Below, piece by piece: positions 1-32,000 of a DNA stretch of 32,000 bases; within the stretch, counting starts at the first letter, position 1, and every line of letters begins with the position of its first letter. The stretch lies in assembly GCA_020632335.1 (NCBI GenBank), contig JACKFV010000001.1, positions 390,001 to 422,000 on the forward strand, given 5' to 3'. The notes beneath the pieces were generated by a model. The model had not been told where the DNA came from, did no database searches, and worked only from the letters and a program-made list of their open reading frames with translations. Both the position numbers and the translations under genes were made by a program. This DNA is from Candidatus Saccharimonadota bacterium. Its GTDB lineage: Bacteria; Patescibacteriota; Gracilibacteria; UBA4473.

Positions 1-30
1 AGTAACGGCAACACTAGAGCATTCCCTAGC

Positions 31-120
31 ACTAATTTTTGTTTTTCCCTCGATAAGGAGAGAAATAATTTTATTGTTTTCATACAATAATCTTTTTAAA
101 GTTATAAAAATATAGATTTC
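31..120. other. AT-rich tract downstream of dnaA; candidate DNA-unwinding element / origin-proximal region
   Basis: About 90 nt of strongly AT-rich sequence (e.g. aataattttattgttttcatacaataatctttttaaagttataaaaatatag) in an otherwise GC-rich window. It lies just past the 3' end of dnaA. No consensus DnaA boxes were found inside it by eye. Confidence 0.3.
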
Positions 121-281
121 TGTCACCCTGGCCACGGTATGACTCCTCAGAGTCTTATAAGAGCCTTATGACCACAATGACAGAAACCTGCTTCTGCTAC
201 GAGGTATAAAAGACGTAGCATGCCTACCGGTGGGGTGGCGTGCCACGATCTCATACAACCATAAATTTTCTCTCTTGTCAA

Positions 282-1745
282 TTATTTCACTCCCAGGTCG
301 GCCTTGATGGCGTGCAGGTGCCGCGCGGTGTGGGCGTCGCTCTCCAGCTGCTGGTGGATCTTCTTCACCCCGTGCATGATGGTGGTGTGGTTCTTCCCGC
401 CGAAATCCTCCCCGATCTGCTCATAGCTCATCCGCAGCACGTCGCGGCACAACACCCAGCACAGCTGCCGCGCGAAGACCACCTGCTGCTTGCGGCTGGT
501 GCCCAGGATGTCAGTAGCGGGGATGCCGAAGTAGTCCGCGATGAAGGTGATGATATCGTCGGTATTACGCGCGATGCCGCGTTTGGCTTCATCGGCCGTC
601 TGTAGCGGTGCACTGGGGTTGAGCTTACGCAGTATGCGGCTGACCGACTGCAGCGTGGGCGGCGTGTGGGTCAGCTCTACCTCCGCGCGGATCTGGTTCA
701 CCAGGTTCTCTACCTCTCGCAGCGTCTTGCGTACGTTGGCCGCGAGGAACTGCTCTATATCTGCCGGAAGGAGAAGATCGGCCGCTTGGGCTTTTTGCTG
801 TACTATGGCAATACGGGTCTCGAAGCTCGGCAACTGGACATCTACCGTCAGCCCCCAGCCCATACGACTGCGCAGCCGGTCTGCGATGCCGGTGAGCTCT
901 GACGGGGGCCGGTCTGCCGCAAAGATGATCTGCTTCTGCCCCTCGAAGAGGTCGTTAAAGGTATTAAAGAGCTCGTCTTGCGCGTGCTCCTTCCCGTCAA
1001 AAAACTGCACATCGTCGATGATGAGGACGTCTGTACGGCGGTACTTCTTACGGAATTCGTCGGTCTTGCGCTGGCGGATAGCCTTCACCAGCTCGTTGAG
1101 GAACCTCTCCGCGGTGGTATAGACCACCACCGCCTCTCCATCGCGCCGCAGCACCTCATTGGCCGTGCCCTGCAGCAGGTGGGTTTTGCCCAGCCCCACC
1201 CCGCCATAGATGAAGAGCGGGTTGTACTTCTTCTCCTTACCGGCGGCCTCGGCCACGGCCATGCAGGCGGCGTGCGCCAGGCGGTTCTCCTCCCCCACGA
1301 TGAAATTTCGGAGCGTCAGGTGACTGCTGAGCACCCGGCTCTCCACCCCTTCTTGCAGCCGCACGGTGGGCTCGTGGCGGATTTTCTTGGCGCTCAGTTG
1401 CTTCTCAAACAACGCTGGGTAGGCCACCGGAGCGTTGCTGAGCGAGAGATCGGTATCGAAGTAGACCTGGTCTACCTGTGGGCTCACGGCCTGGAGGTTA
1501 CTGAGAATGATGCCCCGGTACTTGCTACTGAGCCAGTTGCGGTGCATGTCGGTGGGGGCCAGCACCATGGCGCCGCCGCCCTCTATGCGCGCCAGCTGTA
1601 CCTTGGGGAACCAGGTGTGGAACTCCATACGGCTGAGCTTCTCACTCAGGCGCGCCAGCACGGCCTCCCATATCTGCTCTGTGGTCATGGTCAGCCCCTC
1701 CCCGATGTTCTTCCCCGTGGTGGCGGTGCTCGGTTCAGGACTCAT
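282..1745 (-). CDS. dnaA: Chromosomal replication initiator protein DnaA
   Basis: 487-codon ORF ending in TAA (282-284). Walker A FIYGGVGLGKTHLL, Walker B VLIIDDVQFF, C-terminal DnaA DNA-binding signature GGKNHTTIMHG. The ATG at 1745 has no SD and sits directly after a candidate -10. The internal ATG at 1686-1688 is preceded by GGAGG (1697-1701, 8-nt spacer), so 282..1688 (468 aa, MTTEQIWEAVL...) may be the true CDS. Confidence 0.95.
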   Translation of the reverse strand: MSPEPSTATTGKNIGEGLTMTTEQIWEAVLARLSEKLSRMEFHTWFPKVQLARIEGGGAMVLAPTDMHRNWLSSKYRGIILSNLQAVSPQVDQVYFDTDLSLSNAPVAYPALFEKQLSAKKIRHEPTVRLQEGVESRVLSSHLTLRNFIVGEENRLAHAACMAVAEAAGKEKKYNPLFIYGGVGLGKTHLLQGTANEVLRRDGEAVVVYTTAERFLNELVKAIRQRKTDEFRKKYRRTDVLIIDDVQFFDGKEHAQDELFNTFNDLFEGQKQIIFAADRPPSELTGIADRLRSRMGWGLTVDVQLPSFETRIAIVQQKAQAADLLLPADIEQFLAANVRKTLREVENLVNQIRAEVELTHTPPTLQSVSRILRKLNPSAPLQTADEAKRGIARNTDDIITFIADYFGIPATDILGTSRKQQVVFARQLCWVLCRDVLRMSYEQIGEDFGGKNHTTIMHGVKKIHQQLESDAHTARHLHAIKADLGVK

Positions 1746-1751
1746 AGCCCC

Positions 1752-1779
1752 ACTATAGCAGGGTTATCCACACGCGCAA
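1752..1779 (-). promoter_or_regulatory. Candidate sigma70-type dnaA promoter (-35 TTGCGC, 16-nt spacer, -10 TATAGT)
   Basis: The minus strand reads TTGCGC (1779-1774), then gtgtggataaccctgc, then TATAGT (1757-1752). The spacer contains the DnaA box, the classic autorepression layout. The -35 matches consensus only at TTG. Confidence 0.4.
1764..1772 (+). promoter_or_regulatory. Perfect consensus DnaA box TTATCCACA
   Basis: Exact 9/9 match to the TTATCCACA consensus. It is 19 nt upstream of the annotated dnaA ATG and lies inside the spacer of the candidate dnaA promoter. Confidence 0.7.
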
Positions 1780-1816
1780 GTATATATTTTGTGTTCACAC
1801 GGTACTTCTCCAGTAC

Positions 1817-2872
1817 TCACTCCATCTGCTGAGCACGCACAAGAATACGCTCGGAGAGGTCGGTATTACAGGTGAAGAGGAGGGCGTCTGTCTCCGGCGA
1901 GCTATCCCGCAGGGCCTCAGCGTCGCGCTGGGAGATAGCGGTTTTCTCGATGATCACATAGTGCCGCGGCTGCCCATCCACCGTGAGGGTGAGGGTGTCG
2001 CCACGGGTGATATCCCGCTGCAGCAGGGGGCTGAGCACTGGGCCATAGGGGGTGGGGTCTCCCTCCCAGGTGGAGGAGTGGCCAAAGACGATAAAGTTCT
2101 CGTTCTCACGGTCATAGTAGTAGCCCAGGCCGGTATTGGTCAGGTCGTCCAGCCACACGCTGGGGTCAGTCAACAAGGTGGGCGTCGCGGGGATAGCCTG
2201 TATGCTCGTCCCGTCGACGGTAAGCTGTATCTGCTCGCGGTAGTGGGGCGCGGCTTCATCTTGCACCCGGAGCGTGCGGGAGAGCAGCGTAAAGACCTCA
2301 GCGCGGGTAACGGGCGTGCTGAAGTCCCGCAAGGCCAGCGACGGAGGAATAACTCCCTGGGCCATGAGCGCGTCGTAATAGCGCTGCGGCCAGGGGGTGG
2401 AATCAGGTGCTTTGGGGTCACTATGGCCAAAGCCTACCGCCAGCAGCTTGAGGATCTCGCCATAGGTGATCTCCCCTGCGGGACGGAAGGTGCCGTCAGT
2501 ATAGCCCTTGAAGACCCCCATGCGCAGCAGCGTCTCGGCGTAGGGGAAGTACCACTGGGTTGGGTCGAGGTCCGGGAAGGAGGGGGATGGCAGCACGGCC
2601 AGCAAGCGTAGCTCCAGCGCGTGGGAGAGGATCTTGGCCACCTCAGCGCGGGTGATGGGCGCCTCCAGAGTCATGGTGCCGGTATTCCCCTGCCCGCTGA
2701 TGATGCGCTGGCGGTAGAGATCCACCGTGGCCTCATACGCTGGGTGGTCAGCGGAGGTATCACTAAAGATGGAATAGGCATTGTACTTGGCCCGCAACCA
2801 GTCTGGCACACTGGCCTCTGCCAGCCCAGCAGTAACCGAGCACAAGAGCAAGAGCAGCGCTAGAGGTCTCAT
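1817..2872 (-). CDS. Secreted protein with three SLH repeats and a C-terminal sortase-like (His-Cys-Arg) domain
   Basis: 351-aa ORF ending in TGA. Signal peptide MRPLALLLLLCSVTAGLAEA/S. Three SLH-like segments: SIFSDT...APITRAEVAKIL; FPDLDPTQWYFPYAETLLRMGVFKGYTDGTFRPAGEITYGEILKLL; ...FSTPVTRAEVFTLLSRTL. The C-terminal ~140 aa follow the sortase pattern: NFIVFGHSS (His265, nt 2078-2080), RGDTLTLTVDGQPRHYVI, ALLFTCN (Cys335, nt 1868-1870), Arg342. The His-to-Cys spacing is 70 aa, similar to known sortases. Confidence 0.75.
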   Translation of the reverse strand: MRPLALLLLLCSVTAGLAEASVPDWLRAKYNAYSIFSDTSADHPAYEATVDLYRQRIISGQGNTGTMTLEAPITRAEVAKILSHALELRLLAVLPSPSFPDLDPTQWYFPYAETLLRMGVFKGYTDGTFRPAGEITYGEILKLLAVGFGHSDPKAPDSTPWPQRYYDALMAQGVIPPSLALRDFSTPVTRAEVFTLLSRTLRVQDEAAPHYREQIQLTVDGTSIQAIPATPTLLTDPSVWLDDLTNTGLGYYYDRENENFIVFGHSSTWEGDPTPYGPVLSPLLQRDITRGDTLTLTVDGQPRHYVIIEKTAISQRDAEALRDSSPETDALLFTCNTDLSERILVRAQQME

Positions 2873-2881
2873 AAGCCTAGT

Positions 2882-3265
2882 CTAGCGCAAAACACCCGTG
2901 AGGGGAAGCACCGAAAGCAGCTCCAGGTTATTCGCCTCGCGGGTGAGAGAGGTACCCAGTGGCGTCTCCGCCTCGGCCAGGAGGACCGTCATATCTCTCC
3001 CGGTGGCGGGTGGCGGGGTGAGCGCAAGGATCTCCACAGGCTCTGGAGTGCTGGCCAGCAGTGGCGCAGCCGGCAGGGCGTACTGATAGGGCACAGAAGG
3101 CGCGGAGCCCAGGGCTCCTGTAATGGGCGTCTCGAACTGGCGAATGCCACCGTACTGCGCGCCCACCTCCATCAGCGAGAAGAGCGCCGGCCCCACGACC
3201 CCCACCGCGATGAGGACCAGACTCGTGAGCCAGGGGTTCTGCAGATGGTGGCGAGGAGCGTTCAT
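2882..3265 (-). CDS. Small N-terminally membrane-anchored Pro/Ala-rich protein ending in LPLTG-VLR; candidate sortase substrate
   Basis: 127-aa ORF ending in TAG. It is co-directional with the sortase-like gene and ends 9 nt before that gene's ATG. It has a single TM helix (LTSLVLIAVGVVGPALFSLM). The C-terminus reads ...LSVLPLTGVLR-stop, with the LPLTG codons at 2894-2908. I recognise no homolog; coding status rests on ORF length, operon position and the motif. Confidence 0.55.
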   Translation of the reverse strand: MNAPRHHLQNPWLTSLVLIAVGVVGPALFSLMEVGAQYGGIRQFETPITGALGSAPSVPYQYALPAAPLLASTPEPVEILALTPPPATGRDMTVLLAEAETPLGTSLTREANNLELLSVLPLTGVLR

Positions 3266-3327
3266 CGAGAATATATGTAAGAGTACTTTCAGGAAAATCT
3301 CATGATTGGCAAGTGAATTATTACTTT

Positions 3328-3356
3328 TTGACAGAAATGTGGTTACTGTCTAGGGT
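3328..3356 (+). promoter_or_regulatory. Candidate promoter for the GH17-GT2 gene (perfect -35 TTGACA, weak -10)
   Basis: TTGACA at 3328-3333 in the divergent intergenic region. After a 17-nt spacer comes TAGGGT (3351-3356), which matches the -10 consensus at only 3/6 positions. Confidence 0.2.
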
Positions 3357-3411
3357 GCGTATGTAGAGTATCTGTATACACTCTCTGAAAAATACCTGGC
3401 GCCAGTGGCTC

Positions 3412-5328
3412 GTGGTGGTGGGGCTGCTGGTGCTGCAGGGGGGGCTGTGGTACGCGCATCGTGCACCGGTCAGCCCGCCGGCCATGCCCGAGAAGCTCCC
3501 CTGTGTGAGCTATGACCCGCACTACGCCCTGAGGGGCTACAACCCCCAGCACGATCAAGCGGTTATCTCCCCCCAGCAGCTGGAGCGGGACATGGCTTTC
3601 CTCCAGCGCATCACCAGCTGTGTACGGGTCTACAGCAGCACGGGTGGCCTGCAGCGCCTGCCGAGGATAGCCCAGCAGTACGGCATGAACGTCATCGTCG
3701 GAGCGTGGATAGACCCCCAGTACCCCGAGCGCACCCGGCAGGAGATAGACAACGCGCTCTGGATGGCCAACAACAATAGCAATGTGCCGCAGGTGATTCT
3801 CGGGAATGAGGTGCTGTTCTTCGAGCAATACACGGTGCCCGAGCTCATTGCTATACTCGACGATGCTCGATCTCGTACGCAGGTGCCCCTCAGCACGGCC
3901 GAGATGCCCTTCAACTGGGAATGGCACCCGGAGCTGGTGGCGCACGTGGATTTCCTCACTATACACGCCTTCTCCTACTGGGCGGGAGAGCCAAGCAGCC
4001 ATAGCATAGCCCCCCTGGCGGCTGACTATAAGAAGGTACAGCGCGTGGCGGGTGGCAAGCGGATATTCTTTGGCGAGGTGGGGTGGCCGAGCGCTGGGTA
4101 CCAGCAGGGGCAGGCGCAGCCGGGAGTGCAGCAGCAGGGGCGGTTCCTGCGGGAGTTTGCACACCGTGCGGCGCAAGAAGGCTGGTGGTATAACGTCATA
4201 GAGGCCTATGACCAGCCGTGGAAGCTCCGCACGCAGGAGGGCAGAACGGGCGCGCACTTTGGGCTCTTTACCCCGAGTGGGCAGATGAAGTGGCCCTGGA
4301 GCGGCCCGCTGGAACGCCTGCCGCACTGGGAGTGGTGGGCCGGGCTCTCTCTGCTGCTGAGCGCCTGGTGGAGCGTCTTGCTCTGGGAGCGGCGTCACCC
4401 TGGCGGCTGGGGGGTAGAGCTCTTCCTCCACGGGAGCGGGCACGTCTTTGCGGTGGTGCTGGTGCTGGTCGGCTATACCCTCCACAGCGAGTACCTGCTG
4501 CGCCTGCCCATCATCTGGGGATTCCTCGTGGTGCCGCTGCTCTTCTTGGCTCTTGTGGTGGTGGCCAAGGCCCGAGAGAGCGCCCCGGTGCTGCGCCGTG
4601 TGCCGCTCCTGCAGGTGCCTGTGCCCGTGCCGCTACCGCTAGACCCGCCACTGGTGAGCCTCCACCTGCCCACCCACAACGAGCCGCCAGAGGTGGTGAT
4701 CGCTACGCTGCGGGCGCTTACGCGGCTTGAGTACCCCCGGTTTGAGGTGCGCGTGCTCGACAATAATACGCGTGATACAGCGCTCTGGGAGCCGGTGCAG
4801 CAGTACATCACCGCGCTGCAAGACCAGCGATTTCACTTCCATCACTCGGAAGAAATCACGGGGTATAAGGCCGGCGCGCTGAACTGGGGCATCTCCCTCA
4901 CTCCGCCAGAGTACTCCCTCATCGCCTGTATAGATGCGGATTACCAGGTGCAGCCGGGGTGGCTCGGGCAGGTGGTGGGGTATTTCTCAGACCCGCAGGT
5001 AGCCGCGGTGCAGTGCCCCCAGCACCACCAGAGCCCACACATGACCCCACAGCAACGCGCCATGTGCGCCGAGTATGAGGCTTTCTTTCATATCGGTATG
5101 GTGAGGCGTAATGAGGATAATGCCATTGTCTTGCACGGAACGATGGTGTGCCTGCGGCGCTCGGTGCTGGAGGGAATAGGCTGGCCGACGCATACCATCA
5201 CCGAGGACGCTGACCTAGGGCTGCAGCTGCTGATGGCGGGCCACCGAGTGCTCTACCACAACGCAGTGCTGGGGTCTGGGGTGCCGCCGGTGGATTTCTC
5301 GGCGTATGAGCAGCAGCGGTTCCGGTAG
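3412..5328 (+). CDS. GH17 glucanase/transglycosylase - TM - GT2 processive beta-glycosyltransferase fusion (NdvB-like), N-terminal 638 codons up to a premature TAG
   Basis: GH17 motifs ILGNEVLF and FFGEVGWPSAG. Three TM helices lie mid-protein. GT2 motifs LPTHNEPPEVVIATL, ACIDADY, ITEDADLG and QQRFR, followed immediately by TAG (5326-5328). The GTG start at 3412 is uncertain; the frame is open from 3367. Confidence 0.85.
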   Translation: MVVGLLVLQGGLWYAHRAPVSPPAMPEKLPCVSYDPHYALRGYNPQHDQAVISPQQLERDMAFLQRITSCVRVYSSTGGLQRLPRIAQQYGMNVIVGAWIDPQYPERTRQEIDNALWMANNNSNVPQVILGNEVLFFEQYTVPELIAILDDARSRTQVPLSTAEMPFNWEWHPELVAHVDFLTIHAFSYWAGEPSSHSIAPLAADYKKVQRVAGGKRIFFGEVGWPSAGYQQGQAQPGVQQQGRFLREFAHRAAQEGWWYNVIEAYDQPWKLRTQEGRTGAHFGLFTPSGQMKWPWSGPLERLPHWEWWAGLSLLLSAWWSVLLWERRHPGGWGVELFLHGSGHVFAVVLVLVGYTLHSEYLLRLPIIWGFLVVPLLFLALVVVAKARESAPVLRRVPLLQVPVPVPLPLDPPLVSLHLPTHNEPPEVVIATLRALTRLEYPRFEVRVLDNNTRDTALWEPVQQYITALQDQRFHFHHSEEITGYKAGALNWGISLTPPEYSLIACIDADYQVQPGWLGQVVGYFSDPQVAAVQCPQHHQSPHMTPQQRAMCAEYEAFFHIGMVRRNEDNAIVLHGTMVCLRRSVLEGIGWPTHTITEDADLGLQLLMAGHRVLYHNAVLGSGVPPVDFSAYEQQRFR

Positions 5329-5340
5329 GCCTATGGCGGC

Positions 5341-5949
5341 GTGGGGATCCTCCGGCGGTACTGGCGGGCGCTCTTTTTGGGGCATTCTCGGCTCAGCAGG
5401 GCGCAGCGCTGGCACTTCATCAGCGGGTGGCTGCCGTGGCTGGCAGACGCGTTCTACCCGCTCTTCACCATGGCGGGGCTGGGGTGGAGTGCCCTCCTGC
5501 TGGTGAGCGACCGGCTGATGCTGCCCGAGAGTTTCAGCTATCCGCTGCTGTTCTTTGCCGTGTGGAATACCGTGCAGAGCGCCTGGACCTACCACACCGC
5601 GGTGCCGGGGGCCCGTATGCAGAGCCTCTGGCAGAGCACGGTGGCGGGCAGTAGCCTGACCAGTAGTATTGCTCTGGCGGTGTACCAGCAGTTGCTGGGT
5701 ATGCGGGCCAGCTTCCACGTGACGCCAAAACAAGGCAGCACCAGCGCCCCGTGGTGGCAGGCGCTCTGGCGGGCAGACTTTGTACTGAGCGGGCTCTATT
5801 GGCTGGCGGCGATGGCAGCGTGCGTGCTGTGGAGCGTGCGCTACGGGGCGATCCATACCGAGGCGCTTCTCTGGGCCATAGCCGCAACGGTGATGGTACT
5901 GCCCAGCCTGGCGGCCGTACGGATGATTTCGTATAGAAACCCGGTGTAG
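5341..5949 (+). CDS. C-terminal multi-pass membrane portion of the same GT2 synthase (same frame as 3412..5328)
   Basis: Same reading frame as the upstream ORF (3412 and 5341 are both frame 1). The sequence right after the TAG reads AYGGVGILRRYW..., the normal continuation after QxxRW in cellulose-synthase-like GT2s. Several hydrophobic helices follow. Stop is TAG at 5947-5949. Confidence 0.7.
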   Translation: MGILRRYWRALFLGHSRLSRAQRWHFISGWLPWLADAFYPLFTMAGLGWSALLLVSDRLMLPESFSYPLLFFAVWNTVQSAWTYHTAVPGARMQSLWQSTVAGSSLTSSIALAVYQQLLGMRASFHVTPKQGSTSAPWWQALWRADFVLSGLYWLAAMAACVLWSVRYGAIHTEALLWAIAATVMVLPSLAAVRMISYRNPV

Positions 5950-6250
5950 ATATCTATTACCAATATTTTTGCTATGTAGTTGTGGTAAAATAGCTGGTAT
6001 TAGCGGTCTGGCTGTGCAGCGCTATAGCACGGTATCTCTCGCTCTGCTGGCACTCGGTAGACCATATATAGGGCGGTGCACAACGCTAGTTTCGGGGTTA
6101 TTTATAGCTGATAATCGGTTGTAAATACTTCTAAAAAGAGCATTAAACCACAATAGTGCAACTATGTAGCACTTGGGTGCACCGCAGCACCTACTTGTGC
6201 TTGCGCGCGGCTCTCTCCATCGTAGATGCTGTATCGTATACCCCAGATTC

Positions 6251-6380
6251 ATGCGTCATCTGCGTCGCGCGCTCTCGGCTCTTCTCACCACGAGTCTCCT
6301 CGCTAGCCAGTACAGTGTCTGGCTGCTGGCAGGATTCCTTGGGAATCAGCTCATCAGCCCCGGCCAGGCCGCGGCGTCCT
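6251..6380 (+). other. Predicted signal peptide / N-terminal signal anchor of the giant protein
   Basis: Basic n-region (MRHLRR), a long hydrophobic stretch, then PGQAAAS as a possible AxA-type cleavage site. Confidence 0.5.
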
Positions 6381-9300
6381 TCGTCATCAACGACAGCGTG
6401 GGGGTCTACACCTACACCGCGGGGAGCCAGTGGATGCCGGGGATCATCCCCCCCACGGGCAACCCCGGGAATATCAGCGACCCCAGCTATAACCTCACCC
6501 CTGCTGGTGGCACGGGCATTACCCTCTATGATACCGGGCTGGGTACGGCGCACGTCAGCACCATTGCGGTCTCTCCCCTGTCCTTCGACGCCTGGGAACG
6601 GCTGGTCATCCACACAGGGCTGGTGTCTCCGCAGCATAGCTATACCGTGGAGGTATTCGACTGTAGTAGCGGTAACCTCTTAAGTGGCACGGCTCCCAGC
6701 CTGGGCACTCTCACCCAGGGCAACACCAGCAGCGGGCAGATAGTCTATGACATGAGCGGTTATGATAACACCTACACCTGCCTGCAGGCTCAGGTGACGA
6801 TGCAGCAGGGGGGCGCGAGTTTCCCTCCGGTAATAGAGGGGATAGATATCGAATGGGATCCTCGGCCAGTGTGGCTGACGGACATCAGCTGTGCTGGTAG
6901 CCCTACAGAAGTAGGTAGCCAAGGAAGCTACACCGTACGCTACTCACTCAGCTATGCTGACGATAGTAATAGTGTGGTGTGGGTCCCCCTCCCCAGTGAT
7001 GGCAATGGTATCCTCTACCCCGGTGCCTACCCCACCCCCGGGAGCGCCACTAATGCCAGCTCTGCCTATGGGCAGACAGTCCCCCCCACAGCACCTACCA
7101 GCATCAGCCACGGCGGGCAGTACACCCCCACGGCTACCACCGTGCTGGGGCAGGCCATACCCGCCAATAGTATCTACTGGCAGCTGGGAGCTGTAAAAGC
7201 AGGAGAGACGGGCGTCATGAGCTTCAGCTGGCCACTGCCTAATGGGTTCCAGGACGGGATCACCGGAGCATTCCAGAGTAGTGTTACCTCGGCTAATACA
7301 GGTGTACTCAGCTCTAGCCCTGTGGTGTGCCCCTACACTGCCACCCCAGAACCCCGCATGAATAAAGAGGTTTCTGGTGGGTTTTATCAGTCCAATACAC
7401 AGACCCACTATCTCTTTGATAGCTTTGGCTATAGTACGGTAGCGACGTACCACCTGGACTACAGTAATTATCGGGAGCTGGCTCCACACCCCTACTGGGG
7501 GAGTAGGAATAGTACCAGCGATGGGAAGGGAGGGGAGGAGGTGTATAACGCTGTACTGGTAGACGATGTAAGTGAAATCATCGACGCTCTAGACGCCAGT
7601 TGTGGTGGGAGCAGTGGTGCCATTACTGCTATCAGCAGTGGGGGCGTACTCGACTCTCTGGCAAAGACCATTACGTGGTCTCTGGGGGATCTGGCCATCA
7701 ACGACTATGGAGAAGTCACCTATAGCGTGGACTATGGCGGCTGCCCTGAGGACACCACCGTCACGAACACTGCCACTCTCTATGGGGACAATATTACCCC
7801 ACTACAAGACAGCGAAATAGTCAGCATACAGACCCCACCACGAGGGAAAGGTGCCTTTGCCAAAGGAGATGAAGCAGACTGGTACAATACCATCAATGGC
7901 ACCACGCAGTACAGTGTGCCACAGATATGGTCACATGTAGATAATAATATCCCCGGTATTTACCTCAATAAATGGGATATACAACCCCATACGCACGAAG
8001 AGGCGATTACCTATTACCTCCGGGCAGCCACTACAGAGCAAGGAGGCAACAGAGCCATGAGCGATGTAGTGATGGTCGACAAAATACGAAAAAGTGGCAA
8101 CGCCCTAGATGACCCTAATGTGGGCGCGGCTTTCTCTGGAGTGACGTTTATCTCGGCCAAGCTAGACCCGAGTATCACTCAGTATGGTCGTATTTTTTAT
8201 TATACGGGGTCTGATACCACCCCGGCGATAGAGCCAGGAAGTGACGCTCCGCTCTATGACTATGCTGACTTTGCGGCTTATGCCGGCCCTGCAGATACCG
8301 ACATCGGTGGCGGATCGCTCGGGTGGAAACTCTATAGCCTCAGCACTACCCCCCCAGCCAGCGTAGACTGGGTGGCTTTTTATATCCCCTGTATATCCAG
8401 CAATGCCTTTCCCATCAGCACCGAACCCTGGGGACGCTGCGCCTATGGCGACTACAACCCCCTCCACCCCAATGCACTGGATAGTAACCCGAATAATGAC
8501 TACGTACCTGATAGGATCACGAACAGCATCACAGTGACTATCGACACCCCCGCAGACGCCTGTGAGAGCTACGTCATCCCTAATGAGGGGAACTTCAAGG
8601 CGCATCGTCTGCCCACTGACACCCCCGGTACTCCGGCACGAGAAGACCTCGAATGGCACTCTGGCAGGGGCGACAGTGATCTTTCTCTGAGTGAAGGATT
8701 TTCTTCTGTAGGGGATCTGGAATACACCCATGTGGTGCCTACCCTGGGAGGCTTTGGCTACAGTAGCATGGAGGTGGATGGGGAGAGTACCATCTATATG
8801 ACCGACACAGATACCTTCTCTACCAGCATCACCGTAGAGAATCTGGGGAGTGACACCGCCCTCAACACCACTGTAGAGGTACCCATACCAGTAGTAGCGG
8901 CTAATAATGGTTCCTTTGGGCTGACGCTCCTGGGGGTGTCTCTGGGAGGGTGGAGTGGCAGCGTGGACTACAGTGGGCTGCCCAATAGCATCAGCATAAA
9001 TCTGGGGACTCTGCCGGTGGGGATGCAAGCCGAGCTCTCACTCGACTGGCAGCTGCCTATGGGCATCCCGGATAACACTCTTGTGCCGCTGACAGCTACG
9101 GTGTCCTTTGCAGACAACAACAGCTGCCCCACCCCATCACAGCCGCTGGATACCGCTGTTGTGGTGCGCAACACCCCTGAACTCGTACTGAATAAGTACC
9201 GTGACGCGGCGCTTATCCCCAGTGGGGAGGCGGTGAATTATCAGATAACCGCGCTCAACCTGGGCCCTGCGGTGAGTAGTGACACCTTTGTCTTTGATGA

Positions 9301-12300
9301 AGTGCCAGAATATATGGTGCTTAAGAGTGCATACGTCCAGACGGTCGATGACAATGGCACGATGTATAACTGCAATTCTAATGGATCTATGGCCTGTAAG
9401 GTGTACTTCTTCCCTCGGGGGCAGAGCTGTGGCGCGGTGAATCCTAATGGGATTATTAGCTCGAGTAACCCCATCACCGCCAGTGATATCTATAGCTGCT
9501 TTGAGGAAGGGCAGGAGACCAGCCCGGGTAGTGGAGAGTGGATCCCCACGAGTTTCTCTGCAGAGGACACCCTTTACATTGCCTGGCTACTAGACGAGGC
9601 CTTTACACCACATTTCTTCCCGGTGAACAAGCTCGTAACGGTCGGATTCCAGGCCATCAACGATACCAACTACAGTAATGGACTTTCCGACCCTCTGGTA
9701 GATGGATCGCCTGCAGGGACGCTCCTGCAGAACTTCCCGGCAATTGTGAGTCAGGAACTCCTTCAGGCTATTGGGAATCAGGTCTTCACGACCATTATCC
9801 CGGAGCCACTGATGCAGATAACCAAGCAGTCCAGCACCAACTATATCAATGCTGGGGGGGACTTTGAGTGGACAGTAAACTATGTCAATGAATCACTGAC
9901 CGAGAGCACGATTTCAGTGCTGCAAGAGACCCTCCCTGCTGGGGTTATCCTCCAGGAGGTGTGGCATGAGTGGAACTTCCGCGCGGATCAAAACGGTGCG
10001 CCAGCCTCTGCGGGAGCCTATGGCGCCCCGGTGAAGCTCTGGGACAGTAGCACCAGCAACGGTGCGGTGACGGTAAATGCCCTGCCTGGCGGTACAACGG
10101 TACAGGTAGCCATTAATAATGACGGGAGCGAAGCGGCGTCCTTCCCCGGTGTGCCGCTGGATAGCAGTGGGAATACGCTGCGTGGGGGGCCTCTCGGGCT
10201 GCTGGAGGGTGGGACCTTCACCCTCAAAGTAAGCGCCCCAGCCGATGCCGAGACCTGGGACCTCCTGCATAATGAAGCGCAGATTGACTTCAAAACCTCT
10301 CATGGGGTGAATACAGTAGACGACAGCGATGACGTGTATGTGCAGAACCCCGAGCTGCTCATCAGCAAGACCGCCAGTGTAGAGGAGACCATCAGCGGGA
10401 ATGGATTCCAGTACGCCATGGTGGTGCGCAACCAGGGGCTCTGGCAGGCAGAGAATGTGGTGATAGCAGACACGCTCCCGGCGGAACTCAGCTATGTACC
10501 GGGGAGTTTGCAGGTCATTGGCACCACGTATAGTGTGATTAACGAGGCCTACACGGGTGGCTATGGGGGCACGCTTAGCTTCAGCCTGAGTAACGGCAGC
10601 GACCCTGATGGTGTACTCCCAGCGAACTCGGGGACGATCTATCTGCTCTATGCCGTGACGGTAGACCCCGGTACACCCCCCGGCACGGTGATGACCAACA
10701 GCGCCAGCATCGTGAATGATCTGCTGGAGAACCCTGACCCGAACCCCAGCTGTGACCCTGGCGACCCCAGACTCACCGGGCAGCTGGCCACCCCAGATGC
10801 CGGCAACCCGCTCTACTACTGTAATAACATCACTGAGGATAGCGTTCTTATCCCCTACTTTGACCCCTACATCACCAAGCGAGCGCCAGACCAGGTGCAG
10901 GGCGGGGACTACTTCGACTACACCCTCCGCTATGGGAATGGCACGCAGCAGCCCGGAGAAGAGGTCTTCATCGCTGATGCGCTGCCCAGCTATAACACCG
11001 TAACCGACAGCGATGGCAACCCCTCTAACGGGACAGTAACGCTGGAGAACGTGGTGGTGAGCAACGGCGAGACGATCTACTACACCTATGCGCCTACGCT
11101 GACCGACCTCAGCACACTGGACTACAGCACCGTCATCAGCTGGAGTACGACGCCTGCGCTCCCCTACACTACCCACATTGCGATTGTGCCCAGTGGCGGC
11201 ACCATGCCCGGGCTGGCGGGGCCGTATACCGTCACTGTGCGGGTACAGGCGAGTGACGCAGCCACCGGCATAGCACACGTCGCGGGGACGATTATGAATA
11301 ACGCCACCATGGTGCAGTCCAGCAGCACTGACCCTGAGTGCATCCCGGGTGACCCGGCCTATGACCCTGGATTCAGCGCATGCGGAGACGACACCGACGA
11401 CACCGTCACCAAGACTCCGGGCTTTGACCTCTCCATAGAGAAGTTCGCGGACAAGGAAGGGATCTTCCCCGGGTATACCCCTGGCGAGACCCTCCAGTAC
11501 ACCATACGGGTAGGGAATAGCGCCATCAGCGCGGAGCCTGCCTGTGGGGTGTATGTACAGGAGCTGAGCTACCCCGAGGAGCTGGACCCCAGCACCATCA
11601 CCCATGACTGGACCAGCCCTGGGTTCGTCGACCAGACCACCGGTGCGCCGATAAGCTACCTGACGCCTGCGGGCCTGGGGTATGACACCGTGCCCAGCAG
11701 CTGCGTGCAGATCACCACGGCAGACACCGACAGCGACACCGTGACCGACCAGTGGACGCTGGACACCACCGCAGCCCCCGGCTGCCCCAGCAGCTATGAG
11801 GCTCTCTGTATCCCTCCAGGGGCGGTGCAGACCTTTAGCATCAGCGGGAAGATAATGCTGGATATGCCGGATTACTTCGACAGTGGGGACCCCATAGAGA
11901 ACACCATACAGGTGTGTAATCATGACGGCACCGCGCCAGATGACTGCGCCCCGGGGGCCGAGGACATACCGAATAATAACCAGGCCAGCAGCCTGACGGT
12001 CGTCTACCGCAGTGACCCCATCAGTAGCAATAGCGGGTACAGCTGCGGCGAGGATGACATCTGTGGGAATGAGGACGATAGCGCGCAAACCGCCAACGCC
12101 GGCGACACCATCGCCTACACCGTGACCTATGACAACCTGGGGCATACGGGCGCAGAGAATAGTGTGCTGGAGGAGACCATCCCCGAGGGAACGTGCCTAG
12201 AGGTGGGGAGCATCGCTGGAGAGATCCCCGTCAGTGCGAGTATTACCTATAGTAATGACAACGGCAGCAGCTGGACCTACACCCCCGTGGCGGACGGCAA

Positions 12301-15300
12301 TGGCCAGGACTGCGCGGTGACGCACTTCCGTATAGACTTTGGCACACTGCCGGCACCGGCTGGGTTTGCGGCAGATCCCTCCTCAGACCCGCTGGTGGGC
12401 TACCAGGGTGATGCGAGTGCGCTCATAGAAGAGGCGCTTTGTTTTGGTGGTATTGCTGCTATTCCGAATAACCTGCAGGTTATTGGTACTGGTGAGAGTA
12501 CTATTGCTGGTGGTACCCGTGGTACCAGCGCTCTCGAGGGCTCGGATGGCAACCTCTATGTGGCCTGGGCGAATAATGGTGAAGATAACGAGATCTGGAT
12601 GTGGGATGGTAGCACCTGGGCCATCATCGGCTCGGGGGAGAGTGCCCTCCCCGGCAGTACTTACGCCTCTAGTATGCTCGAGGGCTCGGATGGTAACCTC
12701 TATGTGGCCTGGGCGAATAACGGCCAGGATAATGAGATCTGGATGTGGGATGGTAGCACCTGGGCCATCATCGGCTCAGGGGAGAGCAACATCACGGGGA
12801 GTAGCTATGCCTCTAGTATGCTCGAGGGCTCGGATGGCAACCTCTATGTGGCCTGGGCGAACAACGGCCAGGATAATGAGATCTGGATGTGGGATGGCTC
12901 TGCCTGGACGATTATCGCCTACTATGGGTCTGTAAGTAGTACGGGGACGGTCGCTATGGCCCCTGCGGCTGGGGGGAGTTTCTTTATAGCTTGGGCCAAC
13001 CGTGGGAACCAAGATAATGTTGTTTGGGAATATGACCCCTCTCCGGGATATGCCGTGACGACACTCCAAAAAACCCTCCTGCCCGTTGTCACTGGTACAC
13101 TGACCAGCTGGGGAGACTACACCTTTGACTACTCCACCCCCGATGACAGCAGCCTGGTGGTACGAGTCCAAAACATTAATGCTAGCGGCGTCTGTGGAGG
13201 GACTACACTGGCGGGGCCGGTAACCCTCAGTGGAGCGGACACCAGCTATACAATCGATATGAGCGGCATTGCGGCTACGAACACCGCGCTCTGTATACGA
13301 GCTACCTTTACTCCTAGTAGTGATGGGGTTTCCTCTCCTCTGCTGGACTGTGGTTCGTTTAGCTATGACGTGTTGGAGCCCGATAACCCCTCGGTACTGT
13401 ATACCACACAAGCCAATAACACCCAGTGTATAGGCACCCCTAGCTATACGCCGAATACGTGGGAAGTCATTGGTTTTGGAGAAAGTAGCCTGGGGGGTAA
13501 TACCGGAAGCACTGCTCTGTTGCAGGGGTCTGACGAGAACTTCTATGTCGCGTGGGCGAATAATAATAACCAAGCCAATGAGGTCTGGATGTGGGATGGC
13601 TCTGCCTGGACGATTATCGGCTCTGGCGAGAGTAGCGTTGCAGGATTCACAAAGGATACTGCTCTGCTGGAGGGCGCAGACGGGAACCTCTACGTCGCGT
13701 GGGCCAACGGCCAGGCCCTCCCCAATGAAGTCTGGATGTGGGATGGCGCTGCCTGGACCATCATCGGCTCTGGCGAGAGTGGCTTTAATGGCTATACCGA
13801 GACGACTTCACTTCTAGAGGGCACGGATGGGAACCTCTACGTTGCGTGGGGGAATACCTCCGCTGCAGGTGCCCCCAATGAAGTCTGGATGTGGGATGGC
13901 GCTGCCTGGACCATCATCGGCTCTGGCGAGAGTAGCATCGCCGGGAGCACCTCTGACTCGAGTATGATAGAAGGCGCTGATGGCAACCTCTATGTGGCCT
14001 GGGCGAATAATGGCCAGGACAATGAAGTCTGGATGTGGGACGGCTCTGCCTGGACCATTATCGGCTCTGGCGAGAGTAGCATCGCCGGGAGCACTTACGG
14101 CTCCAGCATGATAGAAGGCTCGGATGGCAACCTCTATGTGGCCTGGGCGAACAACGGCCAGGACAATGAAGTCTGGATGTGGGACGGCTCTGCCTGGACG
14201 ATTATCGGCTCTGGCGAGAGTAGCGTTACTGGTGGTACACATACCTCCAGCATGCTCGAAGGGACTGACGGCAACCTCTACGTTGCGTGGGGGAGTTATT
14301 CTGGACAAACCACTAATGAAGTCTGGATGTGGGATGGCTCCGCCTGGACGATTATTGGTTCGGGAGAAAGCACTGCAACAGGGAACACTGGCAGTAGCGG
14401 TATGATCGAAGGATCGGATGGGAGTCTCTATGTATCTTGGGCCAACTATGGTGGCCAGGCTAACCAGGTCTGGCGCTACACCACCCCCGTAGCAGACGCC
14501 TATGGGCTGGAGACCACCTACCAGACCCTACTGAGTGCCAGCCCAGACGCCAGCGCGTGGGACACCTTGTACCTCAACACCGTGCTAGACGACGAACTCC
14601 TCGGCACTGCCACCGTGGCCGTCTATGATGCCAGCTGTACCACGCAGCTCCTCGGCATAACGGATGCCAGCATAGGGCTTGTGGATATCAGCACCATACC
14701 AGTGGCGACGCACCCCAGCATCTGCATAGCGGTGACGCTCGCTCTCCCTGCTCTCACCCAGCAGCCCATTGGCAGCACCAACCCTGCACAGCTCTGTGGG
14801 CTCTACGCCACGTATACCGCGCCGTCACCTACCTTCGGATTCCGCGTGGGGGTGCAGACCGCGGGACTAACAGTAGATACGATTAATAACACGGTGTGCA
14901 TCAGCACTGATACCCCAGAACTGGACGAGAATAATAACTGCGGCGAGGACGAAATCGTGCTGCTGAATAGTGAGCTGAGCCTGACGAAAACCGTAGACCA
15001 GAGTGTGGCTCACACCGGCGATACGCTCACCTACACGCTGGAGGTGTGTAATAATGGCCAGCACCAGGCGCAGGACGTAGAGATAACCGACACCCTGCCG
15101 GTACTGCTGACGGGGGTGGTCTTCAGCCCAGATATAACGAGCACTAGCCCGGACTACGCTAGCCTCAACGCGGGGGCCTGTGAGACCATTACCGTGACGG
15201 GCACCATAGATGCCGGGGCCACCAGTGGTGATATACTGACCAACCAGGCCTGTGTAGTGGGTACGCAGTACGACCCGGACGAGACCAACAACTGTGACAC

Positions 15301-18300
15301 CGCGCATACCTTCATCGGGGATGCGCCCAACCTGGAAATAGAGAAGACAGACAACGTGGACTTTGACGAGATTAATAACGAGCTGACCTACATCATCACC
15401 TACCGCAACAGTGGGAATGCCGACGCTCAAGACGTCACCATCACCGATACCCTCAGCGGGTATGTGAGCTACCAGAGCTTTGCGGTACTCAGCGGGCCCA
15501 TCACCAGCTGTAGCCATGACGGGTCACCACTGGGAGGAGACGTCACCTGTGACGCAGGGGGCAGTCCCCTCGCGACGCTGAGCGCGCAGGAGAGTGGCGA
15601 GATAGAGATCGTCGTACGGATAGAACCCGGCAGCCCCGAGCCGATGCAGCCCTTCCTAGACCAAATAATGCAAGAGAATGACCCGCTGATAGACAACAAT
15701 GTCTGCATCAGCATAGACCCCGACGAGGTCAATATTACCGATAACTGTGACCAAGACGAGACCGAAATCGCCAGTAGCTACGCCAGCCTGAGCGGTTATG
15801 TCTTCCTCGACGGGCTGGACGAAACCCCCACCGATGCGGTCTATGACCCCCTCAGCCCTGGTGACGATACTCCGCTCGAGAATGTGGTGGTGTACCTGCT
15901 GGGCGAGGATGTCTTTGGCCGCTACTATGGCCCTGCACCTACAGACCCCGTGTACGCACAACTCCTGGCGGATGGGGTGTTCCTCAATCTCCTGGGTGTG
16001 GCCGACCCGGCCAATACCCCTGGAGTAGCGTACCTCACACAGGTGAACTACAACGACGCCGCGCAGACCCTCCCCCACGGGACTACTAATAGTGACGGCC
16101 TCTATGGCTTCGTCGGGCTGACGCCGGGTACCTACCACACCGTGGAGATCCAGCCGGTGCACTACGCGTCTACCGGGTCAAATGCCGGCCACACGGTAGA
16201 CACCAGCAGTGGCAGCGCCGTGCTGACGGAGGTAGGGAGTGGCTCCCACAACGACGGAGGCAACAGCCCTAACGCGGGAGACATGGGCAGCACCCTCAGC
16301 GTGAATTACATCAGCGGTATTGTGCTCAGCAGCGGCGACGACAGCGTGCACAACGACTACGGTGAGGTAGGAGGGAGCATCGGAGACACGGTATTCTTTG
16401 AGCTCGAGGGGACGGCTGATGGACTCTATAATGGGACGGATATCTTGGCGCCGAATGTGCGCATACGCCTGAGCTATGACCTGGACGGTGACGGCACAGC
16501 AGACCACTTCCAGAGCCAGGTGACGGACCTCAATGGCGCGTATAGCTTTGACGCCCTGCCGCTCTATGACGATACAGGCGCTCCCCTTACCTACACGCTG
16601 TGGGTAGACAATAGCAGCATCCCCACCAGCTGGGACAGCACTGACGACGAAGCAGGGGGCGCGGGCAACACCGCAGACAACACGAGTGATAACCAGGCGC
16701 ATGACCCGCTCAGCACCACGGTGACGTTCTCAGACCCTACGCTGCAGCCCAACCGACACGTGACCGACGCGGACTTTGGCTACACGGGGCCGACGGGCAG
16801 CATTGGGAATACGGTCTTCTATGACGCGGACAGCAACGAGCTCTATGAGCCGGATAGTAACGGCGACGGCTATGTGCAAGCGGGCGAGGACGCGCCCATC
16901 CCCTATGTGCAGGTGACGCTCTACCTGGATAATGGCTTCCCGGGCCTGTATGAGCCGGCCTTTGACACCATCTACCAGGTGACGTATACCGACGCTGACG
17001 GCCAGTACCTCTTTGAGAACCTCCCGCTGGGGCAGGACTACATCGTGCGGGTGACCGACGGCACGGTGAATGACGGCAGCCCTGGCTATGGGGTCAGCTA
17101 TCTGAGTAATCATGTGAGTACTTACGCGGCCACGTATGGCAATAGCGCGAATGCCAGCACGGTGCCCAGCAGCCTGCAAGACCATGAGGGGCGCAACCCC
17201 AACGGGTACTTTGTACATCTGGAGGACGATACGGTGCTGGACCACCCGCAGCTCATCCACCACGAGTATGCCGACTTTGGCTATGTGATGCCCACCCCAG
17301 GGGAGATAGGCAACCAGGTGTGGTATGAGGCGGGCACCAACACCAGCTATGACAGCGGCACCGACGACGGCGCTGAGGGCATAGAGCTCACGCTGTACTA
17401 TGACGCCAACTGTGACGGCGCCTATGACCCCCTCGATAGTGACGGCGACGGCTGGCCCGACAGCGGTGACCAGTACTGGGGCACCACGATGACCGATGCC
17501 AACGGCCAGTATCTCTTCCCCTATCTGCCGTATAGCGACGGCCAGCACACGGATCCGCTCAGTGGAGAGGAGAGCATCTGCTACCTGGTAGCGGTGACGG
17601 ATACCCTCAATAATACCGCACTGACTACCACCGGCAGCACGGCGGATAACGAGAACAAGGACGAGAACGGCTACAGCGTGACACTGAGTGACGGCGCGGT
17701 GGGGAATACCCCAGGGGTGAGCAGTAACATCGACTACACGGCGGACTTTGGCTATGAGGCACCGGTGTGGGGCATTGTGGGGAATACGGTCTTCTATGAC
17801 ATCAACGGCGATGGGATCTATAATAGTGCTACGGAGGTGGCTATAGATGGCGTGGATATCGTGCTGCAGATCAACACCGACACCACGGGCACCAGCCCCA
17901 CCTGGCAGGACGCCAGCACCTACTATCCGCTACTAGACGACCGAGTGACCACCGGCGTCACGGCCAGTAACGACGACTGGAGCGGCGCCGCCTGGACACA
18001 AGGGCAGTATTTCTTTGCAGAGCTGCCGCTGATCCTCATAGACGGGGTAACGCCGGCGCAGTACCGCGCGGTGGTAGACGGGGCCACGCTGCCGGCTGGG
18101 TTCAGCACTGCGGACTCTACTCATGGGGTGACTACCAGCGAGTCCACCACCCAGAACCCCAGCCCAGGCGCTAACACCGACGACTACGCGCGGGACCCTG
18201 CGGGCTATATCTTCGCGCTGGACGACACGAACCCTGGGGTCAGTAATGTGGATCTGACGGGTGACTTTGGGATTATCCGCTATACGAATATTGGGGACCT

Positions 18301-21300
18301 GGTGTGGTTTGACGCCAATAATAGCTGCGCCCTCGACCCCAGCGAGACTGCGGGCATACCGGGCGTGGTGCTCACCCTCAGCTGGGACCAGAGCGACACG
18401 CTGAGCAATACCGCTGTAGAGGGCACTACCGGCGCCACGCCACTGGCCTACAGCGCTGGGGTGACCGCTACTACCAATGCCGATGGCGTGTACGACTTTG
18501 CGAGTGTGCCCGTGGTATGGCCACTGGGTGACCTCAGCGGAGTGACAAACCCCACCTATACCGTGAGCGTGAGTACGCCGCCTACGGGCTTCACCAGTAG
18601 CTACGCCAGTGGATCTGGCAGCTGTGACAATGGGGATAACACCGGCCACAACCCCGGGGGCAGTTCTACCGGGGCCATAAACCCCACCGTGAGCGTGGTG
18701 AATACTCTAGACTTTGGCTATACCGTCCTGGGGGAGATCGGCACCACGGTGTTCCTCGACCTCGACAAAGACGCAGTGTATGAGACAGCGAGTACCGAAT
18801 CGGGCATCAGTGGCGTGGAGGTGTGCCTCTATACCGACAGAGACAATAGTGGGAGTATAGACACCAGCTATGGCAGCAGTGATGAAGTCAGCTGCCTGAC
18901 CACTGACAGCACCGGCCAGTACCTCTTCACCGGGCTGCCAGTAGATGGTGGTGATGGCGCTACGCCACTGGACTACATCGTCATAGTGCCTAATAGCACT
19001 CCCAATGCCGGGGCTGACGGCAGCCTGATTACCGATGATGGCGGTCTGCTGGATGGCTACTTCTCGACCCATCAGAGCCAGCTCTACCCAGCGAATGAAA
19101 GCCCCACCAGCGACACCCTGACCAACAACGACGAGGCCGTGAGCCGTGACCCGGCGGGCTACCAGGTGCAGCTGAGCGTGGACCTGAGCAATGCCGCCAC
19201 AGACCCCAATACGCACGAGTATACGGCGGACTTTGGCTACCATGAGGAGAGCTATGACGCGCAGCTCAGCGGGTATGTTTTCCTCGACCCAGACGCCGAC
19301 ACCTGCCGAGACACCGGCAGTCTGACTACCCCGGCCCCCAGCTGCAGCGGCACGGACCCCGATAACGACGTACCGATGAATGGCGTGGAGATGGTGCTCT
19401 GGGGTATAGATGCCTTCGGGAATTACTACGGGCCAGCGCCAACCCACCCCCTATACCTGACGGCCATTACCGAGCTGGGACTCGACCCCGTGGCCTATGC
19501 GAGTAACCCTCCGGCGGAGTACTTCGTTATAGACCCAGCGCTCACCGGGCCGCAGGCTCCGCAGGCGGGCTATACCACCAATAGCTCTTGGCCAGCGGGG
19601 TACTACAACTTTGGGAGTCTGAACCCCGCCGCGGGCATCCTCACCCTGCCCGATGGGGCATACACCGTAGCAGAGATGCAACCCGCGGGCTATGGCTCTA
19701 CTGGGTCTAATGCGGGGGATAACCTCAGCGTGACGCTGAATGGTGAGGGATCGTATGAGAATAATCCGCTGAACCCAGGCGACCCTTGCGGCGCTACAGC
19801 GCTGACGGCCTGTGACCCTGCCCGGCCCTACACCGTGAATATCATCCGCGATATCCTCCTGCCGCCCAGCAGCCACAGCGAGGAGAATAACTTTGGAGAG
19901 CTCCTGGCGCAGATAGGGAACCATGTCTTCTGGGATACCAACCAAGACGGCACCTACAACGAGGGCGACAGTGGCATACCGGGCGTGACCCTCACCATAG
20001 CCTGTACCGACACCACCAGCGGTGACGTGGTCGATGTCATCGACGCTAGCACCGGCAGCGTGCTGCCCGCCCCCGTACAGCAAGTGACTGATAGCAGCGG
20101 TGGGTATACCTTCACTGGCATCCCCCTGGACGCTGACTGTACGGTGACAGTAGACCAAAGCACCCTCCCGGACCCTAGCGCTACCCCCACAGTGGGCATA
20201 GCGGATACTGATGAGGAGTCTCAGCACGGCACTACACCGAACACCTATACCGTCAGCACCAGCAGCAGTGACCCCAGTAGCTGGGTGATCCCTTATGTGG
20301 ACTTTGGCTACTACACAGACCAGCTGGGGAGTATCGGTGATCTTGTCTTTATGGATACCGACCAAGACGGCGCCTACAACGGCACGGACTATGGCATCGG
20401 CGGGGTGACGATCACCCTCTATGACGACAGCAGCTGTAGTAACCCCATCGCCACCGCGGTGACGGACGGCACGGGCGCGTATAGCTTCAGTATGATTCCC
20501 TTCGGTGACTATAGCGTGAGTGTGGACCTGGGCAGCGGCGCGCTGGGGGGGCTCAGCAGTACGCATGGGGAGGCGAGCGGTGCGGGCGCTAGCCCCGCAG
20601 ACGACAGTAATAATAATGCTGCGCATGACCCTGGGTGCATCACTGCCAGCATCGACAGCAGTGACCCGACCGAGAACGACGCGGACTTTGGCTTCACGGT
20701 GCCGGGGGGGCCGGTGATCCTCGGGAGCTTTGGGGATCTGGTGTGGCAGGACCTCAACGGTGATGGCCTCTACGACGCAGGAGAGCCACCACTGCCAGGG
20801 GTAGACGTCTGCCTCTATAATGACGTCAATAGCAGCGGCAGCTATGAGCCCGGCACTGACACCCTGGTGGGCCTGGGCTGTGAAACCAGTGACCTCAACG
20901 GCCAGTACCTCTACAGCGGGCTGCCGGTGGGCGACTACTGCGTGGTGGTGGATACCACTACCGTGCCGAGCGGCTACACCCACACCAGTGGCGGTACACC
21001 GGGGGTAGACAATACCAGCCACCCCGAGCAGTACTGCTTTAGCATCGTGAATACTCCAGAAGGGCTAGACCCACGGTATGGTTACTTTGGCTATGAGCCG
21101 GGGAGCAATAGCTGCATCGCTACGCTGGGGGGCACGGTCTTCTATGACGCGCAGCCCAGTGGCGGCTATGACACCAGTGGTGACAGTACCCTGGGGGGCG
21201 TGACGCTAGAGATCTACGCGGGGAATAGCCTCGTGACTACCACCACCACAGACGCGCAGGGGGACTATCAGCTCACCCTGCCCTGTGGCCAGTATGCGGT

Positions 21301-24300
21301 AGTGGTGACCGATGACTACGGCGTGCTGCCCAGCGGCTGGACGAGCACCCACACTAGCGGCCTGAGCAGCCAGTACATGGGGCCAGATAACCTCAGCAAA
21401 GACCCTACGGGCTACAGCATGGTCATCACTACCAATGGGCAGGTGAACCTGACCGGGGACTTTGGCTACTACGGTGATGGCTCGAACCCCGTCTACGGCA
21501 GCATCGGCGACTACGTCTGGCTGGACCTCAACGGCGATTGCATACAAGACGCGGGCGAGGCAGGCATCGCGGGGGTGGAGGTAACGCTGGTCACCAGTAG
21601 CGGGGCCACCTACACCACGCTGACCGACAGCAGCGGCCTGTACCTCTTCAGCGGCCTACCAGCAGACACCTACACCGTGCTGATAGACGGCAGCAGTAGC
21701 CCGAACCAGAGCTCGCTCAGCGGGCTGCAGAGCACCTATGAGAGCAGCTGTACCCAGGCGCAGGACCCCTCTGGCAGCAGTACGAGCATCAATGGGAATA
21801 GCGTTCTGAGCGTTGACTTCCCCTACAACCAGACAGGCGGCCCGGTGGATAGCTGCAGCGCGGCCACCTACACGGGGGTCATCGGTGATACGGTCTTCTA
21901 CGACGCTGATGGCGACGGCCAGTACGACGAATCTGGCCCAGACTATGGCCTGGGAGGCGTGCCGGTGGTGCTCTATGCGAGTGATGGCGTGACGGTAGTG
22001 GTCACAACCACCACCACCGCCAGCGGAGCGTATAGCTTCCTCGTCACCAGCCCGGGGACCTACACCGTGGCTCTGGGGACGCTCCCGGCATTCTATAGCG
22101 GACTGGTGAGTACCCACACCACGGCCACCCATGGCGCGCCACACAGTGACGGCAACCCAGACCTAGCGCGCGACCCTGCGGGGTATAGCGTGACGCTGAG
22201 CGCCAGCCCCAGCTGTGACCAGACTGACCGCTCAGCGGACTTTGGCCTGGCGGCGGCGGTGGTACCACCAAACCCCTTCATCGGGGAGATCGGCAATGCG
22301 GTGTGGTATGACGACGACCGCGACGGCGTGTGGGATACCGGTGAAGCGCTCATCCCTAACGTGCTGATTATCGTCTATGATAGTAATGACGTGCCCGTGT
22401 GTGAGACCCTCACCACCAGTACCCCCAACGCCACGGGCGGCAACTGGCTCTGCACTGGGCTAGACGTGAATGAGACCTTCACCGTGGTGGTGGCTGATGA
22501 TACCACCCACCCCATGAGCCAGCACGTACTGGCGGGGATGACCCACAGCCTGGGCGTACAGAACCTGCCCGGCAGCAGCTATAGCACCGATAATAACAGC
22601 CAGAACGACAGCGGCTACATCGTGGATGTCCTCAGCCAGAGTACCCCTACCAACTACACCGCGGACTTTGGCTACTACGACGAGGACACCCCACCGGGCA
22701 CACCGCTGTGTAGCTTCGGGGATCAGTTCTTCCTGGATATGGACGACAATGATCTCTTCAGCACGGGGGAGGAGAGTTCTCTCTTCGACAACGTCACGGT
22801 GTCGCTCTATGCCGATGATAACGTGGACGGCATTGCCGACACGGGTACAGCGGTGTTGAGCATCACCCCAGACGCTACGGGCAGCTATAGCTTTGCTCCG
22901 GTGGTGTGTGGGCACTACGTGGTGGTGGTGATGGATATGAGCACCCTCCCCACGGGCCTGACCCCCACCAGCACCGGCGGCAACGGCACCGCGGCGGCGC
23001 CCAATGACGACAACAGCGACGGCATTAGTAAGGACCCCACCGCAGCGTATCCGGTATTCCTGGACCCTGCGGGAGACACCGCTCAGGTACACGGCGACTT
23101 TGGCTTTATCGTCGAGAATACCGCGTGTATGGGCAGCGTGGGCGACTATATCTTTGAGGAATCCGACACGGATGGTGACCAGAGCACCGCACTGGTAGGG
23201 CCGGTGGAAGGCGTGACGATCACCCTGACCGATAGCATCACCGGGCAGGTCTACACCACCACCAGCGACGCCAGCGGGGCGTATAGCTTCTCACCAGTGC
23301 CGTGTAGCGACTACACCGTCACGGTGGCCAATAGCACTGACCCGGTGCTGCTTGGCAATCAGCTGGTGCCCACCAATGGCACCACGCAGACTAGCAACGG
23401 GTATAGCGTCACCATCACCAATGGCGTGGTGGTAGATACGGCGGACTTCAGCTATCAGCAAGACCCGACCATACCCCCCACACCAACGCTCATCACCATC
23501 GGGGACTTCACCTGGGAGGATAGCAATGGCGACGGCATCCAAGACTCTGGCGAGCCTCCCCTCAGCGGCATAGATCTCTGCCTGCACGTGGACCTCAACG
23601 GTAATGGCAACCCCTATGACGACACGCCCATCAGCACCACCACCAGCAACAGTAGCGGGCTCTATAGCTTCACGAGCTTGCCCGCTGGGGTGGACTACCA
23701 TGTGGCGGTATGCGGCTACCCGCTGACGCACGTGCCCACCACCCCCACGCAGCTGCAGGGCCCCATAGATGACCCCGTGAGCGATAACAGCTATAACTTT
23801 GGCTTCCAGCCGCTGGTGCTGCCACCGCCACCCACTACACCTCTGGGGAGCATCGAGGCGACGGTATTCTATGACGAAAACGGCGACGGCACCCTGAATG
23901 GCGCTGACACGGGCATCGCGGGAGTGACGGTATGGCTGGTGCGTGACCTGAATGGTGACGGCACCTATGACCCGGCTAGCGAGACCGTGGCCACCACACT
24001 GACCAATAGTAGCGGCATCTATGCCTTTACGCAGCTGCCGGTGGTGGACAGCACGGGCAACCCCGTGACCTACCAGGTGGTCGTAGACGCCAGTAATCCG
24101 CTCTCACCGCTCAGCAATATGCTGCCGACGGTCACTGTGGCGGACACCCCCGGCCCAGACGAGAACGAGACCACCACGCATACTGAGCTCGTGACGCTGA
24201 GCCCCAGCGCGCCGGATAACACCGAGGTGGACTTCGGGTATGTGCTCGACCCTCTGGCGCCTGTGGTGGGGACCATCGGCTACCACGTGTGGTGCGAGTG

Positions 24301-26272
24301 CGCGCACAACGCCGATGGGATCTATGGTAATAGCAGCGACGAAATGCCGGTGCCAGGCGTGGGGATCTCGCTCTACACGGACCTCAACGGCGATGGCATC
24401 ATCGACACCACCGTGGGCGGCCCTGACGAGTTCATCAGCCAGATAATGACAGATAGCTCCGGGCAGTATGCCTTCACGGGCCTGCCGGTACAGGACGGCG
24501 CTGGGCAGCCGATAGAGTACCGCGTGGTCGTGACGCAAGACAACGGCTACAGCACCATACTGGGAGCCGACGCGCAGGTGCAGACGGGCTACAGCGTGAC
24601 GCTCAGCCCCGTGCAAAATGTGCATCTGCTGGCTAACTTTGCGCAGGTGCTGGGCTCTATAGGCGACACCGTGTGGCATGACGCGAATACAAACGGCGTG
24701 CAAGACAGCGGCGAGGCGGGCATACCAGGGGTAGTCGTGACGCTCTACGACGAGGCGGGAGTGGTCATCGGCACCCGGGTGACCGACGCAGACGGGCACT
24801 ACTACTTCTGTGGGCTGCCGCACGGCACCTACACCGTGACCACCAGCACCCCCGCGCAGTACCCCAACGCCAGCACCCCCACCAGCTGGACGGTAACCCT
24901 CACCCCCAGCAGCTATGTGAGTGATACTGAGGATTTTGGCTTCTACAAAGACACCCCCACCACCACGAGCACCACCACCGGCGGCAGCGTGCCAGACGGC
25001 CCTCCGATAGACTACAGCACGACAACCGGCACCACTACAGGTACCACGACGGGCACTAGCACCACGGGGACCACCGACGGCACTAGCACCGGCGTGACGC
25101 TGCCACCGAACATAGACCCCGAACTGCCGCTCATCGTCTTCCCTCCACGGCCCAAGCCCACTATGCCAGACCGCCAGTACGTGCGGGAGAATGACCTCAT
25201 CCGCAAGCTGGAGGAGCTGCCACAGACGGGGTTCAGCACACTGGGGCCGGTGCCAGAGCAAATCATCAGAGCCTTTGACGCGGGGTCTATCTTCTCGGAT
25301 ACTGACGTGAACGACGACGGCTACGTCGAGATGATCAACCTGCATCTGCAGAATATCCTCCCCATTGACCGCAGCATGCGCTTTGCGCCGAAGGAACCCA
25401 TCAGTGGTATAGACGCCGCGGTGATGATGATCGGTAGTCAGGAGGCCGTGGAGGACTACGAGATCCTCGACGATTACTTCTACCAGCAGGCGGCACTGAC
25501 CGAGCACTGGTATGATGAGATCCTCTGGTATGTGGCGGAGTACGATATTGACCTCGGGTTTAAGTGGACGCTGCCCGGAGCAGGCTACTTCCTCACCATG
25601 GACGACGCCACCAGCATCACGGCGCAGGCATTCCATATCCTCCCGTCAGACATGCTGCAGGCGTGGGACAGCCCCGTGGATATGTACCGCGAGGGGCTCA
25701 TCGAGCGCAATATCATCAACGGTGAGATGGAGCAGTGGCCACGAGAGGGCACGCTCAGCCGGGTGGAATTCGCTATGCTGCTCAGCCGAGTACTCATGTA
25801 CCATGATCTGAAAGACGTGGGCATGGCCAAACTCCCCAAGGACGTGCAACTGCACAGCAGCATCAAGGGGCTGGAGAAAGATGTGCCCGTGCACTTTGCC
25901 CTGCCGAATGAGCACAGTGGCTGGGTGGAGGCCCTGCACTATGGTCTGGCGATGTACGAGCGCCCCAGCGATAGCATCGACCCAGGGCAGTTGTACCTGT
26001 GGGGGCATAGCTCTGAGGTGCCCAACTACCCCATGAGCAAGCAGCCCTACGGGCATATCCTCAACGCGCTCTGGAGTGGCGCCAACATAGGCGAAACCCT
26101 AACCCTCACCACTGACGGGCAGGCAGAGACCTACATCATCCGTGATATACAGCGTATGGTGCCCAAGGCCGCGGTAGAGACCTGGCAGGACTACTCCGAG
26201 CACGATATGGTGCTGATGACCTGTGAGAAAGACATCGACTACCGGATGAACGTCTGGCTGGATAAACTCTAG
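6251..26272 (+). CDS. Giant (about 6,673 aa) secreted multidomain surface/adhesin-like protein with C-terminal LPQTG + SLH/sortase-like module
   Basis: Uninterrupted 20.1-kb ORF; the track starts it at TTG 6173. ATG 6251 gives a signal-peptide-like N-terminus (MRHLRRALSALLTTSLLASQYSVWLLAGFLG) and is preferred. Recognisable DUF11-like, SdrD-B-like, propeller-like, SLH-like and sortase-like modules occur throughout. Stop is TAG at 26270-26272. Confidence 0.9.
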   Translation: MRHLRRALSALLTTSLLASQYSVWLLAGFLGNQLISPGQAAASFVINDSVGVYTYTAGSQWMPGIIPPTGNPGNISDPSYNLTPAGGTGITLYDTGLGTAHVSTIAVSPLSFDAWERLVIHTGLVSPQHSYTVEVFDCSSGNLLSGTAPSLGTLTQGNTSSGQIVYDMSGYDNTYTCLQAQVTMQQGGASFPPVIEGIDIEWDPRPVWLTDISCAGSPTEVGSQGSYTVRYSLSYADDSNSVVWVPLPSDGNGILYPGAYPTPGSATNASSAYGQTVPPTAPTSISHGGQYTPTATTVLGQAIPANSIYWQLGAVKAGETGVMSFSWPLPNGFQDGITGAFQSSVTSANTGVLSSSPVVCPYTATPEPRMNKEVSGGFYQSNTQTHYLFDSFGYSTVATYHLDYSNYRELAPHPYWGSRNSTSDGKGGEEVYNAVLVDDVSEIIDALDASCGGSSGAITAISSGGVLDSLAKTITWSLGDLAINDYGEVTYSVDYGGCPEDTTVTNTATLYGDNITPLQDSEIVSIQTPPRGKGAFAKGDEADWYNTINGTTQYSVPQIWSHVDNNIPGIYLNKWDIQPHTHEEAITYYLRAATTEQGGNRAMSDVVMVDKIRKSGNALDDPNVGAAFSGVTFISAKLDPSITQYGRIFYYTGSDTTPAIEPGSDAPLYDYADFAAYAGPADTDIGGGSLGWKLYSLSTTPPASVDWVAFYIPCISSNAFPISTEPWGRCAYGDYNPLHPNALDSNPNNDYVPDRITNSITVTIDTPADACESYVIPNEGNFKAHRLPTDTPGTPAREDLEWHSGRGDSDLSLSEGFSSVGDLEYTHVVPTLGGFGYSSMEVDGESTIYMTDTDTFSTSITVENLGSDTALNTTVEVPIPVVAANNGSFGLTLLGVSLGGWSGSVDYSGLPNSISINLGTLPVGMQAELSLDWQLPMGIPDNTLVPLTATVSFADNNSCPTPSQPLDTAVVVRNTPELVLNKYRDAALIPSGEAVNYQITALNLGPAVSSDTFVFDEVPEYMVLKSAYVQTVDDNGTMYNCNSNGSMACKVYFFPRGQSCGAVNPNGIISSSNPITASDIYSCFEEGQETSPGSGEWIPTSFSAEDTLYIAWLLDEAFTPHFFPVNKLVTVGFQAINDTNYSNGLSDPLVDGSPAGTLLQNFPAIVSQELLQAIGNQVFTTIIPEPLMQITKQSSTNYINAGGDFEWTVNYVNESLTESTISVLQETLPAGVILQEVWHEWNFRADQNGAPASAGAYGAPVKLWDSSTSNGAVTVNALPGGTTVQVAINNDGSEAASFPGVPLDSSGNTLRGGPLGLLEGGTFTLKVSAPADAETWDLLHNEAQIDFKTSHGVNTVDDSDDVYVQNPELLISKTASVEETISGNGFQYAMVVRNQGLWQAENVVIADTLPAELSYVPGSLQVIGTTYSVINEAYTGGYGGTLSFSLSNGSDPDGVLPANSGTIYLLYAVTVDPGTPPGTVMTNSASIVNDLLENPDPNPSCDPGDPRLTGQLATPDAGNPLYYCNNITEDSVLIPYFDPYITKRAPDQVQGGDYFDYTLRYGNGTQQPGEEVFIADALPSYNTVTDSDGNPSNGTVTLENVVVSNGETIYYTYAPTLTDLSTLDYSTVISWSTTPALPYTTHIAIVPSGGTMPGLAGPYTVTVRVQASDAATGIAHVAGTIMNNATMVQSSSTDPECIPGDPAYDPGFSACGDDTDDTVTKTPGFDLSIEKFADKEGIFPGYTPGETLQYTIRVGNSAISAEPACGVYVQELSYPEELDPSTITHDWTSPGFVDQTTGAPISYLTPAGLGYDTVPSSCVQITTADTDSDTVTDQWTLDTTAAPGCPSSYEALCIPPGAVQTFSISGKIMLDMPDYFDSGDPIENTIQVCNHDGTAPDDCAPGAEDIPNNNQASSLTVVYRSDPISSNSGYSCGEDDICGNEDDSAQTANAGDTIAYTVTYDNLGHTGAENSVLEETIPEGTCLEVGSIAGEIPVSASITYSNDNGSSWTYTPVADGNGQDCAVTHFRIDFGTLPAPAGFAADPSSDPLVGYQGDASALIEEALCFGGIAAIPNNLQVIGTGESTIAGGTRGTSALEGSDGNLYVAWANNGEDNEIWMWDGSTWAIIGSGESALPGSTYASSMLEGSDGNLYVAWANNGQDNEIWMWDGSTWAIIGSGESNITGSSYASSMLEGSDGNLYVAWANNGQDNEIWMWDGSAWTIIAYYGSVSSTGTVAMAPAAGGSFFIAWANRGNQDNVVWEYDPSPGYAVTTLQKTLLPVVTGTLTSWGDYTFDYSTPDDSSLVVRVQNINASGVCGGTTLAGPVTLSGADTSYTIDMSGIAATNTALCIRATFTPSSDGVSSPLLDCGSFSYDVLEPDNPSVLYTTQANNTQCIGTPSYTPNTWEVIGFGESSLGGNTGSTALLQGSDENFYVAWANNNNQANEVWMWDGSAWTIIGSGESSVAGFTKDTALLEGADGNLYVAWANGQALPNEVWMWDGAAWTIIGSGESGFNGYTETTSLLEGTDGNLYVAWGNTSAAGAPNEVWMWDGAAWTIIGSGESSIAGSTSDSSMIEGADGNLYVAWANNGQDNEVWMWDGSAWTIIGSGESSIAGSTYGSSMIEGSDGNLYVAWANNGQDNEVWMWDGSAWTIIGSGESSVTGGTHTSSMLEGTDGNLYVAWGSYSGQTTNEVWMWDGSAWTIIGSGESTATGNTGSSGMIEGSDGSLYVSWANYGGQANQVWRYTTPVADAYGLETTYQTLLSASPDASAWDTLYLNTVLDDELLGTATVAVYDASCTTQLLGITDASIGLVDISTIPVATHPSICIAVTLALPALTQQPIGSTNPAQLCGLYATYTAPSPTFGFRVGVQTAGLTVDTINNTVCISTDTPELDENNNCGEDEIVLLNSELSLTKTVDQSVAHTGDTLTYTLEVCNNGQHQAQDVEITDTLPVLLTGVVFSPDITSTSPDYASLNAGACETITVTGTIDAGATSGDILTNQACVVGTQYDPDETNNCDTAHTFIGDAPNLEIEKTDNVDFDEINNELTYIITYRNSGNADAQDVTITDTLSGYVSYQSFAVLSGPITSCSHDGSPLGGDVTCDAGGSPLATLSAQESGEIEIVVRIEPGSPEPMQPFLDQIMQENDPLIDNNVCISIDPDEVNITDNCDQDETEIASSYASLSGYVFLDGLDETPTDAVYDPLSPGDDTPLENVVVYLLGEDVFGRYYGPAPTDPVYAQLLADGVFLNLLGVADPANTPGVAYLTQVNYNDAAQTLPHGTTNSDGLYGFVGLTPGTYHTVEIQPVHYASTGSNAGHTVDTSSGSAVLTEVGSGSHNDGGNSPNAGDMGSTLSVNYISGIVLSSGDDSVHNDYGEVGGSIGDTVFFELEGTADGLYNGTDILAPNVRIRLSYDLDGDGTADHFQSQVTDLNGAYSFDALPLYDDTGAPLTYTLWVDNSSIPTSWDSTDDEAGGAGNTADNTSDNQAHDPLSTTVTFSDPTLQPNRHVTDADFGYTGPTGSIGNTVFYDADSNELYEPDSNGDGYVQAGEDAPIPYVQVTLYLDNGFPGLYEPAFDTIYQVTYTDADGQYLFENLPLGQDYIVRVTDGTVNDGSPGYGVSYLSNHVSTYAATYGNSANASTVPSSLQDHEGRNPNGYFVHLEDDTVLDHPQLIHHEYADFGYVMPTPGEIGNQVWYEAGTNTSYDSGTDDGAEGIELTLYYDANCDGAYDPLDSDGDGWPDSGDQYWGTTMTDANGQYLFPYLPYSDGQHTDPLSGEESICYLVAVTDTLNNTALTTTGSTADNENKDENGYSVTLSDGAVGNTPGVSSNIDYTADFGYEAPVWGIVGNTVFYDINGDGIYNSATEVAIDGVDIVLQINTDTTGTSPTWQDASTYYPLLDDRVTTGVTASNDDWSGAAWTQGQYFFAELPLILIDGVTPAQYRAVVDGATLPAGFSTADSTHGVTTSESTTQNPSPGANTDDYARDPAGYIFALDDTNPGVSNVDLTGDFGIIRYTNIGDLVWFDANNSCALDPSETAGIPGVVLTLSWDQSDTLSNTAVEGTTGATPLAYSAGVTATTNADGVYDFASVPVVWPLGDLSGVTNPTYTVSVSTPPTGFTSSYASGSGSCDNGDNTGHNPGGSSTGAINPTVSVVNTLDFGYTVLGEIGTTVFLDLDKDAVYETASTESGISGVEVCLYTDRDNSGSIDTSYGSSDEVSCLTTDSTGQYLFTGLPVDGGDGATPLDYIVIVPNSTPNAGADGSLITDDGGLLDGYFSTHQSQLYPANESPTSDTLTNNDEAVSRDPAGYQVQLSVDLSNAATDPNTHEYTADFGYHEESYDAQLSGYVFLDPDADTCRDTGSLTTPAPSCSGTDPDNDVPMNGVEMVLWGIDAFGNYYGPAPTHPLYLTAITELGLDPVAYASNPPAEYFVIDPALTGPQAPQAGYTTNSSWPAGYYNFGSLNPAAGILTLPDGAYTVAEMQPAGYGSTGSNAGDNLSVTLNGEGSYENNPLNPGDPCGATALTACDPARPYTVNIIRDILLPPSSHSEENNFGELLAQIGNHVFWDTNQDGTYNEGDSGIPGVTLTIACTDTTSGDVVDVIDASTGSVLPAPVQQVTDSSGGYTFTGIPLDADCTVTVDQSTLPDPSATPTVGIADTDEESQHGTTPNTYTVSTSSSDPSSWVIPYVDFGYYTDQLGSIGDLVFMDTDQDGAYNGTDYGIGGVTITLYDDSSCSNPIATAVTDGTGAYSFSMIPFGDYSVSVDLGSGALGGLSSTHGEASGAGASPADDSNNNAAHDPGCITASIDSSDPTENDADFGFTVPGGPVILGSFGDLVWQDLNGDGLYDAGEPPLPGVDVCLYNDVNSSGSYEPGTDTLVGLGCETSDLNGQYLYSGLPVGDYCVVVDTTTVPSGYTHTSGGTPGVDNTSHPEQYCFSIVNTPEGLDPRYGYFGYEPGSNSCIATLGGTVFYDAQPSGGYDTSGDSTLGGVTLEIYAGNSLVTTTTTDAQGDYQLTLPCGQYAVVVTDDYGVLPSGWTSTHTSGLSSQYMGPDNLSKDPTGYSMVITTNGQVNLTGDFGYYGDGSNPVYGSIGDYVWLDLNGDCIQDAGEAGIAGVEVTLVTSSGATYTTLTDSSGLYLFSGLPADTYTVLIDGSSSPNQSSLSGLQSTYESSCTQAQDPSGSSTSINGNSVLSVDFPYNQTGGPVDSCSAATYTGVIGDTVFYDADGDGQYDESGPDYGLGGVPVVLYASDGVTVVVTTTTTASGAYSFLVTSPGTYTVALGTLPAFYSGLVSTHTTATHGAPHSDGNPDLARDPAGYSVTLSASPSCDQTDRSADFGLAAAVVPPNPFIGEIGNAVWYDDDRDGVWDTGEALIPNVLIIVYDSNDVPVCETLTTSTPNATGGNWLCTGLDVNETFTVVVADDTTHPMSQHVLAGMTHSLGVQNLPGSSYSTDNNSQNDSGYIVDVLSQSTPTNYTADFGYYDEDTPPGTPLCSFGDQFFLDMDDNDLFSTGEESSLFDNVTVSLYADDNVDGIADTGTAVLSITPDATGSYSFAPVVCGHYVVVVMDMSTLPTGLTPTSTGGNGTAAAPNDDNSDGISKDPTAAYPVFLDPAGDTAQVHGDFGFIVENTACMGSVGDYIFEESDTDGDQSTALVGPVEGVTITLTDSITGQVYTTTSDASGAYSFSPVPCSDYTVTVANSTDPVLLGNQLVPTNGTTQTSNGYSVTITNGVVVDTADFSYQQDPTIPPTPTLITIGDFTWEDSNGDGIQDSGEPPLSGIDLCLHVDLNGNGNPYDDTPISTTTSNSSGLYSFTSLPAGVDYHVAVCGYPLTHVPTTPTQLQGPIDDPVSDNSYNFGFQPLVLPPPPTTPLGSIEATVFYDENGDGTLNGADTGIAGVTVWLVRDLNGDGTYDPASETVATTLTNSSGIYAFTQLPVVDSTGNPVTYQVVVDASNPLSPLSNMLPTVTVADTPGPDENETTTHTELVTLSPSAPDNTEVDFGYVLDPLAPVVGTIGYHVWCECAHNADGIYGNSSDEMPVPGVGISLYTDLNGDGIIDTTVGGPDEFISQIMTDSSGQYAFTGLPVQDGAGQPIEYRVVVTQDNGYSTILGADAQVQTGYSVTLSPVQNVHLLANFAQVLGSIGDTVWHDANTNGVQDSGEAGIPGVVVTLYDEAGVVIGTRVTDADGHYYFCGLPHGTYTVTTSTPAQYPNASTPTSWTVTLTPSSYVSDTEDFGFYKDTPTTTSTTTGGSVPDGPPIDYSTTTGTTTGTTTGTSTTGTTDGTSTGVTLPPNIDPELPLIVFPPRPKPTMPDRQYVRENDLIRKLEELPQTGFSTLGPVPEQIIRAFDAGSIFSDTDVNDDGYVEMINLHLQNILPIDRSMRFAPKEPISGIDAAVMMIGSQEAVEDYEILDDYFYQQAALTEHWYDEILWYVAEYDIDLGFKWTLPGAGYFLTMDDATSITAQAFHILPSDMLQAWDSPVDMYREGLIERNIINGEMEQWPREGTLSRVEFAMLLSRVLMYHDLKDVGMAKLPKDVQLHSSIKGLEKDVPVHFALPNEHSGWVEALHYGLAMYERPSDSIDPGQLYLWGHSSEVPNYPMSKQPYGHILNALWSGANIGETLTLTTDGQAETYIIRDIQRMVPKAAVETWQDYSEHDMVLMTCEKDIDYRMNVWLDKL
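6571..6855 (+). repeat. Unnamed ~95-aa domain, copy 1 of 3
   Basis: SPLSFDAWERLVIHTG...YTVEVFDCSSGNLLSG...IVYDMSGYDNTYTCLQAQVT...PPVIEGIDIEW. It aligns with the copies at 13094 and 14540 through a shared W-x-x-L ... V-x-V-x-D/N-x-S ... L-x-G ... (I/V)D(M/I)S ... (L/I)C(I/L) ... pattern. Confidence 0.5.
9177..12210 (+). repeat. Region with at least six DUF11-like (conserved repeat domain) modules
   Basis: Module starts include LVLNKYRDAALIPSGEAVNYQITALNLGP, LMQITKQSSTNYINAGGDFEWTVNYVN, LLISKTASVEETISGNGFQYAMVVRNQGLWQAENVVIADTLPAELSYVPGS, PYITKRAPDQVQGGDYFDYTLRYGNG, LSIEKFADKEG...TLQYTIRVGN and ANAGDTIAYTVTYDNLGHTGAENSVLEETIPEG. All fit the DUF11 pattern (x-K-x ... GD-x-hydrophobic-x-Y-x-hydrophobic-x-hydrophobic-x-N-x-G ... 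hydrophobic-x-D-x-L-P). Confidence 0.6.
12482..13036 (+). repeat. Propeller-like tandem repeat block 1: four 48-aa blades (144-nt DNA period)
   Basis: IG(T/S)GES...(S/T)..(A/M)LEGSDGNLYVAWANNG(E/Q)DNEIWMWDGS(T/A)W(A/T)I repeated three times, with ctcgag landmarks at 12533, 12677 and 12821 (exactly 144 nt apart). A fourth copy is degenerate (...GGSFFIAWANRGNQDNVVWEYD). The first three copies are near-identical at the DNA level. Confidence 0.85.
13094..13369 (+). repeat. Unnamed ~95-aa domain, copy 2 of 3 (directly after propeller block 1)
   Basis: GTLTSWGDYTFDYSTPDDSSLVVRVQNINASGVCGGTTLAGPVTLSGADTSYTIDMSGIAATNTALCIRATFTPSSDGVSSPLLDCGSFSY. Confidence 0.5.
13469..14479 (+). repeat. Propeller-like tandem repeat block 2: seven 44-51-aa blades
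   Basis: Seven consecutive units of IGxGES-x12-(L/I)(E/Q)G(S/A/T)D(G/E)(N/S)(L/F)YV(A/S)W(A/G)N...N(E/Q)VW(M/R)(W/Y)DG(S/A)AWTI. Units 4 and 5 (about 13920-14210) are almost identical in DNA. Seven blades is the count of a closed beta-propeller. Confidence 0.85.
14540..14818 (+). repeat. Unnamed ~95-aa domain, copy 3 of 3 (directly after propeller block 2)
   Basis: SPDASAWDTLYLNTVLDDELLGTATVAVYDASCTTQLLGITDASIGLVDISTIPVATHPSICIAVTLALP...PAQLCGLYATYT. Confidence 0.5.
14968..15640 (+). repeat. Two further DUF11-like modules
   Basis: SELSLTKTVDQSVAHTGDTLTYTLEVCNNGQHQAQDVEITDTLPVLL and PNLEIEKTDNVDFDEINNELTYIITYRNSGNADAQDVTITDTLSGYVSYQS. Both are close matches to the DUF11 consensus. Confidence 0.7.
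15782..24943 (+). repeat. Array of about 21 SdrD-B-like (Cna-B/prealbumin-type, Ca-binding) modules
   Basis: Each unit begins G-(S/E)-I-G-(D/N)-x-V-(F/W)-x-D and carries a DxNxDGxxD loop, then (I/L)xGVxVxLY, then TxTDxxGxYxFxxLP.GxYxV, and ends in (A/T)DFG(Y/F). I counted 21 such starts by eye (15782, 16370, 16800, 17305, 17770, 18290, 18730, 19260, 19910, 20330, 20725, 21120, 21500, 21875, 22285, 22710, 23135, 23495, 23845, 24275, 24655; approximate). Units 1 and 8 belong to a longer subtype (SGYVFLD ... FG(R/N)YYGPAPT ... QP.(H/G)Y(A/G)STGSNAG). Confidence 0.75.
24947..25165 (+). repeat. Low-complexity Thr/Gly-rich then Pro-rich linker (wall-spanning-type region)
   Basis: KDTPTTTSTTTGGSVPDGPPIDYSTTTGTTTGTTTGTSTTGTTDGTSTGVTLPPNIDPELPLIVFPPRPKPTMP. 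Confidence 0.8.
25217..25231 (+). other. LPQTG (LPXTG-type sortase recognition motif), residues about 6323-6327 of the giant protein
   Basis: Codons ctg cca cag acg ggg are in frame. By my reading this is the only LPxTG in the protein. It sits between the Thr/Pro linker and the C-terminal sortase-like module and is not followed by a hydrophobic helix or basic tail. Confidence 0.5.
25232..26269 (+). other. C-terminal 346-aa module of the giant protein: three degenerate SLH-like segments + sortase-like domain, paralogous to CDS 1817..2872
   Basis: Colinear matches to the 351-aa protein: (G/Y)SIFSDT, TEHWYDEILWYVAEY vs PTQWYFPYAETLLRM, GTLSRVEFAMLLSRVL vs TPVTRAEVFTLLSRTL, LYLWGHSSE vs FIVFGHSST, GETLTLTTDGQAETYII vs GDTLTLTVDGQPRHYVI, VLMTCEKDIDYR vs LLFTCNTDLSER. 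His is at 26006-26008, Cys at 26222-26224 and Arg at 26243-26245. Confidence 0.7.
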
Positions 26273-26325
26273 CAACGCCCAGTAGCCGCACAGAGACTGC
26301 CCTCTGCTTACCCCAGGGGGCTTCT

Positions 26326-27426
26326 CTAGTAGCGGACGTAGTGCCCGCTGGAGTCCTGCCGCAGCATGCCCTTGAGCTCCATCATGGTCAGCGTACTGAG
26401 GATAAGCGCGCTGTCCTCTGGCAGGGCACGCACGATGGCATTCATGTGCCACTGGGGCTCGGCCGTAAAGAGCGCGAGAATGCGCGACTCCAGCTCGTTC
26501 TCGGGGCTCACCTGCTTTACCTCCTGGTGCAGCGCGTGCTGTGAGAGTGAGAGCGCTTCTACTATCTGCGCGCCGCTGGTCACGGGCGTAGCGCCCTCTT
26601 GTAGCAGGCGGTTATTGCCCTCGTACTGCAGCGCGAAGATATCGCCCGGCACGGTGAAGATCTCTCGACCCTGCTCCAACGCTATGCGGGCGGTGGCCAT
26701 CGTGCCGGATTTCTCCCCCGCCTGGATGATCACGACCCCGCGACTCATGCCGCTGACCAGGCGGTTACGCACCACAAAGTTATTACGGCTCACGGTCTCT
26801 CCCGGGGCATACTCGCTCACCAGGCTGAGGGTGCCCGCCGCCAGCTGCTCGGTGGCCCAGCGGGTGCTACTGGCCGGGTGGATCTGGTCTATGCTCGACC
26901 CCAGCACCGCGATGGTCTTGGCGCCTGCCGCTACGGCCGTCTGGTGCGCGAGCGAGTCTACACCCATGGCCAGGCCAGAGATGATGGTGATGCCCTGCTG
27001 CGCCATAGCCGCCGTGAGGTGCTCGGTACAGCGCTTGGCGTAGCTGGTCATGCGCCGGCTGCCCACCACTGCCACCCCCGGGAACCACAGCGAGCGCAGC
27101 TCCCCCCGCACAAAGAGCAGCCCCGGCGGCTGGTAAATATGCTGCAGTGCCTCGGGGAAGAGGCGTTGCTCTGGGGTAATCAGCCGCAGCTGGTACTGGT
27201 CTATGAGGGCCTGCTCACGGGAGAGATCCACTTGCAAACGGTTTGTAAGAAGTCTCTCTGCCTCTTTACTACTGAGGTGCTGCCGAATCCAGAGCTCGCT
27301 CTCGGTCCGCCAGCGGCTCCACTCTCCCCCACAGGCCGCCGCCATACGCGCATACCGGCTCCCACTCAGCCGCAGGCAGCGATGCACTGCGAGAAGCTCA
27401 ACAGCGGTATTACTAGTCTGTTGCAT
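26326..27426 (-). CDS. dprA: DNA processing protein DprA (Smf), RecA loader for incoming ssDNA
   Basis: 366 aa. Motifs GVAVVGSRRMTSYAKR, ISGLAMGVDSLAHQTAV, TIAVLGSSIDQIHP, RNRLVSGMSRGVVIIQAGEKSGTMATARIALEQGREIFTVPG. Stop is TAG. Its start overlaps the tpiA stop by 14 nt. Confidence 0.93.
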   Translation of the reverse strand: MQQTSNTAVELLAVHRCLRLSGSRYARMAAACGGEWSRWRTESELWIRQHLSSKEAERLLTNRLQVDLSREQALIDQYQLRLITPEQRLFPEALQHIYQPPGLLFVRGELRSLWFPGVAVVGSRRMTSYAKRCTEHLTAAMAQQGITIISGLAMGVDSLAHQTAVAAGAKTIAVLGSSIDQIHPASSTRWATEQLAAGTLSLVSEYAPGETVSRNNFVVRNRLVSGMSRGVVIIQAGEKSGTMATARIALEQGREIFTVPGDIFALQYEGNNRLLQEGATPVTSGAQIVEALSLSQHALHQEVKQVSPENELESRILALFTAEPQWHMNAIVRALPEDSALILSTLTMMELKGMLRQDSSGHYVRY

Positions 27427-28099
27427 TCTTCATAGCGGTCAGAAGGGTACGAAGCGCCGCGGCTGGATCTGGGGCCTTCACGATGGCCGAGGCAACGAGA
27501 AAACCACTGCAACCCAGTTGCATACCAATGCGTACATCCTCTGCTGTAGCGACTCCTGCACCGATGAGTAGGGGCACCCCCGCCGCCGCAATGACCGCCG
27601 CTCTCACTACTTCTGGCTGGGCGCGACTCACCGAGGTCTGGTTGCTGCCGATGAGCTCCGGGGGTTCGTAGGCGATGGCGTCTGTCCCGAGCGCCTGCAA
27701 CGCGGCTACCTCGGCTACTGTGGCGGCGCAGACAATGGTGATGATCTCGCTCTCTTGCGCTTCTTTAATGGTTTCTGCCAGAGTATGGCGGTCTTCTATG
27801 CGGTGCGCGGCGTGGTTCAACAGGGCATAAGTAGCCCCCGCCTCACGGGCCAACGGCGCAGCAATACACCCTACAGAAGACGAGAGCGGAGCTGGAGTGG
27901 GGTCCAGGTGCTGCACACAGAGCGGCATACCGGGCACCGCTGTGGCCACACGGTGGAGGTCCAGCGCGCTCACGGCCACCGTCACGGGCAGCTGCAGCTC
28001 CTCAGCCAGCGCCGCGTGGAGAACAGAAAGGCCCACGGCATGCGCGCCGCGGGCTTGCTCATAGGCTTTGTAGTTGGTGATCCAGAGAGGAAACGCCAT
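27413..28099 (-). CDS. tpiA: Triosephosphate isomerase, short archaeal-type (about 228 aa), with atypical active-site-neighbour motifs
   Basis: Colinear with archaeal TIMs: ITNYKAY (catalytic Lys), ALLNHAAHR (catalytic His, but NHSE changed to NHAA), AYEPPELIGS (catalytic Glu), LIGAGVATAEDV, GFLVASAIVKAPDP. Its start ATG abuts the ssb stop with a 0-nt gap. Confidence 0.8.
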   Translation of the reverse strand: MAFPLWITNYKAYEQARGAHAVGLSVLHAALAEELQLPVTVAVSALDLHRVATAVPGMPLCVQHLDPTPAPLSSSVGCIAAPLAREAGATYALLNHAAHRIEDRHTLAETIKEAQESEIITIVCAATVAEVAALQALGTDAIAYEPPELIGSNQTSVSRAQPEVVRAAVIAAAGVPLLIGAGVATAEDVRIGMQLGCSGFLVASAIVKAPDPAAALRTLLTAMKNATD

Positions 28100-28516
28100 C
28101 TAGAAGGGGAGATCGTCCGCTTCGTGGTCGGGCTGACCGGGCTGGTCAGGCGCCTCAAAGTGCGCAGGGGTACCCTCCACCATGCCCTTGGGGGTGAGGA
28201 TAATGGCCTCATCAGCCACGACTTCCGTCCGGTAGTGCTTCACGCCGTTTTGGTCGTCCCAGTTGCGGGTCTGCATGCGGCCCGAGAAGTACATCTTGGT
28301 GCCCTTACGCGTGTACTGCGCCATGATGTCGGCCAGCTTGCCCCAGCACACCACGTTGTGGTACTCCACGTCGTCGTGCTTGGTGCCATTGGCGTCCTTC
28401 CAAGACCGATTCGTCGCTACGCTGCAGGTGAGCACGGACTGCCCGTTGGAGGTGTGCTTGAGCTCAGGGTCGCGGGTCATATTGCCGATGAGTTGCGCTC
28501 TATTCAAAGAGTTCAT
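28100..28516 (-). CDS. ssb: Single-stranded DNA-binding protein SSB
   Basis: 138 aa. OB-fold sequence NRAQLIGNMTRDPELKHTSNGQSVLTCSVATNRSWKD...YHNVVCWGKLADIMAQYTRKGTKMYFSGRMQTRNWDD, and the acidic C-terminal tail ...HEADDLPF typical of bacterial SSB. Confidence 0.95.
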   Translation of the reverse strand: MNSLNRAQLIGNMTRDPELKHTSNGQSVLTCSVATNRSWKDANGTKHDDVEYHNVVCWGKLADIMAQYTRKGTKMYFSGRMQTRNWDDQNGVKHYRTEVVADEAIILTPKGMVEGTPAHFEAPDQPGQPDHEADDLPF

Positions 28517-28536
28517 GTGGATAGTTATGTACAGAA

Positions 28537-28565
28537 ATACTAGCGTACTGTGGGGATATTGTCTA
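28537..28565 (-). promoter_or_regulatory. Candidate promoter of the ssb-tpiA-dprA operon (-35 TAGACA, 17 nt, -10 TAGTAT)
   Basis: The minus strand reads TAGACA (28565-28560), then a 17-nt spacer, then TAGTAT (28542-28537). The -10 hexamer ends 20 nt upstream of the ssb ATG. A DnaA-box-like CTATCCACA (8/9; 28516-28524 on the plus strand as tgtggatag) overlaps the ssb start codon. Confidence 0.3.
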
Positions 28566-28602
28566 TGCCCCGGTGTTTGATTTTTGTGGTTTTTATCGTA
28601 AA

Positions 28603-28716
28603 AAGAGAGTCTCTAGGAACTCTGCACCGGGCAGGGTCTTCTGGGGTGGGTTTTCCACAGGGGTATGCTGAGTGGAAAAAGTGAACAGCATTCCGGGCGC
28701 TCTCAGAGTATCTCTT
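28603..28716. other. About 114-nt set of nested inverted repeats (three helices); candidate structured RNA, long terminator, or protein-binding site
   Basis: H1: aagagagtctct (28603-28614) with agagtatctctt (28705-28716), 10/12 pairs. H2: ggaactctg (28616-28624) with cagcattcc (28686-28694), 7/9 pairs. H3: ttttccac (28651-28658) with gtggaaaa (28672-28679), 8/8 pairs and a 13-nt loop. On the minus strand the 3' arm of H1 runs into CUCUCUUUUUACG, a U-run. No ORF explains the 389-nt rmuC-ssb gap. Confidence 0.3.
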
Positions 28717-28905
28717 CCCCTCTTACAAGGGCGTGGCAGTGTGGTGGGGATGCTGGTGCATTGACGGCATTGCTCTCTATGTCGGGGTATCTTTCTGGTG
28801 GCGGGGTGGCTGCTCAGGAGCCATGAGGGAGATTATGCACGAGCAGAACCTGCTGTTACTACTATTTTTTTTCAATAATTTCAAAAGAAAAAGCAGCGGA
28901 AGCGT

Positions 28906-30057
28906 TTACTGTGATGCGGGCTTAAATAACGCCGGCTGGGCAATGTCCTCTGTGCCCAATTGCATGACCTTCTCCACCTGCCCCTGGAGCTTATCGTTCG
29001 TGCGCAGTGCGCTGTCTAGGTTGTTGCCGGCCTGCCCCAGTTGCTTCTTGGCCAGCTGTATTTCTCCCTCCAGCTGCGCCGCGTACTGCCGCACACTGTG
29101 GAGTTCCGCGATGACCTGCTGCGCCTGCTTGGCAAATTCTTGACTCTGGTAGGCCTGGTAGATGATCCGCAGCGCGTAGAAGAGCGTCCCCGGCCCCACT
29201 AGCAGCACGCGCTTCTCTCGGGCGTAGTGGCTCAGCGGCGCGTTGCGGATGGCTACCTCGTAGTACAGCGACTCATTGGGGAGGAAGAGCAGCGCAAAAT
29301 CCACCGTGCCCGCATCGGTGAGGATGTACTTGGCGGTCTCGTTTATGCGTGCTTTGACGTCGCGCGTCAGCTGCTTCTCGGCCTCTTCCATCGCCGGGCC
29401 GTCACCGGATTCCAGCATTTTCTCATACGCTGCAAAGGGAAACTTGGCGTCTATGGGGATAGTCCCGTTACTGGTGAAAATCGCTGCGTCGACCACCGCC
29501 CCATTAGCCAGAGCGTGCTGCACGCTATAGCGCTGGGAGGGGAAGGTATTGGCCAGCAGGTCTATGAGCGTCTCCTCGCCCATACCCCCGCGCTTTTTAT
29601 TATTCAGGAGCATCTTATTGTACTTTTCTATCTGCGTGCCCAGCTCACGGATGCGCCCCATCTCCAGGTTGAACTTCGCTACGTCTTGCTGGAACTGCTG
29701 TAGGAATCGCGCGCTATTGTCGAGCCGCTGGCTGATCTGCTGCGTGTTATCGCCCAATTTAGTATCGACCTGCTTATTCACGCTGTCGAACTGCTGCTGC
29801 AGCGCCACCTGCTGCTGGGTGATCTGCTGGCGGAGGCTCTCGGTATTCTGGTGCTGCTGCGCGTTGCTGTACTGCAGCGAGTCATAGAGGTACTGCTGCA
29901 TGCGCTGCAGGGGGTCATCTACCTGCTCGTCGAACTGCAACTGCAGCTCTCGCATACGCCGCTGTAGCAGCCACACCGTGATGCCCGTGCCCACCAGGAG
30001 CACCACGAGCAATGCGATGAGGAGGATGTCGGTGAGGGAGAGGGCGCTCATAGCCAC
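28906..30057 (-). CDS. rmuC: DNA recombination protein RmuC (membrane-anchored, coiled-coil, nuclease-like C-terminal domain)
   Basis: 383 aa. N-terminal TM helix (LTDILLIALLVVLLVGTGITVWLL), a Gln-rich coiled-coil region, and RmuC-family motifs KKRGGMGEETLIDLL, VVDAAIFTSNGTIPIDAKFPFAAYE, FALLFLPNESLYYE, RVLLVGPGTLFYALR. The track start is GTG at 30057; ATG at 30051 (third codon) is an alternative start. Confidence 0.88.
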   Translation of the reverse strand: MAMSALSLTDILLIALLVVLLVGTGITVWLLQRRMRELQLQFDEQVDDPLQRMQQYLYDSLQYSNAQQHQNTESLRQQITQQQVALQQQFDSVNKQVDTKLGDNTQQISQRLDNSARFLQQFQQDVAKFNLEMGRIRELGTQIEKYNKMLLNNKKRGGMGEETLIDLLANTFPSQRYSVQHALANGAVVDAAIFTSNGTIPIDAKFPFAAYEKMLESGDGPAMEEAEKQLTRDVKARINETAKYILTDAGTVDFALLFLPNESLYYEVAIRNAPLSHYAREKRVLLVGPGTLFYALRIIYQAYQSQEFAKQAQQVIAELHSVRQYAAQLEGEIQLAKKQLGQAGNNLDSALRTNDKLQGQVEKVMQLGTEDIAQPALFKPASQ

Positions 30058-30130
30058 AGCCTATACCGCGCGCTGCATTCGTCTAGGCAGAAAAGGTAGA
30101 CGCCACCGCCGCCGTATATAGAGTGAGACC

Positions 30131-31906
30131 ATGCGCCAGAAGCACGTAGTGAGTGGCCTGATTCTCCTCCTGCTGGGGGGGGTCATGCTGCTACAGTCGC
30201 AGATACCCCAGTGGCGAGCGCTGGCGGAGGCCAGTGTGGAGAGTGCCCTCAACGCCGGTACCAGCGCAGAGGCGTGGCAGCTGGCAGCCTACCAGGCCGA
30301 GAGTCTGCCCAGCGTCTACCCCTTTACGCTGCTCTCGCGCACCATCACTGACCTCTCAGCCGTGGCCGCGGCGTACGAGCGCCTCCCCAGTGTGGCCAAT
30401 TTTTCGCTGACGTCACAGCCCTTTCTTTATAGCGATATCGAGCCCTATTACCAGTTCAGCCGCACCCTGCGCACCACTATAGCGTCGCTGCAGTCGCGAC
30501 TGGGGCGCCTGCCACGAGGGATATTTACCCCAGAGCAGCAGCAGGAGCTGCGTCTGCTGGAGGGGCAGATGAAGATACTGAGCGGCTGGCTGAAGGACGC
30601 GGAGGAGATCTACGCAACGCTGAAGGAGCACCGTGACCGCGTGCTGATTCTCTTTATGAATGAGAACGAGGCCCGTGCTGGAGGCGGTTTTGCGGGGTCG
30701 CTGGCTTACCTGGATTTCGCTCCGGGGGGGGTGTACCTCAGCTTCCACGACATCTACAGTGAGGACCGGCTCCTCCCCGAGAGCGCGAAACTCCCCGCGC
30801 TAGACTACTTCACACCGCTGGACCCGCTCATCAGCCTGAAGGATGTCCCCGCGCTGAGCGCTGACTTCCCTACCCTGGCCGAGCAGTACCAGGACTTCTA
30901 TAAGGCCATGCCCAGGAGCTTTGTGCCCAGTACCGTCCTGGCGGTAGATACCCAGGCCATACGCACGCTGCTGGGGGCGCTGCCGCGGGCCATCACGCTG
31001 GAGCCCTGGGAGATCACCGTGACGCCCGAGAATGCCGATATGGTACTGCAGTTCTTGGTGGAATCTAAAATTGCCGGCCGCTATGACGTCAAATCCCCCA
31101 TCATGCAGCTGGGGGTGCAGCTCATGGATCCAACGCTCTGGCGGGGTTTTGCCCTGGGGGAGGAGAACGCGGCGGCGCTGCTGGAGCTGCTGGAGCAGGG
31201 GCACGTGCGGCTCTGGAGTGAGCGGCGAGTACTGCAGTCCCTTGCCGAGCGGGCGGGCATGACTGGCCAGGTGACGCGCAGCCGGAATATCGACGATTTT
31301 CTCCAGCTCAGCATCACGAATATTGGCGCGAATAAGTCGGATAGATTTGTAGATACCGCCGTGCACCACCGCACCAAGGTCCTCCCCACAGGCCTGGGCA
31401 AGGTCTACCTGACGCTGCGGCGTACCCATACGCTGGCTCCGGGGGAGATAGACCACCTGCTCGGCACCACGAGACTCAGCCCGAATGTCGCCAGCACCCT
31501 CACCGACGCGGTGCGCTATGTCTTGGGAGACAGCCAAAACCGCGCCATTATGCATCTGTCACTCCCTGCGGGGGCCGTCATAGACAACTACAGTAACCCC
31601 AGTGGCAGCTATAACGTGCTGGAGGATAGCCCCTTCAGCAACGCGCAGACGGTGGAATTCCCCATGCATGTGAGCCCCGGCGAGTCACTGGAGGTAGTGC
31701 TGGAGTACACGGTGCCGCTGAAGAGAGGATCGAGCGCCTGGCGACCCTATAGCTTTGAGCTGCTGCCCACCCCCGCCCGAGAACGCAGCGAGTTCATCAA
31801 GACCATCACCACGACCGACGACGGGCAGCTCACCGCCGAGACCGAGAACATGGGCCGCCCCCTGCCCTTGCAAGAGCAGATCTACCGCGCGGTGGTGGAG
31901 TTTTAG
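30131..31906 (+). CDS. Membrane-anchored DUF4012-like protein
   Basis: 591 aa. N-terminal TM helix (VVSGLILLLLGGVMLLQ). The segment VLILFMNENEARAGGGFAGSLAYLDFAPGGVYLSFHDIYS resembles the DUF4012 core (N-x-x-E-x-R-x-x-GG-F-x-GS). The family call comes from memory of the motif, not from a search. Confidence 0.6.
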   Translation: MRQKHVVSGLILLLLGGVMLLQSQIPQWRALAEASVESALNAGTSAEAWQLAAYQAESLPSVYPFTLLSRTITDLSAVAAAYERLPSVANFSLTSQPFLYSDIEPYYQFSRTLRTTIASLQSRLGRLPRGIFTPEQQQELRLLEGQMKILSGWLKDAEEIYATLKEHRDRVLILFMNENEARAGGGFAGSLAYLDFAPGGVYLSFHDIYSEDRLLPESAKLPALDYFTPLDPLISLKDVPALSADFPTLAEQYQDFYKAMPRSFVPSTVLAVDTQAIRTLLGALPRAITLEPWEITVTPENADMVLQFLVESKIAGRYDVKSPIMQLGVQLMDPTLWRGFALGEENAAALLELLEQGHVRLWSERRVLQSLAERAGMTGQVTRSRNIDDFLQLSITNIGANKSDRFVDTAVHHRTKVLPTGLGKVYLTLRRTHTLAPGEIDHLLGTTRLSPNVASTLTDAVRYVLGDSQNRAIMHLSLPAGAVIDNYSNPSGSYNVLEDSPFSNAQTVEFPMHVSPGESLEVVLEYTVPLKRGSSAWRPYSFELLPTPARERSEFIKTITTTDDGQLTAETENMGRPLPLQEQIYRAVVEF

Positions 31907-31916
31907 CCCTGCCGGA

Positions 31917-31944
31917 TTGACACGCGTGGTCCTTACGGTAGCAT
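31917..31944 (+). promoter_or_regulatory. Candidate promoter for a downstream plus-strand gene beyond the window (-35 TTGACA, 16 nt, -10 TAGCAT)
   Basis: Perfect TTGACA at 31917-31922, a 16-nt spacer, then TAGCAT at 31939-31944. It lies immediately after the DUF4012-like gene stop. Confidence 0.3.
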
Positions 31945-32000
31945 GCCGGGGTAACCACTTTGCATGGCAGTACAACAGGTCACGGCGACGCGCATGACGC

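What the first reader, a model, noticed from the sequence alone, without database searches (positions are those of the whole stretch)
1817..3265. Two-gene operon: small membrane protein ending in LPLTGVLR immediately upstream of a secreted SLH-sortase-like protein
Seen in sequence: the 127-aa ORF (2882-3265) has one N-terminal TM helix and terminates ...SVLPLTGVLR-stop (LPLTG at 2894-2908), only 9 nt before the ATG of the sortase-like gene. That gene encodes a cleavable signal peptide, three SLH repeats and a His265/Cys335/Arg342 sortase-type domain, and has no TM anchor of its own. Two things are odd. First, a sortase-like enzyme appears targeted to the wall by SLH repeats rather than to the membrane. 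Second, the putative substrate has its membrane anchor at the N-terminus and only four residues after the LPXTG glycine, the reverse of the canonical topology. An LPxTG at the extreme C-terminus of a 127-aa protein next to a sortase-like gene is unlikely to be coincidence. Inference: the small protein could be a dedicated substrate, an acceptor/stalk, or a regulator of the same machinery used by the giant protein.
Basis: partly seen in the sequence, partly recalled or inferred. Interest (0 to 1): 0.75.

Follow-up and report, generated by a model that had tools for sequence, protein, structure and literature searches.

The report
Small substrate gene beside wall-bound sortase
A small membrane protein that ends in a sortase recognition signal sits directly in front of a cell-wall-binding sortase gene; relatives show the pair is the split form of a signal-plus-sortase cassette that this bacterial group (Peregrinibacteria) usually fuses to the ends of giant surface proteins, an arrangement I found described nowhere.

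Summary
The 127-aa ORF (2882-3265, minus strand) has one N-terminal hydrophobic helix and ends LPLTGVLR-TAG, 9 nt before a 351-aa gene. That gene encodes a signal peptide, a three-repeat SLH fold and a divergent sortase domain with His265/Cys335/Arg342. The two ORFs are in the same frame.

The only ortholog (P0002, 476 aa) is one polypeptide: TM helix, linker, LPLTG, SLH, sortase.

An exhaustive search found about 40 relatives, the named ones from Peregrinibacteria/Peribacteria. In 23 proteins of 320-4811 aa (some cut by contig ends), plus the window's 6699-aa protein, the SLH-sortase module is C-terminal. It is preceded by an extended signal, R-x2-[DN][DN]-h-x5-[LI]PxTG, usually 9 residues before the SLH start. 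The small ORF's tail matches this signal as well as the giant protein's does: 24.3 and 26.0 bits, against 9.7 for the next-best position in the window.

Of 8 non-fused relatives, 4 have an upstream same-strand gene ending in [LIF]PxTG.

Best reading: the small protein is the cognate acyl-donor substrate of the adjacent wall-bound sortase, a split form of a substrate-fused sortase cassette. Catalysis, cis versus trans action and the acceptor are untested. This is a new variant of a known kind.

The parts
2882..3265 (-). Small ORF, 127 aa (NCBI: hypothetical protein H6771_01910). Predicted type II membrane protein that carries the sorting signal at its C-terminus.
   Evidence: ORF. Coding signature. 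Only an identical database copy was found. Colinear with residues 33-147 of P0002, pairwise E=0.003.
3164..3232 (-). Hydrophobic TM / signal-anchor segment (residues about 12-34), preceded by the basic N-terminus MNAPRHHLQNP.
   Evidence: Kyte-Doolittle maximum 2.23 at residues 16-34. The homologous segment of P0002 is modelled as a long helix, residues 2-42.
2957..3163 (-). Ala/Pro/Leu/Thr-rich linker (residues 35-103), predicted disordered.
   Evidence: Composition. The equivalent P0002 residues 42-111 have pLDDT below 50.
2894..2956 (-). Extended sorting signal GTSLTREANNLELLSVLPLTG (residues 104-124). LPLTG lies at 2894-2908.
   Evidence: Matches the family consensus R(-11) x x [DN](-8) [DN](-7) h(-6) x5 [LI]PxTG. 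PSSM score 24.3 bits; using only the 16 residues before the pentapeptide it ranks 5th of 36,152 positions. Modelled as ordered (pLDDT 82-87) when joined to the enzyme.
2873..2893 (-). Three-residue tail VLR, TAG stop (2882-2884) and the 9-nt in-frame spacer to the next ATG.
   Evidence: VLR is modelled as disordered. TAG is a genuine stop in this genome: ssb ends ...DDLPF-TAG, and 6 of 10 window genes end in TAG.
1817..2872 (-). SLH-sortase gene, 351 aa (NCBI: sortase [Candidatus Peribacteria bacterium]).
2813..2872 (-). Cleavable signal peptide MRPLALLLLLCSVTAGLAEA (residues 1-20).
   Evidence: Read from the sequence. The stand-alone relatives P0106, P0107, P0121 and P0125 have signal peptides at the same place, directly before VP.WLR.KY.
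2258..2809 (-). SLH three-repeat domain (residues about 22-205), with TRAE-type motifs ITRAEV, ITYGEI and VTRAEV.
   Evidence: Pfam SLH 5.6e-15. Foldseek matches to B. anthracis Sap SLH (3pyw, TMt 0.78) and SpaA-SLH (7sv4, TMt 0.79).
1823..2245 (-). Divergent sortase domain (residues 210-350). Codons: His265 2078-2080, Cys335 1868-1870, Arg342 1847-1849, invariant Trp240 2153-2155.
   Evidence: Invariant columns. The family profile hits only sortases in the PDB, best 4d70 at 3.2e-8. The profile retrieves PF04203 sortases of Patescibacteria. Sortase fold confirmed.
25169..26269 (+). The same cassette fused to the C-terminus of the 6699-aa surface protein. It comprises the extended signal DRQYVRENDLIRKLEELPQTG (LPQTG at 25217-25231), a degenerate SLH-like region, and the sortase domain (25835-26269).
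   Evidence: Alignment with the split pair and P0002. Pfam Sortase 23.6 bits. PSSM 26.0 bits.

Best explanation
The small ORF and the 351-aa gene are the split, two-gene form of a lineage-specific 'substrate-coupled sortase' cassette of Peregrinibacteria/Peribacteria.

The cassette has three parts in order:
1. An extended sorting signal, R-x2-[DN][DN]-h-x5-[LI]PxTG.
2. A spacer, usually 9 residues.
3. An SLH domain followed by a sortase domain.

In most relatives the cassette is fused to the C-terminus of a surface protein, often a giant one. In P0002 it follows an N-terminal TM helix and linker. In this window a stop codon, a start codon and a signal peptide lie between the signal and the enzyme.

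Proposed mechanism (inferred, not shown):
- The two genes are co-transcribed.
- The small protein inserts N-in, so its linker and tail are extracytoplasmic.
- The enzyme is secreted, loses its signal peptide and binds wall polymer through its SLH domain.
- The small protein's tail docks on the enzyme.
- Cys335 attacks the Thr-Gly bond of LPLTG and releases GVLR. This gives the same thioacyl enzyme-stalk intermediate that cis attack would give in P0002.
- An envelope amine, most plausibly a peptidoglycan cross-bridge, resolves the intermediate. The membrane-anchored stalk is left covalently joined to the wall.

The giant protein's LPQTG would be processed in the same way, either by its own fused domain or by the free 351-aa enzyme.
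For: Shown by the analysis:
- The ortholog P0002 is a single chain: TM, linker, LPLTG, SLH, sortase. LPLTG is identical although the N-terminal part is only 24% identical.
- About 40 representatives share the domain.
- In 25 proteins, counting P0002 and the window's giant, an [LIFW]Px[TS]G precedes the SLH-sortase module. The Gly-to-SLH-start spacer is 9 residues in 16 of 23 measurable cases.
- The pre-motif R..[DN][DN]h is conserved and is present in the small ORF's tail. PSSM scores are 24.3 bits for the tail and 26.0 for the giant, against 9.7 for the next best position. The tail's pre-motif alone ranks 5th of 36,152.
- Upstream same-strand genes end in the motif in the window and in three other loci:
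  - P0107...ELPTTGK*.
  - P0110...ALPTTG plus a hydrophobic tail.
  - P0128...NRDTDTLDNMQAFPKTG plus a hydrophobic tail.
- The enzyme is a genuine sortase homolog with an intact His/Cys/Arg triad and the sortase fold. Its SLH fold matches domains that bind pyruvylated wall polymer.
- The small ORF has a coding signature, and no terminator separates the genes.
- AlphaFold models the pre-motif as ordered (pLDDT 82-87, one strand plus one short helix). This holds both in P0002 and in an artificial join of the small-ORF tail to the mature enzyme. The residues just after the scissile Gly are disordered in both.
- The P0128 locus is adjacent to FemAB-family and class A PBP genes, which is consistent with a peptidoglycan acceptor.
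Against: - There is no biochemical, transcript or proteomic evidence.
- The small ORF has only one, weakly similar, counterpart.
- 4 of 8 close non-fused relatives and 2 more distant SLH-sortases have no LPxTG gene upstream.
- The upstream tails of P0107 and P0110 lack the pre-motif.
The joined chain is artificial, and its alignment contains fused homologs.
- The single-sequence Pfam Sortase score is below the curated cut-off.
- The neighbouring BcsA-like gene carries an in-frame TAG at an invariant Trp. This assembly therefore does contain at least one TAG-interrupted gene.
- The acceptor nucleophile is unknown.
Confidence: 0.6

Rival explanations
1. Decaying remnant. A formerly single-chain gene of the P0002 type was split, and the small ORF is now a functionless leftover. 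The enzyme acts only on other substrates such as the giant protein.
For: - The ORFs are in frame and separated by one TAG and 9 nt.
- No homolog exists beyond P0002.
- A neighbouring gene shows a clear TAG nonsense lesion.
- Half of the stand-alone relatives work without an upstream LPxTG gene.
Against: - A plain nonsense mutation cannot create the 20-aa signal peptide that follows. That peptide sits where stand-alone relatives have theirs.
- The codon signature is intact.
- The extended signal scores as high as the giant protein's, and higher than P0002's own 14.7 bits. The motif therefore appears to be maintained while the rest of the ORF has diverged.
Confidence: 0.15
2. Non-substrate partner. 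The small protein is a membrane tether or regulator that docks the otherwise soluble enzyme, acting as a pseudo-substrate or as a SafA-like modulator of signal-peptide cleavage. It is not itself ligated to the wall.
For: - Small TM proteins genetically linked to sortases are known to regulate them (SafA, PMC9282373).
- P0128 has an N-terminal TM anchor without any LPxTG. Membrane tethering of this enzyme therefore occurs without cleavage.
- The enzyme has an AXA site.
- The tail is modelled as docked.
Against: - SafA's defining FPW motif is absent, and SafA lies downstream of the sortase gene, not upstream (PMC9282373).
- Exact retention of the catalytic recognition pentapeptide, at a fixed distance from the enzyme, in 25 proteins points to catalysis rather than mere binding.
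Confidence: 0.15
3. One gene. The TAG is an assembly error or is read through, giving a single 483-aa protein like P0002.
For: - Same frame, with no other stop in the spacer.
- P0002 is 476 aa.
- The P0107 locus also has only one in-frame TAG in its 72-nt spacer.
- The GT2 neighbour has a TAG at a Trp codon.
Against: - TAG is a real stop here: ssb ends at its canonical DDLPF tip, and 6 of 10 genes end in TAG.
- No tRNA gene lies in the window.
- A fused product would carry a second hydrophobic segment between LPLTG and SLH. That would put the SLH-sortase on the wrong side of the membrane (inference).
- The P0110 and P0128 pairs are out of frame, so in-frame pairs are 2 of 4, which is chance level.
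Confidence: 0.05
4. Chance. The LPLTG is a coincidental pentapeptide in a spurious ORF.
For: No Pfam or NCBIfam family matches the small ORF.
Against: PSSM result, conservation in P0002, coding signature, and recurrence of the arrangement in three other loci.
Confidence: 0.02

Closest known systems
Canonical sortase / LPXTG cell-wall sorting (class A sortase SrtA of Staphylococcus aureus and relatives; peptidase family C60, Pfam PF04203)
   Same: Same fold and the same His-Cys-Arg triad. The recognition pentapeptide is of LPXTG type. A substrate gene lies next to the enzyme gene in several loci. Two relatives (the P0110 and P0128 loci) still have substrates with a hydrophobic tail after the motif.
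   Different: - The enzyme has a cleavable signal peptide and an SLH wall-binding domain instead of an N-terminal membrane anchor.
- Most substrates lack any hydrophobic or charged tail and are fused directly to the enzyme.
- The recognition signal extends 11 residues upstream of the pentapeptide.
- Here the substrate is anchored by its N-terminus and has only 3 residues after Gly.
Class C (pilus-polymerising) and lid-bearing sortases (A. oris SrtC-1 2xwg, C. diphtheriae SrtA 5k9a/6bwe)
   Same: These are the best structural matches of the sortase domain. The fused passengers carry SdrD-B, Cna-B and SpaA-type domains typical of pilins and adhesins.
   Different: There is no evidence of a pilin Lys nucleophile, and the small protein has no Lys at all. 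Sequence identity is only 14-24%. Whether the invariant Trp in the S-V-W-L helix acts as a lid was not tested.
SafA, the small TM protein encoded next to actinobacterial housekeeping sortase (PMC9282373)
   Same: A small single-pass membrane protein genetically linked to a sortase whose N-terminus has an AXA signal-peptidase site.
   Different: SafA lies downstream of the sortase gene, acts through an exoplasmic FPW motif and blocks signal peptidase. The ORF here lies upstream, has no FPW and ends in a sorting signal.
Engineered self-cleaving sortase fusion tags (e.g. BISOP, PMC2901362)
   Same: Enzyme and LPXTG site are in one polypeptide, so the enzyme can cut its own chain.
   Different: These are artificial, with the order enzyme-LPXTG-cargo. 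In the natural cassette the order is cargo-signal-SLH-enzyme. I found no natural counterpart in the literature searched.
SLH-domain wall anchoring of S-layer and surface proteins (B. anthracis Sap, P. alvei SpaA)
   Same: Three-repeat SLH fold, with TRAE-type motifs in repeats 1 and 3.
   Different: Here the SLH domain carries a transpeptidase rather than a structural or hydrolytic passenger. The copy in the giant protein is degenerate and is not detected by Pfam.

Membership tests
Sortase (peptidase C60, PF04203) | Catalytic His, Cys (in a TLxTC-like strand) and Arg are conserved. | tested here: met
   H265, C335 (LLFTC) and R342 are invariant in 25 family sequences.
Sortase (peptidase C60, PF04203) | Significant sequence match to sortase models or sequences. 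| tested here: met
   The single sequence scores 25.6 bits, below the 26.6 cut-off. The family profile, however, hits only sortases in the PDB (4d70, 3.2e-8) and retrieves PF04203 proteins at 1e-12 to 1e-6.
Sortase (peptidase C60, PF04203) | Sortase beta-barrel fold. | tested here: met
   AlphaFold pLDDT is above 90 in the domain. Foldseek probability is 1.00 to 6bwe, 2xwg, 5k9a, 3o0p and others.
Sortase (peptidase C60, PF04203) | N-terminal membrane anchor that holds the enzyme at the membrane (typical of classes A-F). | tested here: not met
   The protein has a signal peptide with an AEA|S site and no other hydrophobic segment. The relatives P0002 and P0128 do have an N-terminal TM helix.
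Sortase (peptidase C60, PF04203) | Cleavage of LPXTG between Thr and Gly, followed by transpeptidation. | not testable with these tools
   Requires an enzyme assay.
LPXTG cell-wall sorting signal substrates | LPXTG pentapeptide near the C-terminus. | tested here: met
   LPLTG at residues 120-124 of 127.
LPXTG cell-wall sorting signal substrates | Hydrophobic segment and positively charged tail after the pentapeptide. | tested here: not met
   Only VLR follows the pentapeptide.
LPXTG cell-wall sorting signal substrates | N-terminal cleavable signal peptide. | tested here: inconclusive
   The N-terminal hydrophobic segment has no obvious AXA site. The homologous P0002 segment is a long helix. 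No signal-peptide predictor was available.
SLH domain proteins (PF00395) | SLH repeats forming the three-repeat wall-polymer-binding fold. | tested here: met
   Pfam 5.6e-15. TMt 0.78-0.80 to 3pyw, 7sv4 and 6cwh.
SafA-type sortase modulators | Exoplasmic FPW motif and a position immediately downstream of the sortase gene. | tested here: not met
   No FPW is present in the sequence, and the ORF lies upstream (PMC9282373).
Peregrinibacterial fused signal-SLH-sortase cassette (defined here) | Extended signal R-x2-[DN][DN]-h-x5-[LI]PxTG. | tested here: met
   Small-ORF tail scores 24.3 bits and the giant's junction 26.0 bits, with a PSSM trained on other organisms.
Peregrinibacterial fused signal-SLH-sortase cassette (defined here) | Signal covalently followed, after about 9 residues, by the SLH-sortase. 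| tested here: not met
   For the small ORF, a stop, a start and a 20-aa signal peptide intervene, so this is a split variant. The feature is met for the giant protein, whose spacer is 14 residues.

The most novel reading that the evidence does not exclude
Peregrinibacteria possess natural 'self-sorting' proteins. A C-terminal SLH-sortase domain, held in the wall rather than the membrane, cuts the sorting signal of its own polypeptide in cis. It then transfers the passenger, which can be a giant adhesin, to an envelope acceptor in a single turnover. In the split form, the same chemistry joins a lysine-free, N-terminally membrane-anchored stalk to the wall. That would create a covalent membrane-to-wall tether, analogous in role to Braun's lipoprotein.
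Probability: 0.3. Interest if true: 0.85.

Novelty: new variant of a known kind. Interest (0 to 1): 0.68.

Why it matters
Sortases are textbook membrane-anchored enzymes that act in trans on precursors held in the membrane by a C-terminal tail.

Here the enzyme appears to be parked in the wall by SLH repeats. It is physically or genetically coupled to each substrate. It also appears to read a signal that extends well beyond the pentapeptide.

If the chemistry is confirmed, three things follow:
- It would show how ultra-small CPR bacteria mount 2,000-6,700-residue surface proteins, which are probably central to their attachment to other cells.
- It would add a natural cis-acting sortase-substrate fusion to a field that has only engineered ones.
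- It would provide new sortase/signal pairs for protein ligation.

There is also an annotation consequence. The C-terminal modules of these large proteins are currently unannotated: NCBI names them only 'DUF11' or 'DUF2341 domain-containing protein'.

Tried and rejected
- **Chance motif.** Rejected by the PSSM ranking.
- **TAG reassignment or read-through.** Considered because the two ORFs are in frame, and because the neighbouring BcsA-like gene has a TAG at the invariant Trp of QxxRW. Rejected on four grounds:
  - ssb ends at its canonical tip with TAG.
  - TAG ends 6 of 10 genes.
  - No tRNA gene lies in the window.
  - Only 2 of 4 substrate/enzyme pairs are in frame.
- **SafA-like regulator.** The defining features are not met.
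- **Searches that led nowhere:**
  - The small ORF alone finds only itself.
  - The first genome-contig scan found nothing. The 25-sequence alignment was too diverse to make search patterns.
  - The second genome scan and the metagenome scan recovered only loci already known, plus one new fused locus, L008.
  - The search for homologous proteins with the family profile returned only ordinary sortases, not family members.
  - The context of P0136, the second cassette protein on the same contig, is not on record.
  - Model coordinates are not exposed, so the contact between LPLTG and Cys335 could not be measured.
  - Six literature searches found no description of a natural signal-SLH-sortase fusion.
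Full report
**1. What is in the sequence**

The window comes from a Candidatus Peribacteria MAG. NCBI names the 351-aa product 'sortase [Candidatus Peribacteria bacterium]' and the small product 'hypothetical protein H6771_01910'. Both lie on a 630,865-bp contig.

On the minus strand the gene order is small ORF (2882-3265), then SLH-sortase (1817-2872), then dnaA (282-1745). A BcsA-like GT2 gene (from 3412) and a 6699-aa surface protein (6173-26272) are transcribed divergently.

The small ORF encodes:
- a basic N-terminus;
- one hydrophobic segment (residues 16-34, mean hydropathy 2.23);
- an Ala/Pro-rich linker;
- the terminus ...TREANNLELLSVLPLTGVLR.

It has no Lys and no Cys. A TAG and 9 nt separate it from the next ATG, and the two ORFs are in the same frame.

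The small ORF looks like a real coding region. GC at codon positions 1/2/3 is 0.70/0.50/0.77. The codon log-odds is +0.19 in frame and negative in the other five frames, as for dnaA, ssb and the sortase gene. No terminator-like site lies between the genes. Shine-Dalgarno sequences are absent upstream of all genes in the window, so the lack of one here says nothing.

**2. The enzyme**

Pfam finds SLH at 5.6e-15 and Sortase at 25.6 bits, one bit under the curated threshold. Three results settle that it is a sortase homolog:
- A 25-sequence alignment of the family's C-terminal domain has exactly five invariant columns. They correspond to Trp240, His265, Ser266, Cys335 and Arg342 of the window protein.
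- Its profile matches only sortases among all PDB sequences (best 4d70, 3.2e-8).
- The profile retrieves PF04203 sortases of Patescibacteria from the large protein collection.

AlphaFold models built with the family alignment are confident: pLDDT 80.9 for P0002, and 87.4 with pTM 0.87 for the window construct. They match three-repeat SLH domains that bind pyruvylated wall polymer (3pyw, 7sv3/7sv4; TMt 0.78-0.81). They also match sortases, best the lid-bearing class C type and C. diphtheriae SrtA.

The N-terminus MRPLALLLLLCSVTAGLAEA|SVPDW has the pattern of a cleavable signal peptide. The stand-alone relatives P0106, P0107, P0121 and P0125 have signal peptides at the same position, directly before the conserved VP.WLR.KY.A.S.F.D opening of the SLH region.

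**3. The key comparison**

The small ORF alone has no database relative. The only full-length relative of the enzyme, P0002 (476 aa, 46% identity, from another MAG of the same study series), is a single polypeptide. Its order is TM helix, about 100-residue linker...NVLLVETLPLTG, LKVD, IPAWLRSKYNANSIFAD..., SLH, sortase.

The small ORF aligns colinearly with P0002 residues 33-147 at 24% identity (pairwise E=0.003), and LPLTG is identical. Relative to P0002, the window has a 24-codon insertion (alignment). It lies between the Gly of LPLTG and the conserved VP.WLR start, and it contains the stop, the start and the signal peptide.

The 'reversed topology' is therefore explained. The small ORF is the counterpart of the N-terminal anchor-plus-linker of a single-chain form.

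**4. A family of signal-SLH-sortase cassettes**

An exhaustive HMMER search of 1.84 billion representatives, followed by domain mapping, gave about 40 proteins with this divergent sortase domain.

In 23 proteins of 320-4811 aa (the shortest are cut by contig ends), and in the window's 6699-aa protein, the module is C-terminal. It is immediately preceded by [LIFW]Px[TS]G. The spacer from the Gly to the aromatic residue that opens the SLH region is 9 residues in 16 of 23 measurable cases, with a range of 8-14.

Conservation extends upstream. The consensus is R(-11), K(-9), D/N(-8), D/N(-7), L/F(-6), R/Y(-4), T(-3), I/V(-1), then [IL]PxTG.

A PSSM built only from the 23 proteins of other organisms gives these scores:

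| Position scored | Full 21-residue score (bits) | Rank using only the 16 residues before the pentapeptide |
|---|---|---|
| Giant protein's junction | 26.0 | 7th of 36,152 |
| Small ORF's tail | 24.3 | 5th of 36,152 |
| Next best six-frame position in the window | 9.7 | n/a |

The small ORF therefore carries the family's full sorting signal, not just a pentapeptide.

Named members are annotated 'DUF11' or 'DUF2341 domain-containing protein' from Ca. Peribacteria and Ca. Peregrinibacteria. One of them, P0136 (2587 aa), lies on the same contig as the window.

**5. Gene neighbourhoods of the non-fused members**

I read the upstream context of eight close non-fused members. Four have an immediately upstream, same-strand gene ending in the motif:
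- The window: LPLTGVLR*.
- P0107...IMIDELPTTGK*, with a 72-nt spacer, then a signal-peptide enzyme.
- P0110: a 649-aa secreted Ig-repeat protein ending ALPTTGAAQTRTLATLLIALFAMFSTALFAIKQ*, which is a classical sorting signal.
- P0128: a Thr-rich repeat protein ending NRDTDTLDNMQAFPKTGAETAWYTALYNTIISFFIQLIAVL*. A TM-anchored enzyme starts 32 nt later, and FemAB-family and class A PBP genes are adjacent.

Four do not:
- P0106: a CreD-like gene lies upstream.
- P0121: an SLH protein without the motif lies upstream.
- P0125: the upstream gene is divergent.
- P0115: HicA lies upstream.

Two members of a more distant SLH-sortase subfamily also have no such gene.

The arrangements form a series:
1. 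Classical: a tail-anchored substrate plus a TM-anchored enzyme.
2. Truncated tail plus a secreted enzyme. The window pair belongs here.
3. Complete fusion.

**6. Structure-based hint of docking**

In the P0002 model, the TM helix is a long helix and the linker is disordered. The 20 residues before the scissile bond are ordered (pLDDT 82-87; strand 124-128, helix 135-138). Thr-Gly plus the next three residues are disordered.

I then joined the last 45 residues of the small ORF to the mature window enzyme. This is an artificial chain. It gave the same picture:
- Tail residues L21-T41 have pLDDT 82-87, with the same strand and helix.
- VLR has pLDDT below 50.
- The first 18 residues have pLDDT below 50.

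A 20-residue peptide is unlikely to receive such confidence unless it packs on the folded body. This is consistent with the pre-motif being a docking element. It is indirect evidence, because no coordinates were available and the alignment contains fused homologs.

**7. Mechanism proposed**

What is shown: homology of the parts, the conserved catalytic triad, the conserved extended signal at a fixed distance from the enzyme, and the recurrent gene linkage or fusion.

What is inferred:
- The enzyme cleaves Thr|Gly of the signal.
- In the split form it acts in trans on the small protein's tail and releases GVLR.
- This yields the same thioacyl enzyme-stalk species that cis attack would yield in P0002.
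- An envelope amine then resolves the intermediate.

Two observations suggest the reaction has moved from the membrane surface into the wall: the enzyme is SLH-bound and secreted, and fused substrates have no membrane tail. If so, the acceptor may be mature peptidoglycan rather than lipid II. The FemAB/PBP neighbours of P0128 are compatible with a peptidoglycan acceptor but do not prove it.

The small protein has no Lys, so it can only be an acyl donor.

**8. Rivals**

- *Dead remnant of a split gene.* This is disfavoured by the signal peptide that follows the stop, the intact coding signature and the high motif score. It cannot be excluded with one ortholog.
- *Read-through or assembly-error single gene.* This is disfavoured for three reasons. 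TAG is a bona fide and frequent stop (ssb ends ...DDLPF-TAG). A fused product would have a second hydrophobic segment that puts the enzyme on the wrong side of the membrane. In-frame pairs are only 2 of 4.
- *SafA-like regulator.* This fails the defining features (PMC9282373).
- *Chance.* This is excluded (section 4).

**9. Comparison with what is known, and novelty**

The chemistry is presumably ordinary sortase chemistry, and SLH anchoring is well known. Four things are not described in anything I could find:
- a sortase domain placed directly after the sorting signal at the C-terminus of its own substrate;
- SLH-based rather than membrane-based placement of a sortase coupled to that arrangement;
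- the extended upstream signal;
- a minimal, N-terminally anchored substrate with only three residues after Gly.

Only engineered self-cleaving sortase fusions were found (PMC2901362). The literature library is incomplete, so prior description cannot be ruled out.

I rate this a new variant of a known kind. Interest is 0.68. The specific two-gene finding is modest on its own, but it opens onto a lineage-wide, testable and unexpected way of coupling sortases to giant surface proteins in CPR bacteria.

Noticed in passing
window 3412-5949 (+), stop at 5326-5328: The BcsA-like processive glycosyltransferase next door is interrupted by an in-frame TAG. The TAG aligns exactly with the invariant Trp of the Q-x-x-R-W motif (window QQRFR*AYG against BcsA 4hg6 QQRGRWATG). 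Homology continues into the in-frame ORF 5341-5949. It is likely a TGG-to-TAG nonsense lesion, a strain variant or an assembly error.
   Followed up: partly
window, all called genes: TAG ends 6 of 10 confident genes, TAA ends 3 and TGA ends 1. This is an unusual stop-codon preference for a 60% G+C genome. TGA is not used as a sense codon in the 20-kb giant ORF.
   Followed up: partly
window 25232-25834 (+): The SLH-like region of the giant protein's C-terminal cassette is degenerate. Pfam does not detect SLH, and the TRAE-type motifs are replaced by ISGID, LTMDD and LSRVE. This copy may no longer bind wall polymer, although its His/Cys/Arg triad is intact.
   Followed up: no
L013 1700-5697 and L014 1474-5471: The TM-anchored family member P0128 lies back-to-back with a FemAB-family gene and a class A PBP gene. 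These enzymes build the peptidoglycan cross-bridge that is the sortase acceptor in staphylococci.
   Followed up: no
L003 262-336 (and L004): In the P0107 locus, the ORF ending ...ELPTTGK and the SLH-sortase ORF are also in frame. Only a single TAG interrupts the 72-nt spacer. With the window that makes 2 of 4 pairs in frame, which is compatible with chance.
   Followed up: partly
window 2153-2155 (Trp240) and family alignment A3 column W33: An invariant Trp sits in the conserved T-L-x-S-D-x-S-V-W-L helix at the start of the sortase domain. This recalls the D-P-W lid of class C sortases, which were the best structural matches. Whether it covers the active site could not be checked without coordinates.
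   Followed up: no
same 630,865-bp contig, outside the window (protein P0136 = MCB9809775.1): A second large protein of this genome (2587 aa, annotated 'DUF11 domain-containing protein') carries the fused IPQTG-SLH-sortase cassette. In another genome, two cassette proteins (P0108 and P0135) share one contig, and a stand-alone enzyme (P0106) lies on a second contig. Genomes therefore hold several copies.
   Followed up: partly
window 282-1745 (-): dnaA lies 72 nt downstream of the SLH-sortase gene on the same strand, so the pair sits next to the probable replication-origin region.
   Followed up: no

Follow-up and report, generated by a model that had tools for sequence, protein, structure and literature searches.

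A GH17–GT2 glucan synthase gene cut by an amber codon at its QxxRW tryptophan is probably a recently inactivated nonsense pseudogene

Introduction

The window analysed here, a stretch of DNA 32,000 nucleotides long, holds two ORFs of a predicted glucan synthase, 3412..5328 (638 aa) and 5341..5949 (202 aa), that share one common frame. The letters at 5314-5328 read CAG CGG TTC CGG TAG and continue in frame with GCC TAT GGC GGC GTG. This arrangement raises the question of whether the TAG inactivates the gene, is an error, or is decoded. An earlier note on this DNA had left all three options standing, and had named two separately expressed halves as an alternative. Our analysis indicates that the synthase is a nonsense pseudogene of an ordinary kind; at best, it is a crippled gene. 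The features discussed below are collected in Table 1.

Table 1. Coordinates of the interrupted synthase gene and its start region.
Feature	Positions (nt)	Residues (aa)	Strand	Basis
-10-like hexamer TAGAGT of a putative leaderless-type promoter	3364..3369		+	motif and spacing
In-frame ATA at the predicted leaderless ATG position; possible second G-to-A lesion	3376..3378		+	promoter geometry
Upstream ORF, 638 aa: N-terminal anchor, GH17, TM helices, GT2; ends Q-R-F-R-amber	3412..5328		+	Pfam, PDB, motif columns
GH17 domain	3547-4293	~46-294	+	Pfam, 4WTP
TM helices between GH17 and GT2		334-394	+	hydrophobic segments
GT2 catalytic domain	4618-5325	403-638	+	Pfam, 4HG6
Amber TAG in place of the invariant Trp (TGG) of Q-x-x-R-W	5326..5328		+	sequence, homolog alignment, assemblies of three runs
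Downstream remnant, 206 codons: rest of interface helix IF2, C-terminal membrane helices, gating-loop motif	5329..5949		+	BcsA alignment, homolog columns
Gating-loop motif F-H-V-T-P-K	5713-5730	768-773	+	in downstream remnant
Terminal TAG of downstream remnant	5947-5949		+	sequence

Results

One synthase frame with a single internal stop

Pfam, PDB hits and homolog motif columns all support the earlier identification of the gene as a GH17–GT2 glucan synthase. The upstream ORF matches GT2 families in Pfam (E=3e-24) and GH17 at a level under the curated cut-off (E=0.0047); its residues 55-286 also match the GH17 transglycosylase 4WTP (PDB; E=3.5e-18). BcsA (PDB 4HG6) matches the synthase query with E=6e-20. 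This homology crosses the stop (query 403-812 versus BcsA 129-547), the downstream remnant matching BcsA residues past QxxRW up to ~547. All catalytic columns of the upstream ORF are intact (NE, E-x-GWP, DNN, DxD, and TED): the GH17 motifs G131-N-E133 and E222-V-G-W-P-S fit columns that are invariant in 119 homologs, and the GT2 motifs D450-N-N, D508-A-D510, and T-E598-D599 are present. The ORF encodes two of the parts expected of the family, namely an N-terminal GH17 domain with the catalytic Glu of G-N-E and the Glu of E-x-G-W-P, and membrane helices joining GH17 to a GT2 domain with D(NN), DxD, and (T/C)ED. In contrast, the channel helices and FxVTxK-type loop are absent from this polypeptide, and their conserved sequence sits past the stop.

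The best homologs, 119 in number, are all unsplit single proteins of 846-964 aa with W at the stop column. Their coverage of the bridged query is 89-100% (mostly 97-99%), at 35-41% identity; the protein search returned no close ortholog, the best match having ~40% identity. A scan of genome contigs with the N-terminal ORF gave no match, a scan with the bridged protein gave 0 matches, and the nearest DnaA relatives (L004, L005) carry no glucan synthase gene within 10 kb of dnaA. The TIM gene was found only on contigs <2 kb.

At the stop, a MAFFT alignment of the 119 homologs shows the columns Q (119/119), R (119), F/Y/H, R (119), W (119/119), A (114), Y/F, and G (119). The present gene lacks the Trp of its Q(Q/R)xRW motif: Q635-R-F-R638 is followed by TAG where every homolog has W. 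The placement of the amber codon on this invariant Trp, and its reading as a TGG to TAG change, are both upheld by the W in 119/119. The comparison with orthologs that the earlier note had suggested, run on these homologs, found none that is split and none with a stop at the Trp column. Past the amber codon the frame stays open for 206 codons, to 5949 (the note had counted about 200), and codon 639 of 846 is the sole internal stop of the bridged frame. The stop thus occupies a column where all homologs have a sense codon, and homology carries on in frame beyond it, the pattern of a nonsense pseudogene. The description of the downstream part as a multi-pass membrane domain held as regards homology to the post-motif membrane region of BcsA; in a simple hydropathy scan, clear helices downstream of the stop appear only at residues 788-841. 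The part is therefore predicted to be multi-pass mainly by homology.

The TAG allele recurs in separate assemblies

TAG is present, with 100% identity around it, in Logan assemblies of the runs SRR12358675, SRR12358676, and SRR15882951. Between two of these contigs (L001 and L002) there are 9 differences elsewhere, which shows that they are not copies of one consensus. At the level of assemblies, all samples that have yielded an assembly of the organism share TAG as the consensus allele. Because three separately assembled runs carry it, a sequencing or consensus error as the source of TAG, one of the options raised earlier, is essentially excluded. One of the three runs belongs to a distant accession series. 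A collection of ~15 billion proteins contains no full-length TGG version, and a 35-mer around the site with N at the variable base has no exact match, for either allele, in JGI metagenome contigs.

The codon hit is an unremarkable one. The synthase gene has 38 other TGG codons, and G-to-A at TGG is its commonest one-step route to a stop. Since TGG supplies 76 of the 131 single-transition routes to a stop (58%), the position at a Trp is less striking than at first look; about 1 in 5 of such routes falls on an invariant column.

The downstream remnant keeps 12/12 invariant columns. Its ratio of downstream to upstream identity is 0.844, compared with 0.839 ± 0.046 in intact homologs, a comparison of low power at 38% identity. 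Because the remnant has no detectable decay, by a test that is weak at such divergence, the nonsense mutation is most likely recent compared with the separation of the gene from its homologs. Neighboring genes are intact, including a 6,699-codon ORF. Presence of the TAG allele in three runs and two haplotypes amounts to persistence, which fits a neutral or beneficial loss and also a truncated protein that is still useful.

TAG is the main terminator at this locus

Across 36.5 kb, TAG ends 10 of 14 genes (~70% of gene ends). The earlier note had pointed to TAG at the end of the small 2882 ORF, the giant gene, and dprA; the same codon was seen to end four more, namely TIM, DUF4012, ssb, and the downstream half of the synthase. 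Its view that wholesale reassignment of TAG is unlikely agrees with these counts: because TAG terminates 10/14 neighboring genes, there is very little likelihood here of reassignment or of a strong amber suppressor. ARAGORN found no tRNA in the window, Rfam gave no match there, and the RNA around the stop (5287-5367) folds no better than shuffled sequences (z=+1.36). The signs expected of readthrough, i.e., a stop conserved in orthologs, a stimulatory structure, and a suppressor tRNA in the window, were thus all missing.

DnaA is nearest to that of MAGs labelled Gracilibacteria and Peribacteria, and a stop reassignment, UGA to Gly, is known in Gracilibacteria. Code 25 was rejected for this DNA: the called genes run through ~11,000 codons without an in-frame TGA, and the only TGA stands where the sortase domain is expected to end. 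Comparing code 11 with code 25 by ORF totals is a crude test that is uninformative in GC-rich DNA. Pyrrolysine was rejected because the enzyme class is wrong and TAG is a general terminator, and phase variation because the stop site has neither a repeat nor a homopolymer. Bacterial TadA is known to edit mRNA at the motif UACG within a hairpin loop; the sequence at the stop is UAGG without a hairpin.

The start region may carry a second lesion

A probable start-codon defect, the ATA at 3376, is an observation absent from the earlier note. The pattern TA[GT]A[GC]T-N6-ATG occurs three times in the 36.5 kb, against 0.46 expected, and all three sites lie exactly at gene starts (dnaA, SLH-sortase, and DUF4012). 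Where these sibling genes show TAGNNT-N6-ATG, the synthase gene has TAGAGT-N6-ATA in frame, 12 codons 5' of the first canonical start, GTG 3412. With the extension from the ATA, IHSLKNTWRQWL, the N-terminal hydrophobic helix is again of full length and has a charged n-region, resembling the homologs; from GTG 3412 there are 30 residues before GH17, compared with a median of 37 in homologs. The ATA region is identical in L001 and L002. Because TAGAGT-N6-ATA mirrors the leaderless starts of the sibling genes, it is possible that the synthase has lost its start ATG by a G-to-A change to ATA. Distant homologs and promoter geometry suggest TGG and ATG, respectively, as the ancestral codons.

No independent start is apparent for the downstream half. 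Neither an SD-like sequence nor a -10-like hexamer at the leaderless distance accompanies any in-frame start in the first 120 codons past the stop, and a sigma-70 consensus scan of 3200-6400 gave no match. A restart at GTG 5341 would still miss the invariant W639 and G642. With no start signal downstream and 0/119 homologs split, the proposal of two separately expressed halves finds no support.

Discussion

The preferred explanation and its alternatives

We consider it probable, with good confidence, that this is an ordinary, recently inactivated nonsense pseudogene of an ancestrally single-chain GH17-TM-GT2 synthase. The option of a recent inactivating mutation is the one favored by the open homologous frame downstream, the W in 119/119 homologs, and the reproducible allele. 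The ancestor would have been a one-chain beta-1,3-glucan synthase of the NdvB/'Orphan' type. By analogy with the family literature, its cytoplasmic GT2 domain would have polymerized glucose from UDP-glucose, the glucan chain would have left through a channel of C-terminal membrane helices, and the outward-facing GH17 domain would have cut or cyclized it. A G-to-A transition at 5327 would then have turned the Trp codon of Q-R-F-R-W into amber TAG. Translation would stop after Arg638 and yield a product without the acceptor-stacking Trp, the channel helices, and the F-x-V-T-x-K gating loop; because these are missing, no processive synthase activity is expected. The start codon may also be gone (ATG to ATA, 3376-3378), which would make this a two-hit pseudogene amid intact neighbors.

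Three other explanations deserve weighing, and the truncated gene may, though this is unlikely, still be useful. Here the 638-aa fragment, begun at GTG 3412 or at a weak ATA start, would be a membrane-anchored GH17 enzyme acting on exogenous beta-1,3-glucans, its synthase function lost. In favor of this are an intact set of GH17 catalytic columns, the persistence of the allele in three runs and two haplotypes, and the enzymatic characterization, reported in PMC10237404, of isolated GH17 domains from Pseudomonas homologs. However, the N-terminal anchor from GTG 3412 is too short and lacks the charged n-region, and if the ATA lesion is real even this fragment would be poorly made. A variant in which the two halves are made apart and assemble meets the missing start signal of the downstream half, the loss of W639 and G642 on restart at GTG 5341, and the unsplit state of all 119 homologs. 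It is highly improbable that the stop is an artefact or a minority variant, with the A at 5327 an error or the assembled allele masking a co-existing functional TGG. The source is evidently a metagenome-assembled genome, and the 9 differences between L001 and L002 reveal micro-diversity in which such masking could occur, but TAG recurs in three separately assembled runs with 100% identity around it, and neither the ~15 billion proteins (full-length TGG version) nor the JGI metagenome contigs (35-mer) gave a match.

Even harder to credit is regulated or leaky decoding, in which a suppressor tRNA, near-cognate reading, or UAG-to-UGG mRNA editing would yield small amounts of full-length synthase and so serve as a throttle or switch. 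The perfectly preserved downstream frame is circumstantially in keeping with it, as is the kinship of DnaA to Gracilibacteria/Peribacteria MAGs, given that UGA reassignment is known in Gracilibacteria. Yet with TAG the dominant terminator (10/14), an efficient suppressor would be costly; no structure at the stop, tRNA in the window, or homolog stop at the column was found, and the readthrough or suppression switch of the earlier note is disfavored on these same grounds. The UAGG without a hairpin differs from the TadA motif, a point mutation is not a reversible switch, and the probable start-codon defect points to decay. Near-cognate reading would not restore Trp either: in yeast, UAG is read by near-cognate tRNAs as Gln, Tyr, or Lys, whereas Trp is inserted only at UGA (PMC4150775). 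In its most specific form, which we regard as barely credible, the amber at the catalytic Trp would be decoded at low, controlled frequency by a specialized suppressor or UAG-to-UGG editing and, together with a weak ATA start, would act as a throttle that keeps a costly glucan synthase at trace level. If true, this would mean that recoding throttles envelope polysaccharide synthesis. The stop would matter more only if it were decoded, and nothing here points to decoding.

On the preferred reading of a nonsense pseudogene, the ORFs 3412-5328 and 5341-5949 should be merged in annotation into a single NdvB-like glucan synthase gene marked as disrupted, and beta-1,3-glucan synthesis should not be credited to the organism. 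The link to the envelope through the neighboring sortase and adhesin genes is only positional. Such gene loss is expected in reduced, host-dependent bacteria.

Comparison with known systems

The closest known counterparts are the NdvB and pseudomonad 'Orphan' GH17-TM-GT2 cyclic beta-1,3-glucan synthases, e.g., P. aeruginosa PA1163, which have been described bioinformatically (PMC10237404). The present gene shares with them an N-terminal anchor, GH17, TM helices, GT2, and C-terminal TM helices in that order, and the same motif variants, DNN, DxD, (T/C)ED, QRFRW, and F-x-x-T-P-K. On the strength of that family literature (PMC10237404), the ancestral enzyme probably made a (cyclic) beta-1,3-glucan. 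Unlike in these synthases, TAG interrupts the present reading frame at the QRFRW Trp and ATA occupies the predicted start position, and the host is apparently a high-GC relative of Gracilibacteria/Peribacteria rather than a proteobacterium.

With BcsA (PDB 4HG6, 5EJ1), the GT2 core and the following membrane helices are homologous over query 403-812. Common to both is the QxxRW site, whose Trp in BcsA stands at the entrance of the transmembrane channel, followed by the gating loop FxVTxK. In contrast to BcsA, the present gene lacks a PilZ domain, has an N-terminal GH17 domain, and is interrupted, and its expected product, judging from the family, would be a beta-1,3- rather than a beta-1,4-glucan.

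Systems of readthrough, amber suppression, and pyrrolysine-type recoding resemble this locus in that, beyond an in-frame UAG, the frame stays open over a long homologous stretch. They differ in that here the stop is not conserved in relatives, with neither stimulatory RNA, nor a suppressor tRNA nearby, nor a link to a Pyl-type enzyme. The likeness to ordinary nonsense pseudogenes is closer: one G-to-A change at a TGG codon, downstream homology in frame, and intact neighbors. Nothing essential sets the synthase gene apart from these, only the hit on a catalytic-motif residue, and a hit on an invariant column would arise by chance in ~1 in 5 cases.

The synthase gene is interrupted at an invariant tryptophan

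The GH17-GT2 glucan synthase gene contains an in-frame amber codon. As the earlier note had read it, CAG CGG TTC CGG TAG occupies window positions 5314-5328. The next codons in frame are GCC TAT GGC GGC GTG, and translation of 3412-5949 gives 846 codons, with codon 639 as the sole internal stop. We searched about 5.8 billion proteins with both ORFs joined and the stop replaced by W (bridged query; cut-off E<=1e-10), which returned 2,739 matches. With the window's own 636-aa product set aside, the best 119 of these are single proteins of 846-964 aa and 35-41% identity; they cover 89-100% of the query (97-99% for most) and hence span the stop. Most contain a GH17 as well as a GT2 Pfam domain, and a frequent name is 'exo-beta-1,3-glucanase (GH17 family)/cellulose synthase...'. 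All 119 aligned homologs have W at the stop column and do not vary at the neighbouring Q, R, R, and G. The amber codon is real and is located on the invariant Trp of the QxxRW motif, as had been proposed.

Features of the window and of the matching contigs
Feature	Position	Strand	Remarks
dnaA	282-1745	-
SLH-sortase fusion	1817-2872	-	351 aa; SLH E=5.5e-15, sortase sub-threshold E=1.1e-5
127-aa ORF	2882-3265	-	function unknown; no family match; adjoins SLH-sortase
Upstream synthase ORF	3412..5328	+	638 aa, same frame as downstream ORF
Downstream synthase ORF	5341..5949	+	202 aa, same frame as upstream ORF
Giant gene	6173/6251-26272	+	uninterrupted, 6,699 codons (6,673 from ATG 6251)
ssb	28100-28516	-	138 aa; Pfam SSB E=2.8e-36; abuts TIM start; below ORF list cut-off
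Noncoding gap before rmuC	28517-28905		about 390 bp, T-rich and A-rich runs
TA[GT]A[GC]T-N6-ATG, dnaA start 1745	1745-1757	-
TA[GT]A[GC]T-N6-ATG, SLH-sortase start 2872	2872-2884	-
TA[GT]A[GC]T-N6-ATG, DUF4012 start 30131	30119-30133	+
L001 genes with upstream -10-like hexamer	785 (+), 3092 (-), 4150 (-)		L001 positions
L001 (SRR12358675 contig)			17 kb; same split gene
L002 (SRR12358676 contig)			12 kb; same split gene
L003 (SRR15882951 contig)	starts at window 5324		945 bp; unrelated accession series; same split gene

The upstream ORF matches Pfam GT2 families (PF13641, E=3e-24; PF00535, E=4e-21) and, below threshold, GH17 (E=0.0047). No Pfam match was found for the downstream ORF alone, and NCBIfam gave partial, sub-threshold matches only (cellulose synthase CelA, PgaC). 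Among solved structures, residues 403-812 align across the stop with BcsA (4HG6, 5EJ1; E about 6e-20) and residues 55-286 with the GH17 beta-1,3-glucanosyltransferase 4WTP (E=3.5e-18). Together with the homologs' domains, these matches corroborate the original assignment as a glucan synthase.

Origin of the stop

We consider it likely that this NdvB-like GH17-GT2 glucan synthase was inactivated by a nonsense mutation of an ordinary kind, a fairly recent G-to-A change in the invariant Trp codon. The earlier note had also left room for a sequencing or consensus error. Yet Logan assemblies of single runs contain both the 638-aa and the 202-aa product, and three contigs carry the split gene. Over the stretches they share with the window, L001 and L003 show 100% identity to it, and L002 has one mismatch, at 7444, outside the synthase gene. 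L001 and L002 differ at nine positions elsewhere, and so are not copies of one consensus, but both read CGG TAG GCC. A full-length TGG version was not found in the protein collection, and a 35-mer spanning the site, whichever the allele, had no exact match in JGI metagenome contigs. Because TAG recurs in these separately assembled runs and the TGG version was not found, a one-off sequencing or assembly error is very unlikely; we give little credence to an error or a hidden TGG subpopulation. Eight of the nine L001-L002 differences fall in a 90-bp stretch of adk (adenylate kinase; L001/L002 positions 206-296, upstream of the window), which points to a small tract of recombination or an artefact of strain mixing; the ninth is the G/A difference at 7444, in the giant gene.

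That the halves persist as a still-useful truncated GH17 fragment or a split enzyme is improbable. The genes of the window have no Shine-Dalgarno sequences, and several carry a -10-like hexamer 6-7 nt ahead of ATG; of the 12 in-frame ATG/GTG/TTG codons at 5329-5700, not one is preceded by a hexamer in this way. A protein restarting at GTG 5341 would lack the invariant W639 and G642, and orthologs split at the same point with independent starts were not found (0/119 homologs split). Regulated readthrough deserves hardly any credence. Gene ends were counted at 14 genuine sites in the window and 4.5 kb further upstream in L001 (positions 1-4512), with ssb read by hand: 10 are TAG, 3 TAA, and 1 TGA. 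These ends coincide with those of domain models (TIM, profile 4-237/245 matched in a 227-aa protein; DprA_WH, 307-356 of 365 aa; sortase, profile 23-123/125 stopping 3 residues ahead of its TGA). TAG is the principal terminator, so most proteins would be extended under reassignment, already judged unlikely, or with an efficient amber suppressor. No tRNA (ARAGORN) or Rfam match was found in the window, and the predicted fold of the 81 nt surrounding the stop is no more stable than that of shuffled sequence (-27.6 kcal/mol vs a mean of -32.4; z=+1.36). The mRNA A-to-I editing known from bacteria, by TadA, depends on UACG in a loop, whereas this site reads UAGG and is not predicted to form a hairpin. 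In yeast, near-cognate decoding places Gln, Tyr, or Lys at UAG, and Trp only at UGA (PMC4150775), so leaky decoding would not restore the essential Trp. A readthrough or suppression switch, as once suggested, is thus not sustained.

For a 60% GC genome this stop usage is very skewed, albeit in a small sample, and in-frame TGA is absent from about 11,000 codons of called genes. UGA is reassigned to Gly in Gracilibacteria; this lineage may be avoiding TGA in both roles.

Among columns invariant in homologs, the downstream remnant keeps 12/12 and the upstream part 85/91, and the downstream/upstream identity ratio is 0.844 vs 0.839 +/- 0.046 in intact homologs; hence there is no detectable decay, in a test that at 38% identity reveals only very old pseudogenes. 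With TAG in three runs and unsplit homologs, this favors the recent inactivating mutation among the options first listed. Since the genes around it are intact, decay does not extend beyond the synthase gene. The upstream part (3412-5325, +) departs from all 119 homologs at six otherwise invariant columns (L187F, P188S, W283F in the GH17 'WG' motif, R401Q, C466I, I573V), which could reflect lineage-specific divergence or early relaxation of constraint. Besides the stop site the gene contains 38 TGG codons, which provide 76 of its 131 single-transition routes to a stop. Invariant columns hold about 17 of the nonsense-mutable codons, such that around one-fifth of nonsense transitions would strike an invariant residue; a stop on Trp is not improbable.

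Proposed leaderless starts and a probable lost start codon

Three copies of TA[GT]A[GC]T-N6-ATG are present in the 36.5 kb available (0.46 +/- 0.67 expected), each of them exactly at a called start. Looser versions precede a trmA-like gene, trxB (second ATG), and a Lactamase_B gene in L001. The hexamers are TATAGT, TAGACT, TAGAGT, TAGGCT, and TAGCAT, often with GCGC in front. This pattern suggests that leaderless transcripts are widespread here. Before the synthase gene, 6 nt separate a TAGAGT (3364-3369, +) from an ATA codon (3376-3378); the ATA is in frame and 12 codons ahead of GTG 3412, the first canonical start. The added residues, I-H-S-L-K-N-T-W-R-Q-W-L, give a charged n-region and bring the hydrophobic helix to normal length; in homologs the GH17 domain is preceded by a median of 37 residues, compared to 30 here when counted from GTG 3412. 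Judging from promoter geometry, the ancestral start was probably an ATG at 3376 lost via another G-to-A change, and a lost start codon probably accompanies the amber lesion.

Genomic neighborhood

The combination of SLH and sortase domains in one protein is an unusual fusion. The giant gene encodes DUF11, DUF7619, CarboxypepD_reg, Cna_B, and SpaA domains and at least 15 SdrD_B repeats, and the far C-terminal end gives a weak sortase-domain match (E=3.7e-4, below cut-off). Its product resembles a giant surface adhesin that may have a sortase-like module of its own. The gap before rmuC has no Rfam match. DnaA shares 59% identity with a MAG labelled Candidatus Gracilibacteria (GC 36%) and 46% with a Candidatus Peribacteria MAG (GC 47%); window GC is about 60%. 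Neither relative has the synthase near dnaA.

Comparison with known synthases

The family is also represented, by an intact 846-aa protein, in one or more further candidate-phyla-radiation MAGs (P0005, Paceibacterota). The synthase shares the architecture of pseudomonad 'Orphan'/NdvB-type proteins, namely a periplasmic GH17 domain, membrane region, and cytoplasmic GT2 domain (PMC10237404). Those proteins carry the motif variants DNN, DxD, (C/T)ED, QRFRW, and FFRTPK, and their Trp positions the terminal glucose and contributes to the channel entrance (PMC10237404). The window protein has D450-N-N, D508-A-D510, T-E598-D599, Q635-R-F-R638-amber, and later F768-H-V-T-P-K773, alongside GH17 motifs G-N-E133 and E222-x-G-W-P. 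The proposed inactivation would be an event of a familiar type in an already known family.

Follow-up and report, generated by a model that had tools for sequence, protein, structure and literature searches.

The protein of 6,673 residues that is encoded at 6251..26272 of the 32,000-nucleotide stretch of DNA analysed here (the window) ends not in a classical cell-wall sorting signal but in what appears to be a sortase of its own: an LPQTG motif is followed after 6 residues, on one polypeptide, by an SLH-like module with a sortase-fold domain. Substrate and enzyme are joined in this manner in more than twenty proteins carrying unrelated cargo, and it is this conserved cassette, above the size of the protein, that is of main interest. 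Our best reading, held with a confidence slightly on the favourable side of even, is that of a self-contained sortase anchoring cassette that requires no membrane anchor. The chances are about equal for and against its constituting a hitherto undescribed mode of display in CPR bacteria of the Peregrinibacteria group, in which a secreted sortase is positioned by SLH repeats, is usually fused to its own substrate, executes one self-transpeptidation and is then released. That its cargo could be as small as a 100-aa membrane stub or as large as a 6,300-aa fibre, with [ND][DN]L-x6-Φ-P-x-T-G as a signal that lacks a hydrophobic tail, is a proposition that we regard as evenly poised. The giant itself is, with somewhat more assurance than doubt, secreted by a Peribacteria (CPR) bacterium as a fibre-like surface protein, made up of a tip, propellers, a DUF11/SdrD_B stalk and the anchoring cassette.

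The giant gene is a single uninterrupted coding sequence on the + strand, running from ATG at 6251 to a TAG codon, as the earlier note on this DNA had proposed. The maximal frame around it spans 6173..26272 (+) and has its first ATG at 6251, a start that was also picked by an independent gene call on Logan contig L002 (in which the gene end at 6263 corresponds to window position 6251). All 11 genes of the window are read in the standard code with zero in-frame TGA codons; the neighbours include dnaA (282-1745), dprA, a TIM-like gene, ssb and rmuC, together with a DUF4012 gene and a GT2 glycosyltransferase gene. Promoter and terminator scans at the ends of the giant gene yielded nothing meaningful. 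Two independent short-read assemblies, from two runs, match the window at 100% over 1-12513 and at 99.99% over 1-7526. The locus is present in both SRR12358675 and SRR12358676. Their support ends at 12513, the onset of the blade repeats, and the 3' 13.8 kb of the gene is represented in one assembly only. Similarity at the DNA level within the gene is confined to the blades (144-nt period and 78-91% identity at 12533-12897 and 13562-14445; tandem-repeat identity 91% in block A and 74-84% in block B), while the SdrD_B modules have diverged too far to register as tandem repeats. Because the blades alone are alike at the DNA level, the assembly risk is limited to blade copy number, which is the sole part of the assembly in real doubt.

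The order of domains, established by running Pfam over overlapping segments and by training HMMs on the giant's own repeats, is essentially the one that had been read previously, with adjustments in two module counts. A probable Sec signal peptide (6251..6376, +; MRHLRR, a hydrophobic core and ...GQAAA, recognised by inspection and hydropathy, with the cleavage site approximate) precedes an orphan N-terminal region, the presumed distal tip (6377..9187, +; aa 43-979), which belongs to no Pfam or NCBIfam family. The 936 N-terminal residues found one weak match, at 11% coverage, among 5.8 billion proteins, and a phmmer search of the giant's family-less segments against all fetched proteins gave no match; the ~900 residues left without assignment in the earlier note are thus ~940 residues without family or homologues here. 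There follows a DUF11-type array A (9188..12442, +; aa 980-2064; Pfam DUF11/DUF7619/DUF7507 and self-trained HMM), in which five modules are clear (aa 980-1092, 1190-1322, 1371-1499, 1541-1674 and 1940-2064) rather than the at least six previously counted; aa 1675-1940 could hold more DUF11-like modules. Blade block A (12518..13033, +; aa 2090-2273) consists of four ~48-aa propeller-type repeats with weak similarity to Reg_prop. It leads into a domain without a name or a Pfam family (13034..13384, +; aa 2262-2400), both being recovered by self-trained HMMs as they had been described. Blade block B (13385..14482, +; aa 2379-2753), previously given seven blades, contains seven to eight propeller-type repeats, eight self-HMM matches of which the first and last are partial. 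The nameless post-propeller domain then recurs (14483..14920, +; aa 2745-2890), its self-HMM finding exactly two copies in the giant, and is succeeded, again as anticipated, by a two-module DUF11-type array B (14981..15649, +; aa 2911-3133; Pfam DUF11 E 7e-27).

The longest segment is an SdrD_B/Cna-B-type stalk (15782..24952, +; aa 3178-6234; Pfam SdrD_B E 1.6e-181 and self-HMM) of 20 modules and one divergent copy, the latter filling the gap at aa 4321-4553 and bringing the total to the expected figure of about 21. Pfam SdrD_B matches 17 or more stretches of this array, which also contains DxDxDG-type Ca-loop motifs (11 by a strict and 20 by a loose motif count). Arrays of SdrD_B and DUF11 modules are typical of stalks, and their presence here, together with the Ca-loop motifs, supports the previous stalk reading. 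Beyond a Thr/Gly/Pro-rich linker recognised from the sequence (24953..25183, +; aa 6235-6311) lies the junction motif RENDLIRKLEE-LPQTG (25184..25231, +; aa 6312-6327), which 20 of the 22 fused members of the family retain in the form [ND][DN][LF]-x6-7-Φ-P-x-T-G. The LPQTG itself occupies aa 6323-6327 (nt 25217-25231), with sortase cleavage predicted at T6326/G6327. The remainder is a degenerate triple SLH-like region (25250..25840, +), recognised by full-length alignment with the SLH region of a paralogue, and a sortase-fold domain (25841..26269, +), recognised by Foldseek and by alignment with the SrtA triad.

Like fibrillar adhesins, the giant has a signal peptide and tandem stalk modules as well as a surface anchor, albeit a non-classical one. 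No recognisable adhesive domain was found with Pfam, NCBIfam or a homologue search. Of the fibre-like adhesin previously proposed, the stalk is therefore borne out, and an adhesive domain for the N-terminal binding end was not found; assigning binding to the N-terminus and propellers is pure conjecture.

In a classical LPXTG signal the motif is followed by a hydrophobic segment of ~20 aa and a short positively charged tail. The LPQTG of the giant lies 346 aa from the C-terminal end, and neither hydrophobic segment nor charged tail is present: over the last 450 aa the Kyte-Doolittle mean of a 19-aa segment never exceeds 0.72, and Pfam Gram_pos_anchor has no match in the protein. Since the tail has no hydrophobic anchor, this LPQTG is not a classical sorting signal. 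What follows it is instead paralogous, along its full length (26% identity over 349 aa, E 4e-12), to a standalone secreted protein of 351 aa, P0001, that is encoded 3.4 kb upstream in the same window (1817..2872, -). P0001 has a signal peptide, three SLH repeats (Pfam SLH E 5.6e-15) and a sortase domain, and the alignment with the tail begins directly after its signal peptide. P0001 is 100% identical to an NCBI entry, 'sortase [Candidatus Peribacteria bacterium]'. The class Peribacteria belongs to Candidatus Peregrinibacteriota, one of the CPR lineages.

By predicted fold and by its triad of residues, the tail is a sortase. An AF2 model made with a 5-sequence alignment (pLDDT 69) already had sortases as all of its best 50 PDB matches in Foldseek. 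With a 20-sequence alignment the model improved to pLDDT 82 and pTM 0.84, and the best 50 PDB matches were all class A or C sortases, at probability 1.00 over ~150 columns and TM(target) of 0.5-0.63; some alignments, to SrtC-1, were longer (~255 columns). The family profile also finds solved sortases by sequence (4d70 at E 2e-6, S. aureus SrtA at about 1.6e-4), and it matches the SLH triplet of B. anthracis Sap in three stretches at E 3e-24. The catalytic-type residues His6586 (nt 26006-26008), Cys6658 (26222-26224) and Arg6665 (26243-26245), in the contexts GH6586SS, T-C6658 and R6665, are invariant across 20 family sequences. They align with H120, C184 and R197 of S. aureus SrtA, the sequence used for it having H, C and R at the catalytic positions.

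The sortase domain of the giant scores 20.6-23.8 bits with Pfam Sortase (PF04203) against a cutoff of 26.6, and that of P0001 scores 25.6; among fused homologues, P0135 (50.8 bits), P0131 (46.0) and P0140 (31.3) lie above the cutoff. The SLH-like copy of the giant has no match to Pfam SLH (PF00395), a family of ~55-aa repeats, and keeps the conserved TRAE-type Arg only in repeat 3 (LSRVE); its repeats 1 and 2 are diverged, and it is the most degenerate of the family. A word-indexed homologue search with the tail alone returned nothing, not even the tail itself. As a single query against PDB sequences the tail produced nothing above noise, and in NCBIfam the tail, the paralogue, the N-terminus and the small ORFs all lack a family. 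The N-terminal membrane anchor that is usual, though not strictly required, in characterised sortases is not present in the tail module. The earlier note had recognised an LPQTG with an SLH/sortase-like module and called the C-terminus unusual; the module is now confirmed as a paralogue with a sortase fold, and what had escaped notice is that the LPQTG is non-classical, that a complete paralogous enzyme follows it and that the two form a cassette conserved in many proteins.

In an exhaustive HMMER search of 1.84 billion representatives, 21 further distinct proteins, 365-2,971 aa long, were found to end in the module; with the giant, the fused proteins number 22. A Φ-P-x-[TS]-G motif stands 1-8 residues before the module in 20 of the 22, the giant included, and in none of six intact standalone copies. 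Its enrichment at the junction (20/21, compared with 4/129 in controls, for which the 129 remaining fetched proteins that reach 440 aa were taken) has a Fisher p of 6e-20 for a set that is partly redundant. The motifs themselves vary: LPQTG, LPKTG, IPFTG, IPRTG, IPQTG, IPATG, LPLTG, IPSTG, YPLTG, VPQTG, FPKTG, IPRSG, WPRTG, IPLTG, IPNTG and WPKTG. A second conserved element, [ND][DN][LF], is located 9-11 residues upstream. One fused member, P0138, has no motif; another, P0150, has a degenerate FPQLG and is also the only member in which the catalytic Cys is replaced by Ser, motif and Cys having been lost together.

The cargo to which the module is fused is unrelated from one protein to the next (SdrD_B with LamG and DUF2341, DUF11 with GEVED, FG-GAP, Cys-rich repeats). 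To judge from these junctions, the fusion of substrate and enzyme is a cassette conserved across unrelated cargo. The fused members come from Candidatus Peregrinibacteria, Gracilibacteria and Peribacteria; P0171, of 2,587 aa and with IPQTG, is one of them. One Gracilibacteria MAG has both a standalone and a fused copy, and a genome-collection scan (of species representatives, to which the genome of the window does not belong) with four close sequences found two loci only, both in that MAG. The standalone secreted modules have cleavable-looking signal peptides followed by SLH repeats and fall into two subtypes, one with an FTC[DN] catalytic motif, shared with the copies in the window, and one with YTCWPPDS, which is always standalone. 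The product names of the family are confined to 'S-layer homology', 'DUF11' and 'DUF2341 domain-containing protein'; because these names ignore the cassette, it is invisible in databases.

Two split-gene pairs separate what is elsewhere fused. On Logan contigs, a gene call places a membrane-anchored protein of 127 aa, with an N-terminal TM helix, at 2882..3265 (-), 9 nt upstream of the P0001 gene and in the same direction. The protein ends in …ANNLELLSVLPLTGVLR (C-terminal peptide …NNLELLSVLPLTGVLR; …LPLTGVLR, then stop). Its whole length can be aligned with the first 147 aa of P0002, a fused protein whose corresponding piece is joined to the module via LPLTG, and the 127-aa protein is the probable substrate, in trans, of the standalone paralogue P0001. 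The second pair is found on two marine contigs, where the gene upstream of the standalone module P0122 ends in …SEIMIDELPTTGK (…IDELPTTGK, then stop) and is followed by the module gene with a signal peptide of its own. Of the 815 frames of 60 aa or more scanned in the fetched DNA as a whole, these two are the only real genes that end in the motif. Reading of the window's pair as a single recoded gene (TGA as Gly) was rejected, since the 127-aa ORF ends in TAG and has no in-frame TGA. Rejected likewise was the generalisation that every standalone module has a motif-bearing gene upstream: two of the four examined do, and the neighbours of P0121 and P0129 are without the motif. Tails of 1-3 residues cannot hold a protein in the membrane, so this subfamily must recognise its substrate differently; recognition plausibly involves the conserved upstream element.

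The mechanism that we propose is as follows. After Sec export the C-terminal module would fold and be held in the wall through its SLH-like part. Cys6658, or else the Cys of the standalone paralogue, would attack the Thr6326-Gly6327 bond, converting the ~6,300-residue fibre into a thioacyl intermediate, which an amine acceptor of the envelope, most likely peptidoglycan, would resolve. The fibre would thereby become covalently anchored and the SLH-sortase module would be released, its neo-N-terminus being GFSTLGPVPEQIIR (GFSTLGPVPEQ…). The data establish the architecture, the fold, the conserved triad and the close pairing of motif and module, fused as well as split; cleavage, action in cis as opposed to trans, and the identity of the acceptor are points that we infer from established sortase chemistry. 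In the AF2 model the motif-bearing segment has a pLDDT of 80-85 and the linker after the Gly one below 50; the high value for the motif segment, along with the short and constant spacing between Gly and module, suggests that the motif segment docks on the module in cis. SLH domains bind a pyruvylated wall polymer. The SLH part suggests that the reaction would take place in the wall, with peptidoglycan a likely acceptor. That such chemistry is feasible within one chain is indicated by engineered sortase-LPXTG fusions, which do self-cleave (PMC2901362).

The same components could be put to other uses. The module might hold the protein non-covalently, cleavage at LPQT/G then being resolved by water so that the fibre is shed, constitutively or on a signal. 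The module does contain a domain of wall-binding type, sortases hydrolyse slowly when they lack a nucleophile, and autoproteolytic release modules are known on large SLH- or sortase-anchored proteins (bioRxiv 10.64898/2026.05.12.724683); we nevertheless consider shedding unlikely. In the split forms 1-3 residues follow the Gly, and to hydrolyse these off would be pointless, while transfer would be sensible; the SLH repeats of the giant, as the most degenerate, would also be ill suited to anchoring a fibre of 6,300 aa on their own. A release device of this sort would be analogous to autoproteolytic GAIN/MAIN or SEA domains.

Alternatively, the enzyme could be a wall-resident sortase that acts on other proteins only, the giant remaining whole and attached through its SLH repeats, with LPQTG serving as a tethered pseudo-substrate or lid. 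Class C sortases do have an N-terminal lid in the active site, some of the SrtC-1 alignments extend to ~255 columns as already mentioned, and the motif segment appears docked in the model. A Φ-P-x-T-G sequence placed beside an intact Cys/His/Arg triad would be cut, however, and not just bound, and in P0150 the motif and the catalytic Cys have been lost jointly. The motif of the split forms terminates a separate protein, which fits a substrate only; these forms thus argue against the lid as they do against hydrolytic shedding, and we judge the lid quite unlikely.

Distinctly improbable, in our estimation, is a third possibility, which retains the thioacyl fibre and redirects it to the lysine or N-terminal amine of another protein, giving a pilus-like or cross-linked lattice that has no link to peptidoglycan. 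Candidate targets in such a scheme are an S-layer or stalk subunit, the membrane stub and the Gly N-terminus of a released module. The closest solved folds do include pilus-assembling class C sortases; released modules would bear N-terminal Gly, the classic sortase nucleophile; and two or more fused proteins, besides the split pair, are probably encoded in the genome. Against this, no pilin-type motif and no conserved acceptor Lys were identified, re-joining to the released Gly would merely reverse the reaction, and the cargo is too diverse for a dedicated polymer. Finally, an artefactual origin of the 20-kb ORF, or of the fusion at its C-terminal end (an assembly chimera, or a pseudogene fusing an adhesin to a downstream sortase), is scarcely credible: the near-identical 144-nt repeats, the halt of the short-read assemblies at 12513 and the absence of the giant from a 5.8-billion-protein collection in which its neighbour P0001 is present are outweighed by 20,019 nt in frame without a stop, the identity of the first 12.5 kb in two independent assemblies, an SdrD_B region too diverged at the DNA level for misassembly, and the occurrence of the same junction of cargo, motif and module, with the same spacing, in 20 further proteins drawn from NCBI, JGI, ENA and Logan data.

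The self-anchoring cassette, if correctly read, bears on a textbook picture. Gram-positive sortase anchoring relies on two membrane-retention devices: the enzyme is anchored in the membrane, and the substrate ends in a hydrophobic, charged tail. The locus described here and its ~20 relatives dispense with both, which suggests that covalent display can be organised from within the wall, the enzyme being delivered as part of the substrate. Giant surface fibres of CPR bacteria are thought to mediate contact with host cells, and the cassette offers a testable handle on how fibres are attached in bacteria of this group, which are uncultivated. Protein engineering could also benefit from a natural sortase cassette that is compact and self-ligating and has an extended recognition motif.

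Comparison with known systems shows which parts are familiar. With classical sortase/LPXTG sorting (S. aureus SrtA and protein A; classes A-F, MEROPS C60, PF04203) the cassette shares the motif, the eight-stranded β-barrel and the positions of His, Cys and Arg, and the substrates are likewise large, repeat-rich surface proteins with SdrD_B/Cna-B stalks. In contrast to the classical enzyme, that of the cassette has no membrane anchor, is secreted or contained in its own substrate, and is equipped with SLH repeats; in the fused form it is present 1:1 with its substrate, which implies a single turnover. The signal differs no less: what follows the Gly is an enzyme of 346 aa or else 1-3 residues, in place of a hydrophobic and charged tail, and an additional [ND][DN][LF] element lies 9-11 residues upstream.

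Hedgehog/Hint proteins also have a C-terminal domain that cuts at its own N-terminal boundary via a (thio)ester, transfers the cargo and is released, the acceptor in that case being cholesterol. The likeness is functional only; fold and catalytic residues are unrelated, and Pfam finds no Hint domain in the giant. Three tandem SLH repeats are found in the SLH-anchored proteins Sap of B. anthracis and SpaA of P. alvei and, at the level of the family, in the cassette, where, by contrast, the triplet is joined to the enzyme and not to the displayed protein, two of its three conserved Arg motifs having been lost in the giant. In the engineered SrtA-LPETG-target tags (Mao 2004, cited in PMC2901362), sortase and LPXTG also share one chain and the Thr-Gly bond is cut within the fusion. 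Those tags are man-made, have the order enzyme-motif-cargo and release their target by hydrolysis or with triglycine; the cassette is natural, has the order cargo-motif-enzyme and places a wall-binding domain between motif and enzyme.

At the level of the whole protein, the giant resembles the fibrillar adhesins of Monzon et al. and the giant CPR surface proteins of PMC4736985 in signal peptide, tandem stalk, size and CPR lineage; it differs from fibrillar adhesins in having no recognised adhesive tip domain and in its proposed anchor, a novel cassette. For Peribacteria, Anantharaman et al. 2016 (PMC4736985) reported 'a sortase A' along with S-layer genes and large extracellular proteins, without mention of a sortase-substrate fusion, and Méheust et al. 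2019 (PMC6744442) remarked on how common sortases are in CPR. Neither a natural sortase-substrate fusion nor an SLH-sortase from CPR was found in the open-access literature searched, an absence that is not proof of novelty. As a CPR surface fibre, then, the giant is of a known type; it is the combination of Φ-P-x-T-G, SLH repeats and sortase in one cassette that appears to be new in sortase-mediated display.

Beside dnaA, the cargo and the SLH-sortase module are encoded by separate genes. A 127-aa membrane-anchored ORF (2882-3265, minus strand), whose C-terminal end reads …NNLELLSVLPLTGVLR before the stop, is followed 9 nt downstream by the start of the gene for the standalone SLH-sortase protein (1817-2872, minus strand). 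Together, the two are the split-gene counterpart of P0002, in which cargo and module are fused in one chain; after processing, the 127-aa protein would possibly serve as a membrane-to-wall tether. dnaA itself (282-1745, minus strand) lies 70 nt from the sortase gene. The locus may, by virtue of this proximity, be near the replication origin; GC skew over the window does not show a clear switch.

Standalone proteins also constitute a second, large SLH + sortase subtype, with the catalytic motif YTCWPPDS…RY (P0123, P0141, P0146, P0147, P0153 and P0154 are examples). In the exhaustive HMMER match list, these proteins are in every case standalone with a signal peptide, and the junction motif that precedes the module of fused proteins is never present ahead of them. 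The gene for P0129, another standalone SLH-sortase protein, is flanked upstream by that of a thrombospondin-type-3-repeat protein (L010, the contig carrying P0129, 2-1606, plus strand) that has its own SLH triplet at its end and lacks a sortase motif, and downstream by a Flp/Fap pilin-like gene.

The fused architecture probably occurs at least twice in this genome: in the giant surface protein and, outside the window, in P0171 (NCBI MCB9809775.1), a DUF11-rich protein of 2,587 aa that ends in IPQTG and the module. P0150 (514 aa, retrieved in the representative search) is the one family member whose junction motif is degenerate (FPQLG), and its active site has Ser for Cys and AHAS for GHSS; the coincidence of these changes is the reason that its substrate site and active site appear, from sequence, to have decayed together.

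An independent short-read assembly stops at 12513, at the first of the giant gene's propeller-type repeats (12518-14482), which makes the blade count assembled in the window (4 + ~8) this gene's least certain feature. The giant protein (6251-26272) was not found in a collection of 5.8 billion proteins; its neighbour P0001, the standalone paralogue encoded on the same NCBI contig, is present there. In the public record the giant may have been omitted for its length, split, or flagged as a pseudogene. Upstream of its gene, the promoter scan yielded nothing sigma-70-like. About 60 nt ahead of the ATG, the intergenic DNA, which is richer in AT over ~300 nt, contains a 7-bp hairpin followed by a weak T tail (6174-6193, plus strand); this may be a structure of the 5' leader.

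The envelope itself may be addressed by a GT2 glycosyltransferase gene (3412-5328, plus strand) and the 202-aa multi-TM ORF that follows it (5341-5949, plus strand): the putative product of this region could be a wall or envelope polysaccharide bearing on SLH binding. The N-terminal ~400 aa of the GT2 protein match GH17 weakly (E 0.0025, below cutoff) and contain NEV…EVGWPS motifs; judged by its sequence, this GT2 gene with a GH17-like N-terminal part has the architecture of an NdvB-like glucan synthase.

What the first reader, a model, noticed from the sequence alone, without database searches (positions are those of the whole stretch)
25217..26272. Giant surface protein carries an LPQTG motif followed by its own SLH + sortase-like domain instead of a membrane anchor
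Seen in sequence: the giant ORF ends with the layout of a Gram-positive sortase substrate, namely a Thr/Gly-rich then Pro-rich linker (24947-25165) followed by LPQTG (25217-25231). The canonical hydrophobic helix and basic tail are absent. In their place are 346 aa colinear with the whole mature part of the standalone protein at 1817-2872: three SLH-like segments and a sortase-like domain retaining GHSS (His 26006-26008), TLTLT.DGQ, (L/F)(M/T)TC (Cys 26222-26224) and Arg (26243-26245). Established knowledge: sortases use a His-Cys-Arg triad with a TLxTC-type motif and cleave LPXTG between T and G, and SLH triplets bind secondary cell-wall polymers non-covalently. Inference: the enzyme-like domain and its recognition motif sit in one polypeptide. 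This suggests a self-contained anchoring or auto-processing device, with cis or neighbour-in-trans cleavage releasing or transferring the ~6,300-aa passenger while the SLH-sortase piece stays wall-bound. I do not know of a described system with this arrangement. Caveat: a single LPxTG in a 6.7k-aa Thr/Gly/Pro-rich protein is not improbable by chance. The argument rests on its position at the linker/module junction and on the parallel with the 2882-3265 / 1817-2872 gene pair.
Basis: partly seen in the sequence, partly recalled or inferred. Interest (0 to 1): 0.9.

Follow-up and report, generated by a model that had tools for sequence, protein, structure and literature searches.

The report
Surface proteins carrying their own sortase
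In a group of tiny uncultured (CPR/Peregrinibacteria) bacteria, huge surface proteins end not with the usual membrane anchor after their LPxTG "cut-and-attach" signal but with a wall-binding module fused to the very enzyme (a sortase) that recognises such signals, a conserved and apparently undescribed self-contained anchoring cassette.

Summary
The 6,699-aa ORF (6173-26272) ends with an S/T/G/P-rich linker, LPQTG (25217-25231) and a 346-aa module colinear with the standalone gene 1817-2872. An AlphaFold model of the module matches only sortases in its C-terminal half. His, Cys and Arg are invariant across the family and align with the catalytic residues of S. aureus SrtA. The family profile also matches SLH triplets of S-layer proteins. 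An exhaustive profile search found about 40 relatives, all named ones from Peregrinibacteria, Peribacteria or 'Gracilibacteria' MAGs. Twenty-eight of them carry an N-terminal passenger of up to 6.7k aa. In 26 of these 28, [LIVFWY]PxTG sits exactly at the passenger/module junction (binomial tail 2e-47), preceded by a conserved R-x2-[DN][DN]-hydrophobic segment. The one member with Cys replaced by Ser also has a broken motif. Twice independently the gene is split just after the motif, in the window (LPLTG-VLR-stop) and in another metagenome (LPTTG-K-stop). One relative has the window's split pair as a single fused gene. The best reading is a substrate-plus-enzyme sorting cassette that replaces the membrane anchor. 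Cleavage itself, cis versus trans action and the acceptor are untested. No description was found in the literature or in curated family libraries.

The parts
6173..26272 (+). Giant surface-protein ORF (6,699 aa from TTG; first ATG at 6251). N-terminal signal-like segment, DUF11 repeats, propeller-like repeats, at least 15 SdrD B-like / Cna-B-type domains, then the C-terminal cassette.
24947..25183 (+). Low-complexity T/G-rich then P-rich linker, analogous to a wall-spanning region, ahead of the sorting signal.
   Evidence: Similar S/T/G/P-rich linkers precede the motif in homologs.
25184..25231 (+). Extended sorting signal RENDLIRKLEE-LPQTG. The pre-motif segment matches the family consensus R-x2-[DN][DN]-hydrophobic-x4-5, followed by LPQTG (25217-25231). 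The presumed scissile bond lies between Thr (25226-25228) and Gly (25229-25231).
   Evidence: AF2 pLDDT is 83 for the pre-motif block and below 50 just after the motif.
25247..25825 (+). Divergent SLH-like triplet, colinear with the three SLH repeats of the standalone protein. Only the third repeat keeps an R-x-E (SRVE) in place of TRAE.
   Evidence: Not detected by Pfam SLH in this copy. Helical pattern in the AF2 model.
25832..26269 (+). Sortase-fold catalytic domain: His 26006-26008 (GHSS), Cys 26222-26224 (LMTCE), Arg 26243-26245.
1817..2872 (-). Standalone secreted SLH x3 + sortase (351 aa; NCBI name 'sortase', Candidatus Peribacteria). Signal peptide at 2810-2872. His 2078-2080, Cys 1868-1870, Arg 1847-1849.
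2882..3265 (-). 127-aa membrane-anchored mini-substrate. TM helix at about 3167-3232, Pro/Ala-rich spacer, signal REANNLELLSV-LPLTG (LPLTG = 2894-2908), then VLR and a TAG stop. It lies in the same frame as 1817-2872, 9 nt upstream, and is colinear with the N-terminal 147 aa of the fused homolog P0002.

Best explanation
The last ~370 aa of the giant protein form a self-contained sorting cassette with three parts: an extended sorting signal (R-x2-[DN][DN]-hydrophobic ... [L/I]PxTG), an SLH-type wall-binding triplet, and a catalytically competent sortase domain. The cassette stands where canonical Gram-positive surface proteins have LPXTG + hydrophobic helix + basic tail.

Proposed mechanism:
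1. After Sec export, the SLH-sortase module holds the precursor at the cell wall.
2. The pre-motif segment docks on the module, and the [L/I]PxTG lies in a flexible loop.
3. The sortase Cys, of the same chain or of a neighbouring or standalone copy, attacks the Thr-Gly bond and forms a thioacyl intermediate with the passenger.
4. The passenger is handed to an amine acceptor, either a peptidoglycan side chain or cross-bridge or a Lys of another surface protein.
5. The SLH-sortase piece stays in the wall.

The pair 2882-3265 / 1817-2872 is the same device split into substrate and enzyme.

Shown: the sortase fold and invariant triad, SLH homology at family level, conservation of the motif at the junction, and the gene fissions and fusion at the motif. 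Inferred: that cleavage occurs, cis versus trans action, and the identity of the acceptor.
For: - Sortase fold: all top 50 PDB Foldseek hits are sortases (on a model of pLDDT 81 / pTM 0.85).
- Catalytic residues: His, Cys and Arg are invariant in the alignments and align with the SrtA catalytic residues.
- SLH: the family profile matches SLH triplets of Sap, SbsB and SpaA and sortases. Pfam gives SLH in 17/24 and Sortase in 20/24 members.
- Recurrent architecture: an exhaustive HMM search of 1.84 billion representatives found about 40 close relatives, many of them 761-4,811-aa proteins with the domain at the extreme C-terminus.
- Motif at the junction: 26 of 28 passenger-bearing members have [LIVFWY]PxTG there, usually as the only such motif in the protein. 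The binomial tail is 2e-47, and the pre-motif segment is conserved.
- Motif tied to a passenger: standalone members with a signal peptide lack both the motif and the pre-motif segment, so the motif is not part of the module's core fold.
- Joint decay: the only member with Cys replaced by Ser (P0143) has FPQLG instead of FPxTG.
- Gene fission exactly after the motif, twice. In the window it reads LPLTG-VLR-TAG and is identical in two independent assemblies. In L007/L008 it reads LPTTG-K-TAG, followed by a promoter-like spacer and a signal peptide.
- Fused version of the window pair: P0002.
- Several cassettes per genome: P0135 lies on the same 630,865-bp contig.
- AF2, in two independent models: the pre-motif segment is confident (pLDDT 83 and about 90), while the residues just after TG are below 50, as expected for an exposed processing loop.
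Against: - No biochemical or proteomic evidence of cleavage exists.
- Model coordinates could not be inspected, so I do not know whether the Thr-Gly bond can reach the Cys in cis. AF2 confidence for the motif itself is only about 60-70.
- In the second model the pre-motif strand appears paired with a strand in the SLH region rather than obviously lying in the sortase groove. This is a reading of the DSSP string only.
- The window's own sortase domains score just below the Pfam gathering threshold.
- The giant protein's SLH segment is not recognised by Pfam and keeps only one R-x-E motif, so its binding to secondary cell-wall polymer is uncertain.
- A separate housekeeping sortase is common in CPR. 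Ordinary-looking sortases appear among the weaker hits, and one of these could be the enzyme that uses the motif.
Confidence: 0.62

Rival explanations
1. The junction motif is a substrate for a different, conventional membrane-anchored sortase of the cell. The C-terminal SLH-sortase only retains the precursor near the wall, replacing the TM helix and charged tail, and its own catalytic activity is directed at other proteins.
For: Sortases with an N-terminal TM helix and Pro-rich linker ('FTCWP' type) appear among the weaker hits of the profile search (sequences). CPR papers report a housekeeping sortase (PMC4736985; PMC6851277). Canonical sortases act on lipid II at the membrane, whereas a wall-bound enzyme would need another acceptor.
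Against: This does not explain why the motif is tied so tightly to this particular sortase subfamily (26/28), nor why the Cys-to-Ser member has also lost the motif. It also does not explain why fissions leave substrate and enzyme as adjacent genes. The conserved pre-motif segment is confidently packed on the module in AF2 models.
Confidence: 0.15
2. The motif is an uncleaved pseudo-substrate or lid. It occupies or guards the active site of the fused sortase. The giant protein stays in one piece and is held non-covalently by the SLH triplet, and the sortase at its base works on other substrates when the lid is displaced.
For: Class C sortases have an autoinhibitory lid (my own knowledge), and they are the top structural matches. 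The pre-motif segment looks like an integral, docked part of the module in AF2. P0109 keeps an intact triad with a decayed motif (TLQTH) behind an N-terminal TM anchor, showing that the enzyme can exist permanently tethered.
Against: A lid need not preserve the exact P-x-T-G of a true substrate: P is present in 28/28, T in 26/28 and G in 28/28. Standalone enzymes lack the segment altogether. Independent gene fissions 1-3 residues after the Gly fit a natural break point, not an intramolecular lid.
Confidence: 0.12
3. After cleavage there is no transfer. The sortase acts as a site-specific autoprotease (hydrolysis), either shedding the passenger or leaving it bound non-covalently through the docked pre-motif segment, as in GAIN or SEA domain autoproteolysis.
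For: Sortases hydrolyse their acyl intermediate when no nucleophile is available (established knowledge). The AF2 models suggest the pre-motif segment is held by its own contacts, which could keep the fragments together.
Against: Nothing here distinguishes hydrolysis from transpeptidation. The wall-spanning type linkers upstream of the motif fit retention at the wall better than shedding.
Confidence: 0.08
4. Chance or artefact: the LPQTG is a random pentapeptide in a T/G/P-rich protein, and the split gene pair is a sequencing error.
For: About 0.35 LPxTG are expected anywhere in the giant protein from its composition.
Against: The junction motif is conserved across the family, binomial tail 2e-47. 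The split junction is identical in two independent assemblies and the downstream gene has its own signal peptide. TAG is the normal stop codon here, in 8 of 11 genes.
Confidence: 0.01

Closest known systems
Canonical sortase / LPXTG cell-wall sorting of Gram-positive bacteria (class A sortase, e.g. S. aureus SrtA)
   Same: The LPxTG-type pentapeptide follows a low-complexity wall-spanning linker at the end of repeat-rich (SdrD-B / Cna-B type) adhesins. The enzyme has the sortase fold with a His-Cys-Arg triad and a (L/I)FTC signature.
   Different: Substrate and enzyme are in one polypeptide. There is no hydrophobic helix or basic tail after the motif. The enzyme is not membrane-anchored but follows an SLH triplet. 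An extra conserved pre-motif segment (R-x2-[DN][DN]-hydrophobic) is present. No curated sortase class model (A-F, GN) reaches its cut-off.
Class C (pilus-polymerising) sortases and their pilin substrates
   Same: These are the best structural matches: 2xwg and 2w1j SrtC-1. NCBIfam class C is the specific class model hit by most members, 10/24, though weakly. The family's motifs (IPQTG, YPLTG, FPKTG, IPNTG) resemble pilin sorting signals such as IPQTG and YPRTG (my recollection of pneumococcal and GBS pilins, not tested here).
   Different: There is no pilin motif or E-box evidence, no pilus gene cluster, and the enzyme is fused to its substrate. Only one member (P0126) has a C-terminal TM anchor like class C enzymes.
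SLH-anchored S-layer and cell-wall proteins (B. anthracis Sap, G. stearothermophilus SbsB, P. alvei SpaA)
   Same: A three-repeat SLH module, matched by the family profile at E 4.7e-20 to 1.9e-12. It presumably binds secondary cell-wall polymer non-covalently.
   Different: Here the SLH triplet sits between a sortase recognition motif and a sortase domain at the C-terminus. The giant protein's own copy is degenerate.
Engineered self-cleaving sortase-LPXTG fusion proteins used for tag removal and protein ligation
   Same: Enzyme and recognition motif are in one chain, allowing intramolecular or neighbour cleavage. This rests on my own knowledge. Reviews retrieved mention sortase self-cleavage constructs, but I did not read them.
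   Different: Those are laboratory constructs, usually with the sortase N-terminal to the motif. The arrangement here is natural, conserved, and has the passenger N-terminal and the enzyme C-terminal.
Hedgehog / HINT-type C-terminal autoprocessing domains, and GAIN / SEA autoproteolysis
   Same: The logic is the same: a C-terminal domain uses a Cys thioester to detach the N-terminal passenger and pass it to an acceptor (cholesterol in Hedgehog). In GAIN/SEA, fragments can stay associated after cleavage.
   Different: The fold and chemistry are unrelated: a sortase acyl-enzyme at an LPxT-G bond, not an N-to-S acyl shift. This is an analogy only, not homology.

Membership tests
Sortase (cysteine transpeptidase, Pfam PF04203) | Eight-stranded sortase beta-barrel fold | tested here: met
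   AF2 model with pLDDT 81.3 and pTM 0.85. The top 50 Foldseek PDB hits are all sortases, E down to 3.7e-8, probability 1.0.
Sortase (cysteine transpeptidase, Pfam PF04203) | Catalytic His-Cys-Arg at the canonical positions, with Cys in a TLxTC-like motif | tested here: met
   H286, C358 and R365 are invariant in 24 sequences and are kept in all but one intact member. The motif is (L/I)FTC(D/N), LMTCE in the giant protein. Spatial juxtaposition was not measured.
Sortase (cysteine transpeptidase, Pfam PF04203) | Profile score above the curated threshold | tested here: inconclusive
   Window copies score 24.1 and 25.6 bits against a cut-off of 26.6. 20/24 family members match at E<0.01, best 1.7e-14.
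Sortase (cysteine transpeptidase, Pfam PF04203) | Membrane anchoring of the enzyme by an N- or C-terminal TM helix | tested here: not met
   The giant protein has no hydrophobic segment after 25231. The standalone protein has a cleavable-looking signal peptide followed by SLH repeats. Exceptions in the family are P0002 and P0109 (N-terminal TM) and P0126 (C-terminal TM).
Sortase (cysteine transpeptidase, Pfam PF04203) | Cleavage of LPXTG between T and G, with transpeptidation | not testable with these tools
   Needs biochemistry or proteomics.
Named sortase classes A-F / GN (NCBIfam) | Match to a class model at its trusted cut-off | tested here: not met
   There are only weak hits, to sortase_fam (14/24), class C (10), D (9), E (4), F (3) and GN (2). 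For the standalone protein, class C scores 14.7 bits against a cut-off of 160.
SLH domain triplet (PF00395) | Three tandem SLH repeats detectable by profile | tested here: inconclusive
   The standalone protein scores 55.5 bits and 17/24 family members match. The family profile hits the Sap SLH triplet at 4.7e-20. The giant protein's own segment has no Pfam hit; the assignment rests on colinearity and the helical pattern of the model.
SLH domain triplet (PF00395) | TRAE-type motif in the repeats and binding of pyruvylated secondary cell-wall polymer | not testable with these tools
   Read directly from the sequence, the standalone protein has TRAE in repeats 1 and 3, while the giant protein keeps only SRVE in repeat 3. 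Binding cannot be tested here, and csaB was not looked for because the rest of the genome is not available.
Canonical LPXTG cell-wall sorting signal | LPXTG pentapeptide near the C-terminus after a wall-spanning linker | tested here: met
   LPQTG at 25217-25231 follows the T/G/P-rich linker. It lies 346 aa from the C-terminus rather than about 30.
Canonical LPXTG cell-wall sorting signal | Hydrophobic helix plus positively charged tail immediately after the pentapeptide | tested here: not met
   In the giant protein the motif is followed by FSTLGPVPEQIIRAF... and the SLH-sortase module. In the small protein it is followed by VLR and the stop codon.

The most novel reading that the evidence does not exclude
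This would be an 'autosortase' cassette. Each large adhesin of these CPR bacteria brings a single-use, wall-docked sortase as its own C-terminal domain. The conserved pre-motif segment docks by strand or helix complementation on an exosite of the SLH-sortase module. The enzyme then cleaves its own [L/I]PxT-G junction in cis. Through the thioacyl intermediate it ligates the multi-thousand-residue passenger to the wall or to another surface protein. That would be a Hedgehog-like self-processing logic built from a sortase, independent of the membrane and of lipid II. Standalone SLH-sortases with vacant exosites would serve split substrates in trans.
Probability: 0.3. Interest if true: 0.88.

Novelty: new variant of a known kind. 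Interest (0 to 1): 0.8.

Why it matters
Sortase-mediated anchoring is a textbook two-component process: a membrane-anchored enzyme acts on separate substrates that are retained by a hydrophobic tail. A natural, conserved fusion of substrate signal, wall-binding module and enzyme would be a new way of building a cell surface.

If confirmed, it would:
- show that a sortase can work from within the wall rather than from the membrane;
- explain how giant adhesins are fixed on ultra-small, host-dependent CPR cells, whose surface biology is almost unknown;
- provide a compact natural self-ligating or self-cleaving sortase module, with an extended recognition element, of possible use in protein engineering.

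It is directly testable with one recombinant ~400-aa construct.

Tried and rejected
- A word-indexed homology search with the giant protein's C-terminus alone found nothing. The same tool with the 24-sequence alignment returned mostly SLH-only proteins. The family became visible only with the exhaustive profile search.
With the tighter A4 it gave only 3 genome loci and 2 metagenome loci.
- A PDB search with the 3-sequence catalytic profile found nothing. The 24-sequence profile and hhalign did find matches.
- Model coordinates are not exposed, so no Cys-to-scissile-bond distance or triad geometry could be measured.
- Stop-codon recoding or readthrough of the in-frame TAG between 2882-3265 and 1817-2872 was considered and rejected. 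TAG ends 8 of 11 genes in the window and TGA is also used as a stop.
- A sequencing error at that junction was rejected: it is identical in two independent assemblies.
- A partner LPxTG gene next to every standalone enzyme was looked for. None lies within 6 kb of the L002 standalone gene, so adjacency is not universal.
- Exact-sequence look-up of the giant protein failed with two candidate starts. The first start was mis-set by one codon. Its public annotation is therefore unknown.
- Eight literature searches found no description of a natural substrate-sortase or SLH-sortase fusion. The library lacks most subscription journals, so this absence is not proof.

Full report
**1. What is in the window**

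The window (60% G+C) carries these genes: dnaA (282-1745, -), the gene 1817-2872 (-), a 127-aa ORF (2882-3265, -), a GT2 glycosyltransferase (3412-5328, +), a 202-aa ORF, the 6,699-aa ORF 6173-26272 (+), then dprA, a TIM-barrel gene, ssb, rmuC and a DUF4012 gene.

The product of 1817-2872 is 100% identical to a protein that NCBI names 'sortase [Candidatus Peribacteria bacterium]', on a 630,865-bp contig. The organism is therefore a member of the CPR (Peregrinibacteria/Peribacteria). TAG ends 8 of the 11 genes and TGA ends one, so the standard bacterial code applies.

**2. The observation**

The giant protein is a typical repeat adhesin, with 4 DUF11 domains, propeller-like repeats and at least 15 SdrD B-like / Cna-B type domains. 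Its end reads: T/G-rich then P-rich linker...RQYVRENDLIRKLEE-LPQTG-FSTLGPVPEQIIRAF..., then 346 aa up to the stop. There is no hydrophobic helix or basic tail.

LPQTG is the only LPxTG in the protein. About 0.35 are expected by chance, so alone it proves nothing.

The 346 aa are colinear with the whole mature standalone protein (26% identity, E 1e-11). Pfam Sortase hits both copies just under threshold (24.1 and 25.6 bits against 26.6). Pfam SLH is clear in the standalone copy only.

**3. The module is an SLH triplet plus a real sortase domain**

An AF2 model of residues 25151-26269, built with 24 homologs, has pLDDT 81.3 and pTM 0.85. All of its top 50 Foldseek matches in the PDB are sortases, led by class C and class A enzymes (E 3.7e-8, probability 1.0).

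In the 24-sequence alignment the invariant columns are one Trp, plus His286, Cys358 and Arg365.

The family profile matches the SLH triplets of Sap (E 4.7e-20), SbsB and SpaA, and also sortases such as 4d70 (1.6e-9). Pfam finds SLH in 17/24 members and Sortase in 20/24. No NCBIfam sortase class model comes near its cut-off, so this is an unclassified sortase lineage.

The giant protein's own SLH segment is degenerate. It has no Pfam hit, and only repeat 3 keeps an R-x-E.

**4. The arrangement is a conserved family trait**

An exhaustive profile search of 1.84 billion representative proteins with the catalytic domain gave 165 hits, 33 of them at E<=1e-10. The close relatives fall into two groups.

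- Proteins of 330-440 aa with a signal peptide directly in front of the module (P0001, P0106, P0110, P0119, P0131 and others).
- Proteins of 476 to 4,811 aa with the module at the extreme C-terminus. Their passengers are unrelated to one another: DUF11, DUF2341, Cys-rich repeats, SdrD-B and more.

In 26 of the 28 passenger-bearing proteins, counting the giant protein, a [LIVFWY]PxTG motif lies at the passenger/module boundary, 1-6 residues before the first conserved helix of the module. Examples are LPLTG, IPQTG, IPRTG, LPKTG, WPRTG, FPKTG and YPLTG. The two exceptions read IPRSG and FPQLG.

Only 6 such motifs occur anywhere else in 48,416 aa, giving a binomial tail of 2e-47. That tail was computed on the 25 that fell inside the script's window. 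The giant protein's motif lay 3 residues outside it.

A further ~12 residues upstream are conserved, with consensus R(-11)-x-x-[DN](-8)-[DN](-7)-hydrophobic(-6). The giant protein (RENDLIRKLEE-LPQTG) and the small ORF of the window (REANNLELLSV-LPLTG) fit this pattern.

Members without a passenger lack both the motif and the pre-motif segment. The signal therefore belongs to the junction, not to the fold of the module.

The single member whose catalytic Cys is replaced (P0143, FTS) is also the one with FPQLG.

All named members come from Peregrinibacteria, Peribacteria or 'Gracilibacteria' MAGs. Their annotations ('DUF11 domain-containing', 'DUF2341 domain-containing', 'S-layer homology domain-containing', 'hypothetical') do not recognise the arrangement.

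One genome can hold several cassettes. P0135 (2,587 aa, IPQTG) is on the same contig as the window. P0108 and P0118 share another contig, and their MAG also has a standalone copy.

**5. Fusion and fission at the motif**

P0002 (476 aa, 46% identical to the standalone enzyme) has this layout: N-terminal TM helix, ~100-aa spacer...SNVLLVET-LPLTG-LKVD-IPAWLRSKY..., SLH x3, sortase. Its first 147 aa are colinear with the window's 127-aa ORF (E 7e-4).

In the window the same unit is split. The small ORF ends LPLTG-VLR-TAG. Nine nucleotides later, in the same frame, the enzyme gene starts with a signal peptide that P0002 lacks. The junction is identical in two independent run assemblies.

A second, unrelated split occurs in metagenome contigs L007/L008, where the enzyme is P0110. 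An upstream ORF with a Ser/Gly linker ends ...EIMIDE-LPTTG-K-TAG. It is followed by a 72-nt spacer with a TTGACC-N17-TATTTT promoter-like site, then the signal peptide and the module, again in frame.

Two fissions 1-3 residues after the Gly, and one fusion, mark the Thr-Gly region as the natural seam between a substrate part and an enzyme part. They also show that the enzyme must be able to act in trans.

Adjacency is not universal. The standalone gene in L002 has no LPxTG neighbour within 6 kb.

**6. Mechanism**

Best-supported reading (0.62): the cassette replaces the canonical TM helix and charged tail. The SLH-sortase retains the exported precursor at the wall. The sortase Cys, from the same chain, a neighbouring chain or a standalone copy, attacks the Thr-Gly bond. 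The passenger, held as a thioacyl intermediate, is passed to an amine acceptor. The SLH-sortase piece, now beginning with Gly, stays wall-bound.

Two independent AF2 models add a hint. The pre-motif segment is predicted with high confidence: pLDDT 83 in the giant protein, and about 90 with a short strand and helix in the L003 homolog. The motif block is less confident, and the three residues after TG are below 50. This pattern fits a docked recognition element followed by an exposed, flexible processing loop. Standalone enzymes would then have a vacant docking site for substrates in trans. This step is inference from pLDDT and DSSP strings only, because coordinates and PAE were not available.

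The acceptor is unknown. The motif types and the structural neighbours lean towards class C (protein-to-protein ligating) sortases, but that resemblance rests partly on my memory of pilin signals.

The rivals are:
- the motif serves another, housekeeping sortase (0.15);
- it is an uncleaved pseudo-substrate or lid (0.12);
- cleavage ends in hydrolysis, with shedding or non-covalent retention (0.08);
- chance or artefact (0.01).

**7. Comparison with what is known, and novelty**

The parts are all known: the sortase fold and triad, an LPXTG-type signal after a wall-spanning linker, and an SLH triplet. The arrangement is not.

- The enzyme is fused C-terminal to its own recognition signal.
- SLH takes the place of a membrane anchor.
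- There is an extended conserved pre-motif element.
- The arrangement recurs on unrelated giant passengers.

As a family member, the catalytic domain passes the fold and triad tests for 'sortase'. It fails the membrane-anchor feature and belongs to no curated class. The signal passes the pentapeptide and linker tests for a cell-wall sorting signal but fails the hydrophobic-tail test.

In function, the closest analogies are laboratory self-cleaving sortase fusions and Hedgehog-type C-terminal autoprocessing domains. Neither is homologous in arrangement.

Eight full-text searches found no description of such a natural fusion (papers read). NCBIfam has no model for it.

I rate it a new variant of a known kind, with high interest because one recombinant construct would test it.

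Noticed in passing
window 2873-2884 (- strand), between ORFs 2882-3265 and 1817-2872: The two ORFs are in the same reading frame, separated by a TAG stop plus three codons (ACT AGG CTT). If read through, LPLTG would be followed by a hydrophobic stretch (LALLLLLCSVTAGLA), which resembles a canonical sorting signal. TAG is the normal stop here, so I treat this as a true gene fission.
   Followed up: yes
P0143 (514 aa; protein, no locus): This is the only family member with the catalytic Cys replaced by Ser (LFTSA). It is also the only one whose junction motif has Leu in place of Thr (FPQLG). Enzyme and motif appear to have decayed together.
   Followed up: partly
P0126 (2,194 aa) and P0109 (390 aa), proteins: P0126 has an extra ~130-aa tail after the sortase domain, ending in a TM helix plus KKHKE, i.e. 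a C-terminal membrane anchor as in class C sortases. P0109 has an N-terminal TM helix, an intact triad and a decayed motif (TLQTH), so it looks like a permanently membrane-tethered SLH-sortase.
   Followed up: no
L003 181-1719 (-) and L008 1663-3060 (+): VanW-domain proteins (PF04294, E 1e-40 to 1e-42) lie next to cassette genes in two unrelated loci. GT2 glycosyltransferases lie next to the module genes in the window (3412-5328) and in L003. This may be a cell-wall neighbourhood or may be coincidence.
   Followed up: no
window 282-1745 (-): dnaA lies immediately downstream of the standalone SLH-sortase gene, so the window is probably next to the chromosomal replication origin. dprA, ssb and rmuC follow the giant gene.
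   Followed up: no
window about 12470-14450 (+), giant protein aa about 2100-2760: There are two blocks of near-identical ~50-aa units (…GSDGNLYVAWANNGQDNEIWMWDGSTWAIIGSGES…), with weak Reg_prop (beta-propeller) hits. Each block is followed by a similar ~150-aa segment. The high identity between units suggests recent internal duplication.
   Followed up: no
L008 262-336 (+): The spacer between the LPTTG-K-stop ORF and the enzyme gene contains TTGACC-N17-TATTTT, a sigma-70-like promoter, so the enzyme gene may be transcribed on its own. This was read by eye and not scanned with the promoter tool.
   Followed up: no
window 3343-4485 (-) and many ORFs antisense to the giant gene (e.g. 9914-12145, 19451-21022, 24104-25636): Long ORFs lie on the opposite strand of real genes. 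This is expected in 60% G+C DNA and they are not genes. The translation of 3343-4485 is low-complexity and Arg/Pro-rich.
   Followed up: partly
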